In this document: in pieces, positions 1 to 64,000 of the stretch | How the letters are laid out: each line of letters opens with the position of its first letter | Position numbering within the stretch: position 1 is the first letter of the stretch | NCBI RefSeq assembly: GCF_041248615.1 | Contig: NZ_CP158426.1 | From: Escherichia coli | Lineage (GTDB): Bacteria > Pseudomonadota > Gammaproteobacteria > Enterobacterales > Enterobacteriaceae | DNA length: 64,000 bases | Direction: 5' to 3' (one strand) | Notes under the pieces: generated by a model | The model's input: only the letters and a program-made list of their open reading frames with translations | The model's database searches: none | Told to the model about the DNA's origin: nothing | Program-made: the position numbers and the translations under genes

Positions 1-227
1 CACAGCTTTTGTGCCGCGCGCTCAAATCCTCGTTCACGTATCACCGCATCCAGTGCCTGTAATGTTCTGTAGTCCGGGCGTTTCATTGCTGTTGTCTGCT
101 CCTGGTAAATGCTTTTTCCTGCACTATGACACAATTTTGTGTCAGGTTGCATATACCGAAGCCGTCGGCGGGTAACATTTGTATTCGTGGTTAAACGCGC
201 AGCTTAAAAGATCAGGGATTTGCGCTA

Positions 228-458
228 ATGCATTTCGCTCAGCGAGTTCGCGCCCTGGTTGTGTTGAATGGCGTGGCGTTATTGCCTCAATTTGCCTGTA
301 AACAGGGGCTTGTGAACGGTGAACTGGTGCGCCTGTTTGCTCCGTGGAGCGGCATACCCAGATTGTTGCATGCCTTATTTGCGGGGCGAAAGGGGATGCC
401 TGCCATTGCGCGATATTTTATGGATGAGTTAACCACGCGGCTTGCCAACGGGGTCTGA
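228..458 (+). pseudogene. yqfE: LysR-family regulator C-terminal fragment (yqfE-like remnant); upstream 1-227 shows only frame-broken pieces
   Basis: 76-aa ORF with LysR effector-domain-like sequence (ALVVLNGVALLP...), no intact N-terminal HTH domain upstream; position between argP side and rpiA matches the K-12 pseudogene. Confidence 0.5.
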
Positions 459-513
459 ATCGCTTTTTTTGTATATAATGCGTGTGAAATTTCATACCAC
501 AGGCGAAACGATC

Positions 514-1173
514 ATGACGCAGGATGAATTGAAAAAAGCAGTAGGATGGGCGGCACTTCAGTATGTCCAGCCCGGCACCATTGTTGGTGTAGGTACAGGT
601 TCCACCGCCGCACACTTTATTGACGCGCTCGGTACAATGAAAGGCCAGATTGAAGGGGCCGTTTCCAGTTCAGATGCTTCCACTGAAAAACTGAAAAGCC
701 TCGGCATTCACGTTTTTGATCTCAACGAAGTCGACAGCCTTGGCATCTACGTTGATGGCGCAGATGAAATCAACGGCCACATGCAAATGATCAAAGGCGG
801 CGGCGCGGCGCTGACCCGTGAAAAAATCATTGCTTCGGTTGCAGAAAAATTTATCTGTATTGCAGACGCTTCCAAGCAGGTTGATATTCTGGGTAAATTC
901 CCGCTGCCAGTAGAAGTTATCCCGATGGCACGTAGTGCAGTGGCGCGTCAGCTGGTGAAACTGGGCGGTCGTCCGGAATACCGTCAGGGCGTGGTGACCG
1001 ATAATGGCAACGTGATCCTCGACGTCCACGGCATGGAAATCCTTGACCCGATAGCGATGGAAAACGCCATAAATGCGATTCCTGGCGTGGTGACTGTTGG
1101 CTTGTTTGCTAACCGTGGCGCGGACGTTGCGCTGATTGGCACACCTGACGGTGTCAAAACCATTGTGAAATGA
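514..1173 (+). CDS. rpiA: ribose-5-phosphate isomerase A
   Basis: ORF track 442..1173; start refined to internal ATG ([12 protein letters not shown]...) giving the 219-aa product. Confidence 0.95.
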
Positions 1174-1428
1174 TCTGACGGGGGAACCTCCCCCGTTAAA
1201 AAAATTCTCTTCATTAAATTTGGTGACATGTGTCACGTTTTTACCTGGCTATTGTCGATTGCTCTAAATAAATCTTCTAAACCAGCATATTCATCCAAGA
1301 ATTACCTTTGCGTGATATTTCCTCAACATCGCGACGCAAACGTTCATATTGCCGCAATATTATTTTTTGATATGTTGAAAGGCGGACGCAAATCCGCACA
1401 CAACATTTCAAAAGACAGGATTGGGTAA

Positions 1429-2661
1429 ATGGCAAAGGTATCGCTGGAGAAAGACAAGATTAAGTTTCTGCTGGTAGAAGGCGTGCACCAAAAGGCGCTG
1501 GAAAGCCTTCGTGCAGCTGGTTACACCAACATCGAATTTCACAAAGGCGCGCTGGATGATGAACAATTAAAAGAATCCATCCGCGATGCCCACTTCATCG
1601 GCCTGCGATCCCGTACCCATCTGACTGAAGACGTGATCAACGCCGCAGAAAAACTGGTCGCTATTGGCTGTTTCTGTATCGGAACAAACCAGGTTGATCT
1701 GGATGCGGCGGCAAAGCGCGGGATCCCGGTATTTAACGCACCGTTCTCAAATACGCGCTCTGTTGCGGAGCTGGTGATTGGCGAACTGCTGCTGCTATTG
1801 CGCGGCGTGCCGGAAGCCAATGCTAAAGCGCACCGTGGCGTGTGGAACAAACTGGCGGCGGGTTCTTTTGAAGCGCGCGGCAAAAAGCTGGGTATCATCG
1901 GCTACGGTCATATTGGTACGCAATTGGGCATTCTGGCTGAATCGCTGGGAATGTATGTTTACTTTTATGATATTGAAAATAAACTGCCGCTGGGCAACGC
2001 CACTCAGGTACAGCATCTTTCTGACCTGCTGAATATGAGCGATGTGGTGAGTCTGCATGTACCAGAGAATCCGTCCACCAAAAATATGATGGGCGCGAAA
2101 GAAATTTCACTAATGAAGCCCGGCTCGCTGCTGATTAATGCTTCGCGCGGTACTGTGGTGGATATTCCGGCGCTGTGTGATGCGCTGGCGAGCAAACATC
2201 TGGCGGGGGCGGCAATCGACGTATTCCCGACGGAACCGGCGACCAATAGCGATCCATTTACCTCTCCGCTGTGTGAATTCGACAACGTCCTTCTGACGCC
2301 ACACATTGGCGGTTCGACTCAGGAAGCGCAGGAGAATATCGGCCTGGAAGTTGCGGGTAAATTGATCAAGTATTCTGACAATGGCTCAACGCTCTCTGCG
2401 GTGAACTTCCCGGAAGTCTCGCTGCCACTGCACGGTGGGCGTCGTCTGATGCACATCCACGAAAACCGTCCGGGCGTGCTAACTGCGCTGAACAAAATCT
2501 TCGCCGAGCAGGGCGTCAACATCGCCGCGCAATATCTGCAAACTTCCGCCCAGATGGGTTATGTGGTTATTGATATTGAAGCCGACGAAGACGTTGCCGA
2601 AAAAGCGCTGCAGGCAATGAAAGCTATTCCGGGTACCATTCGCGCCCGTCTGCTGTACTAA
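1429..2661 (+). CDS. serA: D-3-phosphoglycerate dehydrogenase
   Basis: 410-aa ORF MAKVSLEKDKIKFLLVEGVHQ..., full length. Confidence 0.97.
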   Translation: MAKVSLEKDKIKFLLVEGVHQKALESLRAAGYTNIEFHKGALDDEQLKESIRDAHFIGLRSRTHLTEDVINAAEKLVAIGCFCIGTNQVDLDAAAKRGIPVFNAPFSNTRSVAELVIGELLLLLRGVPEANAKAHRGVWNKLAAGSFEARGKKLGIIGYGHIGTQLGILAESLGMYVYFYDIENKLPLGNATQVQHLSDLLNMSDVVSLHVPENPSTKNMMGAKEISLMKPGSLLINASRGTVVDIPALCDALASKHLAGAAIDVFPTEPATNSDPFTSPLCEFDNVLLTPHIGGSTQEAQENIGLEVAGKLIKYSDNGSTLSAVNFPEVSLPLHGGRRLMHIHENRPGVLTALNKIFAEQGVNIAAQYLQTSAQMGYVVIDIEADEDVAEKALQAMKAIPGTIRARLLY

Positions 2662-2681
2662 TTCCCCTTCTCTGAAAATCA

Positions 2682-2712
2682 ACGGGCAGGTCACTGACTT
2701 GCCCGTTTTTTT
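2682..2712 (+). terminator. rho-independent terminator after serA
   Basis: GC hairpin acgggcaggtcactgacttgcccgt followed by a T7 run. Confidence 0.8.
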
Positions 2713-2835
2713 ATCCCTTCTCCACACCGTTGCCGCGTTGCGCATTCTACTTTGCGAGTCTGCTCCAGAAAATAAATCAAAGTCAGATCAATGCGTTGTG
2801 TTTATTTAATGGGGATTTACGATGGCAGGGCAGCA

Positions 2836-2980
2836 TGGGGCTGTAACGGTAAAGCCCTCACCGAAGCGAGGGCTTGAAGGAGAAGGGTTATGATGCGACT
2901 TGTCATCATACTGATTGTACTGTTACTCATAAGTTTCAGCGCTTATTAACAGTCAGTCTCAGGGGAGGAGCAATCCTCCC
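2836..2980 (-). ncRNA. sibC: SibC antisense sRNA (antitoxin to ibsC); boundaries approximate
   Basis: Sib RNAs are encoded opposite ibs ORFs (established); stem-loops flank the ibsC ORF (gccctcaccgaagcgagggc, gggaggagcaatcctccc); ends not determinable from sequence alone. Confidence 0.45.
2890..2949 (+). CDS. ibsC: type I toxin IbsC, 19-aa hydrophobic peptide (MMRLVIILIVLLLISFSAY)
   Basis: short ORF with SD aaggagaaggg upstream; sequence recognised as Ibs family; lies in the serA–ygfA spacer as in K-12. Confidence 0.75.
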   Translation: MMRLVIILIVLLLISFSAY

Positions 2981-3049
2981 TTACCCTTACTCACTAAATT
3001 AGGTCAAAGAATCAACGATGTCAATCAGGGCGATGCAGGTGTGTCGCCC

Positions 3050-3598
3050 TTACCACTCCCAGACTTTCGACGGTGTAACCACCGCAGGCAGTGGGATATC
3101 CCACTCTTCAACGGGGAGTTTTTCCACCAACTGACAATCATGCGCATAACCCACCGGTTGCATTTTATAGTGCTGCCAGTTTTGTAAGGTCCGATCATAA
3201 AAACCTCCGCCCATTCCCAGGCGCTGACCGTACTCATCAAAGGCGACCAGGGGGGTGATCAGGACGTCTAATCGGGAAAGGGGGAGCACGTCACGCACAT
3301 CCAATTTTGGCTCATGGATCTTCAACCTGTTCATCACCAGTTCGCTTTGCGGATGGTAATTCAGGAACAGCAAATTACCGGCACTAAAGGGATGCAAAAC
3401 TGGAAGATATACGCGCTTACCGGCGCGCCAGAGTTGTTCTATGAGTGGCTGGGTGTCGAGTTCGCCATCAAAAGAGAGGAATACAGCGACCGTATGTGCC
3501 ATCACCACCGGGGGATAAGTCATCATCCGGGTAGCGGCTTGTTGACCCATTTCCTGCTGTTGTTCCGGCGTTAACGCACGACGACGTTGCCGAATCAT
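3050..3598 (-). CDS. ygfA: 5-formyltetrahydrofolate cyclo-ligase
   Basis: ORF track 3050..3796; start refined to MIRQRRRALTPEQ (182 aa) because the upstream part of the ORF overlaps 6S RNA. Confidence 0.9.
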   Translation of the reverse strand: MIRQRRRALTPEQQQEMGQQAATRMMTYPPVVMAHTVAVFLSFDGELDTQPLIEQLWRAGKRVYLPVLHPFSAGNLLFLNYHPQSELVMNRLKIHEPKLDVRDVLPLSRLDVLITPLVAFDEYGQRLGMGGGFYDRTLQNWQHYKMQPVGYAHDCQLVEKLPVEEWDIPLPAVVTPSKVWEW

Positions 3599-3670
3599 TT
3601 TGCGGATTTCTTGTCGGGATAATGTCAGTGGGAGTTCTGGTAGTTGCGTCATGGCTGGTGCCAGATAAGA

Positions 3671-3856
3671 AGGGAATCTCCGAGATGCCGCCGCAGGCTG
3701 TAACCCTTGAACCCTTGGTTCAAGGTGAATGTGTCGTCGCAGTTTTAAGGCTTCTCGGACGGACCGAGCATGCTCACCAACCGCGGAGCGCCACATTCTT
3801 GTGGTATGAAATATCGGCTCAGGGGACTGGCCCGCTTGCGAACATCTCAGAGAAAT
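3671..3856 (-). ncRNA. ssrS: 6S RNA
   Basis: reverse complement reads AUUUCUCUGAGAUGUUCGCAAGCGGGCCAGUCCCCUGAGCC...GGAGAUUCCCU, matching 6S RNA from memory; immediately upstream of and co-oriented with ygfA. Confidence 0.92.
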
Positions 3857-3897
3857 TTTGTCTTCACGGTTACTCTACCACAGTAAACCGAAAAGTG

Positions 3898-4293
<396 letters not shown>

Positions 4294-4394
4294 CTATAGC
4301 TACCCTGATGAGAAGAGACAAGCCCTTTTCTGGTCCACCAGGGCCCAAAGTGGTAGCATATCATGAATATTCCTCCCTTTGACGACGAATGCTT

Positions 4395-4973
4395 ATGTCT
4401 ATACAGAACGAAATGCCTGGTTACAACGAAATGAACCAGTATCTGAACCAACAAGGGACGGGTCTGACCCCAGCTGAGATGCATGGTTTAATCAGCGGGA
4501 TGATATGTGGCGGTAACGATGACAGCTCATGGCTACCGCTACTTCACGACCTGACGAACGAAGGCATGGCTTTCGGTCATGAGCTGGCACAGGCACTGCG
4601 TAAAATGCACTCTGCCACCAGCGATGCCCTGCAGGATGACGGCTTCCTTTTTCAGCTTTATCTGCCTGATGGCGATGATGTCAGCGTTTTCGATCGGGCT
4701 GATGCATTGGCAGGTTGGGTCAATCACTTCCTGCTTGGTCTTGGCGTTACGCAACCGAAGCTGGATAAAGTGACCGGCGAAACCGGTGAAGCTATCGACG
4801 ATCTGCGTAACATTGCGCAACTGGGTTACGACGAAGACGAAGATCAGGAAGAGCTTGAAATGTCGCTTGAAGAGATCATCGAATACGTTCGTGTTGCCGC
4901 GCTGTTATGCCACGACACCTTTACTCATCCGCAACCGACCGCGCCAGAAGTACAAAAACCGACTCTACACTAA
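4395..4973 (+). CDS. ygfB: UPF0149 family protein YgfB
   Basis: ORF track 4389..4973; start at [15 protein letters not shown] (192 aa). Confidence 0.9.
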
Positions 4974-4998
4974 AAACAAAAAACGTAAGGAGAGTGTT

Positions 4999-6324
4999 AT
5001 GAGTGAGATATCCCGGCAAGAGTTTCAGCGTCGCCGTCAGGCCCTGGTGGAGCAAATGCAACCCGGCAGCGCCGCGCTGATTTTTGCTGCACCAGAAGTA
5101 ACACGTAGCGCCGACAGCGAATACCCCTATCGTCAGAACAGTGACTTCTGGTACTTCACCGGCTTTAACGAACCGGAAGCGGTGCTGGTGCTGATTAAAA
5201 GCGATGACACTCATAACCACAGCGTTCTGTTTAACCGCGTTCGCGACCTGACGGCGGAGATCTGGTTTGGCCGTCGCTTAGGCCAGGATGCCGCGCCAGA
5301 GAAACTGGGCGTTGACCGCGCACTGGCATTCAGCGAAATCAATCAGCAACTTTATCAACTACTTAACGGCCTGGATGTGGTTTACCATGCCCAGGGCGAA
5401 TATGCATATGCTGATGAAATCGTGAACAGTGCGCTGGAAAAACTGCGTAAAGGTTCGCGGCAAAATCTCACCGCACCGGCAACGATGATCGACTGGCGTC
5501 CTGTTGTTCATGAAATGCGCCTGTTCAAATCGCCAGAAGAGATTGCCGTACTCCGCCGCGCGGGAGAAATCACCGCCATGGCACATACCCGGGCGATGGA
5601 AAAATGCCGTCCGGGAATGTTCGAGTACCATCTGGAAGGCGAAATTCACCACGAATTTAACCGCCACGGTGCGCGCTATCCGTCCTATAACACCATTGTC
5701 GGCAGCGGTGAAAACGGCTGCATTCTGCACTACACCGAAAACGAGTGTGAAATGCGCGACGGCGATCTGGTGTTGATTGACGCGGGTTGCGAATACAAAG
5801 GTTACGCTGGCGATATTACCCGCACCTTCCCGGTCAACGGCAAATTCACCCAGGCCCAGCGTGAAATCTACGACATTGTGCTGGAGTCTCTCGAAACCAG
5901 CCTGCGCCTGTATCGTCCGGGAACTTCCATTCTGGAAGTCACTGGTGAAGTGGTGCGCATCATGGTTAGCGGCCTGGTAAAACTCGGCATCCTGAAAGGT
6001 GATGTTGATGAACTGATCGCTCAGAACGCCCATCGTCCTTTCTTTATGCATGGCCTTAGCCACTGGTTAGGACTGGATGTCCATGACGTTGGCGTTTATG
6101 GTCAGGATCGCTCGCGCATTCTGGAACCGGGGATGGTACTGACCGTAGAGCCTGGTCTGTATATCGCGCCGGATGCGGATGTGCCAGAACAATATCGCGG
6201 TATCGGCATTCGTATTGAAGACGACATTGTGATTACCGAAACCGGTAACGAAAACCTCACCGCCAGCGTGGTGAAAAAGCCGGAAGAAATCGAAGCGTTG
6301 ATGGCTGCTGCGAGAAAGCAATGA
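4999..6324 (+). CDS. pepP: Xaa-Pro aminopeptidase (aminopeptidase P II)
   Basis: ORF track 4786..6324; start refined to MSEISRQEFQRRRQAL (441 aa) preceded by aaggagag SD. Confidence 0.95.
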   Translation: MSEISRQEFQRRRQALVEQMQPGSAALIFAAPEVTRSADSEYPYRQNSDFWYFTGFNEPEAVLVLIKSDDTHNHSVLFNRVRDLTAEIWFGRRLGQDAAPEKLGVDRALAFSEINQQLYQLLNGLDVVYHAQGEYAYADEIVNSALEKLRKGSRQNLTAPATMIDWRPVVHEMRLFKSPEEIAVLRRAGEITAMAHTRAMEKCRPGMFEYHLEGEIHHEFNRHGARYPSYNTIVGSGENGCILHYTENECEMRDGDLVLIDAGCEYKGYAGDITRTFPVNGKFTQAQREIYDIVLESLETSLRLYRPGTSILEVTGEVVRIMVSGLVKLGILKGDVDELIAQNAHRPFFMHGLSHWLGLDVHDVGVYGQDRSRILEPGMVLTVEPGLYIAPDADVPEQYRGIGIRIEDDIVITETGNENLTASVVKKPEEIEALMAAARKQ

Positions 6325-7499
6325 GCGTAATCATCGTCGGTGGCGGCATGGCGGGCGCGACGCTGGCGCTGGCTATTTCCCGGTTAAGTCACGGGGCGCT
6401 GCCGGTACATTTGATTGAAGCGACTGCGCCAGAGTCACATGCTCATCCGGGCTTTGATGGACGAGCGATAGCGCTGGCGGCGGGTACCTGTCAGCAACTG
6501 GCGCGCATCGGCGTCTGGCAATCTCTGGCGGATTGCGCAACTGCCATCACCACCGTGCATGTCAGCGATCGTGGTCACGCTGGATTTGTCACCCTTGCCG
6601 CAGAAGATTACCAACTGGCGGCGCTGGGACAGGTTGTCGAATTGCACAATGTCGGGCAACGGCTGTTTGCATTGCTGCGTAAAGCACCTGGCGTAACGCT
6701 GCATTGCCCTGATCGCGTGGCTAACGTTGCCCGTACTCAGAGTCACGTTGAAGTGACGCTGGAGAGTGGCGAGACGCTGACGGGCCGCGTGCTGGTAGCC
6801 GCTGATGGCACCCATTCAGCGTTAGCCACCGCGTGCGGCGTTGACTGGCAGCAGGAGCCTTACGAACAACTGGCAGTGATTGCCAACGTTGCTACTTCTG
6901 TTGCGCACGAAGGCCGCGCTTTTGAACGCTTCACGCAACATGGCCCGCTGGCGATGTTGCCGATGTCTGACGGACGCTGTTCGCTGGTCTGGTGTCATCC
7001 ACTGGAACGGCGCGAAGAGGTGCTGTCGTGGAGTGACGAGAAGTTTTGCCGTGAGCTCCAGTCGGCCTTTGGCTGGCGACTTGGAAAAATTACCCACGCC
7101 GGTAAACGCAGTGCTTATCCGCTGGCGTTAACCCGCGCCGCCAGAGCTATTACCCATCGTACCGTGCTGGTGGGCAATGCGGCGCAAACCCTGCACCCGA
7201 TTGCCGGGCAAGGGTTCAACCTCGGTATGCGAGATGTGATGAGTCTTGCGGAAACCCTGACTCAGGCGCAGGAGCGCGGAGAAGACATGGGGGATTACGG
7301 CGTATTGTGCCGTTATCAGCAGCGTCGACAGAGCGATCGCGAAGCAACCATCGGCGTCACGGACAGCCTGGTACATCTTTTTGCCAACCGTTGGGCACCG
7401 CTGGTTGTCGGGCGCAACATCGGACTGATGACGATGGAATTATTCACCCCGGCACGCGATGTGCTGGCGCAGCGCACCCTCGGTTGGGTGGCGCGTTGA
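6321..7499 (+). CDS. ubiH: 2-octaprenyl-6-methoxyphenol hydroxylase
   Basis: 392-aa ORF MSVIIVGGGMAGATLALAIS...; 4-nt overlap with the pepP stop. Confidence 0.95.
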   Translation: MSVIIVGGGMAGATLALAISRLSHGALPVHLIEATAPESHAHPGFDGRAIALAAGTCQQLARIGVWQSLADCATAITTVHVSDRGHAGFVTLAAEDYQLAALGQVVELHNVGQRLFALLRKAPGVTLHCPDRVANVARTQSHVEVTLESGETLTGRVLVAADGTHSALATACGVDWQQEPYEQLAVIANVATSVAHEGRAFERFTQHGPLAMLPMSDGRCSLVWCHPLERREEVLSWSDEKFCRELQSAFGWRLGKITHAGKRSAYPLALTRAARAITHRTVLVGNAAQTLHPIAGQGFNLGMRDVMSLAETLTQAQERGEDMGDYGVLCRYQQRRQSDREATIGVTDSLVHLFANRWAPLVVGRNIGLMTMELFTPARDVLAQRTLGWVAR

Positions 7500-7521
7500 A
7501 GGCGGTTTTAAGGAATAAACA

Positions 7522-8724
7522 ATGCAAAGTGTTGATGTAGCCATTGTTGGTGGCGGCATGGTGGGGCTGGCGGTTGCCTGCGGCTTACAGGGGAGCGGCT
7601 TACGCGTTGCCGTACTGGAGCAGCGCGTACCGGAACCTCTGGCGGCGGATGCACCACCACAACTGCGCGTTTCGGCTATCAATGCCGCCAGCGAAAAATT
7701 ACTCACCCGTCTTGGCGTCTGGCAGGACATTCTCTCTCGTAGGGCCAGTTGTTATCACGGTATGGAAGTGTGGGACAAAGACAGTTTTGGTCACATTTCG
7801 TTTGACGATCAAAGCATGGGCTATAGCCATCTTGGGCATATCGTTGAAAACTCAGTGATTCACTACGCGCTGTGGAACAAAGCGCAGCAGTCGTCAGATA
7901 TCACTCTGTTGGCCCCCGCAGAATTACAGCAGGTCGCCTGGGGAGAAAATGAAACTTTCCTGACGCTGAAAGATGGCAGCATGTTAACGGCGCGTCTGGT
8001 GATTGGCGCGGACGGTGCTAATTCCTGGTTGCGCAACAAAGCAGATATTCCGCTGACTTTCTGGGATTATCAGCATCACGCGCTGGTAGCGACCATTCGC
8101 ACGGAAGAACCGCATGATGCGGTGGCGCGGCAGGTTTTCCATGGCGAAGGCATTCTGGCCTTTTTACCGCTTAGCGATCCGCATCTTTGCTCAATTGTCT
8201 GGTCACTGTCGCCAGAGGAAGCGCAGCGGATGCAGCAGGCAAGTGAAGATGAATTTAATCGCGCGTTAAATATCGCTTTTGATAATCGCCTGGGCTTATG
8301 CAAGGTTGAGAGCGCGCGTCAGGTGTTCCCACTGACGGGGCGTTATGCGCGCCAGTTTGCCGCGCACCGTCTGGTGCTGGTGGGCGACGCCGCGCATACC
8401 ATTCACCCGCTGGCGGGGCAGGGAGTAAATCTCGGCTTTATGGATGCTGCAGAGCTGATTGCTGAACTGAAACGGTTGCATCGTCAGGGGAAAGACATCG
8501 GGCAGTACATTTACCTGCGCCGGTATGAGCGTAGCCGCAAGCACAGTGCGGCGCTGATGCTGGCTGGTATGCAGGGATTCCGCGATCTGTTTTCCGGTAC
8601 CAATCCGGCGAAAAAACTGCTGCGTGATATTGGTTTGAAACTGGCCGACACGCTTCCTGGCGTTAAACCACAACTTATCCGCCAGGCAATGGGATTAAAC
8701 GATTTGCCTGAATGGCTGCGTTAA
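7522..8724 (+). CDS. ubiI: 2-octaprenylphenol hydroxylase (VisC)
   Basis: 400-aa ORF MQSVDVAIVGGGMVGLAVACGLQ..., FAD-binding GXGXXG motif. Confidence 0.95.
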   Translation: MQSVDVAIVGGGMVGLAVACGLQGSGLRVAVLEQRVPEPLAADAPPQLRVSAINAASEKLLTRLGVWQDILSRRASCYHGMEVWDKDSFGHISFDDQSMGYSHLGHIVENSVIHYALWNKAQQSSDITLLAPAELQQVAWGENETFLTLKDGSMLTARLVIGADGANSWLRNKADIPLTFWDYQHHALVATIRTEEPHDAVARQVFHGEGILAFLPLSDPHLCSIVWSLSPEEAQRMQQASEDEFNRALNIAFDNRLGLCKVESARQVFPLTGRYARQFAAHRLVLVGDAAHTIHPLAGQGVNLGFMDAAELIAELKRLHRQGKDIGQYIYLRRYERSRKHSAALMLAGMQGFRDLFSGTNPAKKLLRDIGLKLADTLPGVKPQLIRQAMGLNDLPEWLR

Positions 8725-8767
8725 AAATTTCTCTTCTGCTGTTTATTTGATACCCATCACACTTTCA

Positions 8768-8797
8768 TCTCCCGGTTTTTTCGCCGGGAGATTTTCC
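8768..8797 (+). terminator. rho-independent terminator after ubiI
   Basis: hairpin tctcccgg-ttttttcg-ccgggaga followed by T-rich tract. Confidence 0.7.
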
Positions 8798-8799
8798 TC

Positions 8800-9170
8800 A
8801 TTTGAAATAAACTAATTTCACCTCCGTTTTCGCATTATATTTTCTAATGTCATTATTTTTTGATTTAGTGTTTTTTGACATTTTTTTAGCTCTTAATATT
8901 GCCTTATTCAAATTAGCTTTCTAATGGCATCATCTTTATATAGAAACTGGTGTGTTTTTTGGTTTTTTATTCTGTCGCGATTTTGGCGTTTTTTAACCAT
9001 AAGCTAATGTGATGATCAATTTTACCTTATGGTTAACAGTCTGTTTCGGTGGTAAGTTCAGGCAAAAGAGAACGATTGCGTTGGGGACCGGGAGTGGCTC
9101 CGATGCTGGGTTTCGTGGTGATAATTTCACCATGAAAAGTTGTCAGCCCCGCTTATTCAATGAGGACAAG
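8800..9170 (+). promoter_or_regulatory. gcvTHP promoter/regulatory region (AT-rich; GcvA/Lrp/PurR sites expected here)
   Basis: long AT-rich spacer upstream of gcvT; specific binding sites not individually resolved by eye. Confidence 0.4.
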
Positions 9171-10265
9171 ATGGCACAACAGACTCCTTTGTACGAACAA
9201 CACACGCTTTGCGGCGCTCGCATGGTGGATTTCCACGGCTGGATGATGCCGCTGCATTACGGTTCGCAAATCGACGAACATCATGCGGTACGTACCGATG
9301 CCGGAATGTTTGATGTGTCACATATGACCATCGTCGATCTTCGCGGCAGCCGCACCCGGGAGTTTCTGCGTTATCTGCTGGCGAACGATGTGGCGAAGCT
9401 CACCAAAAGCGGCAAAGCCCTTTACTCGGGGATGTTGAATGCCTCTGGCGGTGTGATAGATGACCTCATCGTCTACTACTTTACTGAAGATTTCTTCCGC
9501 CTCGTTGTTAACTCCGCCACCCGCGAAAAAGACCTCTCCTGGATTACCCAACACGCTGAACCTTTCGGCATCGAAATTACCGTTCGTGATGACCTTTCCA
9601 TGATTGCCGTGCAAGGGCCGAATGCGCAGGCAAAAGCTGCCACACTGTTTAATGACGCCCAGCGTCAGGCGGTGGAAGGGATGAAACCGTTCTTTGGCGT
9701 GCAGGCGGGCGATCTGTTTATTGCCACCACTGGTTATACCGGTGAAGCGGGCTATGAAATTGCGCTGCCCAATGAAAAAGCGGCCGATTTCTGGCGTGCG
9801 CTGGTGGAAGCGGGTGTTAAGCCATGTGGCTTGGGCGCGCGTGACACGCTGCGTCTGGAAGCGGGCATGAATCTTTATGGTCAGGAGATGGACGAAACCA
9901 TCTCTCCTTTAGCCGCCAACATGGGCTGGACTATCGCCTGGGAACCGGCAGATCGTGACTTTATCGGTCGTGAAGCCCTGGAAGTGCAGCGTGAGCATGG
10001 TACAGAAAAACTGGTTGGTCTGGTGATGACCGAAAAAGGCGTGCTGCGTAATGAACTGCCGGTACGCTTTACCGATGCGCAGGGCAACCAGCATGAAGGC
10101 ATTATCACCAGCGGTACTTTCTCCCCGACGCTGGGTTACAGCATTGCGCTGGCGCGCGTGCCGGAAGGTATTGGCGAAACGGCGATTGTGCAAATTCGCA
10201 ACCGTGAAATGCCGGTTAAAGTGACAAAACCTGTTTTTGTGCGTAACGGCAAAGCCGTCGCGTGA
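9171..10265 (+). CDS. gcvT: glycine cleavage system aminomethyltransferase T
   Basis: ORF track 9009..10265; start refined to [13 protein letters not shown] (364 aa). Confidence 0.95.
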
Positions 10266-10288
10266 TTTACTTTTTTGGAGATTGATTG

Positions 10289-10678
10289 ATGAGCAACGTA
10301 CCAGCAGAACTGAAATACAGCAAAGAACACGAATGGCTGCGTAAAGAAGCCGACGGCACTTACACCGTTGGTATTACCGAACATGCTCAGGAGCTGTTAG
10401 GCGATATGGTGTTTGTTGACCTGCCGGAAGTGGGCGCAACGGTTAGCGCGGGCGATGACTGCGCGGTTGCCGAATCAGTAAAAGCGGCGTCAGACATTTA
10501 TGCGCCAGTAAGCGGTGAAATCGTGGCGGTAAACGACGCACTGAGCGATTCCCCGGAACTGGTGAACAGCGAACCGTATGCAGGTGGCTGGATCTTTAAA
10601 ATCAAAGCCAGCGATGAAAGCGAACTGGAATCACTGCTGGATGCGACCGCATACGAAGCATTGCTAGAAGACGAGTAA
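10289..10678 (+). CDS. gcvH: glycine cleavage system lipoyl-carrier protein H
   Basis: 129-aa [20 protein letters not shown]...; the first codon in the ORF track is TTG, ATG at 10289. Confidence 0.95.
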
Positions 10679-10796
10679 CGGCTTTATTCCTCTTCTGCGG
10701 GAGAGGATCAGGGTGAGGAAAATTTATGCCTCACCCTCACTCTCTTCGTAAGGAGAGAGGTTCACAATTCACTGCACGTTTCAGGAACCATCGCTC

Positions 10797-13670
10797 ATGA
10801 CACAGACGTTAAGCCAGCTTGAAAACAGCGGCGCTTTTATTGAACGCCATATCGGACCGGACGCCGCGCAACAGCAAGAAATGCTGAATGCCGTTGGCGC
10901 ACAATCGTTAAACGCGCTGACCGGCCAGATTGTACCGAAAGATATTCAGCTTGCGACCCCGCCGCAGGTTGGCGCACCGGCGACCGAATACGCCGCACTG
11001 GCAGAACTCAAGGCTATTGCCAGTCGCAATAAACGCTTCACGTCTTACATCGGCATGGGTTACACCGCCGTGCAGCTACCGCCGGTTATCCTGCGTAACA
11101 TGCTGGAAAATCCGGGCTGGTATACCGCGTACACTCCGTATCAACCTGAAGTCTCCCAGGGCCGCCTTGAAGCATTGCTCAACTTCCAGCAGGTAACGCT
11201 GGATTTGACTGGACTGGATATGGCCTCTGCTTCTCTTCTGGACGAGGCCACCGCTGCCGCCGAAGCAATGGCGATGGCGAAACGCGTCAGCAAACTGAAA
11301 AATGCCAACCGCTTCTTCGTGGCTTCCGATGTGCATCCGCAAACTCTGGATGTGGTCCGTACTCGTGCCGAAACCTTTGGTTTTGAAGTGATTGTCGATG
11401 ACGCGCAAAAAGTGCTCGACCATCAGGACGTCTTCGGCGTGCTGTTACAGCAGGTAGGCACTACCGGTGAAATTCACGACTACACTGCGCTTATTAGCGA
11501 ACTGAAATCACGCAAAATTGTGGTCAGCGTTGCCGCCGATATTATGGCGCTGGTGCTGTTAACTGCGCCGGGTAAACAGGGCGCGGATATTGTTTTTGGT
11601 TCGGCGCAACGCTTCGGCGTGCCGATGGGCTACGGTGGCCCACACGCGGCATTCTTTGCGGCGAAAGATGAATACAAACGCTCAATGCCGGGCCGTATTA
11701 TCGGTGTATCGAAAGATGCAGCTGGCAATACCGCGCTGCGCATGGCGATGCAGACTCGCGAGCAACATATCCGCCGTGAGAAAGCGAACTCCAACATTTG
11801 TACTTCCCAGGTACTGCTGGCAAACATCGCCAGCCTGTATGCCGTTTATCACGGCCCGGTTGGCCTGAAACGTATCGCTAACCGCATTCACCGTCTGACC
11901 GATATCCTGGCGGCGGGCCTGCAACAAAAAGGTCTGAAACTGCGCCATGCGCACTATTTCGACACCTTGTGTGTGGAAGTGGCCGACAAAGCGGGCGTAC
12001 TGACGCGTGCCGAAGCGGCTGAAATCAACCTGCGTAGCGATATTCTGAACGCGGTTGGGATCACCCTTGATGAAACAACCACGCGTGAAAACGTAATGCA
12101 GCTTTTCAACGTGCTGCTGGGCGATAACCACGGCCTGGACATCGACACGCTGGACAAAGACGTGGCTCACGACAGCCGCTCTATCCAGCCTGCGATGCTG
12201 CGCGACGACGAAATCCTCACCCATCCGGTGTTTAATCGCTACCACAGCGAAACCGAAATGATGCGCTATATGCACTCGCTGGAGCGTAAAGATCTGGCGC
12301 TGAATCAGGCGATGATCCCGCTGGGTTCCTGCACCATGAAACTGAACGCCGCCGCCGAGATGATCCCAATCACCTGGCCGGAATTTGCCGAACTGCACCC
12401 GTTTTGTCCGCCGGAACAGGCTGAAGGTTATCAGCAGATGATTGCGCAGCTGGCTGACTGGCTGGTGAAACTGACCGGTTACGACGCCGTTTGTATGCAG
12501 CCGAACTCCGGCGCACAGGGCGAATACGCGGGCCTGCTGGCGATTCGTCATTATCATGAAAGCCGCAATGAAGGGCATCGCGATATCTGCCTGATCCCGG
12601 CTTCTGCGCACGGAACTAACCCCGCTTCTGCACATATGGCAGGAATGCAGGTGGTGGTTGTGGCGTGTGATAAAAACGGCAACATCGATCTGACTGATCT
12701 GCGCGCGAAAGCGGAACAGGCGGGCGATAACCTCTCCTGTATCATGGTGACTTATCCTTCTACCCACGGCGTGTATGAAGAAACGATCCGTGAAGTGTGT
12801 GAAGTCGTGCATCAGTTCGGCGGTCAGGTTTACCTTGATGGCGCGAACATGAACGCCCAGGTTGGCATCACCTCGCCGGGCTTTATTGGCGCGGACGTTT
12901 CGCACCTCAACCTGCATAAAACTTTCTGCATTCCGCACGGCGGTGGTGGTCCGGGTATGGGACCGATCGGTGTGAAAGCGCATCTGGCACCGTTTGTACC
13001 GGGTCATAGCGTGGTGCAAATCGAAGGCATGTTAACCCGTCAGGGCGCAGTTTCTGCGGCACCGTTCGGTAGCGCCTCTATCCTGCCAATCAGCTGGATG
13101 TACATCCGCATGATGGGCGCAGAAGGGCTGAAAAAAGCAAGCCAGGTGGCAATCCTCAACGCCAACTATATTGCCAGCCGCCTGCAGGATGCCTTCCCGG
13201 TGCTGTATACCGGTCGCGACGGTCGCGTGGCGCACGAATGTATTCTCGATATTCGCCCGCTGAAAGAAGAAACCGGCATCAGCGAGCTGGATATTGCCAA
13301 GCGCCTGATCGACTACGGTTTCCACGCGCCAACGATGTCGTTCCCGGTGGCGGGTACGCTGATGGTTGAACCGACTGAATCTGAAAGCAAAGTGGAACTG
13401 GATCGCTTTATCGACGCGATGCTGGCTATCCGCGCAGAAATCGACCAGGTTAAAGCCGGTGTCTGGCCGCTGGAAGATAACCCGCTGGTGAACGCGCCGC
13501 ACATTCAGAACGAACTGGTCGCCGAGTGGGCGCATCCGTACAGCCGTGAAGTTGCAGTATTCCCGGCAGGTGTGGCAGACAAATACTGGCCGACGGTGAA
13601 ACGTCTGGATGATGTTTACGGTGACCGTAACCTGTTCTGCTCCTGCGTACCGATTAGCGAATACCAGTAA
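10797..13670 (+). CDS. gcvP: glycine dehydrogenase (decarboxylating), P protein
   Basis: 957-aa [25 protein letters not shown]... Confidence 0.97.
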
Positions 13671-13692
13671 TTCACTGATTCGACTATCTTCT

Positions 13693-13715
13693 AAAGGCGC
13701 TTCGGCGCCTTTTTA
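13693..13715 (+). terminator. rho-independent terminator after gcvP
   Basis: hairpin aggcgc-ttcg-gcgcct followed by tttt. Confidence 0.8.
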
Positions 13716-13740
13716 GTCAGATGACAAAGTACAAAAGCGC

Positions 13741-13858
13741 TCAGACAGTCCCCTCACCCCTTTGGGGAGAGGGTTAGGGTGAGGGGAACAGGCCGGCACT
13801 GGCGCGAATATTTACCCTCACCCCGGCCCTCTCCCTGAAAGGGCGAGGGGAAAAGCGT
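13741..13858. repeat. GC-rich imperfect palindromic intergenic repeat (Box C-like), two units
   Basis: cccctcaccc...gggtgagggg and ccctcacccc...gggcgagggg inverted motifs; a related gggtgagg...cctcaccc hairpin also lies between gcvH and gcvP (10710-10740). Confidence 0.5.
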
Positions 13859-13935
13859 GCCAACATTGAAGATTGAGCCAGTTTGTTAGCAATCTCAAAG
13901 ATACGTCAACGAATTAATTTTTCTCGGAAAAACAA

Positions 13936-14679
13936 ATGGCTATAGCACTTGTGACCGGTGGCAGTCGCGGCATCGGGCGGGCAACTGCATTACTGTTGGC
14001 GAAAGAAGAGTATACGGTGGCGGTTAATTATCAACAAAACCTCCATGCGGCGCAGGAAGTGGTGAACTTAATCACGCAAGCCGGTGGCAAGGCATTCGTG
14101 CTCCAGGCGGATATCAGCGACGAAAATCAGGTCATCGCAATGTTTACAGCAATCGATCAGCACGATGAACCGCTAGCAGCGCTGGTCAATAACGCCGGGA
14201 TCTTGTTTACCCAGTGCACCGTTGAAAACCTTACCGCAGAGCGAATCAACCGAGTACTTTCCACCAACGTGACGGGATATTTTCTCTGCTGCCGCGAGGC
14301 GGTAAAACGCATGGCGCTTAAAAATGGTGGCAGTGGCGGCGCTATCGTCAATGTCTCTTCGGTGGCCTCACGGTTGGGTTCGCCAGGGGAATATGTTGAT
14401 TACGCGGCATCGAAAGGGGCGATTGATACGTTAACCACCGGACTATCGCTGGAAGTCGCCGCGCAGGGGATCCGCGTTAACTGCGTGCGGCCAGGGTTTA
14501 TTTATACCGAAATGCACGCCAGCGGCGGCGAGCCTGGACGCGTCGATCGCGTTAAGTCGAACATCCCCATGCAGCGTGGTGGGCAGGCAGAAGAGGTCGC
14601 GCAGGCCATTGTCTGGCTACTAAGTGATAAAGCCTCTTACGTCACGGGAAGTTTTATCGATTTGGCGGGCGGGAAATAA
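13936..14679 (+). CDS. ygfF: short-chain dehydrogenase/reductase (SDR family)
   Basis: 247-aa ORF with TGGSRGIG Rossmann motif. Confidence 0.9.
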   Translation: MAIALVTGGSRGIGRATALLLAKEEYTVAVNYQQNLHAAQEVVNLITQAGGKAFVLQADISDENQVIAMFTAIDQHDEPLAALVNNAGILFTQCTVENLTAERINRVLSTNVTGYFLCCREAVKRMALKNGGSGGAIVNVSSVASRLGSPGEYVDYAASKGAIDTLTTGLSLEVAAQGIRVNCVRPGFIYTEMHASGGEPGRVDRVKSNIPMQRGGQAEEVAQAIVWLLSDKASYVTGSFIDLAGGK

Positions 14680-14697
14680 AACAGGGAAGTTGTCTGA

Positions 14698-14723
14698 CCG
14701 GATGCAACAAGTATTGCATCCGG
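14698..14723. terminator. bidirectional hairpin between convergent ygfF and bglA
   Basis: perfect palindrome ccggatgcaa-caagta-ttgcatccgg. Confidence 0.6.
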
Positions 14724-14735
14724 TACTTCATCGAC

Positions 14736-16196
<1,461 letters not shown>

Positions 16197-16213
16197 TTAC
16201 AGGAAATAGTATC

Positions 16214-16525
16214 ATGCAGCCAAACGACATCACTTTTTTTCAACGTTTCCAGGATGACATTCTGGCTGGGCGTAAAACCATCACCATCCGCGACGAGTCT
16301 GAATCGCACTTCAAAACGGGTGATGTGCTTCGTGTCGGGCGTTTTGAAGATGACGGTTATTTTTGCACGATTGAAGTCACCGCAACCTCAACCGTAACGC
16401 TGGATACGCTGACGGAAAAACATGCAGAGCAGGAAAATATGACCCTGACTGAACTGATAAAGGTCATTGCCGACATCTATCCCGGTCAGACACAGTTTTA
16501 TGTGATTGAATTTAAATGTCTTTAA
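16214..16525 (+). CDS. yqfB: ASCH-domain protein YqfB
   Basis: 103-aa [31 protein letters not shown]... Confidence 0.9.
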
Positions 16526-16685
16526 ATTGAACTCACGCCTGTTAGTTGAAATTTCGCATTTAATTTCATGATTTTTAGGAGATTAGTCTCAAATCAGAAT
16601 TTATTTTAGCTAACAGGTGTTCACTGGAACTATTCTCAGTTACGCTGGAGAGGTATACATGTGCGTGTACGTTTCTCCGGAGTAA

Positions 16686-17348
<663 letters not shown>

Positions 17349-17354
17349 TGGGTA

Positions 17355-17418
17355 TGCCTTTGTAGGCCTGATAAGACGCGCCAGCGTCGCATCAGGCGAT
17401 AAATGCCTGATGCGATAA
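17355..17418. repeat. REP (repetitive extragenic palindromic) element(s)
   Basis: gtaggcctgataagacgcgccagcgtcgcatcaggc plus partial gcctgatgcg, matching the REP consensus. Confidence 0.75.
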
Positions 17419-17424
17419 AGAGAT

Positions 17425-18405
17425 TTACTCTTCGAGCGAATACGGCAGCGGCTCGATATGCAATGTATTCGCATCGTCGCGTACGCGGAAGATGCTATCC
17501 GGTTCCATATCGTTATTCATGACGACCTGTACCACGACCTGACCATCTTCCAGTTTTACCGCAGCCAGCACCGTACCGGTACGACGCCAGTTCTCGCCCA
17601 TTTTCAGCTCTAAGTCTTCACCAGCTTCCGGCAGTCGGCTGGCGCTACCTGCCAGCAACCAGAGCGCACGTTTATTGGCACCACGGAATTTTGCTCGCGC
17701 CACCATCTCTTGTCCGGTATAACAGCCTTTCTTAAAGCTGATACCGCCCAGCGCCTGGAGATTGGTCGCCTGTGGGATAAACTGCCCGCTGTTGGCGGCA
17801 TCAATCACCGGGAAACCCGCTTCAATGTTTAATGCCAGCCACTGTTGGCTATTGTTCAGTTCCGCTTCACCGCGCAGTTTATCGGTCAGCATATTAGCAG
17901 TAGCTTCATCGGTTACGATCAGGAAACGTTCTGCCGGGTGTTCAAACCATAGCAAAGTGGTCGCGCCTTCTTTGACTACCTGTTTTTCTTTCGAAGGCAG
18001 TTCGCTAAAGAGATTTGCCAGCGCGGCGCGCGCCTGAAAACCGGCAACACCAAGCAGCACACGCTCGTCGTCTGGCGCGATGGTCACTTTAGAGAATACC
18101 GCATATTTTTTCAGTTCAGTCAGCTGCGGTTCACGCACGCTGCGCCGTTCAATCCATGCAAAGCCATCGCCGTCGCGGAACAGACGTAAATTGCTCCACA
18201 TTTTACCTTTGGCGTCGCAATGGGCGGCGAGCAGGTGCTGATCTTCTGCCATCTGGCTGACATCTGCTGTCACCTGACCCTGCATATATTTTTCGCTGTC
18301 CGCGCCAGTAATGGTGGCAAGCGCCCAGTCATCAAGCGTCATCAGCGTCAGCGGTAAACGGGCAGAAGCCGTAGGCTGACGGGGAGGAAAAGGTGTAAAA
18401 GCCAT
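17425..18405 (-). CDS. ygfZ: tRNA-modifying folate-binding protein YgfZ
   Basis: 326-aa [37 protein letters not shown]... Confidence 0.93.
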
Positions 18406-18635
18406 AATAGAGTCCTGAGTTGCTTAACGGCGTATTAATGACTAATGGTAAAAGAGCTATGAGGCAATGCAAGTGCTTTCACTACGCGATCTGTGCCTTC
18501 TGCGAGGCGACTTCCAAAAAAATGAAGCCATTGAATTGTTGTGAATTAATTTCGCGATCGCGATGGTGTTTACTGATATTCCCGTAAAAGAAGGCGAAAA
18601 ACACGTTACAATAGCCGGGTACTGGATTTTCGTGA

Positions 18636-19302
<667 letters not shown>

Positions 19303-19341
19303 AGATGACGGCAAAGCATATGCGCTAAGCCGTCAGTGAGA

Positions 19342-19863
19342 TCAGGCGTAATGCTCTGCCATTTCGTTGAGGATTTGCTCGCACCAGCTCTGAATACGCT
19401 CGTCGCTAAGGTCATACTGGTTAGTTTCATCCAGCGCCAGACCCACGAACAGTTGCCCGTCAGCAATCACCGGTTTCGGGCTGGTAAATTCATATCCTTC
19501 CGTTGGCCAGTAGCCGACGAACTTCACGCCTTTGGTCGAGAGTTTGTCATGCAGCATACCGAGCGCATCGAGGAACCACTCGCCGTATCCCAGTTGATCG
19601 CCAAGCCCATACAGCGCAACAATTTTACCTTCAAGGTTCAGGTCGTCGAGCTGATCCCAGACGGCTTCCCAGTCTTCCTGGATTTCACCAAAATCCCAGG
19701 TCGGGATACCCAGAATGAGCACATCGTACTGCTCCATTAATTTCGGGGAGTCGTCCTTGAGGTTATGTAAGGTCACCAGTTCTGGGCCGATAATATCGCG
19801 GATTTTTTCTGCCGCCATTTCGGTGTAACAGGTGCTGGAACCGTAAAAAAGACCCATATTCAT
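19342..19863 (-). CDS. fldB: flavodoxin 2
   Basis: 173-aa [26 protein letters not shown]... Confidence 0.95.
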
Positions 19864-19974
19864 AACGTAAGCTTCTCGATTCTGCTGTGGCTTTTGCAGC
19901 TAGTGTATCAGAATCGCTTTAGTCACGGCACAATAAGGCATAATGGATCAAATGAGTGACCATAAGGGGCGCAA

Positions 19975-20871
19975 GTGAAACAGGATCTGGCACGCATCGA
20001 GCAGTTTCTTGATGCTCTGTGGCTGGAAAAAAATCTGGCTGAAAATACGTTGAACTCTTACCGTCGCGATCTGTCAATGATGGTGGAGTGGTTGCATCAC
20101 CGCGGGTTGACGCTGGCGACGGCGCAAAGTGACGATTTGCAGGCATTACTGGCAGAACGGCTGGAGGGCGGGTATAAAGCCACCAGCTCAGCGCGTTTGC
20201 TGAGTGCAGTGCGCCGATTGTTCCAGTATCTTTATCGCGAAAAGTTTCGTGAAGACGATCCCAGTGCGCATCTCGCTTCACCGAAATTGCCCCAGCGTTT
20301 GCCAAAAGATTTAAGCGAAGCGCAGGTCGAACGTTTATTACAGGCACCATTAATTGATCAGCCACTGGAGCTACGCGATAAAGCCATGCTTGAAGTGTTG
20401 TATGCTACCGGGCTGCGTGTCTCTGAACTGGTCGGACTGACAATGAGTGATATCAGCCTGCGTCAGGGCGTAGTGCGGGTCATTGGTAAAGGCAACAAAG
20501 AGCGCCTGGTACCGTTAGGTGAAGAGGCGGTTTACTGGCTGGAAACCTATCTGGAACATGGGCGTCCGTGGCTGCTGAATGGTGTGTCAATTGACGTGTT
20601 GTTTCCCAGCCAGCGTGCGCAGCAGATGACGCGACAGACCTTCTGGCACCGCATTAAACATTATGCTGTGCTGGCGGGTATCGACAGCGAAAAGCTGTCA
20701 CCGCATGTGTTGCGTCACGCTTTTGCCACTCATTTATTAAATCATGGTGCGGATTTACGCGTGGTGCAGATGCTACTGGGCCACAGCGATCTTTCCACCA
20801 CGCAAATTTATACGCATGTCGCTACCGAGCGTCTGCGACAACTTCATCAACAGCATCACCCGCGGGCGTGA
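19975..20871 (+). CDS. xerD: site-specific tyrosine recombinase XerD
   Basis: 298-aa GTG-initiated ORF MKQDLARIEQFLDALWLEKNLAENTL... with C-terminal RHRY-type catalytic region. Confidence 0.95.
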   Translation: MKQDLARIEQFLDALWLEKNLAENTLNSYRRDLSMMVEWLHHRGLTLATAQSDDLQALLAERLEGGYKATSSARLLSAVRRLFQYLYREKFREDDPSAHLASPKLPQRLPKDLSEAQVERLLQAPLIDQPLELRDKAMLEVLYATGLRVSELVGLTMSDISLRQGVVRVIGKGNKERLVPLGEEAVYWLETYLEHGRPWLLNGVSIDVLFPSQRAQQMTRQTFWHRIKHYAVLAGIDSEKLSPHVLRHAFATHLLNHGADLRVVQMLLGHSDLSTTQIYTHVATERLRQLHQQHHPRA

Positions 20872-20895
20872 TGTCTGAAAAGAACGGGAAGATTT

Positions 20896-21606
20896 ATGAA
20901 GAAAGGTTTTATGTTGTTTACTTTGTTAGCGGCGTTTTCAGGTTTTGCTCAGGCTGATGACGCGGCAATTCAACAAACGTTAGCCAAAATGGGCATCAAA
21001 AGCAGCGATATTCAGCCCGCGCCCGTAGCTGGCATGAAGACAGTTCTGACTAACAGCGGCGTGTTGTACATCACCGATGATGGTAAACATATCATTCAGG
21101 GGCCAATGTATGACGTTAGCGGCACGGCTCCGGTCAATGTCACCAATAAGATGCTGTTAAAGCAGTTGAATGCGCTTGAAAAAGAGATGATCGTTTATAA
21201 AGCGCCGCAGGAAAAACACGTCATCACCGTGTTTACTGATATTACCTGTGGTTACTGCCACAAACTGCATGAGCAAATGGCAGACTATAACGCGCTGGGG
21301 ATCACCGTGCGTTATCTTGCTTTCCCGCGCCAGGGGCTGGACAGCGATGCAGAGAAAGAAATGAAAGCTATCTGGTGTGCGAAAGATAAAAACAAAGCGT
21401 TTGATGATGTGATGGCAGGTAAAAGCGTCGCACCAGCCAGCTGCGACGTGGATATTGCCGACCATTACGTACTTGGCGTCCAGCTTGGCGTTAGCGGTAC
21501 TCCGGCAGTTGTGCTGAGCAATGGCACACTTGTTCCGGGTTACCAGCCGCCGAAAGAGATGAAAGAATTCCTCGACGAACACCAAAAAATGACCAGCGGT
21601 AAATAA
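20896..21606 (+). CDS. dsbC: periplasmic disulfide isomerase DsbC
   Basis: 236-aa ORF with signal peptide and CGYC active site. Confidence 0.95.
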   Translation: MKKGFMLFTLLAAFSGFAQADDAAIQQTLAKMGIKSSDIQPAPVAGMKTVLTNSGVLYITDDGKHIIQGPMYDVSGTAPVNVTNKMLLKQLNALEKEMIVYKAPQEKHVITVFTDITCGYCHKLHEQMADYNALGITVRYLAFPRQGLDSDAEKEMKAIWCAKDKNKAFDDVMAGKSVAPASCDVDIADHYVLGVQLGVSGTPAVVLSNGTLVPGYQPPKEMKEFLDEHQKMTSGK

Positions 21607-21611
21607 TTCGC

Positions 21612-23345
21612 GTGAAACAACAGATACAACTTCGTCGCCGTGAAGTCGATGAAACGGCAGACTTGCCCGCTGAATTGCCTCCCTTGCTGCGCCGTTTATA
21701 CGCCAGCCGGGGCGTGCGCAGTGCGCAAGAACTGGAACGCAGTGTTAAAGGTATGTTGCCCTGGCAGCAACTGAGCGGCGTCGAAAAGGCCGTTGAGATC
21801 CTTTACAACGCTTTTCGCGAAGGAACGCGGATTATTGTGGTCGGCGATTTTGACGCCGACGGCGCGACCAGCACGGCTCTAAGCGTGCTGGCGATGCGCT
21901 CGCTTGGTTGCAGCAATATCGACTATCTGGTACCAAACCGTTTCGAAGACGGTTACGGCTTAAGCCCGGAAGTAGTCGATCAGGCCCATGCCCGTGGCGC
22001 GCAGTTAATTGTCACGGTGGATAACGGTATTTCCTCCCATGCGGGCGTTGAACACGCTCGCTCGTTGGGCATTCCGGTTATTGTTACCGATCACCATTTG
22101 CCGGGCGAAACATTACCCGCAGCGGAAGCGATCATTAACCCTAACTTGCGCGACTGTAATTTCCCGTCGAAATCACTGGCAGGCGTGGGTGTGGCGTTTT
22201 ATCTGATGCTGGCGCTGCGCACCTTTTTGCGCGATCAGGGCTGGTTTGATGAGCGTGGCATCGCAATTCCTAACCTGGCAGAACTGCTGGATCTGGTCGC
22301 GCTGGGAACAGTGGCGGACGTCGTGCCGCTGGACGCTAATAATCGCATTCTGACCTGGCAGGGGATGAGTCGCATCCGTGCCGGAAAGTGCCGTCCAGGG
22401 ATTAAAGCGCTGCTGGAAGTGGCAAACCGTGATGCACAAAAACTCGCCGCCAGCGATTTAGGTTTTGCGCTGGGGCCACGTCTCAATGCTGCCGGACGAC
22501 TGGACGATATGTCCGTCGGTGTGGCGCTCTTGCTGTGCGACAACATCGGCGAAGCGCGCGTGCTGGCAAATGAACTCGATGCGCTAAACCAGACGCGAAA
22601 AGAGATCGAACAAGGAATGCAAGTTGAAGCCCTGACCCTGTGCGAGAAACTGGAGCGAAGTCGCGACACGCTACCCGGCGGGCTGGCAATGTATCACCCC
22701 GAATGGCATCAGGGCGTTGTCGGTATTCTGGCTTCGCGCATCAAAGAGCGTTTTCACCGTCCGGTTATCGCCTTTGCGCCAGCAGGTGATGGTACGCTGA
22801 AAGGTTCAGGTCGCTCCATTCAGGGGCTGCATATGCGTGATGCACTGGAGCGATTAGACACACTCTACCCTGGCATGATACTGAAGTTTGGCGGTCATGC
22901 GATGGCGGCGGGTTTGTCGCTGGAAGAGGATAAATTCGAACTCTTTCAACAACGGTTTGGCGAGCTGGTTACCGAGTGGCTGGACCCTTCGCTATTGCAA
23001 GGCGAAGTGGTGTCAGACGGCCCGTTAAGCCCGGCCGAAATGACCATGGAAGTGGCGCAGCTGCTGCGCGATGCTGGCCCGTGGGGGCAGATGTTCCCGG
23101 AGCCGCTGTTTGATGGTCATTTCCGTCTGCTGCAACAGCGGCTGGTGGGCGAACGTCATTTGAAAGTCATGGTCGAACCGGTCGGCGGCGGTCCGCTGCT
23201 GGATGGTATTGCTTTTAATGTCGATACCGCCCTCTGGCCGGATAACGGCGTGCGCGAAGTGCAACTGGCTTACAAGCTCGATATCAACGAGTTTCGCGGC
23301 AACCGCAGCCTGCAAATTATCATCGACAATATCTGGCCAATTTAG
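21612..23345 (+). CDS. recJ: ssDNA-specific 5'-3' exonuclease RecJ
   Basis: 577-aa GTG-initiated ORF MKQQIQLRRREVDETADLPAELPPL... Confidence 0.95.
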   Translation: MKQQIQLRRREVDETADLPAELPPLLRRLYASRGVRSAQELERSVKGMLPWQQLSGVEKAVEILYNAFREGTRIIVVGDFDADGATSTALSVLAMRSLGCSNIDYLVPNRFEDGYGLSPEVVDQAHARGAQLIVTVDNGISSHAGVEHARSLGIPVIVTDHHLPGETLPAAEAIINPNLRDCNFPSKSLAGVGVAFYLMLALRTFLRDQGWFDERGIAIPNLAELLDLVALGTVADVVPLDANNRILTWQGMSRIRAGKCRPGIKALLEVANRDAQKLAASDLGFALGPRLNAAGRLDDMSVGVALLLCDNIGEARVLANELDALNQTRKEIEQGMQVEALTLCEKLERSRDTLPGGLAMYHPEWHQGVVGILASRIKERFHRPVIAFAPAGDGTLKGSGRSIQGLHMRDALERLDTLYPGMILKFGGHAMAAGLSLEEDKFELFQQRFGELVTEWLDPSLLQGEVVSDGPLSPAEMTMEVAQLLRDAGPWGQMFPEPLFDGHFRLLQQRLVGERHLKVMVEPVGGGPLLDGIAFNVDTALWPDNGVREVQLAYKLDINEFRGNRSLQIIIDNIWPI

Positions 23346-23435
23346 CGTCATCTTCTCTATAAAAAAGAGCGTGGATTGGGTACAATCCCGCTCTTATCAC
23401 CGCATTTTGACTAGCTCAATAAAAGAAATCAGACC

Positions 23436-24534
23436 ATGTTTGAAATTAATCCGGTAAATAATCGCATTCAGGACCTCACGGAACGCTCCGACGTTCTTAG
23501 GGGGTATCTTTGACTACGACGCCAAGAAAGAGCGTCTGGAAGAAGTAAACGCCGAGCTGGAACAGCCGGATGTCTGGAACGAACCCGAACGCGCACAGGC
23601 GCTGGGTAAAGAGCGTTCCTCCCTCGAAGCCGTTGTCGACACCCTCGACCAAATGAAACAGGGGCTGGAAGATGTTTCTGGTCTGCTGGAACTGGCTGTA
23701 GAAGCTGACGACGAAGAAACCTTTAACGAAGCCGTTGCTGAACTCGACGCCCTGGAAGAAAAACTGGCGCAGCTTGAGTTCCGCCGTATGTTCTCTGGCG
23801 AATATGACAGCGCCGACTGCTACCTCGATATTCAGGCGGGGTCTGGCGGTACGGAAGCACAGGACTGGGCGAGCATGCTTGAGCGTATGTATTTGCGCTG
23901 GGCAGAATCGCGTGGTTTCAAAACTGAAATCATCGAAGAGTCGGAAGGTGAAGTGGCGGGTATTAAATCCGTGACGATCAAAATCTCCGGCGATTACGCT
24001 TACGGCTGGCTGCGTACAGAAACTGGCGTTCACCGCCTGGTGCGTAAGAGCCCGTTTGACTCCGGCGGTCGTCGCCACACGTCGTTCAGCTCCGCGTTTG
24101 TTTACCCGGAAGTTGATGATGATATCGATATCGAAATCAATCCGGCGGATCTGCGCATCGACGTTTATCGCGCATCCGGCGCGGGCGGTCAGCACGTTAA
24201 CCGTACCGAATCTGCGGTGCGTATTACTCACATCCCAACCGGGATCGTGACTCAGTGCCAGAACGACCGTTCCCAGCACAAGAACAAAGACCAGGCCATG
24301 AAGCAGATGAAAGCGAAGCTTTATGAACTGGAGATGCAGAAGAAAAATGCTGAGAAACAGGCGATGGAAGATAACAAATCTGACATCGGCTGGGGCAGCC
24401 AGATTCGTTCTTATGTCCTTGATGACTCCCGCATTAAAGATCTGCGCACCGGGGTAGAAACCCGCAACACGCAGGCCGTGCTGGACGGCAGCCTGGATCA
24501 ATTTATCGAAGCAAGTTTGAAAGCAGGGTTATGA
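23436..24534 (+). CDS. prfB: peptide chain release factor 2; programmed +1 frameshift (frame 0 is 23436..23510, then +1 frame 23512..24534), 365 aa
   Basis: [25 protein letters not shown] then in-frame TGA at 23511-23513; the +1 frame continues [11 protein letters not shown]... and joins ORF 23653..24534. Confidence 0.93.
23499..23514 (+). promoter_or_regulatory. prfB autoregulatory +1 frameshift site
   Basis: sequence AGG GGG TAT CTT TGA C: internal SD-like element, slippery CUU, in-frame UGA in poor context. Confidence 0.9.
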
Positions 24535-24543
24535 GGAACCAAC

Positions 24544-26061
24544 ATGTCTGAACAACACGCACAGGGCGCTGACGCGGTAGTCGATCTTAACAATGAACTG
24601 AAAACGCGTCGTGAGAAGCTGGCGAACCTGCGCGAGCAGGGGATTGCCTTCCCGAACGATTTCCGTCGCGATCATACCTCTGACCAATTGCACGCAGAAT
24701 TCGACGGTAAAGAGAACGAAGAACTGGAAGCGCTGAACATCGAAGTCGCCGTTGCCGGCCGCATGATGACCCGTCGTATTATGGGTAAAGCGTCTTTCGT
24801 TACCCTGCAGGACGTTGGCGGTCGCATTCAGTTGTACGTTGCCCGTGACGATCTGCCGGAAGGCGTTTACAACGAGCAGTTCAAAAAATGGGACCTCGGT
24901 GACATCCTCGGCGCGAAAGGTAAACTGTTCAAAACCAAAACTGGCGAACTGTCTATCCACTGCACCGAGCTGCGTCTGCTGACCAAAGCACTGCGTCCGC
25001 TGCCGGACAAATTCCACGGCTTGCAGGACCAGGAAGCGCGCTATCGTCAGCGTTATCTGGATCTCATCTCTAACGATGAATCCCGCAACACCTTTAAAGT
25101 GCGCTCGCAGATCCTCTCTGGTATTCGTCAGTTCATGGTGAATCGCGGCTTTATGGAAGTTGAAACGCCGATGATGCAGGTGATCCCTGGCGGTGCCGCT
25201 GCGCGTCCGTTTATCACTCACCATAACGCGCTGGATCTCGACATGTACCTGCGTATCGCGCCGGAACTGTACCTCAAGCGTCTGGTGGTCGGTGGCTTCG
25301 AGCGTGTATTCGAAATCAACCGTAACTTCCGTAACGAAGGTATTTCCGTACGTCATAACCCAGAGTTCACCATGATGGAACTCTATATGGCTTACGCAGA
25401 TTACAAAGATCTGATCGAGCTGACCGAATCGCTGTTCCGTACTCTGGCACAGGATATTCTCGGTAAGACGGAAGTGACCTACGGCGACGTGACGCTGGAC
25501 TTCGGTAAACCGTTCGAAAAACTGACCATGCGTGAAGCGATCAAGAAATATCGTCCGGAAACCGACATGGCGGATCTGGACAACTTCGACTCTGCGAAAG
25601 CGATTGCTGAATCTATCGGCATCCACGTTGAGAAGAGCTGGGGTCTGGGCCGTATTGTTACCGAGATCTTCGAAGAAGTGGCAGAAGCACATCTGATCCA
25701 GCCGACCTTCATTACTGAATATCCGGCAGAAGTTTCTCCGCTGGCGCGTCGTAACGACGTTAACCCGGAAATCACAGACCGCTTTGAGTTCTTTATCGGT
25801 GGTCGTGAAATCGGTAACGGCTTTAGCGAGCTGAATGACGCGGAAGATCAGGCGCAGCGCTTCCTGGATCAGGTTGCCGCGAAAGACGCAGGCGACGACG
25901 AAGCGATGTTCTACGACGAAGATTACGTCACCGCACTGGAACATGGCTTACCGCCGACAGCAGGTCTGGGAATTGGTATCGACCGTATGGTAATGCTGTT
26001 CACCAACAGCCATACCATCCGCGACGTTATTCTGTTCCCGGCGATGCGTCCGGTGAAATAA
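24544..26061 (+). CDS. lysS: lysine--tRNA ligase
   Basis: 505-aa [36 protein letters not shown]... Confidence 0.97.
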
Positions 26062-26081
26062 GCATTACGTTATGCTCACAA

Positions 26082-26108
26082 CCCCGGCAAATGTCGGGGT
26101 TTTTTATT
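26082..26108 (+). terminator. rho-independent terminator after lysS
   Basis: hairpin ccccggcaaatgtcgggg followed by ttttttattt. Confidence 0.85.
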
Positions 26109-26652
26109 TAAGCTGGGTAAATGCAGATAATCGTTTTCTGGCTTCGCGATTTGTCGCCTGCATCACCATCCACGGACTGAACGCCCACGGTGTGGCATCA
26201 ATACCGTGTAATACATCTGCTAAATCACACCATTGATAATCCATCACTTCATCATCGTTGATCTGTAACGCACTGGTCGTGCGTGCGGCAAATACCGGAC
26301 ACACTTCATTTTCCACAATGCCATTCGGATCGGTGGCGCGGTAGCGAAAGTCAGGATAGACCGGTTCTGGTGCTGTTATTTCCACACCCAGTTCAAAGCG
26401 GCAACGGCGGATCACCGCGTCTTCGTTGCTTTCGCCCAGTTGTGGGTGCCCACAAACCGAGTTAGTCCACACGCCCGGCCATGCTTTTTTGCTAAGGGCG
26501 CGGCGGGTAACTAATAATTGCCCTTTGGCATTAAACAGCCAACTGGAGAACGCGAGATGTAAGAGAGTGTCTGCCGTGTGTGCGGCATACTTTTCCAGCG
26601 TACCCGTGGGAACTCCCTGTGCATTCAATAAAATGACGTGTTCCGTTTGCAT
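26104..26652 (-). CDS. idi: isopentenyl-diphosphate delta-isomerase
   Basis: 182-aa [29 protein letters not shown]... Confidence 0.95.
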
Positions 26653-26900
26653 AATTTCTCACATGTAATTCTAATCACTCATCATTATAGATAATTGAAG
26701 AGTGAAATGATTAACCAAGTGAGCGTTTATCGACAACCGCCCGTTTTGAGCGGATGTCGACAGGTAAAACCATTTAAAAAAGCAGCATCATATATTTGAA
26801 GCGACTTTCAATGGCCATTGCAACACAGTCAGAAATGACAGGAATAGAGAGAGTAAAAAGCAACAACAGACTGAATATAGCGCGCATTAAAAGATTCATA

Positions 26901-28349
26901 TTATTCTCCATGCTCATTTTTCTTCAGCTTGCGCATCAGAAGCCACATACGTACTGTCCTGACTTTTAAATCTTTATCAGAGACGGATTCCTTCACCAGA
27001 TCAGCATGATGCTGATAGCCATTAAAGAAGACGTTCAGCACAACGGCGCTAAGGGTTGCGAGCATAATGCCGCTATGCAGCAACGGTTGCAGTACGGCCG
27101 GTAACTTAGAAAAGAAATCGTGAGAGAGCGTCGGAGTCATGCCAACGCCGAGACTGATCGCCACAATATAGAGGTTGTAACGGTTGGTGGTGTAGTTACA
27201 GCGCGACAGAATTCGAATCCCTGTCGCCAGTACCATGCCGAACATCACCAGCCCAGCACCGCCCAGCACAAATTGCGGAATGGAGGCGACCAGCACCGCC
27301 ATTTTTGGCACCATGCCAAACAGGATTAATATAATTCCCGAAGAAATACACACCCAGCGGCTATGAACGCGCGTCACGCTAACCAGGCCAACGTTTTGTG
27401 AAAATGACGTGTGGGGGAAGCTGTTAAACGTTCCGCCTATCATTGTCCCTACGCCATCGACACGCAGCCCGCGAATAATATCGTGTGAAGAGAGTTTACG
27501 ACCGACTATTTCACCCAGTGCCAGGAACATCCCCATCGACTCGATAAACACGATGATTAACACGGCAGTCATGGTCAGAATGGAAACGGGATCGAAAATC
27601 GGCATACCAAATGACATCGGCGTGACAATCGCAAACCATGAAGCATCATGTAGCCCGGATAAATTGACTTCATTCATCATCCACGAAAGTAAAAAGCCAA
27701 ATACAATCCCCAGTAATACGGCGACGTTGGACATAAATCCTTTCGCATAGCGAGTAATGAGCAAGATAAAAATTAAGACAGCAAAGGAGATACCTAAATA
27801 AACGGGATTACCATATTGCGGATTTCCTTTACCTCCGGCGGCCCAGTCAATACCCACCTGAATGATGCTAAGCCCGATAGAAGTAATCACCACACCGGTA
27901 ACCAGTGGCGGGAATAAAGGCATCAAGCGACCGATAAGTGGCGCTAATAATGTGGTGATAAAACCCGCGGCGATAGTGGCACCAAATATCCCCAGCAGGC
28001 CGATATCCGGGTTCATCCCAATGGCTATCATTGGTGTTACAGCGGCGAAGGTCACCGACATAATCACCGGCAGGCGGATCCCCATAAAGCGGCCGATACC
28101 GATACATTGCAATAATGTGACGATCCCGCAGCAAAAGAGATCCGAGCTAATGAGCATCGCAATAGCTTCTTTTGAGAGGCCCAGTCGGTCGCCAATCATA
28201 AGAGGAACAGCGACTGCACCTGCGTACATGACAAGGACGTGTTGCAGACCGAGTATGATCAGCTTTCCTGGTGATAATATGCGGTCAACCTCATCAGTTG
28301 GGCGGTCTTGCCCAGAAGATGAGGGAAGTTGGGAATCTATGGCGCTCAT
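26901..28349 (-). CDS. uacT: uric acid:H+ symporter (NCS2/NAT family)
   Basis: ORF track 26901..28478; start refined to MSAIDSQLPSSSGQDRPTDE (482 aa). Confidence 0.9.
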   Translation of the reverse strand: MSAIDSQLPSSSGQDRPTDEVDRILSPGKLIILGLQHVLVMYAGAVAVPLMIGDRLGLSKEAIAMLISSDLFCCGIVTLLQCIGIGRFMGIRLPVIMSVTFAAVTPMIAIGMNPDIGLLGIFGATIAAGFITTLLAPLIGRLMPLFPPLVTGVVITSIGLSIIQVGIDWAAGGKGNPQYGNPVYLGISFAVLIFILLITRYAKGFMSNVAVLLGIVFGFLLSWMMNEVNLSGLHDASWFAIVTPMSFGMPIFDPVSILTMTAVLIIVFIESMGMFLALGEIVGRKLSSHDIIRGLRVDGVGTMIGGTFNSFPHTSFSQNVGLVSVTRVHSRWVCISSGIILILFGMVPKMAVLVASIPQFVLGGAGLVMFGMVLATGIRILSRCNYTTNRYNLYIVAISLGVGMTPTLSHDFFSKLPAVLQPLLHSGIMLATLSAVVLNVFFNGYQHHADLVKESVSDKDLKVRTVRMWLLMRKLKKNEHGE

Positions 28350-28784
28350 CAGTGTTTCTCCTTTCGCCCGCCAGAGTAAAAAGCAACCGTTTACGTTCAT
28401 GAAACTGTCTAAATACATGCTCGTGGAGTGCCAGTTTTTGCGAGGAAGGGGAGTTAGAGACAGGAATTGCGGAGGCAATCACATAATCGTGGTTAAACCA
28501 CGAAAATGAGAAGAGAACCTGACAATGGAATTATCTGTAATTTTCTCATATTGATATTTCATTAATCATTCTGGCATGTCGCACTCTCGCATTTAATCGT
28601 TTTTATCTGGATAGCATTCTTTTGATCGGCAATGTTGAAATAATGAAAGCTGCATAGATTGAGGGGCAATAATTTGAACTCAGTCGCAAAATTATAATTA
28701 AATCGGCCATGCTACCTAATATATGCCCATTTATTGCATCGCGAAATTTGAGAAGACATAACTCATTAAATGAAAGGGATGCAA

Positions 28785-30704
28785 ATGAATAAGTTTATCG
28801 CTGCTGAAGCTGCGGAATGTATAGGCTGTCATGCTTGTGAAATTGCCTGTGCGATGGCACATAATCAAGAAAACTGGCCGCTGAGTCACAGTGACTTTCG
28901 ACCACGTATCCACGTTGTAGGGAAAGGCCAGGCTGCGAATCCGGTGGCCTGCCATCACTGCAACAATGCCCCTTGCGTTACGGCTTGTCCGGTTAATGCT
29001 CTGACTTTCCAGCCCGATAGCGTACAACTGGACGAGCAAAAATGTATTGGTTGTAAAAGATGCGCAATCGCTTGCCCCTTTGGCGTCGTTGAGATGGTCG
29101 ATACGATTTCGCAGAAATGCGACCTTTGTAACCAGCGCAGTTCCGGCACGCAAGCCTGTATTGAAGTCTGTCCAACACAGGCGTTACGGCTGATGGACGA
29201 TAAAGGGTTGCAGCAGATAAAGGTGGCCCGCCAGCGCAAAACGGCAGCAGGAAAAGCGTCATCAGACGCTCAGCCATCTCGCAGTGCAGCGTTGCTCCCC
29301 GTTAACTCGCGTAAAGGCGCAGATAAAATTTCAGCGAGTGAACGGAAAACCCACTTTGGCGAAATCTATTGCGGGTTGGATCCACAACAAGCGACTTATG
29401 AGAGTGACCGCTGTGTTTATTGCGCCGAAAAAGCTAACTGCAACTGGCATTGCCCGCTGCATAACGCTATTCCGGATTACATCCGTCTGGTACAGGAAGG
29501 AAAGATTATTGAAGCGGCAGAACTTTGCCACCAGACCAGTTCCTTACCAGAAATCTGCGGCAGGGTATGCCCACAGGACCGTCTTTGTGAAGGCGCATGT
29601 ACTTTGAAAGATCACTCTGGCGCAGTCTCTATCGGGAATCTGGAACGCTACATCACCGATACCGCGCTGGCGATGGGCTGGCGTCCCGATGTCAGCAAAG
29701 TTGTTCCCCGTATCGAAAAAGTGGCGGTGATTGGCGCAGGGTCTGCAGGGTTAGGGTGTGCTGATATTCTGGCGCGCGCAGGAGTTCAGGTTGATGTCTT
29801 TGATCGCCATCCAGAAATTGGCGGTATGCTGACTTTTGGCATCCCTCCTTTCAAACTCGATAAAACGGTATTAAGCCAGCGGCGAGAGATATTCACCGCA
29901 ATGGGAATCGACTTTCATCTTAACTGTGAAATTGGCCGCGATATTACCTTTAGCGATTTAACTTCTGAATATGATGCAGTTTTCATCGGCGTGGGGACTT
30001 ACGGGATGATGCGAGCAGATCTGCCGCATGAAGATGCGCCCGGTGTCATTCAGGCTCTACCGTTCCTGACTGCCCATACCCGCCAGCTCATGGGATTGCC
30101 GGAGTCTAAAGAGTATCCGCTGACGGACGTGGAAGGTAAGCGAGTCGTGGTATTGGGCGGTGGCGATACGACAATGGATTGTTTGCGGACTTCCATCCGC
30201 CTCAATGCCGCCAGCGTGACCTGCGCGTATCGTCGTGATGAAGTCAGTATGCCGGGCTCGCGCAAAGAGGTGGTTAATGCGCGCGAGGAAGGTGTCGAGT
30301 TTCAGTTCAATGTTCAACCGCAATATATCGCTTGTGACGAAGATGGGCGTTTAACTGCGGTGGGCCTGATTCGTACCGCCATGGGTGAGCCGGGGCCGGA
30401 TGGTCGCCGTCGTCCTCGTCCGGTAGCGGGTTCAGAGTTTGAATTGCCCGCCGATGTTCTGATTATGGCCTTTGGTTTCCAGGCGCATGCCATGCCGTGG
30501 TTGCAGGGCAGCGGAATTAAACTCGATAAATGGGGCCTGATTCAAACCGGTGACGTCGGGTATTTACCTACCCAGACGCATCTGAAAAAAGTCTTTGCTG
30601 GTGGTGATGCAGTTCATGGCGCGGATCTGGTTGTCACTGCAATGGCCGCAGGAAGGCAGGCGGCGCGCGATATGTTAACTCTGTTTGATACGAAGGCATC
30701 GTGA
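28785..30704 (+). CDS. ygfT: fused 4Fe-4S ferredoxin / FAD-NAD(P)H oxidoreductase (GltD-like)
   Basis: ORF track 28770..30704; start chosen at [19 protein letters not shown] (639 aa) with SD aaaggga; multiple CxxCxxCxxxCP clusters. Confidence 0.88.
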
Positions 30705-31192
30705 TGAAATCGTTAATTATCGTTAATCCGGCTGACTGTATTGGCTGCCGTACTTGTGAAGTAGCCTGTGTGGTCGCTCACCCTTCAGAACAGGAGTTGA
30801 ATGCCGATGTCTTTTTACCCCGGCTGAAGGTACAGCGACTGGACAGCATCAGTGCGCCGGTGATGTGCCATCAGTGTGAAAACGCCCCTTGTGTTGGCGC
30901 TTGCCCCGTGGGGGCGCTGACGATGGGCGAGCAGGTGGTGCAGACCAATTCTGCCCGTTGTATTGGCTGTCAGAGTTGCGTCAGTGCGTGCCCGTTTGGA
31001 ATGATCACCATTCAGTCGTTGCCGGGGGATACCCGACAACAAATTGTGAAATGCGATCTCTGTGAACAGCGGGAAGAGGGGCCAGCCTGCGTTGAATCTT
31101 GCCCAACACAGGCGCTGCAGTTGCTTACTGAAAGAGAACTCAGGCGAGTCCGCCAGCAGCGTATTGTTGCCAGCGGTGAGAATCCTCTCTGA
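30704..31192 (+). CDS. ygfS: 4Fe-4S ferredoxin-type protein
   Basis: 162-aa [23 protein letters not shown]...; start overlaps the ygfT stop (TGATG). Confidence 0.9.
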
Positions 31193-31196
31193 AAGA

Positions 31197-31226
31197 AATC
31201 TCCGCGCTGAAAGGCGCGGAGAATCT
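31197..31226. terminator. bidirectional terminator hairpin between convergent ygfS and ghxQ
   Basis: perfect hairpin tctccgcgc-tgaaag-gcgcggaga. Confidence 0.7.
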
Positions 31227-31227
31227 A

Positions 31228-32595
31228 TTAGATTGCCCAACCACCCGCGTAAAATGCGACCAGTGCGGCAGTAATGATCACCGTACCAATATTCAGCTTT
31301 TGCCATTCGCGTGCAAAGACGCGGCCTACGACCAGTGTCACAAAGCCCAGCATAATACCGGTAACGATATTACAAGTCAGAACGATGAACACGGCACACA
31401 CCAGGCCAGCCATAGCGTCAATAAAATCATTGAAATCCAGCTTCGAGACGTTACTTAACATCAGCAAACCTACGTACATCAGAGCGGGTGCAGTGGCGTA
31501 ACCAGGGATCAAAAATGACAGCGGTGATAAAAACAGAATTAACAGGAATAACGCCCCCACTACGGTTGCGGTTAAACCTGTTTTACCCCCGGCGGCGGTT
31601 CCTGCCGCTGATTCGATATAAACCGCTGCGGGCGCTGCGCCCACCAGGCCGGAGAATATTGAACTTACTGAGTCACTGGTCAGGGCTTTGCCGCCGTTGA
31701 TGATCTGGTTGTCTTTATCCAACAAATTCGCCTGACCGGCGACGGCACGGATGGTGCCAGTAGCGTCGAACACTGCGGTCATCACCAATGCCAGTACACT
31801 CGGAAGTACAGTTGGCTGGAGTGCACCCATAATATCGAGGCTGAAAATCAGAGACTTACCATCTTCGCCAGTCAGGCTTGGCATCGCCACCAGACCGTGG
31901 TATTTCACCGCTGGGTCAAAGATTAAGCCGATGATCGAAATTGCAATAATCACCAACAAGATCCCGCCGGGTACGCGACACTTCTCCAGGCCGAAGATGA
32001 CCGCCAGCCCCAGCAAGCTCATCATCACCGGGAAGGAGGTAAACGCACCGAGCGCCACTGGCAAGCCTTCAATCGGGTTTTTGATAACCATACCCACACC
32101 GTTAGCAGCAATCAGCAGCAGAAACAGCCCGATACCGATACCTGTACCGTGAGCGATACCCATCGGCAAATTACGTAAGATCCAGGTACGCACACCGGTT
32201 ACGGAAATGGCGGTGAAGATGACGCCCATCAGAAATACCGCGCCCAGTGCGACAGGAACGCTAATTTGTTGCCCGAGTACCAGACTGAATGCGGTAAACG
32301 CCGTCAAGGAAATCGCGCAACCAATCGCCATTGGCAAATTAGCCCATAATCCCATCAGCAACGAGCCGAAGCCCGCGACCAGACAGGTGGCAACAAACAC
32401 AGCTGCGGGAGGAAAACCTGCTTTGCCCAGCATTCCCGGAACGACGATAACGGAATAAACCATGGCCAGAAAGGTCGTTAAGCCAGCCAGTACTTCCTGA
32501 CGAACGGTACTGCCACGAGCGGTAATTTTAAAATAATTATCCAGCGCGCCCTGTGGCTTTGGTGCGTCCGGTGTTTGTAGGATGTCTCCAGACAT
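31228..32595 (-). CDS. ghxQ: guanine/hypoxanthine permease
   Basis: 455-aa [37 protein letters not shown]... Confidence 0.92.
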
Positions 32596-32630
32596 AATGA
32601 TGTCCTCACGAGGATGTTAAAGTTTTATTA

Positions 32631-33950
32631 TTAGTTGCGTTCGTACACCAGACGACCATCAACGTAGGTGCGGTAGATCGAACGGTCATCGCCCAACGTC
32701 ATCATCACGAACAATTTGTCGACTAAAGAAACAGAGTTGTCATAGCGCAGCTGCTGTAGCGGAGTGGCGGTGGGTTCCATCACCACGAAATCAGCCTCTT
32801 TGCCAGGTAAAAAGTTGCCAATCAAATCGTCAAGGCCCAGAGATTTCGCTCCGCCGAGCGTGGCCAGGTAAAACGCTTCATATGCCGAGAGGCGATAGCC
32901 TTGTAATTGCAATACTTTGTAGGCTTCGTTCAGCGTTTGCAGCATGTTGAAAGTGGTTCCGGCACCGATATCCGTTCCCATGCCCACTTTAACTTTCTTC
33001 TGCCATGCTTTTTTCAAGTTGAATAAGCCGCTGCCGAGGTAAAGGTTGGAGGTCGGACAGAAAGCAATGCTGGATTTGGTTTCGCTGAGACGATCCCACT
33101 CTTTTTCTTCGAGATGGACGCAGTGAGCAAAGACACAGTTTTTACCGGTCAGGCCGTACTGATGGTAAACATCCAGATAACCATCATGGTCAGGATAAAG
33201 CGATTTCACCCAGGCAATTTCATCTTTGTTTTCACAGAGATGGGTATGTACCCACGTATCCGGATATTCTTCTTTCAGGCGTTGCGCCATCGCCATCTGT
33301 TCAGGAGATGAGGTCGGGGCGAAGCGTGGCGTAATCGCATATAGCAGACGACCATTTTTGTGCCAGCGTTCGATCAGTTCTTTGCTTTGGTGATAGCTGC
33401 TTTCGGCAGTGTCGAGCAGATAATCCGGTGCGTTGCGGTCCATCATCACCTTACCGGCAATCATACGCATATTGATATGACTGGCGGCTTCAAACAGCGC
33501 ATCAACAGATTGCGGATGAACAGTGCCAAACACCAGCGCCGTGGTGGTTCCGTTACGTAAAAGCTGCTTGATGAAGAACGCCGACATTTCGCGGGCGTAC
33601 TCTAAATCCTCATAACGACGTTCAGTAGGGAAGGTGTGTTTATTCAACCACTCCAGCAATTGCTCACCATAGGCCCCCACCATTTCACTTTGCGGATAAT
33701 GGATATGTGTATCGACAAAGCCCGGTACTATCAGTTTGCCGCGATAGTCGCGCACGCGAATGGTGTCAGGAATTTGATGCTTTCCGTTTTCCCATTCGCC
33801 AAACCATTCCACTTTTCCCTGTTTAATGAGTAATAAACCATCCTCAATAAACCGCAGCGCAGAGGCAATCTCTTCCGGGTTATCGATCGTACGGGTGACA
33901 TCAATAAAACTGCCTCGTACCGCTTTTAACGTGTGTTCTCCTGACATCAT
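32631..33950 (-). CDS. guaD: guanine deaminase
   Basis: ORF track 32631..34070; start refined to MMSGEHTLKAVRGSF (439 aa). Confidence 0.92.
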   Translation of the reverse strand: MMSGEHTLKAVRGSFIDVTRTIDNPEEIASALRFIEDGLLLIKQGKVEWFGEWENGKHQIPDTIRVRDYRGKLIVPGFVDTHIHYPQSEMVGAYGEQLLEWLNKHTFPTERRYEDLEYAREMSAFFIKQLLRNGTTTALVFGTVHPQSVDALFEAASHINMRMIAGKVMMDRNAPDYLLDTAESSYHQSKELIERWHKNGRLLYAITPRFAPTSSPEQMAMAQRLKEEYPDTWVHTHLCENKDEIAWVKSLYPDHDGYLDVYHQYGLTGKNCVFAHCVHLEEKEWDRLSETKSSIAFCPTSNLYLGSGLFNLKKAWQKKVKVGMGTDIGAGTTFNMLQTLNEAYKVLQLQGYRLSAYEAFYLATLGGAKSLGLDDLIGNFLPGKEADFVVMEPTATPLQQLRYDNSVSLVDKLFVMMTLGDDRSIYRTYVDGRLVYERN

Positions 33951-33964
33951 TGACTCCTTTACTG

Positions 33965-35365
33965 TTAATCCATCTCTTCCGCTGAGGTAATACCAGGCAG
34001 AACGTTTTCCTGTCGGTAGCCACCAGGGAGGATAATATTTAATAAAATCGTAGTTAACCCGCCGGCACAAATAGGGTTTTCAACTAATACATAAATAGAG
34101 GCTGGCAATATTTTAAAAATTTCGGGATCGTAGGAGACGCCAAGCCCTAAACCTAAAGAAGTGGCGACAATAAGTGTTTCACGGCGCTTTAAACCGTTGG
34201 TGATGATGATGCGAATCCCTGCGATGGCAATCATGGAAAACATCAACGTCATTGCGCCTCCCAGAACTGCCGAGGGAATGGTCGTGAAGAAGCCGCCAAT
34301 CATCGGAAATAAGCCGAGGATAACCAGCATTACCGCGATGGTTCGCCCGACATAACGTGAAGCGACGCCAGTCATCTGAATAACCCCATTATTTTGCGCA
34401 AACGTGGTTAATGGTAATGAACCGACAGCGGAGGCGATAACAGAAACCAGACCATCTGCCAGCACGCCGCCTTTCAGCCGGGACTGATACTCTTCCCCCT
34501 GAATGGGGCGGCGGGAAACCATTGCCGTGGCGGTGATATCGCCGACTGCTTCCAGCACGCTAAGCAGATAAATCGTGCCAACCACCAGGAACTGATGGAA
34601 GCTAAAACTAAAGCCGTATTTGAACGGATGCGGGATGGTGATTAACGGCAAATTGCGCATACTGCTGAAATCCACCATGCCCAGGCATAACGATGCGATA
34701 TAGCCGACACATAGCCCAATGGCGATCCCTCCCATGCGTAGCAACGGACTGCGACAGCAGTTAAAGCCGATCACCACAATTAAAACCAATAAACCAACGC
34801 CGAGATGTTCGTAATTGCCGAACGTACCGCTGCTTTTGGCTGCAAATCCTCCACCAAAATCGATAATGCCGACTTTAATCAGGCTTAAGCCGATCATCAG
34901 TACCACAATACCGCTGACGGTAGGCGTAATAACCCGACGTAAATAGGGCAAGATAAATGAAGATCCGACAACCAGAAATGCGCCAACGAAGGAGACGCCG
35001 AGAAGCGACGACATGATTAACTCTTCGTGAAAACCGTCGCTTTTCATGCTGCTGCCCAGCGCAATCATGACCGTAACAAATGAAAAATTGACTGACTGAA
35101 TTGAGAGTAGGCCAGAACCGACGATGCCGTAGCGGTTTACTTGTAACCAGGTACCAATACCAGAGGCGATCATCGCCATAGAAACAAGATAGGCAGTTGT
35201 TTCAGCGGAAAGCTGTAAGGCCGCACCCACGATTAACGCGGGGGTTACCATCGGAACGAAAATTGCCAACAGATGGGTAATGGCACCAACGAGAGCCTGA
35301 TGAAAGGGAGGGCGATCCTCCAGTTCAAATATAAGGTCAGAACCTGCATGGTTTATATCAGACAT
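33965..35365 (-). CDS. xanQ: xanthine permease
   Basis: ORF track 33965..35422; start refined to MSDINHAGSDLIFELEDRPP (466 aa). Confidence 0.92.
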   Translation of the reverse strand: MSDINHAGSDLIFELEDRPPFHQALVGAITHLLAIFVPMVTPALIVGAALQLSAETTAYLVSMAMIASGIGTWLQVNRYGIVGSGLLSIQSVNFSFVTVMIALGSSMKSDGFHEELIMSSLLGVSFVGAFLVVGSSFILPYLRRVITPTVSGIVVLMIGLSLIKVGIIDFGGGFAAKSSGTFGNYEHLGVGLLVLIVVIGFNCCRSPLLRMGGIAIGLCVGYIASLCLGMVDFSSMRNLPLITIPHPFKYGFSFSFHQFLVVGTIYLLSVLEAVGDITATAMVSRRPIQGEEYQSRLKGGVLADGLVSVIASAVGSLPLTTFAQNNGVIQMTGVASRYVGRTIAVMLVILGLFPMIGGFFTTIPSAVLGGAMTLMFSMIAIAGIRIIITNGLKRRETLIVATSLGLGLGVSYDPEIFKILPASIYVLVENPICAGGLTTILLNIILPGGYRQENVLPGITSAEEMD

Positions 35366-35489
35366 CCCTTCACTCCTTTTAAAGTAAATTTGATCATCTG
35401 AATTAGTAAAATAAATTCCCACGAATTTGGGGCGCAGGACGCCTTGAGAACGGCTTATCTCATTTTCGCAGTCACTATTTAGTCATCGT

Positions 35490-35520
35490 TCAAACAGAGA
35501 AACAGGCCGCCGAAGCGGCC
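35490..35520 (-). terminator. rho-independent terminator after xdhD
   Basis: hairpin ggccgc-cgaa-gcggcc followed on the minus strand by a T-rich tract. Confidence 0.6.
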
Positions 35521-35529
35521 ATTTATTAT

Positions 35530-45476: not shown

Positions 45477-47102
45477 ATGAATATTTTCACAGAGGCTGCA
45501 AAACTCGAAGAGCAAAATTGTCCGTTTGCTATGGCGCAAATTGTTGATAGCCGAGGCTCGACTCCCCGCCATTCTGCACAAATGTTAGTGCGCGCCGATG
45601 GTTCTATCGTCGGTACAATTGGTGGCGGAATGGTTGAGCGGAAGGTGATTGAAGAGTCGCTTCAGGCATTGCAGGAACGTAAGCCGCGATTATTCCATGG
45701 ACGTATGGCTCGTAACGGTGCGGATGCTGTCGGGTCAGATTGTGGAGGTGCAATGTCAGTATTTATCAGCGTCCATGGTATGCGTCCACGTCTGGTGTTG
45801 ATTGGCGCGGGGCATGTCAACCGGGCGATAGCCCAGAGTGCGGCGCTATTAGGATTTGATATTGCCGTTGCTGATATTTATCGCGAAAGCCTCAATCCTG
45901 AACTATTCCCACCATCAACCACGCTTCTCCATGCTGAGTCGTTTGGTGCGGCAGTGGAAGCACTGGATATTCGCCCTGATAATTTTGTCCTGATTGCCAC
46001 GAATAATCAGGATCGTGAAGCCCTCGACAAACTCATTGAACAGCCCATTGCATGGTTGGGGTTGCTGGCAAGTCGTCGCAAGGTTCAGCTTTTCCTGCGT
46101 CAATTGCGTGAGAAAGGCGTGGCTGAAGAACATATTGCCCGTTTACATGCGCCCGTTGGTTACAACATAGGTGCGGAAACGCCGCAGGAGATCGCCATCA
46201 GCGTGCTGGCAGAAATATTACAGGTGAAAAATAACGCGCCGGGTGGGCTGATGATGAAACCTTCTCATCCTTCCGGACACCAGCTGGTGGTGATTCGCGG
46301 TGCGGGAGATATCGCCAGTGGTGTGGCGCTACGTCTGTATCATGCGGGTTTTAAAGTGATCATGCTGGAAGTGGAAAAACCGACAGTGATTCGTTGTACC
46401 GTGGCGTTTGCCCAGGCCGTGTTCGATGGCGAAATGACGGTCGAAGGCGTCACTGCTCGCCTGGCAACCAGCTCTGCGGAAGCGATGAAACTTACCGAAC
46501 GCGGATTCATTCCTGTGATGGTAGATCCCGCCTGTTCATTGCTTGATGAACTGAAACCGCTTTGCGTGGTGGACGCTATTCTGGCGAAACAGAATTTGGG
46601 AACGCGGGCAGATATGGCACCAGTAACAATCGCGCTTGGGCCGGGCTTTACTGCTGGGAAGGATTGTCATGCGGTAATTGAAACAAATCGCGGGCACTGG
46701 CTCGGTCAGGTGATTTACTCTGGTTGTGCGCAGGAGAATACCGGTGTTCCTGGCAATATTATGGGGCATACCACCCGACGGGTGATCCGTGCTCCTGCTG
46801 CAGGCATTATGCGATCCAACGTGAAATTAGGCGATCTGGTGAAAGAGGGCGATGTGATTGCCTGGATTGGTGAGCATGAAATTAAAGCACCGTTGACGGG
46901 GATGGTGCGTGGCTTGTTGAACGACGGCCTGGCAGTGGTTGGTGGTTTTAAAATTGGTGATATCGATCCTCGTGGTGAAACCGCTGATTTCACCAGCGTT
47001 TCTGATAAAGCCCGGGCGATTGGCGGCGGCGTACTTGAGGCGTTAATGATGTTGATGCATCAGGGCGTGAAAGCGACAAAAGAAGTGCTGGAAGTGGCTT
47101 AA
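45477..47102 (+). CDS. yqeB: XdhC/CoxI-family accessory protein YqeB (selenium-dependent molybdenum hydroxylase system)
   Basis: 541-aa ORF MNIFTEAAKLEEQNCPFAMAQIVDSRGSTPRHSA... Confidence 0.9.
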   Translation: MNIFTEAAKLEEQNCPFAMAQIVDSRGSTPRHSAQMLVRADGSIVGTIGGGMVERKVIEESLQALQERKPRLFHGRMARNGADAVGSDCGGAMSVFISVHGMRPRLVLIGAGHVNRAIAQSAALLGFDIAVADIYRESLNPELFPPSTTLLHAESFGAAVEALDIRPDNFVLIATNNQDREALDKLIEQPIAWLGLLASRRKVQLFLRQLREKGVAEEHIARLHAPVGYNIGAETPQEIAISVLAEILQVKNNAPGGLMMKPSHPSGHQLVVIRGAGDIASGVALRLYHAGFKVIMLEVEKPTVIRCTVAFAQAVFDGEMTVEGVTARLATSSAEAMKLTERGFIPVMVDPACSLLDELKPLCVVDAILAKQNLGTRADMAPVTIALGPGFTAGKDCHAVIETNRGHWLGQVIYSGCAQENTGVPGNIMGHTTRRVIRAPAAGIMRSNVKLGDLVKEGDVIAWIGEHEIKAPLTGMVRGLLNDGLAVVGGFKIGDIDPRGETADFTSVSDKARAIGGGVLEALMMLMHQGVKATKEVLEVA

Positions 47103-47109
47103 ATGAAAA

Positions 47110-47317
47110 TGGCCGGATGGTATTACCCACCCGGCCTGAGACTGATGACAAACGCCAAATTGCCTGATGCGCTACGCTTATCAGGCCTACAAGTGCATTG
47201 CAATCTATTGAATTTGCGATGTTTTGTAGGACGGATAAGGCGCTCGCGCCGCATCCGGCATCAACAAAGCGCACTTACTTGACAATCTTTGGCCGGATGG
47301 TATTACCCACCCGGCCT
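47110..47317. repeat. BIME-like unit: two inverted REP elements (47161-47190, 47226-47260) flanked by a 28-bp perfect direct repeat
   Basis: tggccggatggtattacccacccggcct at 47110-47137 and again at 47290-47317; REP consensus between (gcctgatgcgctacgcttatcaggcctac / gtaggacggataaggcgctcgcgccgcatccggca). Confidence 0.75.
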
Positions 47318-47322
47318 TTAAA

Positions 47323-48255
47323 TTACTGACAAATCACCGTTCCTGTTTTGCCTTCAATCCCTTCTTTCGCTTTGCTCAATACGGTAATCAGTGCTTCACG
47401 ACCTGCGCGAGAGCGAGCAAACGAGGCGGCAGCTTCCACTTTAGGCAGCATAGAACCTTTCGCAAAATGACCTTCTTCGATAAAGCGTTCAGCATCACTT
47501 AATGACAGGCGATCGAGCCACTGTTCATTCTCTTTACCGAAGTTAATGGCCACTTTTTCTACCGCAGTCAGAATGATCAGCATATCGGCATCAATCATTT
47601 CTGCTAAACGGGCGCTGGCCCAGTCTTTATCGATAACCGCGCTGGCACCACGCAGATGGTTACCTTCACGAATAACAGGGATACCACCACCGCCAACGGT
47701 GATCACCACCTGACCTGCATCTACCAGAGCTTTAACCGTTTCTTTTTCAATGATATCAACCGGTTTTGGCGAGGCAACAACACGGCGATAGCCGCGACCA
47801 GCATCTTCTTTCAGAGTGTAACCCTGTTTTGTCAGTTGCTCTGCTTCTTGCTCGGTAAAGAACGAACCGATCGGCTTGGTCGGGTTGAGGAATGCCGGAT
47901 CGTTAGCGTCGACTTCGACCTGAGTAACCAGCGTTGCTACAGGTTTATTAATGCCCCGAGAAAGCAGTTCTTCTCTTAAAGCGTTTTGTAGATCGTAACC
48001 AATATAACCCTGGCTTAATGCAACACAGACAGACATCGGCAGCATTGGCGAGTGCGCTTCAGTTTTTGCGGCAGCTTCAAAGGCCTGGTTAATCATGCCC
48101 ACCTGCGGCCCGTTACCATGAGTGACGATAACTTCATGTCCCTGGGCAATTAAATCAACAATTGCCTGAGAAGTAATTTTTACCGCTTTCATTTGCCCGG
48201 CCAGGTCATCGCCCAGCGCATTCCCGCCCAGGGCGAGAACAATTTTCTTACTCAT
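47323..48255 (-). CDS. yqeA: carbamate kinase-like protein
   Basis: 310-aa ORF MSKKIVLALGGNALGDDLAGQMKAV... Confidence 0.93.
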   Translation of the reverse strand: MSKKIVLALGGNALGDDLAGQMKAVKITSQAIVDLIAQGHEVIVTHGNGPQVGMINQAFEAAAKTEAHSPMLPMSVCVALSQGYIGYDLQNALREELLSRGINKPVATLVTQVEVDANDPAFLNPTKPIGSFFTEQEAEQLTKQGYTLKEDAGRGYRRVVASPKPVDIIEKETVKALVDAGQVVITVGGGGIPVIREGNHLRGASAVIDKDWASARLAEMIDADMLIILTAVEKVAINFGKENEQWLDRLSLSDAERFIEEGHFAKGSMLPKVEAAASFARSRAGREALITVLSKAKEGIEGKTGTVICQ

Positions 48256-48302
48256 TTTTCCTCACTCATCATTCTTGATTGTGTATAGATCCCTGGCAGT
48301 GG

Positions 48303-49688
48303 TTAGAGCACGGGAGGGACAAACGGTTTGCGTCGCAGGAAACGACCTCGCCCGGCTTTGCCTGTAAAGGTGCCGTCACAGAAAATCGTTTCACCACGGG
48401 ATAAGGTTCTGACAATCGCGCCCTGACAGGTAAAACCCTCCCATGGCGAGTAGTCGGCGTTGTCGTGGAGATGGCGATGCTGAATTTGTTGGCTCTGACG
48501 TGGGTCGATAATCACCACGTCGCCGTCGGAACCGGGCGCTAATAATCCTTTTTGCGGCCACAGGCCAAACAACCTGGCGGGCATTGCGCTGGTTAATTCA
48601 ACAAAGCGTTCCGGTGTTATACGTCCCGTCATCACGCCACTGGAAAACAGTAACTGCATGCGGTTTTCCACACCGGGTAAGCCATTTGGGCAGCGACTGA
48701 AATCGCCTTTAGAAATTTGCAGGCGTTGAGCCATCGAGAAGGTGCAGTGATCGGTTGCCACCACGTCAATCGCACCATCGCTGATGCCACACCACAGTTT
48801 GTCCTGCTCGCGTACGTTACGCAGCGGTGGGCTAAGAATGAACTTCATGCCATCTTCTGTATCGTAACTGCGTTCGTCCAACAGGAGATATTGTGGGCAG
48901 GTTTCAACCCAGACTGGCTGGTGATTCGCACGGGCAAGACGCAGATAATCCAGACCTAAGCCGTTAGACAGGTGCACGATATAGAGCGGGGCGTTACCGG
49001 CAATTTGTGCCAGGTTAATCATGCGGGCGATGGCTTCCGCTTCGCATTCCAGAGGGCGACTCAAGGCATGATAGCGCGGCGCGGTTAACCCTGCGGCGAT
49101 AAATTCCGCCCGCTTGCTGGCGATAGCCGCATCATTTTCCGGGTGCACGGTGGTCAGCGCGCCGGATTCATGCAAGCGGCGTAATGCCTGCAAAACCTCG
49201 TCATCGTTGAGTTTGTATTGATAGGTTAAATAGAGTTTAAAACTGCTCAGTCCTTCCTCGACCATCATCGGGATTTCGTCGAGGATTGCGTGATTAATGT
49301 GCTGGATCACACCGTGAAAGCTGTAATCGATGACCGCTTTATGGGCGGCATAACCACGATAAACCTCCAGTTGATGGCGTAACCGACAGCCGTTTGGGCC
49401 AAATCCCATATGGTCAATAATGGTTGTTGTACCGCCACACGCAGCTGCGCGGGTACCGGTAAAAAAATCATCACAACTGCGCGCGATGCCGACATCAATA
49501 TTGAAATGCGTATGGACATCCACGCCGCCAGGGAAAACGTAACAGCCAGTGGCATCAATTTCTTCATACGGGAGCTGCGGCGAAATATTGTTGCCCAACT
49601 GGCGAACAATCCCGCTTTCAATCAGCAAATCCTGTTTGGCTTGTCCATCTGCGTTAACGACAGTGCCGTTTTTGATCAATACGCGCAT
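48303..49688 (-). CDS. hyuA: D-phenylhydantoinase / dihydropyrimidinase-family amidohydrolase
   Basis: ORF track 48303..49700; start refined to MRVLIKNGTVVNADG (461 aa). Confidence 0.92.
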   Translation of the reverse strand: MRVLIKNGTVVNADGQAKQDLLIESGIVRQLGNNISPQLPYEEIDATGCYVFPGGVDVHTHFNIDVGIARSCDDFFTGTRAAACGGTTTIIDHMGFGPNGCRLRHQLEVYRGYAAHKAVIDYSFHGVIQHINHAILDEIPMMVEEGLSSFKLYLTYQYKLNDDEVLQALRRLHESGALTTVHPENDAAIASKRAEFIAAGLTAPRYHALSRPLECEAEAIARMINLAQIAGNAPLYIVHLSNGLGLDYLRLARANHQPVWVETCPQYLLLDERSYDTEDGMKFILSPPLRNVREQDKLWCGISDGAIDVVATDHCTFSMAQRLQISKGDFSRCPNGLPGVENRMQLLFSSGVMTGRITPERFVELTSAMPARLFGLWPQKGLLAPGSDGDVVIIDPRQSQQIQHRHLHDNADYSPWEGFTCQGAIVRTLSRGETIFCDGTFTGKAGRGRFLRRKPFVPPVL

Positions 49689-49740
49689 AGCAAACTCCAA
49701 AAACCCTCCGGCGAACCGGAGGGGAATAAGTGAAGAGTAA

Positions 49741-50952
49741 TTACTCTGTTGCCAGCCAGCTTAACGGGATTGCAGCGTACATCGCGGCACAGGTCACCAG
49801 GTGAGATTTCCAGGTTTTTTCGTTAGGTGCATGCGCTTCAGGTTCTTTACCCGGGCCAAAGCCGATCACCGGAATGCCGTGACGGCCCATGATAGATACG
49901 CCGTTAGTTGAGAAGGTCCACTTATCAACAACCGGCGCTTTGCCAAACAGCCCTTCGTAGGCATTCACCAGTGCTTTAACGGTGAAGTGATCTTCTTCCA
50001 CTTTCCAGGTCGGGAAGTAGCATTCGGTTGGGTAAACCAGGCCAGTCCAGGACGGACGGTCGTAGTTGTACATAGAAACAACCGCGTTAGCTTTCTGTAC
50101 TGCAGGCAGGGCGCGGATTTCGTCCAGCGCGCCTTCCCAGGTTTCGCCCCAGGTCAGACGACGGTCGATTGAAACTGCGCAGCTGTCTGCTACAGCGCAA
50201 CGGCTTGGGGATGTGAAGAAGATTTCAGAAACGGTGAGGGTGCCTTTGCCGAGGAATTCGTCATAACCCAGACGTTGGGAGAGTTCTTGTAATTCGCCAA
50301 GAATCGGACCCATTTTGAAAATGGCGTTATCACCGCGTTCTGGTGCAGAACCGTGGCAGCTAACACCCTGAACATCAATACGAATTTCCATACGACCGCG
50401 CTGACCACGGTATACCTGGCAGTCGGTTGGTTCGGTACTGACCACAAATTCCGGGCGAATGCCGGATTGTTCAATAATGTACTGCCAGCACAGACCGTCG
50501 CAGTCTTCTTCCTGCACCGTACCGGTAACCAGCAGGGTATATTCATCTTCCAGACCGAGGTCTTTAATGATTTTACCGGCATAAACCATAGAGGCCATGC
50601 CACCTTCCTGGTCGGAAGTACCGCGACCACCAATCAGTTCATCAGTTTCCATGCCTTCGTACGGATCGAAGTCCCAGTTTTTGATGTTGCCAATGCCGAC
50701 GGTATCGATATGAGCGTCCATTGCCACCAGACGCGGGCCGTGGCCGATATAACCGAGAACGTTGCCCATCGGGTCGATTTCAACTTTATCGAAGCCGACT
50801 TTTTCCATCTCTTCTTTAATACGATGTACTACGCGTTTCTCGTCGCAGCTTTCACTGGGAATAGCAACCATGTCGCGCAGGAAGCGAGTCATATCCGCCT
50901 GGTAATCTTTTGCTTTTTCAAGAATCAGTTTGAATGGAATATTCTTAGCCAT
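49741..50952 (-). CDS. ygeY: M20-family peptidase/deacylase YgeY
   Basis: 403-aa [38 protein letters not shown]... Confidence 0.92.
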
Positions 50953-51009
50953 TATTTTTCTCCAGATTTTTTACTCCCCGTTTTGCAGGGAGCAGTTCCA
51001 ATAGGGTGA

Positions 51010-52206
51010 TTAAGGTGCTACAGCGTGTTTGCCTTCCCAGACAACTTCGCGGTAGTGCTTCACGTCGGTGTCGCCTTCAGTGCTGATAACCAGCACCACG
51101 GCATCTTTGTTCAGCGCCAGTTTTTCCATCAGGCTTTGACGTTGCGGGTGATAATGAACCGCTGCGAGAACGCCCAAACCGACAGCGCCGGATTCACCGG
51201 AGATGATGCGCGGGTCGTTGCCGTACGGATTACCCAGCACGCGCATACCTAATGCGGCAACGCTGTCCTGGCAGGAGATGAATTGGGTGGCGCAGTTACG
51301 TAGGATTTCCCAGCCCAGCGGGTTAGGTTCGCCACAGGCCAGGCCTGCCATGATGGTGGCCATATCACCGCCAACGTTGACGATGTCGCCTTTGACGCCG
51401 GAGCGATAAATACAGTCAGCTTTGTCAGGTTCAACAATAATGCTGTGCAGATTTTGCGGGCTATAGACGTCGACCAGATAACCCAGCACACCACCGGCCA
51501 TTGCTCCGACACCGGCTTGCAGCAGAACGTGCGTCGGGGTTACGCCCATTTCACGCATTTGCTCGACGGCTTCATCTGCCAGGGTTGCGTAGCCTTGCAT
51601 GATCCAGGTTGGGATTTTGGTGTAACCTTCCCATGCCGTGTCCTGTACCACTTCCCAGCCGTGCTGCTGCGCGTGTTGCATGGTCAGGCGAACGGTATCG
51701 TCATAGTTCATATCCGTGACGATGCACTCGGCACCGAGGTTCAGAATGGCGTCAACGCGTTCCTGAGCAGAACCTTTCGGCATGTAAATCACCGCATTCT
51801 GTCCGAGTTGCTGTGCTGCCCACGCCACACCGCGCCCGTGGTTGCCGTCGGTGGTGGTCGCGAAAGTCATTTTTTCGCCGATGGCATTTTTCAGGTGCTC
51901 AAATGACAGCGTTTCGATATCAAGATGATATTTTTCACACAATAATTGAGCGATGGCGTACGCACCGCCAAGCATTTTGAAGGCGTTCAGACCGAATCGT
52001 TTTGATTCGTCTTTGACGAGAATTTTCTTCACACCAAAAAGGTTTGCGAGATCGTCCAGCGCACAAAGCGGTGTTGGGCGATAACCAGCTATTTTCTGGT
52101 GGAACTGGCGCGCCAGTTTGGCCTGGCTTTGCGAAAAGAGCGGTGATGTTTCGCCGTTGAAAAATTTGTTATCGGCGATATCAATCTTCAATGAGAAAAC
52201 GGACAT
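51010..52206 (-). CDS. ygeX: diaminopropionate ammonia-lyase (PLP-dependent)
   Basis: 398-aa ORF MSVFSLKIDIADNKFFNGETSPLFS... Confidence 0.92.
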   Translation of the reverse strand: MSVFSLKIDIADNKFFNGETSPLFSQSQAKLARQFHQKIAGYRPTPLCALDDLANLFGVKKILVKDESKRFGLNAFKMLGGAYAIAQLLCEKYHLDIETLSFEHLKNAIGEKMTFATTTDGNHGRGVAWAAQQLGQNAVIYMPKGSAQERVDAILNLGAECIVTDMNYDDTVRLTMQHAQQHGWEVVQDTAWEGYTKIPTWIMQGYATLADEAVEQMREMGVTPTHVLLQAGVGAMAGGVLGYLVDVYSPQNLHSIIVEPDKADCIYRSGVKGDIVNVGGDMATIMAGLACGEPNPLGWEILRNCATQFISCQDSVAALGMRVLGNPYGNDPRIISGESGAVGLGVLAAVHYHPQRQSLMEKLALNKDAVVLVISTEGDTDVKHYREVVWEGKHAVAP

Positions 52207-52263
52207 ATCCTATCCTTTTGGCCTCTGGAAATAGAGGGCCGACCAGCTGATCGGCCCGAGGGG

Positions 52264-53454
52264 TTATTTCACGCGTTCTTGCGCTTCTTTCAGCAGTTGC
52301 TCGAGCAGTGCACCTGGTTTGGCGTATTTACGGGACAGGATCATCGCGGCGATGATATAAGGCTTCCAGCTGGCTTCTTTGTAGGTAGCGATACGGTATT
52401 TTTCGAATACGCCTTCAGTCACTTCACCTTCTTTACAGGATACGCCGCTGATATCAGCTGGCAGGCAGTGCATGTACAGGGCTTCGCCATCACGGGTCAG
52501 TTCCATCATCTCTTCAGTACAATGCCAGTCTTTGTGTTGCGCGTTCTGTGCCAGACACTGTTTTTCCAGTGCTTTTAAGCCTTCGTGATCGTTCGCACGC
52601 AGCAATTCAGTACGCTCTTCCATCACTTTGTAAGGTGCCCATGACTTCGGATAAACGATGTCTGCGTCTTTGAAGGCTTCTTCCATGCTGGTGACCTGAC
52701 GGAAGCTACCACCGGAGGCTTTAGCATTGTTTTTCGCCACTTCAACCACATCCGGGATCAGGTCGTAGCCTTCCGGATGGGCCAGGGTGACATCCATACC
52801 GAAGCGAGTCATCAGACCGATGATGCCTTGTGGTACAGAGAGCGGTTTGCCATAGCTTGGAGAGTAGGCCCAGGTCATGGCGATTTTTTTACCTTTCAGG
52901 TTTTCCAGTGAACCAAAGTGTTCACGTAACCACGCGAGGTCAGCCATTGACTGAGTCGGGTGGTCAATATCGCATTGCAGGTTCACTAAAGCCGGACGCT
53001 GTGGCAGTACACCCTGCTTGTAACCGTCATCAAGTGCAGCGCCAACTTCACGCATATAGGCGTTGCCTGCGCCCAGATACATATCGTCGCGAATACCAAT
53101 AGCGTCGGCGCAGAAGGAGATCATATTGGCGGTTTCACGCACGGTTTCGCCGTGAGCGATTTGTGATTTGCCTTCGTCGAGATCTTGTTGTGCAAGGCCG
53201 AGCAGGTTAAGCGCGGAAGCATAAGAGAAGCGGGTACGGGTGGAGTTGTCGCGGAATACGGAAATACCTAATCCACTATTAAAGACTTTGGTTGAGATGT
53301 TTTCAGCACGCAGTGCTTTTAATGCTGCGGCAACGTCCAGTACTTGTTTCAGTTCATCTGGCGTCTGTTCCCACGTTAACAAAAAATCTTTCTCGTGAAG
53401 GTGAGAGGTCAGCGAATTGATATCCTTAATCAGCTCATTAACAGTTTTCATCAT
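52264..53454 (-). CDS. ygeW: carbamoyltransferase-like protein YgeW
   Basis: 396-aa ORF MMKTVNELIKDINSLTSHLHEKDFLLTWEQ... Confidence 0.92.
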   Translation of the reverse strand: MMKTVNELIKDINSLTSHLHEKDFLLTWEQTPDELKQVLDVAAALKALRAENISTKVFNSGLGISVFRDNSTRTRFSYASALNLLGLAQQDLDEGKSQIAHGETVRETANMISFCADAIGIRDDMYLGAGNAYMREVGAALDDGYKQGVLPQRPALVNLQCDIDHPTQSMADLAWLREHFGSLENLKGKKIAMTWAYSPSYGKPLSVPQGIIGLMTRFGMDVTLAHPEGYDLIPDVVEVAKNNAKASGGSFRQVTSMEEAFKDADIVYPKSWAPYKVMEERTELLRANDHEGLKALEKQCLAQNAQHKDWHCTEEMMELTRDGEALYMHCLPADISGVSCKEGEVTEGVFEKYRIATYKEASWKPYIIAAMILSRKYAKPGALLEQLLKEAQERVK

Positions 53455-53542
53455 AAAGTCCCGGTAGTGGAATGACAGGCAAAGTGGTTTATTTCACTGT
53501 GACTTGCCAAAGTGATTGGTGTTTTCACAGCTATACCTGGGA

Positions 53543-53560
53543 CTAACAATAAGTGTGCCA
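53543..53560 (-). promoter_or_regulatory. weak candidate sigma-54 promoter for the ygeW operon
   Basis: minus strand TGGCAC-actta-TTGTT; -24 element is good but the -12 has GT instead of GC; low confidence. Confidence 0.25.
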
Positions 53561-53929
53561 GAATTATCCGCGCGGCTGAAAAAGACTAATTTGACGGATA
53601 ATGTGTGGGGTTGATCACAAATTGATGCCAGCTTCTGGTTGTTTGTAAAATACGAAAACGTTTGGCTTTTTTTATCACGTTATTTATTTGCTGCTAAGTA
53701 TCAGAAATAAGATAAAGGGGCAGGCTATCTCTCTTCAGTTTGATAAACTCACCGCCGTAATTCTCATATTGATATAGAAATGTGATATCTCTTCCATAAT
53801 TTCATTAGAAAATGATAAAAATCTTATGTTTTTATCAAAGCCAATTTCGCCTGAGTTAATATCATCATGATCTGTGAACCATCAACGTCTTCAATGATCG
53901 ACTTTTAAGTAAGTCTGGAAGGTAAAGCT

Positions 53930-55708
53930 ATGGAGCTTGCTACTACGCAGTCAGTATTGATGCAAATTCAACCGACAATTCAGCGTTTTGCCAGAATGCT
54001 TGCCAGCGTTTTGCAGCTTGAGGTTGAGATCGTTGATGAAAACTTGTGTCGCGTTGCCGGAACGGGCGCGTATGGGAAGTTTCATGGTCGCCAGTTGAGC
54101 GGCAACTCACGCCTGCTCCGCCACGTCCTGGAAACGAAAACTGAAAAAGTTGTGACACAGTCTCGCTTCGATCCCCTTTGCGAAGGTTGCGATAGTAAAG
54201 AAAATTGCCGCGAAAAAGCATTTCTGGGTACGCCTGTCATTTTACAGGGTCGTTGTGTTGGGGTGATAAGTTTGATTGCCGTTACCCACGAGCAACAAGA
54301 GCATATCAGTGATAATTTACGCGAATTTTCTGATTATGTTCGCCATATATCCACCATTTTTGTTTCGAAACTTCTGGAGGAACAGGGGCCAGGAGATAAC
54401 ATCAGTAAAATATTTGCGACCATGATCGATAATATGGATCAGGGCGTATTAGTTGTAGATGATGAAAATCGGGTTCAGTTTGTTAATCAGACTGCCTTAA
54501 AAACACTTGGTGTTGTGCAAAATAATATTATTGGGAAACCTATCCGTTTCAGACCATTAACATTTGAGAGTAATTTTACCCATGGACATATGCAGCATAT
54601 TGTTTCATGGGACGATAAAAGTGAATTAATCATTGGTCAATTGCATAACATTCAGGGCCGACAATTATTTTTAATGGCGTTTCACCAATCGCATACCAGT
54701 TTTTCTGTAGCAAATGCACCTGATGAACCGCATATTGAACAATTGGTTGGCGAGTGCCGTGTTATGCGGCAATTAAAACGACTCATTAGCCGTATTGCAC
54801 CCAGCCCATCCAGCGTTATGGTGGTTGGTGAAAGCGGCACGGGTAAAGAAGTCGTCGCCCGTGCAATCCATAAGTTGAGCGGAAGACGGAATAAACCCTT
54901 TATTGCTATCAACTGTGCCGCGATTCCGGAGCAGCTTCTGGAGAGCGAACTGTTCGGTTATGTTAAAGGTGCATTTACTGGCGCTTCTGCCAACGGTAAA
55001 ACAGGGTTGATTCAGGCGGCGAATACGGGCACGCTGTTTCTCGATGAAATAGGTGATATGCCATTAATGTTGCAGGCTAAATTACTGCGCGCTATTGAGG
55101 CACGTGAAATTCTGCCGATTGGTGCCAGTAGCCCAATACAAGTCGACATTCGCATCATTTCTGCAACTAATCAGAATTTGGCCCAGTTCATTGCCGAAGG
55201 TAAATTCCGCGAAGATCTCTTCTACCGACTTAATGTTATCCCGATAACTCTGCCACCGCTGCGTGAACGTCAGGAAGATATTGAACTATTGGTGCATTAC
55301 TTTTTACATCTGCATACCCGTCGTCTGGGATCGGTTTATCCTGGCATTGCTCCCGATGTCGTCGAAATATTGCGTAAGCATCGTTGGCCCGGAAACCTGC
55401 GCGAGTTAAGCAATTTGATGGAATATCTGGTTAACGTGGTTCCTTCAGGTGAAGTTATCGACAGCACGCTATTGCCGCCAAATCTGCTGAATAATGGCAC
55501 AACGGAGCAAAGTGATGTAACAGAGGTCAGTGAGGCGCACCTGTCACTCGATGATGCGGGCGGCACGGCGCTGGAGGAGATGGAAAAGCAAATGATCCGC
55601 GAGGCGCTTTCACGTCATAACAGCAAGAAGCAAGTTGCTGATGAACTGGGCATCGGCATTGCTACGCTCTATCGCAAGATTAAGAAATATGAGTTGTTAA
55701 ACACATAA
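53930..55708 (+). CDS. ygeV: sigma-54-dependent transcriptional regulator (bacterial enhancer-binding protein)
   Basis: 592-aa ORF with AAA+ sigma-54 interaction domain (GESGTGKE, GAFTGA motifs) and C-terminal HTH. Confidence 0.93.
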   Translation: MELATTQSVLMQIQPTIQRFARMLASVLQLEVEIVDENLCRVAGTGAYGKFHGRQLSGNSRLLRHVLETKTEKVVTQSRFDPLCEGCDSKENCREKAFLGTPVILQGRCVGVISLIAVTHEQQEHISDNLREFSDYVRHISTIFVSKLLEEQGPGDNISKIFATMIDNMDQGVLVVDDENRVQFVNQTALKTLGVVQNNIIGKPIRFRPLTFESNFTHGHMQHIVSWDDKSELIIGQLHNIQGRQLFLMAFHQSHTSFSVANAPDEPHIEQLVGECRVMRQLKRLISRIAPSPSSVMVVGESGTGKEVVARAIHKLSGRRNKPFIAINCAAIPEQLLESELFGYVKGAFTGASANGKTGLIQAANTGTLFLDEIGDMPLMLQAKLLRAIEAREILPIGASSPIQVDIRIISATNQNLAQFIAEGKFREDLFYRLNVIPITLPPLRERQEDIELLVHYFLHLHTRRLGSVYPGIAPDVVEILRKHRWPGNLRELSNLMEYLVNVVPSGEVIDSTLLPPNLLNNGTTEQSDVTEVSEAHLSLDDAGGTALEEMEKQMIREALSRHNSKKQVADELGIGIATLYRKIKKYELLNT

Positions 55709-55718
55709 CCTCAGTGAA

Positions 55719-55745
55719 TCCGGCCTGAATTCAGGCCGGATATCC
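55719..55745. terminator. bidirectional terminator between convergent ygeV and xdhC
   Basis: perfect hairpin tccggcctga-at-tcaggccgga. Confidence 0.7.
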
Positions 55746-55747
55746 TT

Positions 55748-56227
55748 TTACTTCGTTTTCTCGCAATCCAGAACTGTATTTACAATCATCTGATACCCCG
55801 TGCAGCGACAAAGATTTCCCGCCAGTCCGCGACGAATTTCCGTAATGGTTAATGGCTTCTCGCGTGGTTTCGCCAGCATTGCCGTGGTAGCCATAATCAG
55901 GCCAGGCGTACAAAACCCGCACTGCACTGCGCCGGATTTCGCATAAGCCTGCTGAACATGAGAAAGTTTTCCGCCTTTCGCTTCACCTTCCAGCGTGCGG
56001 ATCTCTTTTCCTTCAGCCCAGGCGGCAAGGTATAAGCAACTGTCTATTGCTGTGCCGTCGACCAACACCGTACAGGCACCACATTCACCCACGCAGCACC
56101 CTTGTTTGACACTTAGCAGTCCTTGTTCGCGGAGTAATTCCGAGAGCGGCGTGCCTGGTGCGGCGTGAAGCTGAAAAGGCATCCCGTTAATGGTGCATTC
56201 GATGGTAATTGTTTCGCTGTGATTCAT
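55748..56227 (-). CDS. xdhC: xanthine dehydrogenase Fe-S subunit (2Fe-2S)
   Basis: 159-aa ORF with ferredoxin-type cysteine clusters ([17 protein letters not shown]). Confidence 0.93.
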
Positions 56228-57102
56228 TGCAATTTTCCCCCCGCCGCGGCGACGGCTTCGCTAATCACTTTTTTGGTCATCGTCTGGATGAGATGCAGAC
56301 GAAACTCTTTACTGGCCCGCCATGAAGAACGCGGGGCGACATCTTGCAGGACAGATTCGCTGATAGCTTCCAGCGTTTGCAGGTTTAATGGCGCATTTTG
56401 TGCAGTCTGTTCGGCATGTTGGCAGCGAATCGGCGTTGGCGCGGCAACACCAAATGCCAGGCGTAATTCGCTGAAATTGCCGTTATCCAGTCGGCAATGT
56501 GCGGCGCAGCCAATCGTTGAAATATCCATTGCGTCGCGCATGGCATATTTAAAATGCGCGCTGCCCGCGTGTTCTTTCGGCTGTGGCGGAAAATGAAAGG
56601 CGACGAGGATTTCGTCATGCTCAAGAGACACTTTGCCCGGCCCGGTGTGAAAGCCATTAATCGGGACGAAACGAACACCGCGCGGGGAGTGGATCTCCAG
56701 TTTCGCGTCATAAATTAGCGTTGGCGTGGCAGAATCTGCGCTGGTGGCACCGTTGCAAATATTTCCACCGTAGGTAGCGACGTTACGGATCTGCGGTCCA
56801 GCAATGGACGTGGCCGCAGCACATAACGCCGGGAGATGACGTTGAGTTATAGGATCTTCTATTAGCTGGGTAAATGTCGTTGCAGAGCCGATACGTAGCG
56901 AGCCATCTTCCGCCAGCGTAATTCCCCGCAGCTCCGCCAGATTATGAATATCAACAATATGGCGATAACGGTCATTGTGATGGTGGAGCTGAATCAGTAC
57001 GTCAGTGCCACCGGCGAGCAGTTTGGCCTGCGGGTTGTCAGCCAGCAGGTTGATGGCATCGGCAAGGGTTGCTGCGCGATGGTAAGAAGCAAAATCAAAC
57101 AT
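56224..57102 (-). CDS. xdhB: xanthine dehydrogenase FAD-binding subunit
   Basis: 292-aa [37 protein letters not shown]... Confidence 0.93.
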
Positions 57103-57112
57103 GATGTTATCC

Positions 57113-59371
57113 TCAAATCAATCCTGCCAGATGGAACTCTTCATATAACCGTTTTGGCGTCAGCGGCAGTGTATTGATTGCAACACCGGTAGCCATCTTC
57201 ACCGCGTTACGAATAGCAGCGGCAACAGGAATTATTGGTGGCTCACCCAGTGACTTATGTCCGTATGCGGATTGCGGCTCATTGATTTCGACGAACGCGC
57301 TTTCCAGTTGTGGCAGATCCGGCATGGTCGGCATTTTGTAATCCAGCAGATTGGGGTTACGGACCACGCCGCTTTTAGCATCGATGATCATCTCTTCAAA
57401 TAGCGCCCAGCCAATGCCCATTCCCATTCCGCCGTGTACCTGACCTTCTGCCAGCAGTGGATTAAGAATATGCCCTGAATCATGAACGTTGAGGATGCGG
57501 TTGATGGTGACTTTGCACAGCGCAATATCGACCGTCAGATCAACAAAGGTACAGCCAAACGCCGGTGGGTTAGTGGTGGTTTTGATGGAGCTTTCAGCAG
57601 AGAGCTGCCCGCCGCGTTCAGGGTGGTAGAAAGCGTCCATCGCCAAATCTTTTAACGACATTAACGGCTCTTCCGGTCGTTCAACCAGCACGATATGGCC
57701 TTTTATCAGGGTCAGATTCATCGCTGACTGATGTAGCATGACTGCGGCGTGAGCGATGATTTTCTCTTTTAATAATAGTGCCGCACTGCGCAGCGCAGGC
57801 GCGGCAACATAGCTCTGGCGTGAGGCAAATGCGCCGGGATCGAACGGCGTAACGTCGGTATCTTGAGTTGAAATAACGCGAACGTCGCTGACCGGAACCC
57901 CCACGGTTTCTGCCACCATTTGCGAGAAGACGGTGTCGGCACCCTGACCGATTTCCGTCGCGCCGCTTTGCACGTTGATGGTTCCATCCTGATTCATCAG
58001 AAGGCGCGCGCCTGCTATTTCTACGCCGACAGGCCAGGTGTTAGAGGTGTAGCTAAAACAGGCGATGCCAACGCCGCGGCGCAAATTGCCTTGCTGGTTC
58101 TGGCATTCTGCACGGCGTTTTTCCCATTCAAAGATTTTCCGGCCTTTTTCAAGACACTCCGGCAACCCTGCGCTGTAAATACGTTTGCCCGTGAGCGGAT
58201 TAGCATCTCCTTCGCGGGCGGCGTTGCGTAAACGAATTTCAACAGGATCAATACCTAACGCTGTCGCGGCGTCATCAAGCATAGACTCAACGGCAAATAC
58301 GACTTGTGGCGCGCCATAACCACGCATCGCACCAGCCGAGGGGAGGTTGGTATAGCAGGTCTTTGAACTGTAAGCGTAGGCACAACGAGGATAAAGGTAA
58401 GCGACTTTATTCCCCCCCGCAGAAGCGATGGAGTGCCCGTGAGATGCATAAGCGCCGGTGTTAGACAGAACATCCAGACTATAACCTTTCAATGTTCCGT
58501 CGCGGTTCACGCCCATTTGCCCGTCAATGGTAAAAGCGTGGCGGGTACGGGTTGCGAGGAAACACTCTTCACGGCTAAGGGAAACTTTCACCGGAATGCC
58601 GCCAAGCTTGCTGGTCAGGAATGCCGCCATTGGCTCTTCCAGTACATCCTGTTTATTACCAAAACCGCCACCGACAAATGGTTTGATGACTCGTACGCAT
58701 GACCAGGGAATATCCAGCGCCTGACCAACCACGCGGCGAACAATGTGCGGGATCTGGGTGCTGGAAACGATGGTAATTCGCGAGTCATCCTCCATCCACG
58801 CCAGCGATGTTACGCTTTCCATGTGACAATGTTGAATAACGGGGGTCTGATAGTGCCCCTGTACCTGGTAGTCGGCGGCATCGATTGTTTGTTGGACATT
58901 ACCCGTCGACATCGTGCTTTGTTTCAGTAAATTGCCACCGTTATGGATTGGTGCAGCGTCTTCTGCCAGCGCCGCTTCTGGCGTGGTGATAACGGGTAAT
59001 TCTTGCCACTCAATGCTGACCAATTGCGCCGCTTTTTCTGCCGTGAGTTCATCGCGGGCCACGACGATGGCAACGGCGTCACCATGATGACGAACATGGC
59101 GAGTTAGCAGTGCGCGATCGGCGGTATCGCGCTTGTTTTCGTCAAGTGTCCAGGCATGCCCAGCTGTAGCGAATGGAATATCAGGCACATCTTCCCAGGT
59201 AAAAATCGCCAGTACGCCCGGCAAACTTCTGGCTTGTTCATCATTAATACTTACGGCATAACCATGTGCGATAGGGCTACGTACATATTTCGCATAACAC
59301 ATGCCCGCCATAACATAATCGTCAGTATATCGTGCCCGCCCGGTGACCTTAGCAATGGCATCGACGCGCAT
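57113..59371 (-). CDS. xdhA: xanthine dehydrogenase molybdenum-binding subunit
   Basis: ORF track 57113..59410; start chosen at MRVDAIAKVTGRARYTDDY (752 aa); an upstream in-frame ATG at 59410 with a stronger SD is an alternative. Confidence 0.9.
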   Translation of the reverse strand: MRVDAIAKVTGRARYTDDYVMAGMCYAKYVRSPIAHGYAVSINDEQARSLPGVLAIFTWEDVPDIPFATAGHAWTLDENKRDTADRALLTRHVRHHGDAVAIVVARDELTAEKAAQLVSIEWQELPVITTPEAALAEDAAPIHNGGNLLKQSTMSTGNVQQTIDAADYQVQGHYQTPVIQHCHMESVTSLAWMEDDSRITIVSSTQIPHIVRRVVGQALDIPWSCVRVIKPFVGGGFGNKQDVLEEPMAAFLTSKLGGIPVKVSLSREECFLATRTRHAFTIDGQMGVNRDGTLKGYSLDVLSNTGAYASHGHSIASAGGNKVAYLYPRCAYAYSSKTCYTNLPSAGAMRGYGAPQVVFAVESMLDDAATALGIDPVEIRLRNAAREGDANPLTGKRIYSAGLPECLEKGRKIFEWEKRRAECQNQQGNLRRGVGIACFSYTSNTWPVGVEIAGARLLMNQDGTINVQSGATEIGQGADTVFSQMVAETVGVPVSDVRVISTQDTDVTPFDPGAFASRQSYVAAPALRSAALLLKEKIIAHAAVMLHQSAMNLTLIKGHIVLVERPEEPLMSLKDLAMDAFYHPERGGQLSAESSIKTTTNPPAFGCTFVDLTVDIALCKVTINRILNVHDSGHILNPLLAEGQVHGGMGMGIGWALFEEMIIDAKSGVVRNPNLLDYKMPTMPDLPQLESAFVEINEPQSAYGHKSLGEPPIIPVAAAIRNAVKMATGVAINTLPLTPKRLYEEFHLAGLI

Positions 59372-59466
59372 GCATGATTCACCCGTAGCGGTTGCTTCCC
59401 GCGCTTCCATAGAAATCCCCTCGATTTGAACATTTGGTTCTTATGGCAAAGATTTAGTCTAAGCAG

Positions 59467-59481
59467 GCAAGATTTACGCCA
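59467..59481 (-). promoter_or_regulatory. candidate sigma-54 promoter for xdhABC
   Basis: minus strand TGGCGT-aaatc-TTGCC with GG-N10-GC spacing matching the -24/-12 consensus, ~45-85 nt upstream of the xdhA start. Confidence 0.45.
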
Positions 59482-59824
59482 GAAACGACGATAAGCGTTA
59501 GGGGAGGTAGGAAGTGTGATGACGTTAAAAAAACACAGATATGATACGAAACAGGACTCTGAATAGGGGCAGTGATACGTATCAATATGAGTGGCGATAA
59601 AATCAATGTGATAAATTGGGATTATTACGCATCAGGATGGGAAATAGGGTAAAAAGTCAGGAAGTTCGATACCTCTACAGCGAATATTTTGCTGATGATA
59701 CTTCCCTTTGCCAAATGAAATTAACCTCTTTCTCTATTACCACGTTTTTCCAGAAGCAAGAGATTGGGTATCAAGAGGCTGGCTGCTATGATAAGGCGTC
59801 TTGTTTTTTAAGCGAGGAAAGATT

Positions 59825-60580
59825 TTGAGTGCGGGACGCCTGAATAAAAAATCTCTGGGTATCGTGATGTTGTTATCGGTTGGACTGCTTTTGGCGGGCT
59901 GTTCGGGTAGCAAATCATCCGATACAGGAACGTATTCCGGCTCCGTTTACACCGTGAAACGGGGGGATACGCTATATCGTATTTCGCGCACCACGGGAAC
60001 CAGCGTAAAAGAACTGGCGCGACTGAACGGCATTTCCCCCCCTTACACCATTGAAGTTGGTCAGAAACTAAAACTGGGTGGGGCGAAAAGTAGCAGTATT
60101 ACACGTAAATCAACCGCCAAATCAACGACCAAAACCGCATCGGTTACACCGTCATCAGCGGTACCGAAATCATCCTGGCCGCCAGTAGGGCAACGTTGTT
60201 GGTTATGGCCAACGACAGGGAAAGTTATCATGCCGTATTCGACAGCAGATGGCGGCAATAAAGGGATTGATATCTCAGCTCCACGGGGTACACCTATTTA
60301 CGCCGCGGGTGCAGGAAAGGTGGTGTATGTGGGCAACCAGCTGCGTGGCTACGGTAATCTCATCATGATTAAACACAGTGAAGATTACATTACGGCTTAC
60401 GCCCATAATGACACGATGCTGGTAAATAATGGGCAAAGCGTGAAGGCTGGGCAAAAAATCGCCACTATGGGGAGCACGGATGCGGCATCTGTTCGCCTGC
60501 ATTTCCAGATTCGTTACCGTGCAACGGCAATTGATCCGCTACGTTACTTGCCGCCTCAGGGCAGCAAGCCAAAATGCTGA
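59825..60580 (+). CDS. ygeR: LysM/M23 peptidase-family lipoprotein
   Basis: ORF track 59801..60580; start at TTG 59825 (MSAGRLNKKSLGIVMLLSVGLLLAGC, lipobox) after SD gaggaaag; 251 aa. Confidence 0.88.
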   Translation: MSAGRLNKKSLGIVMLLSVGLLLAGCSGSKSSDTGTYSGSVYTVKRGDTLYRISRTTGTSVKELARLNGISPPYTIEVGQKLKLGGAKSSSITRKSTAKSTTKTASVTPSSAVPKSSWPPVGQRCWLWPTTGKVIMPYSTADGGNKGIDISAPRGTPIYAAGAGKVVYVGNQLRGYGNLIMIKHSEDYITAYAHNDTMLVNNGQSVKAGQKIATMGSTDAASVRLHFQIRYRATAIDPLRYLPPQGSKPKC

Positions 60581-60658
60581 TGGCGAATTAATCAGCAGTC
60601 AGCAGCGTGGCACTTGCTAAGGAGAGCGTAAGGTTTATAATGCCTTACGCATCTCGAA

Positions 60659-60732
60659 GCGGGCGTAGTTCAATGGTAGAACGAGAGCTTCCCAAGCTCT
60701 ATACGAGGGTTCGATTCCCTTCGCCCGCTCCA
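60659..60732 (+). tRNA. glyU: tRNA-Gly (anticodon CCC)
   Basis: GCGGGCGTAGTTCAATGGTAGAACGAGAGCTTCCCAAGCTCTATACGAGGGTTCGATTCCCTTCGCCCGCTCCA; cloverleaf with anticodon loop CUUCCCAAG and encoded CCA. Confidence 0.95.
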
Positions 60733-60747
60733 GAATCTCCCCTGGTG

Positions 60748-60770
60748 GAGAAGACTAAAAAAGTCTTCTC
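60748..60770 (+). terminator. hairpin after glyU
   Basis: gagaagac-taaaaaa-gtcttctc perfect stem; no clear T tract. Confidence 0.5.
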
Positions 60771-61229
60771 TGTCAGCAACTTAAACAGTTACCTATTTAA
60801 TTTGCTTAGGAGTTCTACCATTGTGATCCGCCCTTAGTAACTGTCACGTTAAGTTACACGGTGAGATGACAGTATAACCTAACGTTGGCGGCAGTTGCAC
60901 CTCTCACACCGCGATAGCACAACGTGAAGATAAAGCCCATCCTGGCATTGTAATGTCATCGACAGACTGAACACACGCATTTAAGCCCGATGTGCGGCCT
61001 TGTGGCTGCGTAAACAGGTTTATGGTGATATTGGTCCTTGCAAACCATATGCAAGCTCTATCAGCGTTTCAGCCACGCTCCCAACGGGTACACGGTTATC
61101 CTGATAAGGTGTGATCTTTCTGACAATCTGATGAAGTCGCTACGCTCCCGCTTGTTGCTGTATCACCAACGGGGCTTTATGGTTTCTATTGTCTATAATA
61201 ATCTCACAATTCCCCTGCATGAGGTTGAT

Positions 61230-61436
61230 ATGACTGTTAGCTACAAGATTACTTATGAGCATAGAGACGGTGATCAAATTAGAATGGAAGAGGTTTTATT
61301 CCATTCAGAGCATGAACCAACAAAAGATGAAATTCATGATGCAGTAAGAAAAGATACTGTGAGATTTAATTCTCCATCTAATGGAGTAACGGCTGTTTCA
61401 GGGTTTAAAGTGATTTCGGTTGTCCCTGTTCCATGA
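61230..61436 (+). CDS. hypothetical small protein (68 aa)
   Basis: ATG preceded by gagg SD; the longer 132-aa version of ORF 61038..61436 has no convincing start context; convergent hairpin at the 3' end. Confidence 0.35.
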   Translation: MTVSYKITYEHRDGDQIRMEEVLFHSEHEPTKDEIHDAVRKDTVRFNSPSNGVTAVSGFKVISVVPVP

Positions 61437-61447
61437 ATGGTTATAGA

Positions 61448-61464
61448 AGGGGCTGGAAGCCCCT
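61448..61464. terminator. hairpin between the convergent small ORF and lipoprotein gene
   Basis: aggggct-gga-agcccct. Confidence 0.5.
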
Positions 61465-61469
61465 AATTA

Positions 61470-61790
61470 TTACTTCTTAATATCGCCAGTGCATTGATAT
61501 TCGATAGTCACAAGTGTTTGCATACAACCAGATGAAGAAGGTTGTGAACATTGAGAAGTGAATCCACCAAAAGGCTCGGCTCCTGAATATCCCCAAGCGG
61601 CACAACGCGCTTTGGCTGCATTCATGCCTTGTTGTGGATCTACAACAGGACTTTCAAACATACCGTAAGAATAACTCATCCTAACTGTGCCGTCTGATTT
61701 GCTTCCACCAGTTGGAACGAGTTGTTTTTTTGTTGCACATCCAGAAATAATCAATGTTGAAGCAAGTAACAGCATTAAACTTTTGCGCAT
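61470..61790 (-). CDS. cysteine-rich predicted lipoprotein (106 aa)
   Basis: signal peptide with lipobox LIISGC; four further Cys in the mature part; no family recognised. Confidence 0.6.
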   Translation of the reverse strand: MRKSLMLLLASTLIISGCATKKQLVPTGGSKSDGTVRMSYSYGMFESPVVDPQQGMNAAKARCAAWGYSGAEPFGGFTSQCSQPSSSGCMQTLVTIEYQCTGDIKK

Positions 61791-62442
61791 GTAAATAATC
61801 CCAAGAGATAATGGTTATGTATTGATTTAAAGCGTTTTTAGATTAATGCATTAACTTAGCAAAATTAAGTCTTTTCTGATTGTTTGCAGAGTAAAAATGA
61901 GTTGCTTTCGAAATTATTTCGGATGTTTATTGTATTACGGTTTTTCAAACCGTCTAACTATTGTCGCTATTGAATGGGCAATAATAGCAAGAGGATTCAT
62001 TTCGTCATTGGAGGCAACAAAAAGTCGGTAACTGATAGCTACAACGAATGAAGCAATAACGAGAAAGCGGATAGTGCTAAGATGTTTTGAAGATAAATGC
62101 ATAACGCCCCCTAAATGAATGTGAGGGGGATTAAATCATGCAAATTTGTTGTGTGCAATACTGGTAATTTATCCTAATAGTCTACTATTCACCTCAATCT
62201 ACGTCAACCAATATTTGATGTAGATTTGATTTTCTTTTAAAAACAATATTTTGCAATTTGTTGGGTTTTGGGGTTAGGTTGTTTTTTGGACGTTTCCATC
62301 AAGTGTAAAGATACGTTTAGCCTTCATAGTGAGTTCAGTTACTGTCTTTTTCTCTGAAATCGGCGCATACGTGATCATCGCTTAACGAGAAGAGCAGCGC
62401 CGTCAGGTCCATGCAGCGACAATTCTGAAATATCAGGAGGCA

Positions 62443-62994
62443 TTACGCTTCCTGCTCTTTCTTGATACGTTGCACCGTTTGTGTGCTGACACTGAAATCT
62501 TTTGCTACGCTCCGAATTGATCCACCATTCGCGAGAGCGGCAGCAATTCCCGCTCGATCAATTGCTTTTCCATTACCACGTTTTGCTATACGTCCAGCGG
62601 CCTTAGCTGCGGCGATCCCCTCACGCTGGCGCTCAAGCATCATTTCACGTTCCATTTGTGCCACTGCTGCAAGCACTGTGAGCATCATATTCCCTGCGGG
62701 AGAGTTCTTCCCTGTCTTAAAGTCTTCTTTATGGAAATGCACAGACACGCCGCGCTTTGTTAATTGCTCAACCGTTGCCAGTAGGTCGGCTGTATTACGG
62801 CAAAGTCGATCAATACTGTGAACATGCAAAACATCACCTTCCCGCACATAGTTCATCATTGCCTCAAACTGTGGGCGCTGGGTATTCTTGCCTGACGCTT
62901 TATCTTCAAAGACTTTATCAAGAGCTACTCCAGCTAATTGACGGTCTGTGTTTTGTTGCACAGTCGATACCCTAATGTATCCAATATTAGCCAT
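62443..62994 (-). CDS. serine recombinase, resolvase/invertase family (183 aa)
   Basis: N-terminal catalytic motif GYIRVSTVQQNTDRQ with the active-site Ser, FEDKASG, DRLCR, and a C-terminal HTH (GGSIRSVAKDFSVSTQTVQRI). Confidence 0.85.
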   Translation of the reverse strand: MANIGYIRVSTVQQNTDRQLAGVALDKVFEDKASGKNTQRPQFEAMMNYVREGDVLHVHSIDRLCRNTADLLATVEQLTKRGVSVHFHKEDFKTGKNSPAGNMMLTVLAAVAQMEREMMLERQREGIAAAKAAGRIAKRGNGKAIDRAGIAAALANGGSIRSVAKDFSVSTQTVQRIKKEQEA

Positions 62995-63019
62995 TTTCTT
63001 TATTCCTTCTGTGTTGATT

Positions 63020-63130
63020 TGTGTGTAGTGATTATTGATCGTGTTGATTAGGTGTGTAAAGGACTTTTTTCACTACGAAATTCGAAGGTTTTTAGTGTGG
63101 TGATTTAGCCTGCTTTATCACTACACGTCT
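63020..63130. promoter_or_regulatory. structured inverted-repeat region upstream of the recombinase gene (candidate res-like / autoregulatory site)
   Basis: 10-bp perfect inverted repeat gtgtagtgat (63023-63032) / atcactacac (63117-63126), internal cactac/gtagtg motifs, and a central cgaaattcg palindrome (63076-63084). Confidence 0.4.
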
Positions 63131-63516
63131 TGCATGAGAATCATGTAGTTACATTTTGGTAAAATTAGCAAGCTATTAAATAGTGTGTTTATTTTGAAAA
63201 AATAATTTTTTGTTGCATTAAAGGAAACTTGTTCAATAAATGATAGAACGTTTATTGAGCAACAATTTTGCAGTGATGCGCTATATGCCGCATTACATAA
63301 GGCTTTGCTGATGATAATGTAAAAGTGAAGAAAGCTAACATTGCTCTTTTAAGCTACTTTTCATTGAATTTTTAGTATGGAATTACATAGGGATAAACTA
63401 TGAATATTCTATGATTTACACGAGATATTCTTGCTGTTTAATTCCGGCTTTGGAGATCAGGCATTCGCAAGAATACGCTAACGCGTTGCCTGAAAAGCCA
63501 TTGCACATAATAGAGG

Positions 63517-63835
63517 TGAGCGTATAGCGAACTATCAATGTGATCATTGCACGAATGATAATGAGTGGATATAGATTCTATATATCGTTAGATTGTAGTT
63601 TGATAGTTAATGTGTAATGTAGATTGTATGAGCGTATAGCGAATGTTAGTTAGATCAACAACAAACTAACCTTTAAATCTCTTTTATCTTCTCATAGATA
63701 TGGCTATGCGTAGCAACCGAAGGTTAGCCAATCATCTCTATGCAGCCGTAAGGCTGTTTTGCATGTAATAGTTGTTTGTTGTTGTTAGACAGTTACCAAT
63801 TTATAGATCAGAGATAGATGTGAGCGTTGAGCGAT
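63517..63835 (+). repeat. iteron-like direct repeats (3 copies)
   Basis: tgagcgtatagcgaa at 63517-63531 and 63629-63643 (exact), degenerate tgagcgttgagcgat at 63821-63835. Confidence 0.6.
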
Positions 63836-63924
63836 ACACTAATCATAACAACATCTTCTTACTTTTTAGTTAGTTGTTAGTAGGTTATTGTTATGCGCGC
63901 TATTAGCGCATGTATAAAGGTATC

Positions 63925-63999
63925 ATTTTTATCTAAAGGGCTTTAGACATTTTTGATACCTTTTTCATCTCTAAAAAAGTGTAATTTTTATCTAAAGGG
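63925..63999 (+). repeat. short tandem direct repeats atttttatctaaaggg
   Basis: exact 16-mer at 63925-63940 and 63984-63999, with a degenerate copy tttttcatctctaaaaaa between them. Confidence 0.6.
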
Positions 64000-64000
64000 G

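Follow-up and report, generated by a model that had tools for sequence, protein, structure and literature searches.

Layout of the argP-rpiA interval

The DNA analysed here, a stretch of 64,000 nucleotides from Escherichia coli (the window), opens within the 5' end of argP and leads across a short open reading frame (ORF) into rpiA and serA (Table 1). Positions 1-1200 are 100% identical to many complete E. coli genomes and find a match in 5,425 of 5,426 of them. The genomes identical to the window are annotated in the order argP (minus strand), a 231-bp CDS, rpiA and serA.

Table 1. Features of the argP-rpiA interval, in window coordinates
Feature	Position	Strand	Remarks
argP (iciA) 5' end	1..86	-	Start codon 86-84; first 28 codons plus 2 nt, runs off the left edge
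argP-proximal spacer (leader/promoter side)	87..147		Also in intact loci; homology stops at 142-147
About 40 bp without identifiable source	148..187		Stands in place of ~1.68 kb of the intact locus
3' remnant of azoreductase-like gene, ~residues 182-207 of 209	188..265	-	tblastn and blastn
76-codon chimeric ORF, equivalent of yqfE (b2915)	228..458	+	ATG at 228; stop 456-458
LysR-derived segment: third base of codon 235, codons 236-298 and stop	266..458	+	blastn, Pfam, NCBIfam
Spacer to rpiA ATG (514), 55 bp	459..513	+	TATAAT at 474-479; sequence
rpiA start; serA	514; 1429	+ (rpiA)	Sequence and ORF list

The ATG-initiated ORF at 228-458 is the yqfE pseudogene of K-12 and as such already known. 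In MG1655 (NC_000913.3), the homologous 231 bp (3,059,381-3,059,611, minus strand) are listed as pseudogene yqfE (b2915), at distances of 55 bp to rpiA and 141 bp to argP, and this entry bears out the proposal of the first-pass annotation that a LysR-family pseudogene, yqfE, lies between argP and rpiA. The window allele shares with K-12 yqfE its place between the two genes, its length and the deletion junctions described below. A K-12-lineage allele can be aligned with it from end to end, the DNA being 98.1% identical across all 427 bp between argP and rpiA; within yqfE the window allele differs by A29V, P46L and Y48H and by two synonymous changes, all clustered at 313-374. In the literature searched, we found no description of yqfE as a chimera born of deletions: mentions of yqfE were only incidental, and matches to 'b2915' proved to be unrelated strain or catalogue numbers.

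A second LysR-family sequence lies nearby and has to be kept apart from the relic. Positions 86..3 contain 28 codons that are 100% identical to ArgP residues 1-28 (tblastn) and match positions 2-23 of Pfam HTH_1; the argP label given to 1..86 agrees with the annotation of the identical genomes. ArgP (IciA) belongs to the same superfamily as the relic, and its HTH-encoding 5' end falls within the interval 1-458 that had been described as one decayed gene, but argP is a separate, divergently oriented and intact LysR-type regulator gene that is not part of the pseudogene. Since ArgP matches the window only at 86..3, argP was rejected as the source of the LysR relic. A relic does exist within 1-458, but the interval as first delimited lumps together the argP start, the argP-proximal spacer, a scrap of an azoreductase gene and the LysR relic itself.

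An intact locus between argP and rpiA

DNA comparison of the argP-rpiA spacer with complete E. coli genomes led us to an intact orthologue of the relic. E. coli RM14516 carries a full LysR gene of 298 aa (WP_097742346.1) directly upstream of rpiA. The gene order at this locus (2898-6188 of the extracted RM14516 region) is rpiA, LysR and then, divergently, an azoreductase-like gene (209 aa), a DUF1471/BhsA-like gene (86 aa) and a ferric-reductase-like gene (441 aa), followed by argP. Accordingly, argP and rpiA are spaced by 3,416 bp in the intact locus versus 427 bp in the window. By Pfam, the intact LysR protein has HTH_1 at residues 4-63, followed by a full-length LysR_substrate domain at 88-294. 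The product of the azoreductase-like gene, which resembles FMN-dependent NADH-azoreductases, contains Flavodoxin_2, the DUF1471 protein matches YdgH_BhsA-like, and the ferric-reductase-like protein combines Ferric_reduct, FAD_binding_8 and NAD_binding_1. When compared with NCBIfam, the 298-aa LysR protein reached no named equivalog, the best model being PRK14997 with 171 bits versus a cutoff of 380.

Intact LysR orthologues in RM14516, E. whittamii, other Escherichia and Pseudocitrobacter occupy the same position upstream of rpiA as the relic, and the RM14516 gene is 97% identical in DNA to window 266-458 over residues 236-298. Whereas the intact gene encodes 298 aa and faces a divergent three-gene redox operon, the window keeps 63 of its codons and nothing of the azoreductase/DUF1471/ferric-reductase operon save a 78-bp scrap. 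The relic thus has, as a pseudogene should, partial homology to a gene that is intact at the same position in relatives, here in about 248 E. coli genomes and four other taxa.

The segments that are lost in the common allele were each found in 248-249 of the 5,426 complete E. coli genomes (~4.6%), and 233 of these 5,426 carry at least 80% of the whole intact block. Outside E. coli, the gene block is also present between argP and rpiA in E. whittamii, Escherichia sp. E1V33 and Escherichia sp. MOD1-EC7003, and, without the azoreductase, in a Pseudocitrobacter MAG. The intact locus is itself subject to erosion: an IS1 element is located within the ferric reductase gene in several strains, this gene is split in E. 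coli JX21CE8 and fragmented in other Escherichia species, and the LysR gene of Escherichia sp. MOD1-EC7003 is frameshifted. The ancestral module, composed of LysR, azoreductase-like, BhsA/DUF1471-like and NOX-like ferric reductase genes, is being lost piecemeal in several lineages. Its LysR protein probably regulated the divergent operon, and the module as a whole may be a candidate for a redox/electrophile stress module.

Deletion junctions in the common allele

Comparison with the intact loci resolves the short allele into collinear pieces. Window 1-142 is 99% identical to the argP side of RM14516 and JX21CE8 (blastn), and collinearity fades after 142-147. Window 209-265 matches, in antisense, a site inside the azoreductase CDS, with 91% identity in RM14516 and 88-96% across intact loci (blastn); at the protein level, AzoR-like residues 182-207 map to ~264..187 on the minus strand (tblastn, 81% identity, E=1.8e-12). 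From 266 to 700, the window then follows the 3' end of the RM14516 LysR gene and rpiA at 97% identity and without gaps (blastn), a similarity that chance comes nowhere near explaining. The boundary between the latter two pieces, junction B, falls at exactly 265/266 in all intact alleles compared, and the same junctions were found against six further intact alleles.

At junction B, 1,346 bp are missing, which comprise azoreductase codons 1 to ~181, the 100-bp divergent intergenic/promoter region and LysR codons 1-235. At junction A (~147 to ~188), the loss amounts to ~1,683 bp and includes the whole ferric-reductase-like and DUF1471 genes as well as the last codons of the azoreductase gene. The deletion sizes balance the difference in spacing (3,416 - 427 = 1,346 + 1,683 - 40). 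The remaining term corresponds to the 40 bp at junction A (148-187), for which no counterpart was detected in seven intact loci, a word size of 7 included; they are either filler DNA from the deletion event or sequence that has decayed beyond recognition.

Both junctions are common to the K-12 lineage, ST131, O157:H7 and the window strain. These lineages belong to different phylogroups, and their common junctions therefore indicate a single origin that predates the split of the lineages. Alleles carrying only one of the two deletions were not seen among the 5,426 complete E. coli genomes. The search for such intermediates did bring up E. coli WB61, which lost the locus independently through one deletion of ~2.98 kb, with microhomology of 8 bp, that spared LysR codons 210-298. 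The WB61 allele, whose record has an N at the junction, leaves a 71-aa LysR C-terminal ORF that PGAP names 'LysR substrate-binding domain-containing protein'.

An inverted repeat at 120-151, located 34-65 nt upstream of the argP start, spans junction A. Its 15-nt arms (120-134 and 137-151) are 80% complementary and include a perfect core, GACACAA-TT-TTGTGTC, at 128-143. In intact alleles the right arm is far less well formed, and the palindrome was thus improved by the deletion or by a later change. The repeat could affect the argP leader or operator.

Direction and mode of the change

Since no more than ~4.6% of complete E. coli genomes have the intact block, one might conceive of the reverse polarity, whereby the short allele is ancestral and a 3.4-kb block of four genes was inserted in a minority of strains. 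Yet the short allele holds internal fragments of the azoreductase (182-207) and LysR (236-298) genes in collinear arrangement, which an insertion cannot create. Moreover, other Escherichia species and Pseudocitrobacter carry the block at this very position, and no mobile-element boundaries were seen, the IS1 element being secondary and confined to the inside of the ferric reductase gene. Given the presence of the block in other taxa and the internal gene fragments in the short allele, deletion is the only tenable direction, and we attach practically no credence to an insertion.

The first-pass annotation had put forward another history, in which frameshifts and nonsense mutations accumulated in a full-length LysR gene that stayed where it was, leaving N-terminal parts recognisable upstream in other frames, possibly past the window edge. 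The LysR-type HTH encoded at 86..3 might, without tools, be mistaken for such a remnant, but it lies on the opposite strand, is uninterrupted and is identical to ArgP as described above; it is the sole LysR-family sequence in 1-458 besides the relic. A six-frame tblastn search of window 1-600 with the intact orthologue gave one real match (residues 229-298 to 246-455), all others having E>1, and Pfam scans of every other ORF in 1-458 were empty at E<=10. The upstream LysR residues are hence not there. The DNA between argP and the LysR relic is either azoreductase-derived or unassignable, and the distance from the argP start codon to the ATG of the ORF is a mere 141 bp (87-227), whereas the 235 missing LysR codons would take up ~700 bp. 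These codons did not decay through frameshifts and stops; they were physically deleted along with three neighbouring genes, and the proposed mapping of frameshifts by tblastn with an intact LysR homologue accordingly found none to map. Nor can sequence to the left of the window supply a full-length frame, which is precluded by an in-frame stop upstream of the ORF at 192-194 and by the argP start at 86 on the opposite strand. In-place frameshift decay is thus refuted, and as a general account of the locus it keeps only a vanishingly small probability.

A chimeric reading frame

The deletion at junction B joined two genes that had been read from opposite strands. Codons 1-13 of the ORF, including the ATG, are antisense azoreductase sequence, and codons 14-76 are LysR codons 236-298. 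The antisense azoreductase scrap also donates a weak Shine-Dalgarno (SD)-like motif, AGGGA (214-218), 9 nt before the ATG. The intact C-terminal frame of 76 codons that had been noted on first inspection is therefore real as an ORF, but it is LysR-derived for only 63 of the 76 codons and owes its beginning to another gene.

What has been kept of LysR is the very end of the effector domain. Residues 15-72 of the ORF align with no more than positions 151-208 of Pfam LysR_substrate, a model of 209 positions, at 22.1 bits (E=1.1e-4) and thus under the gathering score of 28, and the NCBIfam LysR models are likewise matched only over their last ~60 positions. HTH_1 (PF00126) was matched neither by the 76-aa ORF or its upstream extension nor by the remaining plus-strand ORFs. 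Membership among functional LysR-type regulators fails on every count that we considered: the ORF has no HTH, no complete LysR_substrate domain (PF03466, ~209 positions) above the gathering score, a length of 76 aa rather than ~300 aa, and no divergent target. Without the HTH and ~70% of the effector domain, the 76-aa product cannot act as a LysR regulator.

In a word-index protein search, the 76-aa ORF retrieved short Escherichia/Shigella fragments only and no full-length relative. An exhaustive HMMER search placed the nearest full-length cluster representative at 54% identity; this protein was considered as a clue to the source of the relic and set aside as not informative on its origin. PGAP designates the ORF as 'hypothetical', 'type 2 periplasmic-binding domain-containing' or 'LysR substrate-binding domain-containing protein'.

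The reading frame is not maintained

Among 40 genomes taken at even intervals along the ranked matches, the 76-aa form was present in 26 and a 61-aa form in 6; another 6 had no called CDS and 2 had other forms. The 76-codon frame is thus intact in roughly two thirds (~65%) of the sampled E. coli genomes. The allele alignment reveals how it was altered elsewhere. In 14EC047, a 45-bp in-frame deletion (window 288-332) has reduced the ORF to 61 aa. The same 45-bp deletion is combined in EDL933 (O157:H7) with ATG to TTG and CAG to TAG changes, and no CDS is annotated there, while most of the ORF is gone in E. coli E09. The window allele itself has acquired the replacements A29V, P46L and Y48H relative to the sequence common to K-12, ST131 and the intact genes. 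The frame is not conserved across the population, as is typical of a pseudogene, and we conclude that the ORF is not maintained in E. coli.

The replacements in the window allele belong to a cluster at 313-374, where the window allele departs from K-12, ST131 and all intact alleles by six substitutions within 62 bp, including the three amino-acid changes, between flanks that hardly differ. The cluster points either to a mutational event that hit several sites or to the import of a short stretch from an allele outside the sample.

The K-12 and ST131 proteins are identical (WP_000545308.1) despite five synonymous differences in the LysR-derived segment. Purifying selection was considered as the cause of this synonymous excess and rejected, because four of the five variants occur in intact alleles: 290G and 320G are common to E. 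whittamii, and 338C and 401C to RM14516. Inherited or recombined polymorphism therefore explains the pattern better than selection does. The changes unique to relic lineages, 3 nonsynonymous codons versus 4 synonymous sites, are too few to discriminate.

Might the accidental ORF nevertheless have gained a use? Conceivably, the chimeric 76-aa protein is expressed and has acquired a small-protein function, for example as a LysR C-terminal subdomain that hinders the oligomerisation of ArgP or other LysR proteins. The ORF is intact with its ATG and weak SD in ~65% of the sampled genomes, translation from the AGGGA motif is possible, PGAP calls the ORF a CDS, and the K-12 and ST131 products are identical in spite of the DNA differences. 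However, the synonymous differences are also found in intact alleles. Furthermore, the ORF is destroyed in O157:H7, 15 codons shorter in another large group and mostly deleted in E09, WB61 carries a different fragment of 71 aa in its place, and the window allele has three replacements, one of them Pro to Leu. The consensus scan found no promoter-like site, and the curators of K-12 list yqfE as a pseudogene. Finally, the reduced-genome strain DGF-298 is viable with both yqfE and argP deleted, the loss of yqfE being without consequence (PMC10652928). On balance, we regard a small-protein function as highly improbable. A bolder version, in which the accidental fusion is a new gene, most E. coli express its 76-aa product and this protein modulates LysR regulators such as ArgP by competing at their C-terminal oligomerisation surfaces, appears more improbable still; if true, the fusion protein would represent a de novo start on a pseudogene fragment. 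The ORF probably has neither expression nor function and is drifting.

Origin of the relic

How might the present structure have arisen? Homology, junctions, polarity of change and variability of the ORF are all shown by the comparisons above, and we consider it very probable that window 188-458 is the dead relic of an ancestral gene cluster, formed by deletions and equipped with an ORF that has borrowed its start. We envision an Escherichia ancestor in which the 298-aa LysR gene was situated between argP and rpiA, divergent from a three-gene operon whose products were two flavoproteins, one azoreductase-like and the other a ferric-reductase-like membrane protein, and a small periplasmic protein of the DUF1471/BhsA-like type. 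On the branch from which most E. coli descend, ~3.0 kb net would then have been lost through a pair of collinear deletions or through a single complex event. Deletion A (~1.68 kb) would have taken the ferric-reductase-like and DUF1471 genes. Deletion B, of 1,346 bp, would have removed LysR codons 1-235 together with the promoter region between the divergent genes and the greater part of the azoreductase gene. What is left over is 78 bp of the azoreductase 3' end abutting the last 63 LysR codons, with an antisense azoreductase ATG that happens, by accident, to be in frame with the LysR tail and thereby gives rise to the 76-codon ORF. The presumptive target operon of LysR is gone as well. The relic DNA presumably persists because it is short, fairly young and adjoins the rpiA upstream region.

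The biological weight of this finding is small, given that the relic is of a textbook kind and already carries a pseudogene flag in the bacterial genome that is annotated best. Its value, a modest one, lies in annotation: the NCBI pipeline calls the relic protein-coding under three names in thousands of E. coli genomes, and these calls concern a 63-codon fragment with a borrowed start. The locus also illustrates that what looks like an "intact C-terminal frame" may be pieced together from two genes that lie on opposite strands. The intact four-gene redox locus, which segregates in ~4.6% of E. coli, provides a clean natural example of the stepwise and repeated loss of a locus.

Retained DNA flanking rpiA and argP

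From a different perspective, the retained DNA rather than the ORF might be functional: the last ~190 bp of the LysR gene could harbour promoter elements of rpiA, and the left spacer the argP promoter or operator, such that longer deletions were counter-selected. The LysR stop codon is only 55 bp away from the rpiA ATG, with TATAAT at 474-479, and window 446-565 is 100% identical between intact and deleted alleles. In addition, both the common and the WB61 allele have retained no less than 190 bp in front of rpiA and no less than 56 bp in front of argP; counter-selection of this kind would account for two independent deletions having stopped short of the flanks. Two deletion events are too few to show constraint, however, the E09 and 45-bp-deletion alleles remove internal parts of the relic, and the promoter scan found no consensus site. 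We therefore think it possible, if rather unlikely, that selection on cis-regulatory DNA preserved the relic. Such a role is compatible with an origin by deletion and not opposed to it, and, to judge from the sequence, the relic may possibly contribute in cis to the expression of rpiA.

Because intact and deleted alleles do not differ at 459-513, the region upstream of rpiA must abut or overlap the end of the LysR relic, and the rpiA promoter probably lies near 474-479. The literature searched offered no transcription start data for rpiA. A promoter/terminator consensus scan of window 1-560 returned nothing, with no promoter at 9/12. An Rfam scan of window 1-1500 was likewise empty at E<=1, and hence no known RNA element accounts for the retention of the relic.

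Immediately upstream of rpiA, E. coli E09 has an insertion of ~126 bp (~1779-1905 of the E09 locus, corresponding to ~480 in the window), which is flanked on both sides by a duplicated TATAATGCG.GTGAAATTTCATACCACAGGCGAAACG segment. This insert may resemble an ERIC/IRU repeat element; no copy of it is found within the window.

On the other side of the relic, the InvenireSRNA computational screen lists the yqfE_argP intergenic region as a candidate CsrA-binding transcript with a score of 0.64 (PMC8144298, Table 2). The minus strand of the yqfE-argP spacer (87-227) contains AGGA/CAGGAG motifs just upstream of the argP ATG.

What the first reader, a model, noticed from the sequence alone, without database searches (positions are those of the whole stretch)
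2836..2980. Type I toxin-antitoxin ibsC/SibC in the serA–ygfA spacer
A 19-codon ORF encoding the hydrophobic peptide MMRLVIILIVLLLISFSAY with a strong SD is present. The ORF track misses it because of its 60-aa cutoff. The antisense SibC RNA is expected on the opposite strand; its boundaries here are approximate.
Basis: partly seen in the sequence, partly recalled or inferred. Interest (0 to 1): 0.35.

Follow-up and report, generated by a model that had tools for sequence, protein, structure and literature searches.

The report
Known E. coli ibsC/SibC toxin-antitoxin locus
This is the well-studied E. coli ibsC/SibC module, a 19-residue membrane-toxic peptide gene silenced by a fully overlapping antisense RNA. 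It is base-for-base identical to the K-12 copy, so it is real but ordinary.

Summary
The observation and the interpretation are both correct; only the boundaries needed fixing.

- **Toxin gene:** a 19-codon ORF at 2890-2949 (+) encodes MMRLVIILIVLLLISFSAY. An AAGGAG Shine-Dalgarno lies 7 nt upstream. The peptide passes Pfam Ibs_toxin (45 bits, cut-off 27).
- **Antitoxin RNA:** the opposite strand matches Rfam SIB_RNA RF00113 (133.8 bits, cut-off 56, E 3e-28).
- **Identity to K-12:** window 2780-3036 is identical to E. coli K-12 MG1655. Transferring the MG1655 annotation gives SibC at 2848-2988 (-), 141 nt, and ibsC at 2890-2949 (+).
- **Published K-12 mapping (Han 2010):** the ibsC mRNA start falls at 2830. 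The two SibC target-recognition domains fall at 2921-2943 (TRD1, inside the ORF) and 2874-2890 (TRD2, over the SD and start codon).
- **Context:** the locus lies between serA and fau (ygfA), next to 6S RNA, as in 5,425 of 5,426 complete E. coli genomes.
- **Rfam caveat:** the Rfam hit (2874-3024) includes the SibC promoter and lacks most of the terminator hairpin, so it is not the RNA's true extent.

Nothing differs from the characterised K-12 system. Already known, low interest.

The parts
2796..2823 (+). Putative ibsC promoter: -35 TTGTGT (2796-2801), 16-nt spacer, -10 TACGAT (2818-2823)
   Evidence: Read from the sequence. The -10 sits 6 nt upstream of the start site that Han 2010 mapped by primer extension. 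The A, A and T at positions 2, 5 and 6 of the -10 (2819, 2822, 2823) are invariant across all ibs upstream regions aligned. The hexamer assignment is inferred; the consensus scan did not call it.
2830..2988 (+). ibsC mRNA (159 nt as used by Han 2010). The 5' end at G2830 lies 18 nt beyond the SibC 3' end. The 3' end is predicted, not mapped.
   Evidence: PMC2943612 reports a 159-nt mRNA with an 18-nt 5' overhang in the duplex. The numbering checks out: the paper's G50, G51 and G53 fall on g2879, g2880 and g2882 of the SD. The predicted fold is far more stable than shuffles (-62.7 kcal/mol, z = -4.8) and leaves the SD unpaired.
2877..2882 (+). Shine-Dalgarno AAGGAG, 7 nt upstream of the ATG
   Evidence: Sequence. 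Unpaired in the mRNA fold. Complementary to SibC C107-C110, which are protected on binding.
2890..2949 (+). ibsC coding sequence: 19 codons plus TAA, peptide MMRLVIILIVLLLISFSAY
   Evidence: Translation. Pfam PF13956 Ibs_toxin, 45 bits against a cut-off of 27, covering profile positions 1-19 of 19. Identical to K-12 IbsC. RefSeq annotates identical DNA as 'type I toxin-antitoxin system toxin IbsC'.
2848..2988 (-). SibC antitoxin RNA, 141 nt, spanning the whole ibsC ORF and its translation initiation region
   Evidence: MG1655 sibC b4446 (3056851-3056991) transferred through an indel-free, identical alignment. Rfam SIB_RNA 133.8 bits. Fold -55.3 kcal/mol, z = -5.5. Across paralogues 93.4% of cells pair and 10 pairs carry compensatory changes, against at most 54% pairing in slid controls.
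2996..3024 (-). SibC promoter: -35 TTGACA (3024-3019), 17-nt spacer, -10 TAATTT (3001-2996). The annotated start A2988 lies 7 nt downstream.
   Evidence: Sequence. TTGAC and the T, A and final T of the -10 are conserved upstream of all five K-12 sib genes. This stretch is included in the Rfam model, positions 1-36. The scan tool did not call it because the -10 matches only 3 of 6. A sigma-S ChIP-seq peak was reported at the K-12 sibC promoter (PMC4447067).
2921..2943 (-). TRD1 (SibC +46 to +68, P5 loop); pairs inside the ibsC ORF (codons 11-18)
   Evidence: Positions from PMC2943612 mapped as window = 2989 - n. It lies in the P5 stem-loop of the predicted fold. Paralogues share 15-19 of 23 positions with the window copy here, a divergence no greater than over the whole RNA.
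2874..2890 (-). TRD2 (SibC +99 to +115, P1 3' strand plus single-stranded J1/7); pairs with the SD and the first base of the start codon
   Evidence: PMC2943612. Nucleotides 107-113 are unpaired in the fold. Only 9-12 of 17 positions are shared with the other K-12 paralogues.
2852..2875 (-). SibC terminator hairpin P7 (SibC +114 to +137), followed by UUUACC
   Evidence: Fold. Four pairs carry compensatory changes among paralogues and 98.6% of cells are paired. The scan did not list it because the U-run is short.
2963..2980 (.). GGGAGGA/TCCTCCC palindrome. It forms P2 of SibC (+9 to +26) and, on the other strand, the 3' stem-loop of the ibsC mRNA.
   Evidence: Folds of both strands. Three pairs carry compensatory changes among paralogues.

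Best explanation
This is the chromosomal type I toxin-antitoxin pair ibsC/SibC of Escherichia coli, in its usual place between serA and fau (ygfA).

The plus strand gives a roughly 159-nt mRNA (2830-2988). It encodes the 19-residue hydrophobic peptide IbsC, which depolarises the inner membrane and stops growth when it accumulates. The minus strand gives the 141-nt SibC RNA (2848-2988) from a promoter with a perfect TTGACA. SibC is perfectly complementary to the whole ORF and the ribosome-binding site.

SibC first contacts the mRNA through two exposed segments. TRD1 is the P5 loop (2921-2943) and pairs inside the ORF. TRD2 is the J1/7 single strand (2874-2890) and pairs over the SD and AUG. Pairing then spreads, which blocks translation initiation and leads to degradation of the mRNA, so the toxin stays off.

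Shown here:
- the sequence features, their exact identity to K-12, and membership in the RNA and peptide families;
- the RNA fold and its covariation among paralogues.

Taken from published work on the identical K-12 sequence:
- toxicity and membrane depolarisation;
- the TRD mapping and the mRNA 5' end;
- cleavage of the duplex by RNase III in vitro.

Inferred: the promoter hexamers and the ibsC mRNA 3' end.
For: - ORF and SD.
- Pfam Ibs_toxin 45 bits against a cut-off of 27.
- Rfam SIB_RNA 133.8 bits against 56, full model length, and the only Sib copy in the 64 kb.
- Identity to MG1655 over 2780-3036, with sibC and ibsC annotated at the corresponding positions.
- 141/141 identity to K-12 sibC against 88-109/141 to the other paralogues.
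- The same serA / ibsC / fau / ssrS / zapA gene order as K-12, and the locus present in 5,425 of 5,426 complete E. coli genomes.
- The SibC fold reproduces the published P1, P2, P5, P6 and P7 layout with J1/7 unpaired, with compensatory changes in 10 pairs across paralogues.
- Mechanism and TRD positions come from PMC2943612.
- Toxicity, depolarisation and psp induction come from PMC8309996.
Against: Nothing in the sequence argues against it. The limits are these:
- No expression data exist for this particular strain.
- The consensus promoter scan called neither promoter, because both -10 elements are weak matches.
- The SibC terminator has a short U-run and was not called either.
- NCBIfam gave no hit for the padded 20-aa query. 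The reason was not examined, and RefSeq names the identical protein IbsC.
- The primary paper on toxicity (Fozo 2008) was not in the held library. Those statements come second-hand, through Han 2010 and a 2021 review.
Confidence: 0.97

Rival explanations
1. The element is only an inert intergenic repeat (the old 'QUAD' repeat). Its hairpins would serve as terminators or insulators for serA and fau, and the 19-codon ORF would be a coincidence of the repeat.
For: The region is rich in hairpins: 2852-2875, 2963-2980, and another at 3028-3049 just after the fau stop. A 19-codon ORF on its own is weak evidence.
Against: - serA has its own canonical terminator at 2681-2707, upstream of the module.
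- The peptide is conserved as a peptide across paralogues, with 8 invariant residues and conservative hydrophobic substitutions elsewhere, and passes Pfam's curated cut-off.
- The SD and ATG context is invariant across paralogues.
- Published work on the identical sequence shows toxicity and specific repression.
Confidence: 0.01
2. The locus is present but inactive in this strain: a decayed or silenced copy in which toxin or antitoxin is no longer made.
For: There are no expression data for this strain. Chromosomal type I loci do decay in some lineages. In one listed O157:H7 genome (H25) the match stops at query position 176, just upstream of the ORF start, so only the serA-proximal part is matched there.
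Against: Every base from the ibsC -35 to the sibC -35 is identical to K-12, where both transcripts and the toxicity were demonstrated. The only two differences from K-12 in 2660-3060 are at 3037 and 3043, in the loop of the hairpin downstream of fau and outside the module.
Confidence: 0.01
3. SibC's main role is something other than silencing ibsC, for example a trans-acting regulator of other mRNAs under sigma-S control. The antitoxin function would then be secondary.
For: - Sigma-S RNA polymerase binds the K-12 sibC promoter region, and SibC levels depend on rpoS in a temperature-dependent way (PMC4447067).
- Two SibC transcripts are seen.
- SibC derivatives can silence unrelated targets when re-engineered (PMC3616725 abstract).
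Against: - No natural trans target is documented in the papers read.
- Complementarity to ibsC is perfect and complete.
- TRD1 and TRD2 map exactly onto the ibsC ORF and its initiation region.
- According to Han 2010, cells lacking a Sib RNA other than SibA die if the cognate ibs mRNA is expressed.
Confidence: 0.03

Closest known systems
E. coli K-12 ibsC/sibC (b4665/b4446), Ibs/Sib type I toxin-antitoxin family (Rfam RF00113, Pfam PF13956)
   Same: Every base from 2780 to 3036 is the same, covering both promoters, both transcripts and the peptide. The flanking genes (serA, fau, ssrS, zapA) are the same too.
   Different: Nothing within the module differs. The strain is not K-12: there are two SNPs at 3037 and 3043, in a hairpin loop between the sibC promoter and the fau stop. 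The 401-nt query is 100% identical to other E. coli strains such as 504239, ETEC1717 and LF4-1.
Paralogous K-12 pairs ibsA/sibA, ibsB/sibB, ibsD/sibD, ibsE/sibE
   Same: Same architecture, same fold and the same SD/ATG context. The peptides are 68-84% identical.
   Different: 62-77% nucleotide identity over SibC. TRD2 is the least conserved segment (9-12 of 17 positions shared). Han 2010 showed that TRD1 and TRD2 restrict each Sib to its cognate mRNA. The paralogues sit at other chromosomal sites (yegL-mdtA and yqiK-hldE) and occur there as tandem pairs.
Tandem ibsC plus second Ibs-family copy at the same locus in O157:H7 EDL933 and about a third of complete E. coli genomes
   Same: Same serA-fau site. 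Each copy is 134/141 identical to the window SibC.
   Different: The window has a single copy. EDL933 has two, 393 bp apart. They differ from each other at 5 positions, 3 of them in the TRD1 loop, which changes the peptide C-terminus (SFGAY versus SLPAY).
Other E. coli type I systems with small membrane toxins (hok/Sok, ldr/Rdl, tisB/IstR-1, shoB/OhsC)
   Same: A small hydrophobic membrane toxin repressed by an antisense RNA.
   Different: In Ibs/Sib the antisense RNA covers the entire functional mRNA, both initiation region and ORF. Han 2010 describes this as unique among cis-encoded systems. There is no sequence relationship to these other families.

Membership tests
Ibs/Sib type I toxin-antitoxin | An 18-19 residue, highly hydrophobic peptide matching the Ibs toxin profile | tested here: met
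   Pfam PF13956, 45 bits against a cut-off of 27, profile positions 1-19 of 19 (the query was padded with the upstream codon to reach the tool's 20-aa minimum). Identical to K-12 IbsC. 79% hydrophobic residues.
Ibs/Sib type I toxin-antitoxin | An antisense RNA of about 140 nt matching the SIB_RNA covariance model above its gathering score | tested here: met
   RF00113, 133.8 bits against 56, E 3e-28, model positions 1-147 of 147, minus strand 2874-3024.
Ibs/Sib type I toxin-antitoxin | The sRNA gene lies on the opposite strand and spans the whole toxin ORF and its translation initiation region | tested here: met
   SibC 2848-2988 (-) contains the SD at 2877-2882 and the ORF at 2890-2949 (+).
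Ibs/Sib type I toxin-antitoxin | Conserved Sib secondary structure: closing stem P1, hairpins P2, P5 and P6, single-stranded J1/7, terminator P7 | tested here: met
   The minimum-free-energy fold reproduces this layout, z = -5.5. 93.4% of cells pair and 10 pairs carry compensatory changes across 7 distinct paralogue sequences, against at most 54% pairing in slid controls. Caveat: the structure was derived from one of the aligned sequences.
Ibs/Sib type I toxin-antitoxin | Convergent promoters driving the toxin mRNA and the antitoxin RNA | tested here: inconclusive
   Sequence motifs sit at the right distance from the published or annotated start sites and are conserved among paralogues. The generic consensus scan called neither, and activity cannot be tested here. 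Activity was shown for the identical K-12 sequence, by primer extension for ibsC and by ChIP-seq and northern blot for sibC.
sibC/ibsC specifically (the C paralogue) | Cognate TRD1 and TRD2 sequences and a serA-fau location | tested here: met
   TRD1 23/23 and TRD2 17/17 identical to K-12 sibC. The other paralogues share 15-19 of 23 and 9-12 of 17. Flanked by serA and fau.
Ibs/Sib type I toxin-antitoxin | Overexpressed peptide is toxic and depolarises the membrane; toxicity is repressed by the cognate Sib RNA | not testable with these tools
   Reported for the identical K-12 sequence, as summarised in PMC2943612 and PMC8309996. The primary paper (Fozo 2008, PMC2597788) is not held.
Ibs/Sib type I toxin-antitoxin | Sib binding leads to degradation of the ibs mRNA; the duplex is an RNase III substrate | not testable with these tools
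   In vitro RNase III cleavage of the SibC-ibsC duplex, and a cited report of mRNA degradation.

The most novel reading that the evidence does not exclude
The position of ibsC/SibC may be functional rather than accidental. It sits against the ssrS (6S RNA)-fau operon, and sigma-S polymerase is reported to bind the K-12 sibC promoter. SibC levels, and hence IbsC release, could therefore be tied to entry into stationary phase. Separately, the single-versus-tandem copy polymorphism at this site may reflect ongoing duplication followed by divergence in TRD1, which would keep the pairs from cross-reacting. Nothing in the window itself supports more than the textbook module.
Probability: 0.07. Interest if true: 0.3.

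Novelty: already known. Interest (0 to 1): 0.05.

Why it matters
It matters little beyond correct annotation. The locus is a model system for how a fully overlapping antisense RNA recognises and discriminates its target, and for minimal membrane-active peptides. This window holds an exact copy of the characterised K-12 allele.

The practical value is in the annotation:
- Short-ORF cut-offs miss the toxin gene.
- The PGAP-annotated RefSeq records examined name ibsC but not the SibC RNA.
- The Rfam hit coordinates (2874-3024) should not be taken as the RNA's ends. The model includes 36 nt of promoter and lacks most of the terminator hairpin and the 3' tail.

Tried and rejected
- **NCBIfam scan** of the peptide, padded to 20 aa: no family found. 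The reason was not examined. Pfam and the RefSeq naming settle the identity.
- **Generic promoter and terminator scan** of 2600-3100: no promoter found, and only the serA terminator. Both module promoters have -10 elements below the tool's threshold of 4 of 6, and the SibC terminator has too short a U-run. This is not evidence of absence, given the mapped start sites in K-12.
- **Primary literature:** I tried to read Fozo 2008 (PMC2597788) and the 2008 MMBR review (PMC2593563). Neither is held.
- **A second Sib copy in the window,** as in O157:H7: the whole-window Rfam scan finds only one. Only 25 nt separate the sibC -35 from the fau stop.
- **Other mechanical ORFs over the locus:** 2817-2930 (-) 37 aa and 2874-3002 (+) 42 aa. 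I found no support for either and did not pursue them.
- **TRD1 as a divergence hotspot:** it is no more divergent between K-12 paralogues than the RNA as a whole. Only TRD2 stands out, so I did not claim that both domains are divergence hotspots from my own data.

Full report
**Observation.** Window 2890-2949 (+) translates to MMRLVIILIVLLLISFSAY followed by TAA. AAGGAG lies at 2877-2882, 7 nt upstream of the ATG. At 19 aa the ORF also falls below the 20-aa floor of the mechanical ORF list.

A short ORF alone would mean little, but this one stands out. Only six short (10-50 aa) ATG ORFs with an SD-like motif exist on either strand of the 64-kb window. Two of them are this ORF read from its two adjacent ATGs, and it is the most hydrophobic at 79%.

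**Family evidence.** The minus strand matches Rfam SIB_RNA (RF00113) over the full model: 133.8 bits against a gathering score of 56, E 3e-28, coordinates 2874-3024. It is the only Sib copy in the window.

The peptide matches Pfam Ibs_toxin (PF13956) over all 19 profile positions, 45 bits against a cut-off of 27. I padded the query with the preceding codon to reach the tool's 20-residue minimum. NCBIfam returned nothing for the same query.

**Identity with the K-12 locus.** A 401-nt query around the locus finds 5,425 of 5,426 complete E. coli genomes. It is 100% identical to several strains and 99.5% identical to K-12. Aligned with MG1655, every base from 2780 to 3036 is the same, with no indels. 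The two differences lie at 3037 and 3043.

MG1655 annotates sibC (b4446, 3056851-3056991) and ibsC (b4665, 3056890-3056949) between fau and serA. Transferred to the window, these become SibC 2848-2988 (-) and ibsC 2890-2949 (+).

The neighbours agree: serA at 1429-2661 (+), its terminator at 2681-2707, fau on the minus strand from 3050, 6S RNA at 3673-3856 (-), and zapA at 3898-4227 (-).

Against the five K-12 paralogues the window RNA is 141/141 identical to sibC and 88-109/141 identical to sibA, B, D and E. The peptide is identical to IbsC.

**Anatomy.**
- **Rfam coordinates are not the RNA's ends.** On the minus strand the match begins with TTGACA (3024-3019). A 17-nt spacer follows, then TAATTT (3001-2996). 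The annotated 5' end, A2988, lies 7 nt further on. The first 36 model positions are therefore promoter.
- **SibC promoter conservation.** TTGAC and the T, A and final T of the -10 are conserved upstream of all five K-12 sib genes.
- **SibC 3' end.** The RNA ends in a hairpin (2852-2875) followed by UUUACC. Most of this lies outside the Rfam match.
- **SibC fold.** The 141-nt RNA folds at -55.3 kcal/mol (z = -5.5). The fold has a closing stem P1 (nt 1-6 with 101-106), hairpins P2, P5 and P6, an unpaired segment at 107-113, and the terminator P7. This is the layout described by Han et al. 2010.
- **Covariation.** Projected onto the paralogue alignment, 93.4% of cells form standard pairs and 10 pairs carry compensatory changes. 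Slid controls reach at most 54% and 4 pairs. The structure was derived from one of the aligned sequences, which favours it somewhat.
- **ibsC mRNA.** Han et al. mapped the 5' end by primer extension and used a 159-nt transcript with an 18-nt 5' overhang beyond the SibC 3' end. That places the start at G2830 and the assumed 3' end at 2988. The mapping is self-consistent: their G50, G51 and G53 fall on the three G's of AAGGAG, and SibC C107, C109 and C110 fall opposite them.
- **ibsC promoter.** A plausible promoter is TTGTGT (2796-2801), 16 nt, TACGAT (2818-2823). Its A, A and T at 2819, 2822 and 2823 are invariant across the ibs upstream regions aligned. The generic scan called neither this promoter nor the sibC one, so the hexamers are inferred.
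- **mRNA fold.** The predicted fold (-62.7 kcal/mol, z = -4.8) leaves the SD unpaired.

**Mechanism.** The following comes from published work on the identical K-12 sequence.
- SibC recognises ibsC mRNA through two independent domains. TRD1 (+46 to +68, window 2921-2943) is the P5 loop and pairs inside the ORF. TRD2 (+99 to +115, window 2874-2890) covers the SD and start codon and needs the P1 stem.
- Pairing then spreads into flanking sequence. The fully annealed duplex is cut by RNase III in vitro, and repression is accompanied by mRNA degradation.
- Overexpressed IbsC depolarises the membrane within minutes, reduces viability and induces the psp operon. The peptide forms an alpha-helix.
- Sigma-S polymerase binds the K-12 sibC promoter region, and SibC levels depend on rpoS in a temperature-dependent way.

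None of these functional steps can be tested with sequence tools. They are taken over on the strength of base-for-base identity. In my own paralogue comparison, TRD2 is clearly less conserved than the rest of the RNA (9-12 of 17 positions). TRD1 is not (15-19 of 23 against 62-77% overall).

**Rivals.**
- **An inert repeat or terminator cluster.** This is contradicted by peptide-level conservation, the invariant SD/ATG context, and serA having its own terminator upstream.
- **A decayed copy.** This is excluded by identity to the functional K-12 allele.
- **A primary trans-acting role for SibC.** This cannot be excluded, but no target is documented in the papers read.

**Verdict.** Both the observation and the interpretation are supported, and only the boundaries needed correcting. 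The locus is the already-characterised ibsC/SibC type I toxin-antitoxin pair, with no variant feature in this window. Novelty: already known. Interest: low.

Noticed in passing
window 3673-3856 (-): 6S RNA (ssrS): Rfam RF00013, 139.8 bits against a cut-off of 46.4. It lies upstream of fau on the same strand, as in K-12. The mechanical 248-aa ORF at 3050-3796 (-) runs into it, so that ORF over-extends fau. MG1655 annotates fau as 549 nt and PGAP as 603 nt.
   Followed up: partly
window 3028-3049 (either strand): Hairpin GGGCGA-N10-TCGCCC, immediately after the fau stop codon (3050-3052) and 3 nt before the sibC -35. It may terminate the ssrS-fau operon or shield the sibC promoter from read-through. 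The only two differences from K-12 (3037, 3043) lie in its loop. In EDL933 the hairpin follows each of the two tandem Sib copies, so it belongs to the duplicated 393-bp unit.
   Followed up: partly
L002 (EDL933) 1731-1790 and 2124-2183; E. coli genome collection: Copy-number polymorphism at this site. The 5,425 genomes yield 7,311 places, so about 1,886 genomes (about 35%) have two places. In EDL933 the second is an annotated Ibs-family toxin 393 bp downstream. The two EDL933 SibC-length copies differ at 5 positions, 3 of them in the TRD1 loop, giving peptide tails SFGAY and SLPAY. In one listed O157:H7 genome (H25) the match stops just upstream of the ORF start.
   Followed up: partly
L001 and L002 (RefSeq PGAP annotation) versus L003 (MG1655): The PGAP-annotated records name the ibsC CDS and the 6S RNA but not the SibC antitoxin RNA. 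Only the curated MG1655 record lists sibC. The antitoxin half of this system therefore appears to be absent from PGAP-annotated records; only two were examined.
   Followed up: no
window 60659-60732 (+): tRNA-Gly (anticodon CCC), the only tRNA in the window. From its position it is presumably glyU; I did not check this.
   Followed up: no
window 2681-2707 (+): Canonical intrinsic terminator of serA: a 12-bp stem followed by TTTTTAT, 20 nt after the serA stop and well upstream of the ibsC promoter.
   Followed up: no

What the first reader, a model, noticed from the sequence alone, without database searches (positions are those of the whole stretch)
3671..3856. 6S RNA co-transcribed with ygfA; the ORF-track version of ygfA is spurious upstream
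ORF 3050..3796 extends through the 3' half of ssrS. The real ygfA start is 3598; the ssrS–ygfA dicistronic arrangement is established. ORF 3622..3948 (+) is antisense to ssrS and not a gene.
Basis: established knowledge. Interest (0 to 1): 0.2.

Follow-up and report, generated by a model that had tools for sequence, protein, structure and literature searches.

The report
E. coli 6S RNA and fau

Summary
Rfam's 6S model matches window 3856->3673 on the minus strand over its full length (139.8 bits against a cut-off of 46.4). The sequence is 183/183 identical to K-12 ssrS and sits in the standard zapA-ssrS-fau(ygfA)-sibC/ibsC-serA arrangement, found once in 5425 of 5426 complete E. coli genomes.

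The 248-aa ORF (3050..3796) overruns the 3' two-thirds of ssrS and is spurious there. The antisense ORF 3622..3948 is not a gene. ssrS and ygfA share a transcription unit; the literature adds Rho-dependent termination inside ygfA.

One claim does not hold up: "the real ygfA start is 3598". That is the K-12 reference call (182 aa). NCBI's PGAP pipeline calls 3652 (200 aa), and the evidence here favours 3652:
- Pfam and TIGRFAM models begin 6 residues upstream of 3598.
- In 108 related loci, only 5 have a start codon at the 3598 position.
- Conserved arginines lie upstream of it.
- 98 of 108 loci keep an in-frame ATG just behind 6S.
- The AlphaFold2 model's first helix spans residues 13-25 of the 200-aa form.

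Already known; low interest.

The parts
3673..3856 (-). ssrS, 6S RNA (184 nt; the K-12 record ends it at 3674). The pRNA template start U44 corresponds to window 3813.
   Evidence: Rfam RF00013 at 139.8 bits over the full model. 183/183 identical to K-12 b2911. PGAP ncRNA feature. Covariation in 55 homologues. U44 from PMC1874619.
3872..3901 (-). Proximal ssrS promoter (P1): -35 ATGACA (3901-3896, overlapping the zapA stop codon), 18-nt spacer, TG-extended -10 TAGAGT (3877-3872). The expected transcription start is about 3865, 9 nt before the mature 5' end.
   Evidence: Promoter scan hit; sequence read. The -9 position of P1 is recalled from Kim & Lee 2004 (paper not held).
4088..4116 (-). Candidate distal ssrS promoter (P2) inside the zapA coding sequence: TTGCAA, 17-nt spacer, TAGAGT, ending 8 nt upstream of 4080 (= -224 from the mature 5' end).
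   Evidence: Sequence read. It scores below the scanner's 9/12 threshold, so one search did not list it. The -224 position is recalled from Kim & Lee 2004. Two tandem promoters P1/P2 are stated in PMC12152304.
3898..4227 (-). zapA, the upstream gene; it carries the distal promoter.
   Evidence: ORF list; annotation.
3653..3672 (-). 20-nt pyrimidine-rich spacer (CUUCUUAUCUGGCACCAGCC) between the 6S 3' end and the upstream fau ATG. It has no Shine-Dalgarno motif.
   Evidence: Sequence and Shine-Dalgarno scan. The same kind of spacer (17-27 nt in most, 34 and 61 nt in two, pyrimidine-rich, without a Shine-Dalgarno motif) is seen across Enterobacteriaceae.
3050..3652 (-). fau (ygfA), 5-formyltetrahydrofolate cyclo-ligase, 200 aa, with the preferred start ATG at 3652. 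The alternative K-12 start at 3598 gives 182 aa.
   Evidence: PGAP CDS. PF01812, TIGR02727 and NF007661. PDB homologues. 108-locus comparison. AlphaFold2 model.
3589..3666 (-). C-rich, G-poor stretch of the transcript (C 33%, G 17%, the highest C/G ratio in the unit). It is a plausible Rho loading region for the reported termination inside ygfA.
   Evidence: Composition. Rho-dependent termination within ygfA as stated in PMC3299989, citing Chae et al. 2011. The link between the two is inferred.
3653..3796 (-). Spurious 5' extension of the mechanical 248-aa ORF, running through 6S nt 61-184 and the spacer.
   Evidence: ORF list. The open frame is not conserved outside Escherichia. No profile covers residues 1-51.
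3622..3948 (+). Antisense ORF (108 aa) opposite the fau 5' end, all of ssrS and the zapA 3' end. It is not a gene.
   Evidence: No NCBIfam hit. Not annotated in any record inspected. Full-length and stop-free in only 3 of 88 loci, with stops in the best match in 41.

Best explanation
Window 3673-3856 (minus strand) is ssrS, the gene for 6S RNA. Its sequence is identical to the experimentally studied K-12 RNA. 6S RNA folds into a long hairpin with a central bubble that mimics an open promoter. It binds the sigma-70 RNA polymerase holoenzyme in stationary phase and is released when the polymerase copies it from U44 into a short product RNA (established knowledge; not tested here).

It is transcribed from a proximal promoter just behind zapA and a distal one inside zapA, then trimmed to 184 nt. 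Transcription continues into fau (ygfA), the 5-formyltetrahydrofolate cyclo-ligase gene. There is no intrinsic terminator between the two genes. According to the literature, part of the transcripts end by Rho-dependent termination in the first ~90 nt behind 6S. That region is the most C-rich, G-poor stretch of the unit.

fau most likely starts at the ATG at 3652, 20 nt behind the 6S 3' end and without a Shine-Dalgarno motif. This gives a 200-aa enzyme whose first helix (residues 13-25) carries the conserved R-Q-x-[IL]-R motif. The 248-aa ORF and the antisense 108-aa ORF are by-products of the sequence.

Shown here: identity, structure, synteny, family membership and conservation around the start. 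Inferred or from the literature: transcription, processing, Rho termination and the start actually used in vivo.
For: 6S RNA:
- Full-length Rfam match at 139.8 bits.
- 183/183 identity to K-12 ssrS.
- Single copy in 5425/5426 complete E. coli genomes, at least 99% identical in 5413.
- 31 of 46 consensus pairs show compensatory changes in 55 gammaproteobacterial homologues.
- Fold z-score -5.6.

Operon:
- Same strand, with no terminator-like site between 3673 and 3598.
- fau lies downstream of 6S in 110 of 113 testable loci.
- Co-transcription and Rho-dependent termination within ygfA are stated in PMC2848244 and PMC3299989.
- The C/G ratio peaks at 3666-3589.

Start at 3652:
- PGAP calls it, even on the K-12 derivative XL1-Blue.
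- Position 1 of PF01812 and of TIGR02727 aligns 6 residues upstream of Met-3598, and the equivalog NF007661 is 198 aa long.
- PDB homologues 2jcb, 1ydm, 1sou and 3hxt align from residues 12-14 of the 200-aa form.
- Among 108 loci, the 3598 column holds a start-capable codon in 5.
- The residues upstream of it are conserved: R 97/108, I/L 108/108, R 108/108.
- 98/108 loci have an in-frame ATG between the 6S end and that motif.
- Divergence by codon position in the 7 disputed codons is 0.44/0.25/0.69, like the undisputed CDS at 0.36/0.25/0.63.
- A natural E. coli variant and Citrobacter carry an in-frame 6-nt deletion in the disputed stretch.
- The AlphaFold2 model (pLDDT 92.7) puts helix 1 at residues 13-25 and matches solved 5-formyltetrahydrofolate cyclo-ligases over 186-193 columns.
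Against: - The curated K-12 reference record (b2912, NP_417387.3) uses 3598. I could not find why, and a curator may have had evidence I could not see.
- Neither ATG has a recognisable Shine-Dalgarno motif, so ribosome-binding-site strength does not decide between them.
- No direct protein or ribosome-profiling evidence for either start was found.
- The comparative alignment was made at the protein level from stop-to-stop translations, which slightly favours in-frame conservation.
- Rho termination, promoter positions and processing come from papers, two of which (Chae 2011; Kim & Lee 2004) I could not read here.
Confidence: 0.85

Rival explanations
1. fau starts at 3598, as in the K-12 reference annotation and. 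The enzyme is then 182 aa, and the 75 nt between the 6S 3' end and that ATG are an untranslated leader.
For: An ATG is present at 3598, and the curated NC_000913.3 record uses it. Reported Rho-dependent termination about 90 nt behind 6S (recalled from Chae 2011; 'within ygfA' in PMC3299989) would fit an untranslated leader. The ATG at 3652 has no Shine-Dalgarno motif.
Against: - Only 5 of 108 related loci have any start codon at this position.
- The invariant R and the conserved R-Q-x-[IL] lie upstream of it.
- The family models and solved homologues begin 5-7 residues upstream.
- The substitution pattern upstream is coding-like.
- Indels upstream are in frame.
- The protein would start in the middle of helix 1.
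- PGAP and NF007661 use the long form.
- The ATG at 3598 has no Shine-Dalgarno motif either.
Confidence: 0.1
2. Both ATGs are used in Escherichia. This would give a full-length 200-aa enzyme and a shorter 182-aa isoform that arose with the lineage-specific Met at 3598.
For: The internal ATG is confined to Escherichia and Pseudocitrobacter, so it is a recent acquisition that could add a second initiation site. Both sites lack Shine-Dalgarno motifs, so neither is clearly dominant.
Against: There is no evidence of two products. A single Met codon inside a helix is the default expectation for an ordinary internal residue: the column holds 14 different amino acids across 108 loci. The short form would lack R13 and R17, which are conserved in 97 and 108 of 108 loci.
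Confidence: 0.05
3. The mechanical ORFs are real genes: either the 248-aa frame from 3796 (a protein overlapping 6S in sense) or the antisense 108-aa frame 3622..3948.
For: Both frames are open in the window. The antisense frame stays open in close relatives.
Against: - The sense frame is closed by stops inside or just after 6S in all genera except Escherichia.
- No profile covers residues 1-51.
- The antisense frame has no family hit and is not annotated in any record inspected.
- The antisense frame is full-length in 3 of 88 loci and interrupted in 41. Its apparent conservation only tracks the nucleotide conservation of 6S.
Confidence: 0.01

Closest known systems
E. coli K-12 ssrS (b2911), 6S RNA, Rfam RF00013
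   Same: Identical sequence (183/183). Same neighbours (zapA upstream, fau downstream). Same closing stem, central bubble and apical stem architecture. Same U44 template position.
   Different: Nothing in the RNA differs.
E. coli fau/ygfA (b2912), 5-formyltetrahydrofolate cyclo-ligase; PF01812, TIGR02727, NCBIfam NF007661 (PRK10333)
   Same: One amino-acid difference from K-12 over the shared 182 residues (T146M). Full-length matches to all three models. The predicted fold matches solved enzymes 2jcb, 1ydm, 1sou and 3hxt.
   Different: The K-12 reference product is 18 residues shorter at the N-terminus than the PGAP product and than the evidence here favours.
ssrS-ygfA dual-function transcription unit with Rho-dependent termination (Hsu et al. 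1985; Chae et al. 2011, as cited in PMC3299989 and PMC2848244)
   Same: Same locus, same gene order, no intrinsic terminator between the genes, and a C-rich G-poor stretch directly behind 6S.
   Different: With the start at 3652, the reported termination zone lies inside the coding sequence rather than in a leader. That consequence is inferred here, not taken from those papers.

Membership tests
6S RNA (Rfam RF00013) | Covariance-model score above the curated gathering threshold over the full model | tested here: met
   139.8 bits against 46.4, model positions 1-187 of 187, E = 4e-29 (repeated on the whole window).
6S RNA (Rfam RF00013) | Extended hairpin with closing stem, large central bubble and apical stem, supported by covariation | tested here: met
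   RNAalifold on 55 homologues gave 46 pairs, 31 of them with compensatory changes. The closing, internal and apical stems are all supported, and the 5' strand of the bubble is left unpaired. Single-sequence fold: z = -5.6. The small hairpin on the 3' side of the bubble could not be tested, because the search pattern fixed its sequence.
6S RNA (Rfam RF00013) | Binding to the sigma-70 holoenzyme and templating of product RNA from U44 | not testable with these tools
   Taken over from K-12 because the sequence is identical. U44 start reported in PMC1874619.
6S RNA (Rfam RF00013) | Conserved gammaproteobacterial synteny: zapA upstream, 5-formyltetrahydrofolate cyclo-ligase downstream on the same strand | tested here: met
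   Annotations. fau was found downstream of the 6S match in 110 of 113 loci with enough sequence.
5-formyltetrahydrofolate cyclo-ligase (PF01812 / TIGR02727 / NF007661) | Profile scores above curated cut-offs | tested here: met
   PF01812: 162.1 bits (cut-off 27). TIGR02727: 178.7 (84.9). NF007661 equivalog: 446.9 (343).
5-formyltetrahydrofolate cyclo-ligase (PF01812 / TIGR02727 / NF007661) | Fold of the solved enzymes | tested here: met
   AlphaFold2 pLDDT 92.7, pTM 0.88. Foldseek: 2jcb E = 6e-17, TM 0.84-0.88; also 1ydm, 1sou, 3hxt/3hy3 and 1sbq.
5-formyltetrahydrofolate cyclo-ligase (PF01812 / TIGR02727 / NF007661) | Complete N-terminal helix with the conserved R/K-x-x-[IL]-R motif (position 1 of the family models) | tested here: met
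   Met only if the CDS starts at 3652. Model position 1 aligns to residue 61 of the 248-aa ORF, which is residue 13 of the 200-aa form. Helix 1 spans residues 13-25. With the start at 3598 this feature is not met.
5-formyltetrahydrofolate cyclo-ligase (PF01812 / TIGR02727 / NF007661) | ATP-dependent conversion of 5-formyl-THF to 5,10-methenyl-THF | not testable with these tools
   Needs an enzymatic assay.
ssrS-fau dicistronic transcription unit | Same strand, short spacer, no intrinsic terminator between the genes | tested here: met
   20-nt spacer (75 nt with the K-12 start). No terminator-like site between 3673 and 3598.
ssrS-fau dicistronic transcription unit | A transcript spanning both genes; partial Rho-dependent termination inside fau | not testable with these tools
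   From the literature only (PMC2848244, PMC3299989). Composition is consistent with it.

The most novel reading that the evidence does not exclude
The K-12 reference start of fau is 18 codons too short. The true start lies only 20 nt behind the 6S 3' end, on a C-rich leader with no Shine-Dalgarno motif. Ribosome loading at 3652 and Rho loading on 3666-3589 would then compete on the same RNA. How much Fau is made, and how the 6S 3' end is generated, would be mechanically coupled to translation initiation efficiency. This arrangement would be conserved across Enterobacteriaceae, where the ATG sits 17-27 nt behind 6S in most genera sampled.
Probability: 0.2. Interest if true: 0.35.

Novelty: already known. 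Interest (0 to 1): 0.1.

Why it matters
It matters little for discovery. 6S RNA, its promoters, its processing and its linkage to ygfA have been studied since the 1970s-80s, and the window copy is identical to the studied one.

The practical value is in annotation. A mechanical ORF list mis-extends fau by 48 codons into an RNA gene, while the widely used K-12 reference record probably truncates it by 18 codons. That truncation removes half of the first helix and two conserved arginines. Anyone cloning, tagging or deleting ygfA from the K-12 coordinates, or designing ssrS deletions meant to leave ygfA intact, should take the 3652 start into account, because it lies only 20 nt from the 6S 3' end.

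Tried and rejected
- Direct evidence for the start: the Ribo-RET preprint (10.1101/520783) has no supplementary tables held. The supplements of the TRAINSPOTTER N-terminomics paper contain no ygfA/fau/b2912/P0AC28 entry. The plasmid mutant 'M2' in PMC3299989 is not defined in the text.
- Primary papers on ssrS transcription and termination are not held: Chae 2011 (PMC3012964), Kim & Lee 2004 (PMC534622) and Lee 2013 (PMC3887979). Their numbers (-9, -224, about 90 nt) are therefore given from memory and marked as such.
- Literature searches for ATP-contacting N-terminal residues of MTHFS (Lys10/Arg14 in the human enzyme, as I recall) found nothing usable. I do not rely on that.
- A Shine-Dalgarno scan did not discriminate. 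Neither E. coli ATG has a motif, and only 21 of 98 loci show one before the upstream ATG.
- The terminator-like site at 3223-3208 inside fau is within chance expectation (1 found, 1.5 expected) and was dropped.
- Considered and rejected: the 248-aa sense ORF and the antisense ORF as genes.

Full report
**What is there**

The window is E. coli. Bases 2850-4400 are 100% identical to strains C, B/BL21-type and others, and match 5425 of 5426 complete genomes. The stretch is the reverse complement of the K-12 map order. On the window's plus strand it reads serA, ibsC/sibC, then on the minus strand fau (ygfA), ssrS and zapA, then ygfB and pepP on the plus strand.

Rfam's 6S model matches window 3856->3673 on the minus strand:
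- The match is end to end (model 1-187 of 187), 139.8 bits against a gathering score of 46.4, E = 4e-29.
- It is one of only three Rfam hits in the whole 64 kb. The others are SibC and a tRNA.
- The RNA is 183/183 identical to K-12 ssrS.
- PGAP annotates 184 nt (3673..3856) and K-12 annotates 183 nt.
- Alone it folds at -80.5 kcal/mol, z = -5.6.

**Is it really a 6S RNA**

I scanned one genome per species for a conserved 6S segment.

An alignment of 55 non-redundant copies gives a consensus with 46 pairs, 31 of which show compensatory changes. The closing stem, the internal stem and the apical stem are all supported. The 5' side of the central bubble, which holds the invariant CUGAGCCGAUA element, stays unpaired.

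The hairpin on the 3' side of the bubble could not be tested, because my search pattern fixed its sequence. Position U44, from which RNA polymerase copies 6S into product RNA (PMC1874619), is window 3813. RNA polymerase binding cannot be tested here, but the sequence is the one on which those experiments were done.

**Transcription**

A promoter-like site sits directly upstream:
- The -35 is ATGACA (3901-3896), overlapping the zapA stop codon.
- An 18-nt spacer and a TG-extended -10, TAGAGT (3877-3872), follow.
- This places a start about 9 nt before the mature 5' end, as I recall for P1 from Kim & Lee 2004 (not held here).

A second TTGCAA-17-TAGAGT lies inside zapA (4116-4088). It ends 8 nt before position 4080, which is -224 from the mature end, the position I recall for P2. 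A 2025 review confirms two tandem promoters and maturation by RNase E/G and exonucleases (PMC12152304).

No terminator-like site lies between ssrS and fau. fau follows 6S on the same strand in 110 of 113 loci with enough sequence.

Co-transcription of ssrS and ygfA is stated in PMC2848244. PMC3299989, citing Chae et al. [quoted passage not shown] In keeping with this, the RNA is most C-rich and G-poor exactly behind 6S (3666-3589: C 33%, G 17%, C/G 2.0).

'Dicistronic' is therefore right, but read-through into fau is partial.

**The ORFs**

The 248-aa ORF (3796->3050) is a mechanical artefact upstream of fau:
- The frame is open back to that point only in Escherichia.
- In Citrobacter, Enterobacter, Kluyvera and others it is closed 47-72 nt inside 6S, and in many genera only downstream of 6S.
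- No profile covers its first 51 residues.

The antisense ORF 3622..3948 is not a gene:
- It has no family match.
- It is not annotated in any record inspected.
- It is full-length without stops in 3 of 88 loci and interrupted in 41.
- Its apparent conservation only mirrors the nucleotide conservation of 6S.

**The start of fau**

Two in-frame ATGs compete:
- 3652 (MTQLPELPLTLSRQEIRKMIRQRRR..., 200 aa) is used by PGAP in E. coli C, and also in the K-12 derivative XL1-Blue.

Independent lines of evidence favour 3652.

1. Family profiles.
   - Position 1 of Pfam PF01812 and of TIGR02727 aligns to residue 61 of the 248-aa ORF, six residues before Met-3598.
   - The NCBIfam equivalog NF007661 is 198 residues long.
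2. Solved homologues from Bacillus anthracis, B. subtilis, Aquifex and human align from residues 12-14 of the 200-aa form. That corresponds to residue 3 of the B. subtilis and Aquifex chains.
3. Comparison of 108 loci.
   - The column of Met-3598 holds 14 different amino acids.
   - It has a start-capable codon in only 5 loci (Escherichia and Pseudocitrobacter).
   - The residues just upstream are conserved: R at -6 in 97, I/L at -3 in 108, R at -2 in 108.
   - 98 loci have an in-frame ATG between the 6S 3' end and that motif.
4. Divergence by codon position.
   - The seven codons upstream of 3598 diverge 0.44/0.25/0.69 at codon positions 1/2/3.
   - That is the coding pattern of the undisputed gene, 0.36/0.25/0.63.
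5. A natural E. coli strain (Z1323HEC0477) and Citrobacter both lack 6 nt in the disputed stretch, in frame.
6. Structure model.
   - An AlphaFold2 model of the 200-aa form (pLDDT 92.7) has its first helix at residues 13-25.
   - It matches solved cyclo-ligases with TM 0.75-0.88.
   - A start at 3598 (residue 19) would cut that helix in half and remove R13 and R17.

Against 3652:
- The curated K-12 record disagrees, for reasons I could not trace.
- Neither ATG has a Shine-Dalgarno motif.
- I found no N-terminal peptide or start-site profiling data for this gene.

I put about 0.8 on 3652 as the main start, 0.1 on 3598 and 0.05 on both.

**Consequences**

With the start at 3652:
- fau begins 20 nt behind the 6S 3' end, after a pyrimidine-rich spacer.
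- The same layout (17-27 nt in most genera, 34 and 61 nt in two, pyrimidine-rich, no Shine-Dalgarno motif) recurs across Enterobacteriaceae.
- The reported Rho termination zone would then lie within the first codons of the gene.

Whether weak initiation at this ATG sets the balance between termination and read-through is an inference I could not test.

**Comparison and verdict**

Everything essential here is known: 6S RNA, its structure, its promoters, its linkage to ygfA, and the enzyme family of the downstream gene. The long form of Fau is already the PGAP and NCBIfam standard. So even the correction is a discrepancy between public annotations rather than a discovery.

Novelty: already known. 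Interest: 0.1.

Noticed in passing
window 2874-3024 (-) and 2890-2949 (+): SibC antitoxin sRNA (Rfam RF00113, 133.8 bits) with the 19-aa IbsC toxin ORF (MMRLVIILIVLLLISFSAY) on the opposite strand, directly downstream of fau. This is a known type I toxin-antitoxin pair.
   Followed up: partly
window 3598 vs 3652 (-); NC_000913.3 b2912 vs PGAP WP_001298273.1 / WP_000192748.1: Public annotations disagree on the fau start: 182 aa in the curated K-12 record, 200 aa in PGAP records, including a K-12 derivative. The evidence gathered here favours the 200-aa form.
   Followed up: yes
L124 (E. coli Z1323HEC0477, NZ_CP148323.1), locus 909-1505; corresponds to window ~3620-3625: A natural in-frame 6-nt deletion (loss of two residues, giving ...ELPLSRQ...) lies between the two candidate fau starts. 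It yields a 198-aa product, like Citrobacter.
   Followed up: yes
window 3162: The window's Fau differs from K-12 by one residue: Thr146 to Met in 182-aa numbering, or 164 in 200-aa numbering. The other eight nucleotide differences across zapA-ssrS-fau are silent, and ssrS itself is identical.
   Followed up: partly
window 3872-3901 and 4088-4116 (-): Both the proximal and the candidate distal ssrS promoter carry the same -10 hexamer, TAGAGT. The proximal -35 overlaps the zapA stop codon, and the distal promoter lies inside the zapA coding sequence.
   Followed up: partly
loci L027, L030, L047, L072, L082, L098, L102, L121 (Billgrantia/Halomonas) and L080 (Pseudomonas oryzihabitans): In these genera the fau ATG lies only 7-10 nt behind the estimated 6S 3' end. 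The G-rich 3' strand of the 6S closing stem (GGGGA/GGAGA) is then the only purine-rich element upstream of the start codon. 6S ends in these loci were extrapolated from E. coli, not mapped.
   Followed up: no
L014 (Arsenophonus nasoniae), alignment A1 columns 126-142: The 6S homologue carries an insertion of about 17 nt in the apical loop relative to all other sequences aligned.
   Followed up: no
window 60659-60729 (+): A tRNA gene (Rfam RF00005, 71.6 bits). It is the only other RNA-family hit in the window.
   Followed up: no

Follow-up and report, generated by a model that had tools for sequence, protein, structure and literature searches.

An intact BoxC pair and a probable older, eroded one flank gcvP in Escherichia coli, the spacer copy being a likely protective mRNA 3' structure

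The REP hairpin between malE and malF, which goes back to Newbury et al. in 1987, is reportedly the classic protective 3' stem-loop. A separate body of work on BoxC/PIT elements is said to stem from Bachellier and Hofnung in the 1990s and from Hoyne, Maher et al. in 2000. Protective 3' stem-loops in polycistronic mRNAs have been described genome-wide by Dar & Sorek (2018, PMC5927463), and the gcvH-gcvP site is among the 26 sites in their Table S6. BoxC, PIT (potential intrastrand triplex) and TMECO are names of one element (Holder et al. 2015, PMC4666352); in the same study, consensus TMECO oligonucleotides fold into an intrastrand triplex in vitro, as judged by CD and NMR. An older tally counts 32 BoxC copies as against 23 TMECOs, and at 5 K-12 loci type A and type B units are known in an inverted A+B arrangement. 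In Dickeya dadantii, an internal terminator occupies the same position after gcvH, and gcvT and gcvH are expressed above gcvP; the equivalent site is there termed an internal transcription termination site, with E. coli studies cited (Forquet et al. 2022, PMC9239193).

The window analysed here, a 64,000-nt stretch of E. coli DNA, contains the gcvT-gcvH-gcvP-ygfF-bglA region. Our main reading, to which we assign a probability of about 0.78, is that gcvP is flanked by two BoxC pairs of different age and that the copy in the gcvH-gcvP spacer acts as a protective 3' structure. According to the ORF list and the K-12 annotation of the region, the plus strand carries gcvH (129 aa; 10289..10678), the upstream and stabilised cistron, then gcvP (957 aa; 10797..13670), the less stable downstream cistron, and ygfF, encoding an SDR oxidoreductase (13936..14679). 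The intercistronic spacer between gcvH and gcvP (10679..10796, plus strand) is 118 nt long, identical to that of K-12 and single-copy.

The motif that connects the two flanks of gcvP is the 8-mer GGGTGAGG, found in the spacer at 10711-10718 with its complement CCTCACCC at 10729-10736. It has 6 copies in the window where 0.95 are expected, and none of 100 shuffles reached 6, so that its clustering is more than chance. Five of the six copies sit in the two intergenic regions flanking gcvP, and the sixth, at 12215-12222 inside gcvP, looks like chance. When all sites on both strands (128 kb) were scored at the 24 specified positions of the published BoxC consensus, sites with at most 6 mismatches occurred in the two gcvP-flanking regions only, with 0 and 0 mismatches in the downstream units and 5 and 6 in the spacer halves. 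The strict consensus, CCCTCNCCC-N3-6-GGGNGAGGG-N3-GGGNGAGGG, has two exact regular-expression matches in the window, and these are the downstream units. A first-pass annotation of this DNA had placed the motif in the spacer and in two units after the gcvP terminator, and it was found in these places; of the two motifs that it likened to a family of intergenic repeats, the downstream element is repeated, and the spacer sequence as such has 1 place per genome.

The downstream pair is readily identified. Both of its units, type A with a TTA second loop (13751..13786, plus strand) and type B with a CCG second loop (13814..13849, minus strand), are intact BoxC (= PIT = TMECO) members by the consensus and by a family profile built from 21 other K-12 copies (E=1.3e-11 and 1.3e-9, respectively). 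They form a 40-nt inverted repeat that is 80% complementary, and their opposite strands, TTA and CCG loops and 27-nt centre (AACAGGCCGGCACTGGCGCGAATATTT; 13787..13813, plus strand) make an A+B inverted pair. The type A unit differs from K-12 TMECO 11 by a single base, having A in place of G at position 6, and the type B unit is identical to TMECO 10, both of which are catalogued between ygfF and gcvP (Holder et al. 2015, PMC4666352, Table 1 and Supplementary Table S2). The whole composite, centre included, aligns with the K-12 fepB-entC and alx-sstT pairs. As such, the first-pass likening of these units to Box C is upheld by zero consensus mismatches and by their listing as TMECO 10 and 11. 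The repeat is also far from unique to this locus: of 5426 E. coli genomes, 5408 have BLAST places of the family, with a median of 18 and a range of 1-31 in each, and of the 86,682 places in all, only 57 are on plasmids. The downstream units thus share with BoxC/PIT/TMECO elements an intergenic position, multiple copies, a match to the consensus and the inverted combination of type A and type B; by analogy with the consensus oligonucleotides, the units themselves may have the potential to form a triplex. The heptamer AAAAGCG flanks the pair, 11 nt before the unit on one side and 2 nt after on the other. A MITE-like mobile element with a target-site duplication is unproven, the AAAAGCG spacing being unequal.

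The setting of this pair places it outside the gcvTHP message. The gcvP intrinsic terminator, read from the sequence as AAAGGCGC-TTCG-GCGCCTTT followed by T's (13693..13717, plus strand), is kept in Citrobacter, Kluyvera and others, and the pair sits 3' of it, with the terminator ~35 nt upstream. Because of this terminator, the pair does not mark where gcvP ends at the transcript level. The earlier proposal that motifs at both ends of gcvP affect mRNA processing or stability therefore fares differently at the two sites, gaining from the RNA 3' end and half-life ratio at the spacer and losing its footing at the downstream pair. One could still imagine that read-through transcripts carry the pair as an imperfect hairpin of ~40 bp, which would control ygfF by stabilising the 3' end of gcvP or by being an RNase III substrate. 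The 203-nt downstream region folds at -94.9 kcal/mol (z=-6.7), a score that is not evidence of function because stable folding is expected of every long inverted repeat. Most relatives have the ygfF ribosome-binding site right after the gcvP terminator, which suggests that ygfF depends on read-through, and a promoter scan, whose negatives are weak, found no sigma-70-like promoter upstream of ygfF. Against this stand the canonical terminator ahead of the pair and the lack of promoter or terminator activity of BoxC elements in earlier tests, as summarised in Holder et al. (PMC4666352); 3'-end or processing data at the pair itself were not found. We consider an RNA-level role of the downstream pair most improbable.

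The distribution of the downstream pair points to a lineage-specific segment. Profile matches within 500 nt after gcvP were found in none of 47 related species having ygfF after gcvP, and in 41 of these 47 the gcvP-ygfF gap is 55-80 nt, room for the terminator and the ribosome-binding site alone; in the window, ~200 nt of additional DNA separates the gcvP terminator from ygfF, and the pair lies within it. Among 5425 complete E. coli genomes, the stretch from the gcvP end through the pair into ygfF is continuous in 3025 (56%), and in the remaining genomes the match runs out where the gcvP terminator ends, shortly before the pair. The pair and ygfF thus belong to one segment without which many E. 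coli strains occur. A count of 4291 genomes covering at least 80% of the pair was rejected as a measure of locus polymorphism, since A+B pairs elsewhere in a genome give the same coverage.

This polymorphism could also be taken to mean that the elements act as DNA, with C-G-G units forming an intrastrand triplex in single-stranded DNA, stalling polymerases and favouring local rearrangement, so that the pair itself would be the cause of the ygfF polymorphism. In line with this, Holder et al. (PMC4666352) reported the triplex in vitro and, across 56 strains, more variability around TMECO loci than around controls, and the matches that lack the segment do break just upstream of the pair. The same authors, however, saw no guanine protection by in-vivo DMS footprinting at one probed locus, and they summarise earlier in-vivo tests as showing no effect on replication, transcription or conjugation. 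Moreover, a lineage-specific insertion associated with a variable region does not amount to causation, and the region around the presumed eroded spacer pair, whose triplex potential is admittedly reduced, is extremely stable in 5425 genomes. Taken together, we regard a DNA-level cause as distinctly unlikely. We identify the downstream pair as a non-coding, dispersed repeat that the terminated gcvTHP message does not include, and we propose no function for it.

The presumed spacer pair is a different matter, as it would have to be recognised through its erosion. Its left unit, TCCTCTTCT-gc-GGGAGAGGA-tca-GGGTGAGGA (10688..10719, plus strand), departs from the consensus at 5 of 24 positions and has a 2-nt first loop, and its right unit, ACCTCTCTC-ctta-CGAAGAGAG-tga-GGGTGAGGC (10728..10761, minus strand), departs at 6, so that the spacer fails the strict consensus. 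With the family profile, the left half gives a weak nhmmer match at 10696-10718 (E=0.007), the third best in the 64-kb window, and the right half by itself falls short of significance (E=3.9). None of 2000 dinucleotide shuffles reached the profile score of the spacer, whether taken as the best half or as the both-strand sum. The two halves are inverted relative to each other and have the block-loop-block layout of BoxC; they share with the family the three-block design, the 3-nt second loops, the GGGTGAGG block and the arrangement as an inverted pair. They differ from it in the 5 and 6 lost positions, in a centre of 8 nt rather than 27 nt, and in being invisible to BLAST as a repeat and absent from the 23 published K-12 TMECOs; the older tally of 32 BoxC copies may include it. 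The spacer is also near-invariant in E. coli, sits inside an operon and falls on an RNA 3' end, whereas typical BoxC loci are reported to be variable. Specifically, of 5426 E. coli genomes, 5425 have it at an identity of at least 90%, and all but 2 at 95% or more; BLAST finds it in one place per genome in these 5425, with no second copy. The 3' part of the spacer (ATTCACTGCACGTTTCAGGAACCATCGCTC; 10767..10796, plus strand), which alignments show to be conserved, contains the gcvP ribosome-binding region and lies outside the repeat.

Further indications of ancestry come from the orthologous site in other genera. Seven loci have significant canonical BoxC units in the gcvH-gcvP spacer (E=1e-8 to 6e-4), namely those of E. 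cloacae (L009), E. asburiae (L025), Pseudocitrobacter (L017), three Buttiauxella (L011, L022 and L028) and Pluralibacter (L047), and in three of the seven (L009, L017 and L025) both units of the pair match the profile. The canonical units begin 8-10 nt past the gcvH stop in most of the seven loci. Their sequences are collinear with positions 10688-10761 of the E. coli spacer, with shared flanks and similar length, and the right spacer unit is collinear with the second unit of the canonical pairs in Enterobacter and Pseudocitrobacter. In one divergent Escherichia (L003), the loops are the canonical TTA and TAA. On these comparisons of sequence, we infer that the stretch 10688-10761 is probably an eroded BoxC pair that descends from an intact one. 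Collinearity with canonical pairs supports this descent, short of proof, and the alignment of the purine and pyrimidine tracts in the spacer is ambiguous. The resemblance of the spacer to Box C noted at first pass is accordingly retained in part: the weak profile match and the collinearity speak for it, and the failure of the strict consensus and the single copy speak against it. Closer relatives carry REP or ERIC at the site, as seen in Citrobacter and, by published sequence, in Salmonella, and both states occur within Enterobacter, so that repeated independent insertion is possible.

Alternatively, the spacer hairpins may be local GA/CT-rich stem-loops that came to look like BoxC by convergence, selection having favoured any stable hairpin. 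The single copy, the departure from the strict consensus and the non-significant right half fit such an origin, and unrelated hairpins at the site in other taxa make selection for "some hairpin" plausible. Single CCCTCTCCC/GGGAGAGGG hairpins at the site in Cedecea and Phytobacter likewise indicate that such structures may arise or persist alone. Convergence does not readily explain, however, why both halves combine all three blocks, GGGTGAGG among them, with second loops of 3 nt and an A+B-like inversion, why no shuffle matched the profile score, or why L003 has canonical loops. Canonical pairs with similar boundaries and length at the orthologous site in several genera also weigh against it, and we judge convergence quite improbable.

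At the RNA level, the spacer is predicted to fold into three hairpins (z=-4.0), and the centroid structure corresponds to the three-hairpin core of the minimum free energy fold. All three predicted hairpins are on the plus strand: hairpin 1 has 8 bp, a UGCG loop and ~-10 kcal/mol (10688..10707); hairpin 2, formed by AGGGUGAGG and CCUCACCCU, has 9 bp, a 10-nt loop and ~-15 kcal/mol without a U-tract (10710..10737); and hairpin 3 has 8 bp, a GUAA loop and ~-10.6 kcal/mol (10740..10759). Hairpin 2 is the spacer motif noted at first pass and the structure that Dar & Sorek (2018, PMC5927463, Table S6) folded at -15.7 kcal/mol, and their table gives a term-seq RNA 3' end (BW25113 position 3042456) 4 nt past it, at window position 10741 on the plus strand; this end was placed in the window by the published 60-nt sequence and the coordinates of the BW25113-length genome H63. 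In the same study (Table S3), the gcvH/gcvP half-life ratio is 2.21 +/- 0.02 and the steady-state mRNA ratio 5.03 +/- 1.33, with a half-life ratio of 1.42 in the data of Moffitt 2016. The Salmonella gcvH-gcvP spacer has a term-seq 3' end after a REP hairpin and a ratio of 2.64 (PMC5927463). Among 8 E. coli strains with 96.6-100% identity, a small sample, the stems are invariant and substitutions are confined to the loop regions of the second and third hairpins. Whole-spacer folding found a stable hairpin in 74 of 75 spacers of at least 30 nt, mostly at most 35 nt past gcvH.

These data suggest that hairpin 2 causes the stabilisation of gcvH; a mutational study of hairpin 2 and gcvH stability was not found in the searched literature. 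The main competing view is that the 3' end reflects partial transcription termination, with the H:P ratio set by hairpins that act as a leaky internal terminator. GC hairpins with a T-run do occupy the gcvH-gcvP site in more distant genera, among them Photorhabdus, Providencia, Dickeya, Yersinia, Pectobacterium and Shewanella, and in Dickeya dadantii internal termination after gcvH is put at ~71%, with the authors claiming agreement with E. coli studies (PMC9239193). Leaky termination would also account for the E. coli mRNA ratio of 5.0 being larger than the half-life ratio of 2.2, an excess that calls for another contributor besides stability, such as partial termination. In E. coli, CACUCUCUUCG comes after hairpin 2 and CACUCUCUU after the spacer hairpins together, neither of which is a U-tract, by contrast with the hairpin and T-run of Dickeya, Photorhabdus, Yersinia and Shewanella. 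A consensus terminator scan found nothing on the plus strand of the spacer, a weak negative since the terminator and promoter scan also missed the obvious gcvP terminator at 13693-13717. In addition, Dar & Sorek (PMC5927463) found no U-tract and no detectable Rho-dependent termination for such sites as a set, and the half-life difference was measured. We hold termination to be a rather unlikely explanation of the 3' end. Leaky termination and exonuclease trimming can coexist at the spacer.

On the preferred reading, protection by an eroded BoxC pair, an old pair became fixed in the spacer of E. coli. Its G-rich and C-rich blocks have drifted off the consensus yet would still fold, giving three hairpins in the gcvTHP mRNA. 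The gcvP part of the transcript would be cut first, and 3'-to-5' exonucleases would then be halted at the central GGGTGAGG/CCTCACCC hairpin. Halted decay would leave a stable gcvT-gcvH message and thereby more H-protein mRNA than P-protein mRNA, by the mechanism of the repeat hairpin between malE and malF. The candidate site resembles the malE-malF type in its intercistronic hairpin without a U-tract, in the 3' end just downstream of this hairpin and in an upstream cistron that is longer-lived and more abundant; it differs in that the gcvH-gcvP hairpin would be built from two facing blocks of an eroded BoxC pair and not from REP.

A broader and more tentative proposal, whose chances we put slightly below even, is that the spacer constitutes a "hairpin slot" filled by interchangeable parts, the E. 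coli spacer being a domesticated BoxC pair. The operon would need a stable structure after gcvH, which keeps H-protein mRNA above P-protein mRNA, and the need might be served by an intrinsic terminator in distant genera and by REP, ERIC or BoxC in Enterobacteriaceae (as sampled among Enterobacterales). Domestication would mean that the triplex-forming consensus decayed while the RNA stems were retained. REP/BIME and ERIC (IRU) elements fill the site in Citrobacter, Lelliottia, Kluyvera, some Enterobacter and Salmonella; no REP or ERIC motif occurs in the E. coli spacer, whose sequence is not related to theirs.

The literature already contains the repeat family, both downstream copies and the stabilising hairpin that follows gcvH, and what is new is solely the connection of the spacer hairpin with BoxC. 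No paper linking BoxC with gcvH or gcvP appeared in the searched literature, a search that had the original BoxC papers outside its scope, and the main text of Yan et al. 2018 (PMC6131387) does not mention gcv. The link would join two bodies of work, in that the protective structure of Dar & Sorek after gcvH would be an eroded BoxC pair, at a site where other species have canonical BoxC pairs, REP, ERIC or plain terminators. Should mutation confirm it, BoxC, for which no function was found reported in the searched literature, would gain its first demonstrated role, and the link would indicate that unrelated intergenic repeats were recruited for one job, the subunit stoichiometry of the glycine cleavage operon. 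For annotation, it would mean that old members of the family are under-counted by consensus or BLAST searches. A scan of 8500-16500 with Rfam 15 (E up to 1) returned nothing at the family gathering scores. Sub-threshold matches to microRNA precursors and Whalefall-1 scored 20-31 bits against thresholds of 37-105 and were set aside as chance; those resembling microRNA precursors fell on the long palindrome.

The window carries gcvT (9009-10265), gcvH (10289-10678), gcvP (10797-13670), ygfF (13936-14679) and, on the minus strand, bglA (14736-16193), as assigned from open reading frames and the K-12 annotation, and this gene order runs opposite to the K-12 orientation. The first-pass annotation had described GC-rich palindromic motifs on both sides of gcvP, and these are indeed present at both sites. 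Specifically, the 118-nt gcvH-gcvP spacer (10679-10796), which does not differ from K-12, contains an inverted repeat of GGGTGAGG (10711-10718) and CCTCACCC (10729-10736), while the 265-nt gcvP-ygfF gap, with three substitutions and one indel relative to K-12, contains two units (13751-13786 and 13814-13849) that pair as a 40-nt inverted repeat with 80% complementarity. Six copies of the 8-mer are present in the window, compared with an expectation of 0.95; none of 100 shuffles reached this count, and five of the six copies fall within these two gaps. Rfam returned no family for the spacer or for the gcvP-ygfF region.

The suggested resemblance to the BoxC family of intergenic repeats proved correct. 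Both downstream units, on the plus (13751-13786) and minus (13814-13849) strands, fit the published consensus CCCTCNCCC-N3-6-GGGNGAGGG-N3-GGGNGAGGG exactly, as the sole such matches in the window, and a profile of the 21 other K-12 copies matches them with E=1.3e-11 and E=1.3e-9. The names BoxC (from the 1990s), PIT (Hoyne and Maher) and TMECO denote one repeated motif, of which 23 copies are tabulated for MG1655 (Holder et al. 2015, PMC4666352, Table 1). The minus-strand unit is identical to TMECO 10 and the plus-strand unit is one base apart from TMECO 11; these copies lie between ygfF and gcvP, 80 and 144 nt from gcvP (PMC4666352, Supplementary Table S2), in agreement with the distances in the window. 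Together, the units form an inverted combination of type A (TTA loop) and type B (CCG loop), which has been reported at five K-12 loci (PMC4666352). A search of complete E. coli genomes furthermore established the motif as a multicopy family, with the 131-nt downstream element present in 5408 of 5426 genomes at a median of 18 BLAST places per genome and very rarely on plasmids; Enterobacter asburiae LF7a has 143 BoxC copies.

The repeated A+B unit is a composite of about 140 nt, compared to the 36-nt motif of the literature. In an alignment with the pairs at fepB-entC and alx-sstT, homology spans the entire composite: it covers the centre of 27 nt and extends partly into the left flank, and the repeated unit thus exceeds the motif. 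Specifically, the centre (AACAGGCCAGCACTGGTGCGAA..) and a left flank of the form TGACAA...AAAGCGC...GTCC are common to the gcvP-ygfF (13721-13750, 13787-13813), fepB-entC and alx-sstT pairs (comparison loci L090 and L091), from which the composite size follows. In the hrpB-mrcB pair, the centre is shorter than in these three.

The canonical intrinsic terminator of gcvP (13693-13717; GGCGC-TTCG-GCGCC followed by T's) precedes the downstream pair by about 35 nt, which places the pair outside the terminated gcvTHP transcript. The idea that the palindromes affect mRNA processing or stability is not supported on this side of gcvP, and in vivo tests of these elements for promoter, terminator and replication effects, summarized in PMC4666352, were negative. 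Our consensus terminator scan left out this textbook terminator, an omission probably due to an A/T stem extension that consumes the T-run, and negatives from the scan should be read with caution.

Among 47 related species with ygfF after gcvP, none has a BoxC profile match within 500 nt after gcvP, and 41 have a gcvP-ygfF gap of only 55-80 nt, in which the ygfF ribosome-binding site comes immediately after the terminator. Together with about 100 nt of flank, the pair is therefore an insertion that none of the other sampled species has at this site, among them a divergent Escherichia (L003). This record, labelled E. coli SCPM-O-B-8794, lacks ygfF and has about 1.4 kb between gcvP and bglA, with no BoxC match after gcvP. 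Within E. coli, the gcvP end, the pair and ygfF are continuous in 3025 of 5425 genomes, and in the others, about 44% of complete genomes, the match ends at the terminator end. Two inspected genomes with the short match (L082 and L083) lack ygfF and carry bglA directly after gcvP; in comparison with window 13716-14735, about 120 nt of unrelated sequence (L082 4155-4276) precede bglA, whose last codons also differ. As such, ygfF and the BoxC pair constitute a joint presence/absence polymorphism in E. coli, and the short form looks derived, since gcvP-ygfF-bglA synteny is widespread in Enterobacterales. This variation fits the published variability of BoxC loci; that the repeat is its cause does not follow.

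The gcvH-gcvP spacer is best read as a degenerate relative of the family. It is single-copy by BLAST and was found in 5425 of 5426 genomes, with an identity of at least 95% in all but two, and does not match the strict BoxC consensus. Explicit scoring indicates that both halves keep the full BoxC layout, inverted to each other: the left half (10688-10719, plus strand) reads TCCTCTTCT-gc-GGGAGAGGA-tca-GGGTGAGGA with 5 of 24 mismatches, and the right half (10728-10761, minus strand) reads ACCTCTCTC-ctta-CGAAGAGAG-tga-GGGTGAGGC with 6 of 24. Besides these halves and the downstream units, no site in the window has six or fewer consensus mismatches. The family profile gives E=0.007 for the left half, the third best match in the window, and E=3.9 for the right, and when the spacer was shuffled 2000 times with dinucleotides preserved, no shuffle attained its best score or the sum over both strands. 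These scores and the cross-species comparison below together make an old BoxC pair that has since eroded the most likely origin of the E. coli spacer.

Spacers extracted from 80 GcvH-encoding loci of other species offer a framework for its history. At the equivalent position, seven loci have canonical BoxC units (significant profile matches), namely Enterobacter cloacae, E. asburiae, a Pseudocitrobacter MAG, Buttiauxella, Pluralibacter and two enterobacterial loci (L011 and L022), with both units of the pair matched in three; Siccibacter has a BoxC-like pair under the profile threshold. The fetched sequence, about 770 kb in total, gave 15 significant matches, and ten of them lie within this roughly 120-nt spacer. 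In most BoxC-type loci the element starts 8-10 nt past the gcvH stop and ends ahead of a conserved ATTCACTGCACGTTTCAGGAACC segment. The BoxC-type spacers of other genera align collinearly with that of E. coli, and an intermediate form, 113 nt long and with TTA and TAA loops, occurs in the divergent Escherichia L003. Common descent of the E. coli spacer and the Enterobacter pairs is plausible, yet not proven, because site occupancy varies even inside Enterobacter. Other Enterobacteriaceae carry REP/BIME or ERIC elements at this site, and the more distant genera Photorhabdus, Providencia, Dickeya, Yersinia, Pectobacterium and Shewanella a hairpin with a T-run. Overall, 74 of 75 spacers of at least 30 nt contain a stable hairpin, and the five shortest (Erwinia, Rosenbergiella) have none.

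The site seems to attract repeats generally. A Providencia MAG (L077 5394-5838) has a 445-nt spacer with three tandem ERIC-like copies, and several Citrobacter, Kluyvera and Serratia spacers (L005, L007, L016, L073) carry ERIC, sometimes beside REP. Cedecea, Phytobacter and two Enterobacter-like loci (L020, L021, L023, L038) have a lone CCCTCTCCC/GGGAGAGGG hairpin after gcvH, which could be a BoxC unit remnant or the kind of simple hairpin ancestral to the family.

The spacer RNA is predicted to fold into three hairpins (10688-10707, 10710-10737 and 10740-10759), with a minimum free energy of -44.8 kcal/mol (z = -4.0) and a centroid identical to the three-hairpin core of that fold. All three hairpins, with some compensatory pairs, are also present in a consensus fold of ten BoxC-type spacers, and in eight E. 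coli strains across the identity range substitutions are confined to the hairpin 2 and 3 loop regions, leaving all stems invariant. On this side of gcvP, published data support the anticipated effect on mRNA. Specifically, gcvH-gcvP is among the differentially decaying gene pairs of Dar and Sorek (2018, PMC5927463), with a gcvH/gcvP half-life ratio of 2.21 +/- 0.02 and a steady-state mRNA ratio of 5.03 +/- 1.33 (Table S3). The 60 nt upstream of their term-seq 3' end stop at window 10741, as verified by coordinates against a BW25113-length genome, 4 nt past hairpin 2, which they folded at -15.7 kcal/mol (Table S6). The corresponding Salmonella spacer has its 3' end after a REP hairpin, and the ratio there is 2.64 (PMC5927463).

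For such sites, protection from 3'-to-5' exonucleases in the style of malE-malF has been proposed (PMC5927463), and by analogy hairpin 2 would protect the upstream mRNA at gcvH-gcvP. The main rival is that partial transcription termination after gcvH yields the spacer 3' end. About 71% termination was measured after gcvH in Dickeya, where E. coli studies are also cited (Forquet et al. 2022), and the gcvH/gcvP mRNA ratio exceeds the half-life ratio, but the sites of this set, including gcvH-gcvP, have neither a U-tract nor detectable Rho-dependent termination (PMC5927463). Exonuclease protection and partial termination may act jointly. Both the downstream BoxC pair and the proposed protective hairpin after gcvH are already published, under different names; the sole new point is that this hairpin is most likely built from an eroded BoxC pair, at a site occupied elsewhere by unrelated repeats.

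Additionally, E. coli VTB96775v (L087; NZ_CP178634.1 855477-855691) carries an inverted duplication in the gcvH-gcvP spacer, with the right unit in both orientations surrounding a second copy of hairpin 2 and three BLAST places for the spacer in the record; this is either a rearrangement mediated by the palindrome or an artefact of assembly. The 50-nt intercistronic gap between the co-oriented genes ssnA and ygfM contains a perfect hairpin, CCCTCTTCCC-tgc-GGGAAGAGGG (39194-39216; K-12 3020500-3020522). This hairpin resembles BoxC blocks one and two (profile E=0.49 and 1.8 on the two strands) and could be a remnant of BoxC or one more protective hairpin between cistrons. Finally, an 11-bp hairpin with a REP-like CCGGATG core, ACCGGATGCAA-caagta-TTGCATCCGGT (14697-14726), between the convergent ygfF and bglA probably constitutes a transcript end common to both genes.

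Follow-up and report, generated by a model that had tools for sequence, protein, structure and literature searches.

The prfB gene of an Escherichia coli strain carries an intact programmed +1 frameshift site of the known type

The window analyzed here, by which we mean the whole stretch of 64,000 nucleotides, contains the release factor 2 (RF2) gene prfB between recJ and lysS, in the order recJ-prfB-lysS known from E. coli. The coding sequence of prfB is divided between two reading frames, and a set of short sequence elements is found where the two frames meet. The features of the locus are as follows:

21612-23345: recJ, upstream of prfB
23436..23510, plus strand: prfB segment 1, frame-0 codons 1-25 (ATG ... 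CTT), identical to residues 1-25 of the PDB RF2 chains; first piece of the RefSeq join
23499..23504, plus strand: internal Shine-Dalgarno-like AGGGGG, within codons 22-23 (AGG GGG), as read from the sequence
23505..23507, plus strand: 3-nt spacer TAT, the Tyr24 codon, which would occupy the E site once CUU has reached the P site
23508..23511, plus strand: slippery CTT T, that is, the P-site Leu25 codon CUU and the U of the stop
23511..23514, plus strand: RF2-specific in-frame stop TGA and the following C (UGAC, a weak termination context)
23512..24534, plus strand: prfB segment 2, +1 frame, codons 26-365 (GAC ...) and the stop TGA at 24532-24534; second piece of the RefSeq join
24544..26061, plus strand: lysS (lysine--tRNA ligase), starting 9 nt past the prfB stop; part of the operon context and outside the frameshift device

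Frame 0 begins with the ATG at 23436-23438, runs for 25 sense codons that end in GYL, and is closed by the TGA at 23511-23513, which is codon 26. The +1 frame, read from the GAC at 23512, has 340 sense codons before the TGA at 24532-24534, and the joined product has 365 amino acids. The original prediction, made from the sequence alone, had described a frame 0 ending in GYL and stopping at UGA after 25 codons, an AGGGGG 3 nt upstream, and a +1 frame of 340 codons. The coordinates and the translation agree with all of these statements, the AGGGGG being placed at 23499-23504 with the TAT spacer before CTT. The same prediction had also stated that the open reading frame (ORF) track showed only the downstream frame, and this holds as well: apart from the 25-codon ORF at 23436..23513, the only entry of the mechanical ORF list at the locus is a 293-aa ORF at 23653..24534. 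The +1 frame opens at 23458, directly past the TAA at 23455-23457, and no ATG, GTG or TTG is present in it from there up to 23653. Because the +1 frame lacks a start codon before 23653, a naive ORF list can give only the 25-aa and the 293-aa ORFs.

The surroundings of the gene were also inspected. The only terminator-like hairpin (26080-26101) lies after lysS, and this position, together with the 9-nt gap between the genes, is consistent with a prfB-lysS operon. A simple scan of the recJ-prfB interval with the sigma-70 consensus revealed no promoter-like site. Where prfB ends and lysS begins (24532-24546), a GAGGA sequence overlaps the prfB stop codon. Very long antisense ORFs were observed opposite prfB (23497-24501, minus strand, 334 aa) and opposite lysS (24529-25944, minus strand, 471 aa); neither of them matched Pfam, and most likely they are not genes but shadow ORFs that arise from the codon pattern of prfB and lysS themselves.

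In order to establish the identity of the joined product, it was aligned with RF2 proteins, as the original prediction had proposed. Residues 1-365 align with residues 1-365 of the E. coli RF2 chains 1gqe_A and 1ml5_Z in the PDB, with one difference per chain (L294V in 1gqe_A and A246T in 1ml5_Z), and the junction ...LRGYL|DYDAK... (L25|D26) lies within an unbroken stretch of identity to these chains. The junction peptide GYLDYDAK was reportedly described in the original work on E. coli RF2. The product scores 525.9 bits with the NCBIfam model TIGR00020 (prfB), for which the cut-off is 370, and it stays under the cut-offs of the RF1 models. Segment 2 contains the RF2 motifs SPF (205-207) and GGQ (250-252), as well as Ala246, encoded by GCA at 24171-24173.

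The two-segment structure is also present in public annotation. In the RefSeq record NZ_LT599825.1 (isolate NRZ14408), prfB at 1047436..1048534, corresponding to 23436..24534 of the window, is a two-piece join labelled "programmed frameshift", and the same kind of annotation was found in TUM9803, NGF1, AH21I008, TBE6 and K-12 W3110, that is, in all the records inspected. The alignment and the two-piece RefSeq join thus support the predicted classic RF2 programmed +1 frameshift with a two-segment coding sequence. The frameshift site is intact, and the locus does not hold a contiguous in-frame prfB.

For the analysis of the junction, a prfB recoding site was defined by an RF2 product; a stop close to codon 26 that RF2 can read (UGA or, rarely, UAA, but never UAG); CUU U at the stop; an SD-like element 3 nt upstream of CUU; a C after the stop; and colinearity of the joined product. 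All of these are present here. The cassette forms the 16-mer AGGGGG-TAT-CTT-TGA-C at 23499-23514, in which AGGGGG lies 3 nt before the shift codon and 6 nt before the stop. The pattern AGGGGGNNNCTTTGAC, with 13 specified bases, has a single occurrence in the 64 kb window, also when one mismatch is allowed, and 0.04 occurrences are expected from shuffled sequences. Assuming complementarity of the SD-like element to the 3' end of the 16S rRNA, as known for E. coli (PMC12421855), AGGGGG and the U at 23505 could form pairs at 7 positions; no rRNA genes are located within the 64 kb window. A search of 23000-25000 against Rfam at E<=1 matched no family; Rfam has no curated model of this site, as expected for a signal that resides in linear sequence, and folding of 23490-23589 (z = -0.75; 45 of 200 shuffles folded equally well or better) gave no sign of a stimulatory structure. 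Both null results fit a signal that consists of linear sequence alone.

We consider the locus, with a probability of about 0.98, to be an ordinary E. coli RF2 gene whose expression depends on the canonical programmed +1 frameshift of the ribosome, and the sequence contains nothing that speaks against this. According to this interpretation, a ribosome that starts at the ATG at 23436 would come to have codon 25 (CUU, Leu) in its P site and UGA in its A site. Plentiful RF2 would recognize the UGA, despite a weak context in which C follows, and release the 25-residue peptide; with RF2 scarce, the ribosome would pause at the UGA. Pairing of AGGGGG(U) with the 16S anti-Shine-Dalgarno sequence would then destabilize the E-site/P-site geometry and displace the E-site tRNA, the P-site tRNA-Leu would move forward by one base and pair with UUU in place of CUU, and GAC (Asp26) would enter the A site, allowing the 365-residue RF2 to be completed. 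As RF2-dependent termination and the +1 slip would compete at the UGA, the level of RF2 would limit the synthesis of RF2. The slip, the role of the SD-like sequence and RF2 autoregulation are established in E. coli (PMC12421855), and a drop in frameshift efficiency with rising RF2 has been found experimentally in this species (PMC12421855, PMC5373646). We infer from this published E. coli work that the slip, the contribution of SD pairing and the autoregulation operate here too, and the frameshift efficiency and the RF2 feedback are assumed to resemble those of other E. coli strains.

The conservation of the site within the species was analyzed by megablast against complete E. coli genomes. 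The region was found in 5,425 of 5,426 genomes, with prfB as a single-copy match in every matching genome, and it is 100% identical to that of the window in two of them (NZ_CP135671.1 and NZ_LT599825.1). The 70 bases at 23476-23545 are present in 5,425 genomes, of which 4,410 are identical to the window and 1,015 have one to three changes. In three genomes taken as a sample of these variants, the changes are CTC>CTA (Leu14) and TAC>TAT (Tyr27), both of them synonymous third-position changes located outside the cassette. One complete genome of the 5,426 gave no prfB match, and one match was on a record typed as a plasmid.

Additionally, the RF2 motif D-W-x-x-M-L-x-R-M-Y was searched for in species-representative genomes, by means of a degenerate DNA pattern chosen independently of the cassette. 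The scan gave at least 120 loci, which form a convenience sample and do not amount to a census; 115 of those listed had sufficient upstream DNA and were used. By phmmer against the RF2 of the window, all 120 listed loci are RF2 relatives (E <= 2.7e-28), including the 21 listed loci without literal SPF and GGQ, some of which are truncated at the end of the locus, while the string is absent from others. Among the matches listed, 77 of 115 (67%) have a [C/T]TT-T[G/A]A cassette whose phase connects a short zero-frame leader with the RF2 frame, and the remaining listed loci comprise 37 contiguous in-frame genes and one unclear case. Of the 115 listed loci, 75 have CTTTGA in the correct phase; for the two control phases the numbers are 0 and 1. 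Among the 77 cassette-bearing loci listed, CTTT is present in 76, TGA in 76, the following C in 71 and the exact CTTTGAC in 69. When the 75 listed CTTTGA loci were combined with the window, GGAGG or GGGGG was found at exactly -11..-7 from the stop in 48 of the 76 sequences, and the offset in the window is the same. The cassette of the window lies 117 codons upstream of the DW motif, which is the modal position (51 of the 77 cassette loci among the matches listed). In the matches listed, the zero-frame leader has about 20-30 codons and always abuts the +1 frame at CTTTGA, and the 3-nt spacing between the SD-like and the slippery sequence is kept across bacteria, a conservation that has also been published (PMC12421855). 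The figures of the sample are in line with those of a published 12,753-genome survey, in which a premature prfB stop was found in 64%, AGGGGG-N3-CTTTGAC was described as hyper-conserved, and the stop was always readable by RF2 (PMC12421855).

One locus of the sample touches on a further statement in that survey, in which the prfB frameshift motif is reported to be absent throughout the Actinomycetota (PMC12421855). The contig CALAEC010000152.1 ("uncultured actinobacterium", 69.5% GC; our locus L010) has a canonical AAGGAG-TAC-CTTTGAC at positions 1322-1347 of the locus, preceded by a 22-codon leader. Its RF2 is nearer to sampled loci of the Bacillota type than to the four Actinomycetota-labelled loci that were checked (L011, L025, L027 and L067). 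This may reflect a loose bin label or a real exception among the Actinomycetota.

Three other explanations of the frame break were weighed. A one-base break 75 nt into an essential gene does imitate an indel error in a naive ORF call, and the break could accordingly be read as a sequencing or assembly indel, or as a true inactivating mutation that has left a prfB pseudogene. However, 5,425 of 5,426 complete E. coli genomes, all assembled independently, share this break together with an identical cassette, prfB being a single-copy match in every one of them, and a break at the homologous position is found in 77 of 115 RF2 genes of unrelated bacteria among the matches listed. Moreover, the break is located exactly in AGGGGG-N3-CTTTGAC, for which 0.04 chance matches are expected in the window. 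We regard this explanation as effectively refuted. The presence in the ORF list of a 293-aa ORF starting at the ATG at 23653 could instead suggest two independent genes, namely a small ORF of 25 codons and an RF2 with a shorter N terminus, initiated within the +1 frame. Such an RF2 would have no ATG, GTG or TTG available between 23458 and 23653, that is, before residue 73, and initiation at 23653 would remove residues 1-72, yet these residues match the solved full-length RF2 exactly and span the junction. The frame-0 leader peptide belongs to the conserved RF2 N terminus, and in the cross-species matches listed the leader always abuts the +1 frame at CTTTGA; a pair of separate genes is therefore hardly credible.

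The frame could also be restored in the RNA, by transcriptional slippage or editing, and not by the ribosome, given that slippage of RNA polymerase on long homopolymers does recode some bacterial genes. The T run at this site has a length of only three (CTTT), which makes transcriptional slippage unlikely, and the conserved RF2-specific stop, the C and the SD-like element at a fixed 3-nt spacing are signals of translation and play no part in transcription. Mutational and in vitro studies in the literature place the event on the ribosome (PMC12421855), and restoration at the RNA level is in our opinion extremely improbable. Programmed +1 frameshifting by the ribosome is thus the explanation that we retain.

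The prfB frameshift site found here has been described before and has its public annotation at these coordinates, the sequence gives no hint of a new mechanism, and an intact site in another E. coli isolate adds nothing new in itself. Its value is mainly that of a quality check: the apparent frame break in the essential prfB gene is neither an error nor a pseudogene, and gene callers that give just the 293-aa downstream ORF mis-describe the locus. The gene is also the standard example of one whose product governs its translation, in competition with a slip of the ribosome.

Several features were observed elsewhere in the window. A tRNA-Gly(CCC) gene at 60659-60732 is followed by a fall of the GC content to 0.385-0.445 (region 60659-64000), and this low-GC segment encodes a YecR-like lipoprotein (61470-61790, minus strand) and a resolvase-type serine recombinase (62443-62994, minus strand). 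At least 80% of 60733-64000 is covered in only 90 of 5,426 E. coli genomes, and at the far end of the window 100% identity was found only with NZ_LT599825.1. TUM9803, which is identical at prfB, has ygeQ and IS1 in place of the segment that follows the tRNA-Gly gene in the window. The region 60659-64000 looks like a variable island adjoining a tRNA gene. Near the other end of the window, a Sib antitoxin RNA (2874-3024, minus strand, 133.8 bits) and 6S RNA/ssrS (3673-3856, minus strand, 139.8 bits) were detected, both with scores far over the Rfam gathering score.

Finally, the locus was compared to known systems. The closest of them, prfB of E. coli K-12, has the same recJ-prfB-lysS order and the same architecture of 25 + 340 codons, and the window is identical to W3110 over at least 23416-23560, including AGGGGGTATCTTTGAC. 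The proteins differ at residue 246, which is Thr in K-12 and Ala in the window; the strain thus does not derive from K-12. The usual and more active RF2 allele ("RF2-B") has Ala246, to which the less active Thr246 of K-12 is an exception, and with the Ala246 allele both the RF2 levels and frameshifting are lower (PMC5373646). It is very doubtful that Ala246 RF2, together with the stop-codon usage of this strain, might give a frameshift set-point measurably unlike that of laboratory strains, and such an altered set-point, if true, would repeat the published result for the E. coli B allele. The prfB cassettes of other bacteria have the same SD-like element, N3, CTTT, GA and C and the same position in the gene, with no substantive difference; the SD-like core is GGGGG in E. 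coli and GGAGG in many lineages. Another SD-stimulated recoding site is the -1 frameshift of dnaX, which shares an internal SD-like element upstream of the slippery site that modulates frame maintenance (PMC6321510). The shift in dnaX is -1 with an SD spacing of about 10 nt, whereas that in prfB is +1 with a spacing of 3 nt. Unlike dnaX, prfB has no downstream stem-loop (z = -0.75 for 23490-23589), and the stop codon in its A site is read by its own product.

Follow-up and report, generated by a model that had tools for sequence, protein, structure and literature searches.

Between positions 26901 and 59410 of the window, the whole 64,000-nucleotide stretch of Escherichia coli DNA that was analysed, lie 22 annotated coding sequences running from uacT to xdhA, all intact in E. 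coli NRZ14408, to which window positions 11901–61900 are 100% identical (NZ_LT599825.1). Genes were assigned by NCBIfam and Pfam models and by comparison with K-12 MG1655, as follows.

26901–28349, minus strand: uacT, urate:H+ symporter of the NCS2 family, 482 aa, identical to K-12 (TIGR03173, 509.8 bits against a cut-off of 414)
28785–30704, plus strand: ygfT (uacF), annotated as a formate-dependent urate utilisation protein, six substitutions relative to K-12 (NF009451, 1496.6 bits against a cut-off of 1154)
30704–31192, plus strand: ygfS, HydN-like 4Fe-4S ferredoxin
31228–32595, minus strand: ghxQ, guanine/hypoxanthine permease, intact, identical to K-12
32631–33947, minus strand: guaD, guanine deaminase, intact, identical to K-12 (NF006679, 738 bits)
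33965–35365, minus strand: xanQ, xanthine permease, intact, A439T relative to K-12
35530–38400, minus strand: xdhD, molybdenum/FAD enzyme with YgfM, identical to K-12 (TIGR03313, 2122.8 bits)
38397–39176, minus strand: ygfM, partner of XdhD, identical to K-12 (TIGR03312, 489.7 bits)
39227–40555, minus strand: ssnA, ring-opening amidohydrolase, identical to K-12 (TIGR03314, 737.9 bits)
40558–43656, minus strand: ygfK, flavin/Fe-S 2,8-dioxopurine reductase, identical to K-12 (TIGR03315, 1778.7 bits)
43978–44556, minus strand: mocA, molybdenum cofactor cytidylyltransferase, identical to K-12 (TIGR03310, 214 bits against a cut-off of 186)
44659–45429, plus strand: yqeC, marker of selenium-cofactor maturation (TIGR03172, above cut-off)
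45477–47102, plus strand: yqeB, marker of selenium-cofactor maturation (TIGR03309, above cut-off)
47323–48255, minus strand: yqeA/arcC, carbamate kinase, above the NCBIfam cut-off, identical to K-12
48303–49688, minus strand: hyuA, above the NCBIfam cut-off, I142M relative to K-12
49741–50952, minus strand: ygeY, above the NCBIfam cut-off, identical to K-12
51010–52206, minus strand: ygeX/dpaL, above the NCBIfam cut-off, identical to K-12
52264–53451, minus strand: ygeW, above the NCBIfam cut-off, identical to K-12
53930–55708, plus strand: ygeV, sigma-54 enhancer-binding protein by Pfam, which the sequence-only reading had enclosed in its interval and left unnamed
55748–56227, minus strand: xdhC, xanthine dehydrogenase, identical to K-12 (NF007387, above cut-off)
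56224–57102, minus strand: xdhB, xanthine dehydrogenase, identical to K-12 (NF007427, above cut-off)
57113–59410, minus strand: xdhA, xanthine dehydrogenase, V449I relative to K-12 (NF007426, above cut-off); position 59371, where the earlier interval ended, is the K-12 start of this gene

All 22 coding sequences have a length divisible by three, a proper start and stop codon and no internal stop. Alignment of positions 26001–60600 to K-12 MG1655 returned a single 34.6-kb block (99.7% identity, 99 mismatches, two 1-bp gaps), and because both gaps (at 26100 and 26766) fall outside the cluster, no frameshift, indel or IS was found within uacT–xdhA in this alignment, as had been claimed from the letters alone. 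The 22 genes are shared with K-12 (b2866–b2888) in unchanged order and orientation. Fifteen of the proteins match K-12 exactly or apart from the annotated start codon, and the 12 amino-acid substitutions are distributed over YgfT (six), YgeV (three), XanQ, HyuA and XdhA (one each). Every gene class named in the sequence-only reading, including the marker trio yqeB–yqeC–mocA, was recovered above the curated NCBIfam cut-offs with the exception of GhxQ and XanQ; GhxQ matched no NCBIfam model and XanQ passed only that of the NCS2 superfamily. Relative to K-12, GhxQ is unchanged and XanQ has one substitution. The reported overlap of ygfT and ygfS at TGATG was also borne out, as the junction reads ATCGTGATGAAATCG and the A of the TGA stop (30702–30704) also opens the ATG at 30704–30706. 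A further overlap, ATGA, joins ygfM and xdhD.

Judged by sequence identity to K-12, the cluster's core encodes the reductive (2,8-dioxopurine) pathway of urate degradation, a catabolic rather than a salvage route. XdhD–YgfM would convert urate to 2,8-dioxopurine with NADH as the reductant, after which YgfK would reduce the pyrimidine ring and SsnA would open it to give ureidomethyl-hydantoin. Glu606 is present in XdhD, and YgfK carries the Pfam domains Fer4_20, Pyr_redox_2 and Fer4. The products of yqeA, hyuA, ygeY, ygeX and ygeW make up the lower pathway, which leads from ureidomethyl-hydantoin to pyruvate and gains ATP through carbamate kinase: HyuA would open the hydantoin to 2,3-diureidopropionate, YgeW would phosphorolyse the 2-ureido group to carbamoyl phosphate, from which YqeA would make ATP, YgeY would remove the 3-ureido group, and YgeX would turn the resulting 2,3-diaminopropionate into pyruvate and ammonia. 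Using E. coli K-12 enzymes, two studies have rebuilt the whole route in vitro (Li et al. 2025, PMC12507026; Liu et al. 2025, 10.1101/2025.04.24.650524), and the proteins used are those encoded here apart from the one substitution in HyuA. Purified XdhD–YgfM forms 2,8-dioxopurine from urate, YgfK and SsnA in a coupled assay carry 2,8-dioxopurine to ureidomethyl-hydantoin, and the phenotypes of xdhD and ygfK deletions agree with these activities (PMC12507026). E. coli mutant phenotypes support the full catabolic route.

Around this core, UacT, XanQ and GhxQ would take in urate, xanthine and guanine/hypoxanthine, respectively, GuaD would convert guanine to xanthine, and XdhABC would interconvert xanthine and urate. 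YgfT is a fusion of an N-terminal HydN-like 4Fe-4S ferredoxin to a GltD-like NAD(P)H/FAD domain, and formate-derived electrons may enter both reductive steps through YgfT–YgfS; according to citing papers, the role of this pair is reportedly formate-linked. MocA would supply the cytidine-dinucleotide form of the molybdenum cofactor, and YqeB, which combines an XdhC-like N-terminal half with an EF2563-type C-terminal domain, and YqeC, whose structure model has a SIMIBI P-loop NTPase fold, would mature a labile selenium form of it. Selenium dependence has been demonstrated in clostridia only, for the C. sporogenes enzyme and for growth of C. difficile, not for E. coli XdhD or XdhA, and Li et al. 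obtained active XdhD–YgfM with no mention of selenium (PMC12507026).

In Clostridium sporogenes and Clostridioides difficile, too, the urate clusters follow this logic (Liu et al. 2025; Li et al. 2025; Johnstone and Self 2024): a molybdenum hydroxylase yields 2,8-dioxopurine, followed, as in E. coli, by reductive dearomatisation, SsnA, HyuA, YgeY and YgeX, and the YqeB/YqeC/SelD trait accompanies the cluster. Whereas E. coli uses NADH-linked XdhD–YgfM and YgfK, C. difficile lacks YgfM, has UacX in place of YgfK and uses the hydrolase UacY in place of YgeW/YqeA (PMC12507026). The route also resembles the reductive pyrimidine pathway (PydA, PydB, PydC) in its sequence of ring reduction, ring opening by an amidohydrolase and ureido cleavage; YgfK and SsnA are direct analogues of PydA and PydB according to Li et al. 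(PMC12507026), and Fer4_20 and Pyr_redox_2 are domains of dihydropyrimidine dehydrogenase. Unlike that pathway, the urate route starts from a purine that is first turned into 2,8-dioxopurine, and it handles two rings and two ureido groups, one of which conserves energy as carbamoyl phosphate.

The intergenic regions carry the following putative regulatory elements.

59466–59482, minus strand: sigma-54 −24/−12 element of the xdhA promoter, CTGGCGTAAATCTTGCC, exact ChIP-seq motif OS29 (PMC4591121)
53545–53561, minus strand: sigma-54 −24/−12 element of the ygeW promoter, CTGGCACACTTATTGTT, exact ChIP-seq motif OS30 (PMC4591121), conserved in five genera
43729–43745, minus strand: sigma-54 −24/−12 element of the ygfK promoter, GTGGTGCGATTGTTGCT, exact ChIP-seq motif OS31 (PMC4591121), invariant in four genera
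28722–28738, plus strand: weak sigma-54 element 5′ of ygfT, TATGCCCATTTATTGCA, one mismatch to OS32, a motif that is itself low-scoring (PMC4591121)
43808–43823: perfect CRP consensus TGTGAATGAACTCACA, flanked by the ygfK promoter and its candidate enhancer site, zero mismatches, arms invariant in four genera
53604–53619: CRP-like site TGTGATCAACCCCACA upstream of ygeW, one mismatch, arms conserved
43914–43926: candidate YgeV enhancer site of ygfK, perfect palindrome TATCATTATGATA, arms invariant in four genera, spacer variable
53762–53774: candidate YgeV enhancer site 1 of ygeW, TCTCATATTGATA, 223 nt from the −12 element, invariant in five genera
53860–53872: candidate YgeV enhancer site 2 of ygeW, TATCATCATGATC, 321 nt from the −12 element, partly conserved
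59579–59613: two candidate YgeV enhancer sites of xdhA, the exact 12-mer CTCATATTGATA (minus strand, 59580–59591) and AATCAATGTGATA (59601–59613)
28544–28556: candidate YgeV enhancer site between the divergent genes uacT and ygfT, TCTCATATTGATA

YgeV, in which Pfam recognises PAS and, weakly, GAF domains as well as an AAA+ domain with the GAFTGA loop (residue 347) and a Fis-type HTH, would activate the four sigma-54 promoters (xdhA, ygeW, ygfK and ygfT), a scheme partly shown and partly proposed, and the YgeV iModulon includes the operons of the cluster. The palindrome TTATCA-N3-TGATAA, found 120–320 nt upstream of these promoters, is a candidate YgeV enhancer site to which the protein is proposed to bind. 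The four promoter intergenic regions together hold five palindromes where 0.10 would be expected; five were reached in 0 of 2000 dinucleotide shuffles, and the three copies of the exact 12-mer in the 64 kb are confined to promoter intergenic regions. Across four to five enterobacterial genera, conservation at the promoters of ygeW and ygfK covers the arms but not the spacer, and the spacing of ygeW site 1 is identical in Enterobacter sp. Bisph1. The cluster genes are induced anaerobically by urate and repressed by glucose (PMC12507026; E. coli mutant work), and glucose repression would be explained by the CRP sites at ygfK and ygeW; a native Crp site in the intergenic region of ygeW is mentioned in PMC12507026. 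K-12 MG1655 has identical CRP sites and identical sigma-54 motifs at xdhA, ygeW and ygfK, and it differs by one base in the weak ygfT element.

A comparable arrangement is the clostridial DioR sigma-54 regulon, whose function was given as ‘Unknown’ in 2019 (Nie et al. 2019, PMC6615313). There an enhancer-binding protein adjoins dpaL/ygeW/ygfK/ssnA/yqeBC/xdhABC operons, and the sigma-54 promoters have upstream predicted sites of the form ATTTATCA-N3-TGATAA; this core recurs at ygfK of E. coli as TTATCATAATGATAAGG, equal to the predicted DioR site ATTTATCATAATGATAAGG. The comparison of E. coli YgeV covered one clostridial homologue, about 38% identical and not one to which Nie et al. gave the name DioR; it adjoins purine genes and has the same palindromes. 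The CRP sites are an E. coli addition relative to the DioR regulon.

At least 80% of each half of the cluster was found in one place in 5155 of 5426 complete E. coli genomes (95%); the intact state is thus the norm in the species and nothing unusual. Broken versions occur, as in CP025851, where IS100 lies within ygeV. Relative to strain SaT040, the 22 genes differ by 744 synonymous and 102 non-synonymous changes with all gene lengths unchanged; the resulting dN/dS of 0.040 indicates strong purifying selection on all 22 and argues for regular use of the cluster. Gene order is retained in Citrobacter and Yokenella, and Klebsiella aerogenes keeps the synteny minus the xdhD–ghxQ block. This is an ordinary intact E. 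coli cluster for the breakdown of purines and uric acid without oxygen, and it is already known. We assign the interval, with a probability of about 0.9, to the chromosomal E. coli purine/urate catabolic regulon (K-12 b2866–b2888), complete and apparently functional here.

The sequence-only reading recognised the cluster correctly and described it as a cryptic purine-salvage and selenium-dependent hydroxylase system with largely undefined biochemistry, a description we consider quite improbable. For XdhABC a role in purine salvage is reportedly documented, to judge from how Xi, Schneider and Reitzer (2000) titled their paper, and to that extent the term stands; the cluster does contain the selenium markers YqeB and YqeC, and RefSeq and NCBIfam names such as ‘putative aminohydrolase SsnA’ and ‘selenium metabolism-linked hydrolase’ are vague. 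The core, however, is catabolic, its full route having been reconstituted and backed by genetics in E. coli, and "cryptic" does not suit genes that respond to urate and glucose and are under such selection. The papers of 2023–2025, which solved the core chemistry, have already largely refuted this description, and the mystery is gone; "partly defined" still applies to YgfT/YgfS, the chemistry of YqeB/YqeC, the selenium requirement of XdhD and XdhA, and the ligand of YgeV. An older annotation, in which YgfK, YgfM and XdhD constitute a selenate reductase and the cluster works in selenium metabolism and not in purine breakdown, persists in names (‘putative selenate reductase subunit YgfK’, Se_sel_red_Mo, Se_sel_red_FAD; TIGR03313, TIGR03312, TIGR03315) but is very improbable given the urate-reducing activity of XdhD–YgfM, the product of YgfK and SsnA and the deletion phenotypes, and the neighbouring permeases, GuaD, HyuA and YgeW/X/Y fit purines only.

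The catabolic regulon might also be intact yet regulatorily impaired, if changes in the YgeV sensor region silenced it or made it constitutive. The three nucleotide differences between this ygeV and that of K-12 are all non-synonymous (L52H, D107G and D151E) and affect residues otherwise conserved among E. coli as well as in Citrobacter and Yokenella, two of the three residues also in Klebsiella. They are nested, D151E being common, L52H occurring also in strain TUM9803 and D107G being private among 5187 genomes. These derived substitutions could alter induction, but the AAA+ domain, GAFTGA loop and HTH are unchanged and three substitutions are too few for statistics, which leaves impairment unlikely.

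Hairpins lie between the convergent gene pairs of the cluster.

31199–31222: terminator-like hairpin between ygfS and ghxQ
47110–47317: terminator hairpin between yqeB and yqeA, in which a 28-bp hairpin is duplicated (47110–47137 and 47290–47317) around a 152-bp BIME/REP insertion
55718–55741: terminator-like hairpin between ygeV and xdhC

E. coli O157:H7 has one hairpin only between yqeB and yqeA. Relative to K-12 MG1655, SNP density is raised over idi–uacT–ygfT, and the island past glyU differs.

The sequence-only reading had described every reading frame from uacT to xdhA as intact, with ygfT overlapping ygfS at TGATG, and this observation was confirmed in every particular. RefSeq annotates 22 genes in 26901-59410: uacT, ygfT, ygfS, ghxQ, guaD, xanQ, xdhD, ygfM, ssnA, ygfK, mocA, yqeC, yqeB, yqeA/arcC, hyuA, ygeY, ygeX/dpaL, ygeW, ygeV, xdhC, xdhB, and xdhA. 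All 22 coding sequences have a length divisible by three, a start and a stop codon, and no internal stop. The region 26001-60600 aligned with K-12 MG1655 as a single 34.6-kb block at 99.7% identity, with 99 mismatches and two 1-bp gaps that lie outside the cluster (26100 and 26766). Because the alignment is one block and its gaps fall only outside, the cluster is free of frameshifts, indels, and insertion sequences. The junction of ygfT and ygfS reads GTGATGAAA, in which one A is common to the stop and start codons. Fifteen proteins are the same as in K-12, either in full or in all but the annotated start codon. With the exception of GhxQ and XanQ, all products scored above the curated cut-off of a named NCBIfam family; GhxQ matched no model but is identical to its K-12 counterpart, and XanQ matched the NCS2 superfamily model only and carries A439T relative to K-12. 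The model matches and the identity to K-12 bear out the gene names originally assigned. The segment 11901-61900 of the window is base-for-base identical to E. coli isolate NRZ14408 (NZ_LT599825.1).

An intact cluster is the rule in E. coli and not more than expected. Among 5426 complete E. coli genomes, 5155 (a coarse figure of 95%) have each half of the cluster to 80% or more in one place; an interrupted version exists in E. coli record CP025851, which has IS100 in ygeV. In SaT040, a comparison genome that is approximately 3% divergent, all 22 genes have the same length and differ by 744 synonymous and 102 non-synonymous changes (dN/dS of 0.040), the values for single genes ranging from 0 (ygeW, ygeX, and ygeY) to 0.2 (yqeC). 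The low ratio and the unchanged lengths point to genes in regular use and not to a cryptic remnant. Gene order around yqeC is preserved in Citrobacter and Yokenella, and also in Klebsiella aerogenes minus the xdhD-ghxQ block. Recent horizontal acquisition was considered and rejected, given a G+C content of 50.7% for the cluster versus 50.8% for the window. No new system comes with this window, only the standard version, intact in a clinical E. coli isolate.

The annotation differs from K-12 in a few gene starts. The right end first assigned to the cluster, 59371, equals the K-12 start of xdhA (ATG, 752 aa), and the RefSeq start is at 59410, 39 nt upstream, giving a protein of 765 aa. The longer form looks better supported, as a GAGGGG Shine-Dalgarno sequence lies 7 nt upstream of the 59410 start and NF007426 aligns from residue 5 of this form. 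The annotated starts of ygeW and guaD differ from K-12 by one Met. The density of SNPs relative to K-12 drops from left to right: idi has 47/kb, uacT 13/kb, and ygfT 11/kb (26104-31192), and the genes from ygfS to actS have 0-2/kb (31193-60580). This pattern suggests a recombination breakpoint close to the 3' end of ygfT, with the left part of the cluster differing in ancestry from the rest. The terminator between yqeB and yqeA, which converge, has its 28-bp hairpin twice (47110-47137 and 47290-47317, spanning 47110-47317), with a 152-bp BIME of two inverted REP sequences between the copies; in O157:H7 and many other strains, this place has a single hairpin and is 180 bp shorter.

Judged from its sequence, this is the cluster known in K-12 as b2866-b2888. 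It belongs to the reductive (2,8-dioxopurine) urate degradation family, all of whose sequence-testable defining features were found in it. Identity to K-12 matters because the K-12 proteins are characterized.

Enzymes and selenium-trait markers of the locus, with NCBIfam scores and relation to K-12
XdhD and YgfM, urate to 2,8-dioxopurine: TIGR03313, 2122.8 bits, and TIGR03312, 489.7 bits; both share 100% identity with the K-12 proteins that were assayed in PMC12507026
YgfK and SsnA, 2,8-dioxopurine reductase and amidohydrolase: TIGR03315, 1778.7 bits, and TIGR03314, 737.9 bits; identical to K-12
HyuA, YgeW, carbamate kinase YqeA, YgeY, and YgeX, lower pathway: all above NCBIfam cut-offs; identical to K-12 except for HyuA I142M
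XdhABC, molybdenum-binding, FAD-binding, and 2Fe-2S subunits: NF007426, 1485.8 bits, NF007427, 534.2 bits, and NF007387, 341.9 bits
YqeB, YqeC, and MocA (YgfJ), markers: TIGR03309, 417 bits, TIGR03172, 240.9 bits, and TIGR03310, 214.2 bits, all above cut-off; genes adjoin ygfK, ssnA, ygfM, and xdhD

XdhD retains Glu606, and ygfK and ssnA are separated by 2 nt. The biochemistry was initially called poorly defined, a view that has been overtaken by papers from 2023 to 2025. Purified XdhD, together with a co-purifying protein of approximately 30 kDa taken as YgfM, converts urate to 2,8-dioxopurine with NADH, and YgfK and SsnA convert this product to ureidomethyl-hydantoin, whose hydantoin ring is opened by HyuA; the 2-ureido group is phosphorolysed by YgeW, and albizziin is taken to pyruvate via YgeY and YgeX (PMC12507026). 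The deletion phenotypes of xdhA, xdhD, and ygfK agree with the assigned steps, and anaerobic conversion of urate to pyruvate or acetate was shown in E. coli MG1655 and Nissle (PMC12507026). Our own tally of the published steps gives pyruvate, 4 ammonia, 2 CO2, and 1 ATP from urate and 4 reducing equivalents. GuaD, XdhABC, and the three permeases channel guanine, hypoxanthine, xanthine, and urate into the route. "Cryptic salvage" was a mislabel, the pathway being catabolic and energy-yielding. Gut bacteria with the locus reduce the urate of their host, a finding of relevance to gout and hyperuricaemia, and in mice E. coli Nissle engineered to over-express the locus lowered serum urate (PMC12507026). 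The locus is already known, and its residual interest lies in the maturation of the selenium cofactor and in the YgeV operator.

In YgfT, a GltD-like flavoprotein is joined to a HydN-like Fe-S domain; its neighbour YgfS is a ferredoxin that is likewise HydN-like. According to the cited account of Iwadate and Kato (2019), the two are required for formate-dependent urate use and may carry electrons from formate dehydrogenase to NADP+ or urate. In K. aerogenes (positions 4558-4692 of L088, a retrieved related locus), ygfK-ssnA runs straight into ygfS-ygfT-uacT, and xdhD, ygfM, xanQ, guaD, and ghxQ are missing at this position; given the lack of xdhD and ygfM there, the first enzyme of the pathway would be encoded elsewhere or be missing.

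The marker trio yqeB-yqeC-mocA, named in the sequence-only reading, stands beside a molybdenum hydroxylase, with all three models above cut-off. The system in question is the selenium-cofactor trait, or selenium-dependent molybdenum hydroxylase system (Haft and Self 2008). The selD gene was not found within the 64-kb window, and E. coli carries SelD elsewhere. E. coli MG1655 SelD served as a query in a study in which the C. sporogenes DOPDH was inactive if purified from a selD mutant (10.1101/2025.04.24.650524). Growth of C. difficile on xanthine and urate needs selD and yqeB and does not need yqeC, and a selenium cofactor is implied. Our joint reading of this material, a tentative one to which we assign a probability of about 0.35, is that XdhD-YgfM of E. 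coli, and perhaps XdhABC, carry a labile selenium cofactor installed by a machine of YqeC and YqeB. YqeC would act as a SIMIBI-class P-loop NTPase that matures metal centres, as do UreG, HypB, and CooC, and its invariant His-Glu-Pro-Cys motif may serve as the selenium carrier. YqeB would contribute a molybdenum-cofactor chaperone of the XdhC type and a highly conserved EF2563 domain with Rossmann-like and barrel-sandwich subdomains. An in-frame TGA encoding selenocysteine was excluded, as no cluster gene has an internal stop.

The XdhC-type chaperone of YqeB covers residues 12-247 and is fused to the EF2563-type domain (window 46278-47099). This C-terminal domain occurs in Firmicutes, for example in Moorella, as a stand-alone "EF2563 family" protein of approximately 270 aa with 54-60% identity to the E. 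coli sequence, which is unusually high across phyla. In the predicted model (pLDDT 92), it is composed of a Rossmann-like subdomain with a GAGDIASG loop, a biotinyl/lipoyl-like barrel-sandwich subdomain, and a long terminal helix; a search of the PDB returned no whole-domain match. These hypotheses on the folds of YqeC and of YqeB's C-terminal domain are a modest addition. If the selenium reading is true, the E. coli locus would make the last uncharacterized route of biological selenium use genetically tractable.

The other residual question concerns the regulator YgeV, encoded at 53930-55708 (+). The protein comprises a weak GAF match, a PAS domain, a sigma-54 AAA+ domain (Sigma54_activat, E = 2e-70) with GAFTGA at residue 347, and a Fis-type HTH (HTH_8, E = 3e-13). 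The YgeV iModulon contains xdhABC, ygeWXY, hyuA, ygfK, ssnA, ygfM, xdhD, ygfT, and uacT. A scan of the window with the sigma-54 consensus gave 47 matches versus 45 expected, no better than chance, and promoters were placed with the published sigma-54 ChIP-seq motif sequences (PMC4591121) and not by the consensus scan.

Promoter elements and CRP sites of the cluster
59466-59482, sigma-54 -24/-12 element of xdhA, exact ChIP-seq motif match (PMC4591121)
53545-53561, sigma-54 -24/-12 element of ygeW, exact ChIP-seq motif match (PMC4591121)
43729-43745, sigma-54 -24/-12 element of ygfK, exact ChIP-seq motif match (PMC4591121)
28722-28738, sigma-54 -24/-12 element of ygfT, ChIP-seq motif with one mismatch (PMC4591121)
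43808-43823, perfect CRP consensus upstream of ygfK
53604-53619, CRP site with one mismatch upstream of ygeW

The CRP sites at ygfK and ygeW fit the glucose repression and the "native Crp site" of PMC12507026. At 28418-28433 (minus strand), 69 nt before the start of uacT, there is a sigma-54-like element, TGGCACTCCACGAGCA, whose spacing is GG-N10-GC; it is identical in K-12 and SaT040 and has no reported ChIP-seq peak, and uacT belongs to the YgeV iModulon. Scans for sigma-70 promoters and terminators gave counts near the shuffle expectation, and only hairpins between genes were retained from the terminator scans. Rfam models at the gathering threshold matched nothing inside the cluster and, in the whole window, only 6S RNA, Sib RNA, and tRNA-Gly.

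The exact 12-mer CTCATATTGATA occurs three times in the 64 kb, only upstream of uacT/ygfT, ygeV/ygeW, and xdhA, against an expectation of 0.24 matches even with one mismatch allowed, and is part of the palindrome TATCA-N3-TGATA. With at most one mismatch, this palindrome is found five times in the 1648 nt of four intergenic regions (0.10 expected; none of 2000 dinucleotide shuffles reached five), and the remaining 62 kb of the window hold only two matches. The palindrome centres lie approximately 120-320 nt from the -12 elements; for comparison, Nie et al. placed most predicted enhancer sites at 100-250 nt (PMC6615313). Orthologous loci were gathered via YqeC homologues; a search of genome contigs with YgeV was flooded by generic AAA+ sigma-54 activators, and only L007, L008, and L009 from it were useful. 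When the ygfK promoters of E. coli, Citrobacter, Yokenella, and K. aerogenes are aligned, the arms of the palindrome are invariant, and the same holds for the ygeW promoters of these four and Enterobacter sp. Bisph1. In both alignments, variation is seen in the three bases between the arms and in most of the surroundings, the CRP arms and sigma-54 elements being the other conserved islands. The ygeW sites lie 223 and 320 nt from the -12 element in Enterobacter sp. Bisph1 versus 223 and 321 nt in E. coli. For the clostridial activator DioR, whose regulon is the same gene set, the predicted enhancer motif is ATTTATCA-N3-TGATAA, and the core of the E. coli ygfK site recurs in the predicted C. botulinum site ATTTATCATAATGATAAGG (PMC6615313). 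On account of the enrichment, spacing, conservation across genera, and match to the DioR motif, we propose that YgeV binds the TATCA-N3-TGATA palindromes. As a smaller and equally tentative point of the same reading, YgeV would be the enterobacterial counterpart of DioR, using the same TTATCA-N3-TGATAA operator. The literature examined contained no statement of this operator for E. coli, and the candidate could guide promoter engineering. Upstream of ygfK (43830-43900; columns 79-148 of the promoter alignment A4), the blocks TTTTGAGAAA and GAGTGATTTTAATTCTCATT are also invariant in the four genera and might be extra YgeV half-sites or an IHF site.

The YgeV allele of this strain is itself unusual. 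It differs from K-12 at three nucleotides (54084, 54249, and 54382), each of which changes an amino acid of the sensor region (L52H, D107G, and D151E, respectively). The affected residues are conserved in other E. coli, Citrobacter, and Yokenella and, for two of the three, also in Klebsiella. The changes are derived and nested: D151E is common, L52H is shared with TUM9803, and D107G is confined to this record among 5187 genomes. With these substitutions, the lineage could induce the regulon differently, and the unusual run of them in a sensor domain is a modest addition of this window.

Outside the cluster, the K-12 ETT2 remnant from ygeQ to ygeF is absent beyond the tRNA-Gly gene glyU (60733-64000 and on; 1334-6121 of the retrieved related locus L005). 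Its place is taken by a small island with a hypothetical ORF, a YecR-family lipoprotein, and a 183-aa serine recombinase (62443-62994, minus strand), followed, beyond the right end of the window, by approximately 2.5 kb of AT-rich DNA (31-38% G+C) and then IS1. The AT-rich stretch has no ORF of at least 70 aa and no annotation, contains short direct and inverted repeats, and is held to at least 80% of its length by only 38 of 5426 genomes. On the left flank, the RNA genes to be expected in this chromosomal region of E. coli are present: a Sib antitoxin RNA at 2874-3024, together with the ibsC toxin gene, and 6S RNA (ssrS) at 3673-3856.

Follow-up and report, generated by a model that had tools for sequence, protein, structure and literature searches.

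The exact 28-bp direct repeat between the convergent genes yqeB and yqeA of Escherichia coli is, very probably, the target-site duplication of a bidirectional terminator hairpin, which resulted from the insertion of a BIME-1 unit. The window (the whole stretch of E. coli DNA that was analysed, with a length of 64 kb) carries the occupied form of this locus. We observed that the element is a discrete unit with conserved inverted termini, that it is inserted at or directly against hairpins, that the hairpin is duplicated at three loci with empty sites, and that the unit is precisely lost.

The repeat, the hairpin and the inserted unit

The 28-bp sequence TGGCCGGATGGTATTACCCACCCGGCCT occurs in two perfect copies (0 mismatches) on the plus strand of the window, with a start-to-start spacing of 180 bp (Table 1). 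No third match was found in the 64-kb window when up to three mismatches were allowed, and the chance expectation from 100 shuffles was 0.00 matches. The repeat and the insert occupy the intergenic gap of yqeB and yqeA, where the stop codon of yqeB is located 7 nt ahead of the first copy and the stop codon of yqeA 5 nt past the second. The initial annotation had described an exact repeat with two copies 180 bp apart, next to the two stop codons and enclosing two inverted REPs, and this description is borne out: the repeat has no third copy in the window and the enclosed REPs are of the Y type and the Z1 type. No repeat feature is annotated at this site in the K-12 record NC_000913.3. The 28-mer itself resembles a short Z-type REP (GCCGGATG...CATCCGGC).

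Table 1. Features of the yqeB-yqeA intergenic region and the adjoining genes, in window coordinates.
Feature	Position	Strand	Remark
yqeB	45477..47102	+	stop codon 47100-47102
yqeB stop codon and A-rich tract	47100..47109	-	minus-strand reading AUUUUCAUUU is the predicted U-tract of the yqeA terminator (terminator scan)
28-mer copy 1	47110..47137	+	left duplicated terminator hairpin; retains the A-tract side
BIME-1 unit	47138..47289	+	151-152 bp; last base ambiguous (element or duplication); absent from empty-site alleles
Left terminus GAGACTGATGACAAACGC	47138..47155	+	outer BIME-1 motif; common to Yersinia YPAL/RU-2 and boxC-type elements
Y-type REP GCCTGATGCGCTACGCTTATCAGGCCTAC	47162..47190	+	invariant across aligned paralogs
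L motif with IHF-like core CAATCTATTGAAT at 47201-47213	47191..47225	+	core has one mismatch to the consensus YAANNNNTTGATW
Z1-type REP GTAGGACGGATAAGGCGCTCGCGCCGCATCCGGC, inverted	47226..47259	+	base-paired to the Y REP when the whole unit is folded
Right terminus GCGCACTTACTTGACAATCT	47269..47288	+	slightly degenerate copy of the family consensus GCGCACTTTGTCAACAATCT
28-mer copy 2	47290..47317	+	right duplicated hairpin; retains the T-tract side (TTTAAATT)
T-rich tail TTAAATTA	47318..47325	+	overlaps the yqeA stop codon (minus strand)
yqeA (arcC)	47323..48255	-	stop codon 47323-47325

The 28-mer is predicted from its sequence to be an intrinsic terminator, in which a G+C-rich stem-loop precedes a U-tract. 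The minus strand of copy 1 folds into a perfect 10-bp stem (RNA, -22.6 kcal/mol) that is followed by AUUUUCAUUU, and the terminator scan places the stem at 47136..47111 with the tail ATTTTCATTT. The fold of copy 1 has -16.7 kcal/mol on the plus strand and -22.6 kcal/mol on the minus strand as RNA, and -8.8 and -10.7 kcal/mol, respectively, as DNA. The plus-strand side of the terminator is weaker (-16.7 kcal/mol, with the tail UUUAAAUU after copy 2). Each copy had been annotated as a hairpin that lacks a T-tract. The hairpin is confirmed; the absence of the tract is not, as copy 1 continues into ATTTTCATTT on the minus strand and copy 2 into TTTAAATT on the plus strand. The tract that is absent from each copy is only the one on the side facing the insert. 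In the empty allele, the lone hairpin is flanked by an A-tract and, on its opposite side, by a T-tract, as would be predicted for a bidirectional terminator that serves two convergent genes.

When the unit alone was used as query, full-length paralogs (positions 1-151 or 2-152) with 84-89% identity were found at other sites of every E. coli genome. As these paralogs span the unit from end to end, the ends of the unit coincide with the inner edges of the 28-mers. The aligned paralogs, which are located at uspB-pitA, mog-satP, entD-fepA, aspC-gloC, yajD-tsx and narP-ccmH, share one common architecture that consists, in this order, of the left terminus GAGACTGATGACAAACGC, the Y REP, the IHF-like linker, the inverted Z1 REP and the right terminus GCGCACTTTGTCAACAATCT. 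The left and the right terminus form an imperfect inverted repeat (AGAYTGWTGACAAA), the REPs carry the canonical GTAG/CTAC tags, and the whole unit folds into one long imperfect hairpin. The linker of 35 nt (47191-47225) is conserved and includes a predicted IHF site, with one mismatch to the IHF core consensus YAANNNNTTGATW. The unit is single, non-tandem and intergenic (151-152 bp) and it is polymorphic among isolates. According to the literature, a BIME-1 consists of a Y REP and an inverted Z1 REP that are separated by a long, IHF-binding linker (PMC3333891); it has a length of ~140 bp and is present in some isolates and absent from others (PMC1187871). The REP pair that had been called BIME-like can be specified further, namely as a complete BIME-1 unit with YPAL-type termini.

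Some parts of the unit have been described under other names. In Rfam, there is a near-threshold match of ES036/CssrF to the L motif (47183-47225, minus strand, 36.3 bits compared to a gathering score of 37.6) and a weak match of naRNA4/CssrE to the Z1 REP (47229-47265, plus strand). RNAs from such units have thus already been catalogued as small RNAs. As an account of the 28-mer, these families were rejected because they describe REP-derived RNAs only. The 103-nt element 'RU-3' of Delihas (PMC2759123, Table 1b; published in 2007 as a novel repeat of E. coli) represents the BIME-1 core. Compared with window positions 47162-47259, it contains the Z1 REP, the L motif and the Y REP without the outer termini.

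Occupied and empty alleles at yqeB-yqeA

The locus was found in 5,167 of 5,426 complete E. coli genomes, about 1,648 of which carry the occupied, full form. In most other locus-bearing genomes, the flanks are exactly 180 bp closer to each other and the alignment contains one 28-mer and nothing else (...TAAATGAAAATGGCCGGATGGTATTACCCACCCGGCCTTTAAATTA...), so that the single-copy state accounts for about two thirds of the E. coli genomes with the locus. Two copies of the 28-mer with nothing between them were not seen in any allele examined. The proposal that the duplication arose together with the REP/BIME insertion came with a suggested check, the comparison with strains that lack the REP pair. 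These strains carry exactly one 28-mer and are exactly 180 bp shorter, and the outgroups have a single hairpin, both of which support the proposal. There is neither need nor support for the other suggestion, namely two sites bound by a protein, as the 28-mer is locus-specific, variable among strains and present as a single copy in most of them.

Related genomes show which state is ancestral. Escherichia sp. E1V33 carries the same hairpin once, with a perfect stem, and Citrobacter sp. MGH106 carries a related single hairpin. In Atlantibacter, Trabulsiella and Yokenella, one unrelated hairpin each, flanked by an A-tract and a T-tract, is found at the same position. As the outgroups have a single hairpin, we conclude that one hairpin is ancestral and that the two-copy state is derived. 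Occupied alleles share an identical insert despite a flank divergence of up to about 2%; only NCTC10444 departs from this, by two substitutions. This suggests a single insertion that was either shared by descent or spread by recombination.

The insertion can also be lost precisely. Strain WEM25 carries the empty allele although it is nearly isogenic to the window, with 5 substitutions over 12.6 kb. The missing 180 bp are the sole indel in this region, and the overlap of the two BLAST segments is the 28-mer itself (28 nt). Since backgrounds that diverge far more also carry occupied alleles, the simplest history of WEM25 is that the unit was recently lost by a precise deletion between the repeats. 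Such a loss fits the 'excisions of a whole BIME-1' that Bachellier et al. reportedly mentioned in an abstract of 1997.

Several further alleles document the later history of the site. E. whittamii carries an orthologous, truncated BIME-1 (L020:2425-2600, minus strand), in which the left terminus, the Y REP and the L motif are kept. There, the L motif runs directly into GTAG and a hairpin with a different loop, and neither the Z1 REP nor the right terminus is present. An orthologous unit in E. whittamii implies that the insertion is older than E. coli or was exchanged between species. In E69, the same yqeB-yqeA target hairpin contains a 110-bp boxC-type element with the same termini (L022:2465-2574, minus strand), flanked by two hairpin copies that differ in the loop and at a few stem positions. 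Thus, the loop of the right-hand hairpin differs from that of the left-hand hairpin in E. whittamii and E69, whereas the two K-12 copies are identical. Gene conversion, and not recency, could therefore account in part for the perfect match of the K-12 copies. The CCCACCC of the 28-mer varies between C6, C7 and C8 in occupied strains (L004, L014-L018; window 47129-47135 and 47309-47315), and strain 2014C-3599 has the same A-to-C change in both copies, which hints at gene conversion between them. Possible sources of these differences and identities between copies are older duplications that have diverged, gene conversion or repeated hits on the same target. In the O157:H7 strain 493/89 (L019), an IS30-family transposase gene is located directly upstream of a 150-bp partial yqeB without the N-terminus; it appears that yqeB was truncated by an IS30 insertion in this lineage, with the empty-site hairpin downstream. 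The Citrobacter amalonaticus group and Citrobacter sp. R56 (L024-L027) have REP-like palindromes of their own, with CTAC/GTAG tags, at the same intergenic position.

BIME-1 at other loci and the termini it shares

Two other loci are polymorphic for BIME-1. At uspB-pitA, we counted 1,940 occupied genomes, and the majority of the others is shorter by 173 bp. A single hairpin, AAAAAAAGCGGGCCAGTAAACTGACCCGCTCGTTTT, is present in the empty allele; in the occupied allele, it is found on either side of the unit, and four loop bases are absent from its right copy. At mog-satP, only 467 genomes are occupied. Here, K-12 is empty with one hairpin, and the occupied alleles contain two diverged copies. The duplication has a length of 28 bp at yqeB-yqeA, 26-28 bp at uspB-pitA and about 20 bp at mog-satP, and at each of these loci it spans the hairpin.

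To survey further insertions, we combined a left-terminus pattern scan of metagenome contigs with the genome hits, which resulted in 13 distinct loci. In all nine complete copies, the unit has a length of 150-151 bp. Five of these nine are located between duplicates of the same locus-specific hairpin. For those five, the flanks of the same locus score 13-28 when compared to each other, whereas flanks of different loci have a mean score of 5.7 and a maximum of 13 (n=72 control pairs). All five lie between convergent genes, and the A-tract stays with the left copy and the T-tract with the right copy. Of the remaining complete copies, three adjoin a hairpin on one side only and one is found without a hairpin. 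At 9 of 13 loci, the end of a stable hairpin lies no more than 3 nt from the left terminus, compared to 5 of 65 shifted controls. The four copies without hairpin duplication have terminal matches of 3-4 bp at offsets of 2-4 nt, which are rare in the cross-locus controls and could possibly be short target duplications. As four of nine copies lack it, the long duplication is not obligatory. The polarity of insertion at these other loci, whose sequences stem from E. coli genomes and from metagenome contigs of unknown source, would follow by analogy. Downstream of glpD, a BIME-1 (L104) is located exactly between a hairpin and a T-tract, in the order hairpin, unit, AACCTACTTTTT. This locus was rejected for an empty-allele comparison because the downstream region is unrelated, and contains another gene, in strains that lack the element.

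The termini of the unit are also found outside of BIME-1. The element RU-2 of Y. pestis (PMC2759123) begins with ttCAGACTGCTGACAAAC and ends with GCACTTTGTCAATAACCTca, which are the termini of the E. coli unit. In a manual count against Y. pestis YPAL/RU-2, 14 of 16 positions match on the left (CAGACTGCTGACAAAC compared to GAGACTGATGACAAAC) and 16 of 18 on the right (GCACTTTGTCAATAACCT compared to GCACTTTGTCAACAATCT). Compared with the ends of known insertion sequences, there is a 7-nt match to IS10 and a loose match to IS903, both of which are too weak to be informative. In E. coli, the same termini bracket boxC-type repeats downstream of gcvP, at argE, at alx and at yqeB-yqeA in E69. Within the window, a boxC pair past gcvP (13715-13895; gcvP stop at 13670) is bracketed by AGTCAGATGACAAAG ... 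TTTGTTAGCAATCT. This pair starts just beyond the T-tract of the gcvP terminator hairpin, and no second copy of the hairpin was seen on its right. Chen (2010) found only three YPAL matches in E. coli. In the accessible literature, we found neither a link between the YPAL termini and BIME-1 nor a named transposase for YPAL.

BIME-1, the boxC-type repeats of E. coli and Yersinia YPAL might be cargo variants of one superfamily of miniature elements that is defined by its termini (SAGACTGMTGACAAA ... TTTGTCARYAAYCT) and mobilized by one enzyme that targets hairpins in their extruded form, for the most part those of intrinsic terminators, and duplicates the whole hairpin. We propose this tentatively, as a possibility that we do not favour over its opposite. 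Presence/absence polymorphism of BIME-1 and long, structure-spanning duplications by YPAL-type elements are already known. The link between the termini of BIME-1, boxC-type repeats and YPAL and the rule that a whole terminator hairpin is duplicated may be unreported.

Mechanism, alternatives and known systems

In the scenario that we propose, yqeB and yqeA would have shared one bidirectional terminator in the ancestor, which consisted of an A-tract, a 26-nt imperfect palindrome and a T-tract. A non-autonomous BIME-1 of 152 bp would then have been inserted at this hairpin, such that the whole hairpin ended up on both sides. One strand would probably be cut at one base of the hairpin or cruciform and the other strand at the opposite base, perhaps in the extruded state, with a stagger that equals the length of the palindrome. 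The element would be joined to the cut ends, and filling of the hairpin-length single-stranded gaps would yield two full hairpin copies. This would be the ordinary geometry of a target duplication, but with a length that is set by the structure of the target and not by a fixed ruler. A structure-set stagger would explain why 20-28 bp are found at hairpins and possibly 3-4 bp at sites without a hairpin. Resolution of a cruciform to hairpin-capped ends and cutting of the loop were rejected by reasoning, as they yield half a palindrome per end or a central break; only opposite-strand cuts at both hairpin bases with subsequent fill-in should give two full copies. We also rejected the idea that the stagger stems from 3' ends of transcripts, as the A-tract and T-tract, at which termination occurs, lie outside of the duplication.

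Since the termini are those of the Yersinia YPAL family, a trans-acting transposase that recognizes them would be the most likely agent. We speculate that the putative IHF site in the centre might bend the unit and thereby pair the termini, as in other transposition complexes. After the insertion, each gene would first meet a hairpin without a U-tract and would reach the complete terminator 180 nt further. With the complete terminators displaced in this way, the REP pair should join both 3' UTRs. The two 28-mers would supply the homology for precise loss.

We considered three other explanations for the duplicated hairpin. The REP pair could have been moved as single-stranded DNA by RAYT/TnpA_REP, and the duplication of the hairpin would then be a separate event or a by-product of repair. 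The canonical Y and Z1 REPs with GTAG/CTAC tags in the insert fit this explanation, as does the cleavage by TnpA_REP at C^T, which can occur at a distance from the BIME (PMC3333891); several left junctions lie between the C and the T of CT(G)AGACTG. The mechanism by which REPs and BIMEs are disseminated has moreover been described as unresolved (PMC8266576). However, Y1 transposition of the IS200/IS605 type leaves no flanking direct repeats (PMC3333891; PMC2817692), whereas three polymorphic loci show a target duplication. In addition, the target hairpins are ordinary terminators without GTAG tags. Because the RAYT family leaves no duplication, because the boundaries of the unit are conserved outer termini 20-30 nt outside the REPs, and because the same termini carry cargo other than REPs (boxC-type elements and Yersinia YPAL), RAYT is the weaker candidate and we regard this explanation as improbable.

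No transposase at all would be needed if a replication fork stalled at the terminator hairpin, continued on a BIME-1 elsewhere as template and resumed at a point upstream of the hairpin, which would thereby be copied twice. The targets are indeed stable hairpins, the length of the duplication varies with that of the hairpin (20-28 bp) instead of being a fixed stagger, and loss by slippage between the repeats evidently happens. Yet the ends of the element are constant within 1-2 nt at all loci and no donor flanks are included, unlike in microhomology-guided switching, and the conservation of the inverted termini across genera and cargos points to recognition by a protein. We thus consider this route as slightly more improbable again. 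The least probable explanation, which we think is hardly credible, reverses the polarity: the two-copy state would be ancestral, or kept as a functional pair of binding sites or selected terminators, and the single-copy alleles would be deletions. Precise deletion does occur, as in WEM25, and occupied alleles on several divergent backgrounds together with the degenerate copy in E. whittamii suggest that the insertion is not very young. This explanation is at odds with the single related hairpins in E1V33 and MGH106, the single unrelated terminator in more distant genera and the one copy in about two thirds of the locus-bearing E. coli genomes. Furthermore, the 28-mer is found nowhere else in the window and its poly-C run varies freely among strains.

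How REPs and BIMEs spread has been an open question for decades. The yqeB-yqeA locus offers a clean natural experiment, as it combines an ancestral single hairpin, a perfect 28-bp duplication and a precise loss in a near-isogenic strain. Here, BIME-1 behaves as a miniature transposon that is defined by its termini and targets terminator hairpins. Insertion by such an element predicts a trans-acting enzyme that recognizes the termini and a duplication length that equals the hairpin length. It also predicts that the yqeB and yqeA transcripts of K-12 extend by 180 nt and include the REP pair, which they should not do in about two thirds of the locus-bearing genomes. If the superfamily exists, many REP pairs of E. 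coli would have spread as passengers and not via the REP-associated tyrosine transposase, and bidirectional terminators of convergent gene pairs would systematically be rebuilt into two one-sided terminators that enclose a REP pair.

Lastly, we compare the unit to known systems. It resembles the BIME-1 (RIP/RIB) of the E. coli literature, which is a single-copy element at its locus with about 140-150 bp and an intergenic position at gene 3' ends (PMC3333891; PMC1187871). There, BIME-1 is treated as a REP cluster and REPs are associated with a type of transposase that does not duplicate its target, whereas here it has defined inverted termini and a target duplication. With REPIN/RAYT (IS200/IS605 superfamily), it shares the inverted REP doublet as the repeated unit and the long-hairpin fold. 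These elements move by a single-stranded DNA mechanism without terminal inverted repeats or target duplication; here both are present, and the boundaries lie outside the REPs. The classical MITEs (ERIC/IRU, Correia/NEMIS, RUP) are similarly short and non-coding, with terminal inverted repeats and a foldable body. Filled and empty sites, co-transcription with upstream genes and, in some (Correia), an IHF site are further similarities. Their duplication is a fixed TA, in contrast to the long, variable and hairpin-coincident duplication here, and Delihas (2011) stated that REPs 'do not display MITE signatures' (PMC3184786).

In a purely mechanistic respect, the proposed insertion is analogous to the integration of CRISPR spacers. 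The two have no sequence or protein relationship: the insert here has 152 bp and its own termini, the target differs per locus, and nothing implicates Cas1-Cas2. In CRISPR integration, a partly palindromic repeat of roughly 28 bp is duplicated by strand attack at its opposite borders and subsequent gap filling.

Another close system is YPAL/RU-2, many targets of which reportedly overlap rho-independent terminator-like sequences downstream of genes (abstract by De Gregorio et al. from 2006). Apart from the termini, the likeness extends to a length of about 150-170 bp that is not AT-rich, filled and empty sites between strains, and a target duplication whose length varies and whose targets have dyad symmetry. 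For YPAL/RU-2, the Delihas reviews give about 168 bp, no AT-richness and target-site duplications that 'vary in size from 3 to 26 bp'; the targets either include a dyad symmetry or lie next to one (PMC2229807). The 28-bp duplication at yqeB-yqeA is slightly above this range. Furthermore, YPAL/RU-2 has Yersinia as host, compared to Escherichia here, and a core of its own, whereas the unit here contains two REPs and a linker with putative IHF binding; the interiors do not align. As the termini and the behaviour are shared and the core is not, we classify the unit as a YPAL-type element and not as a copy of YPAL.
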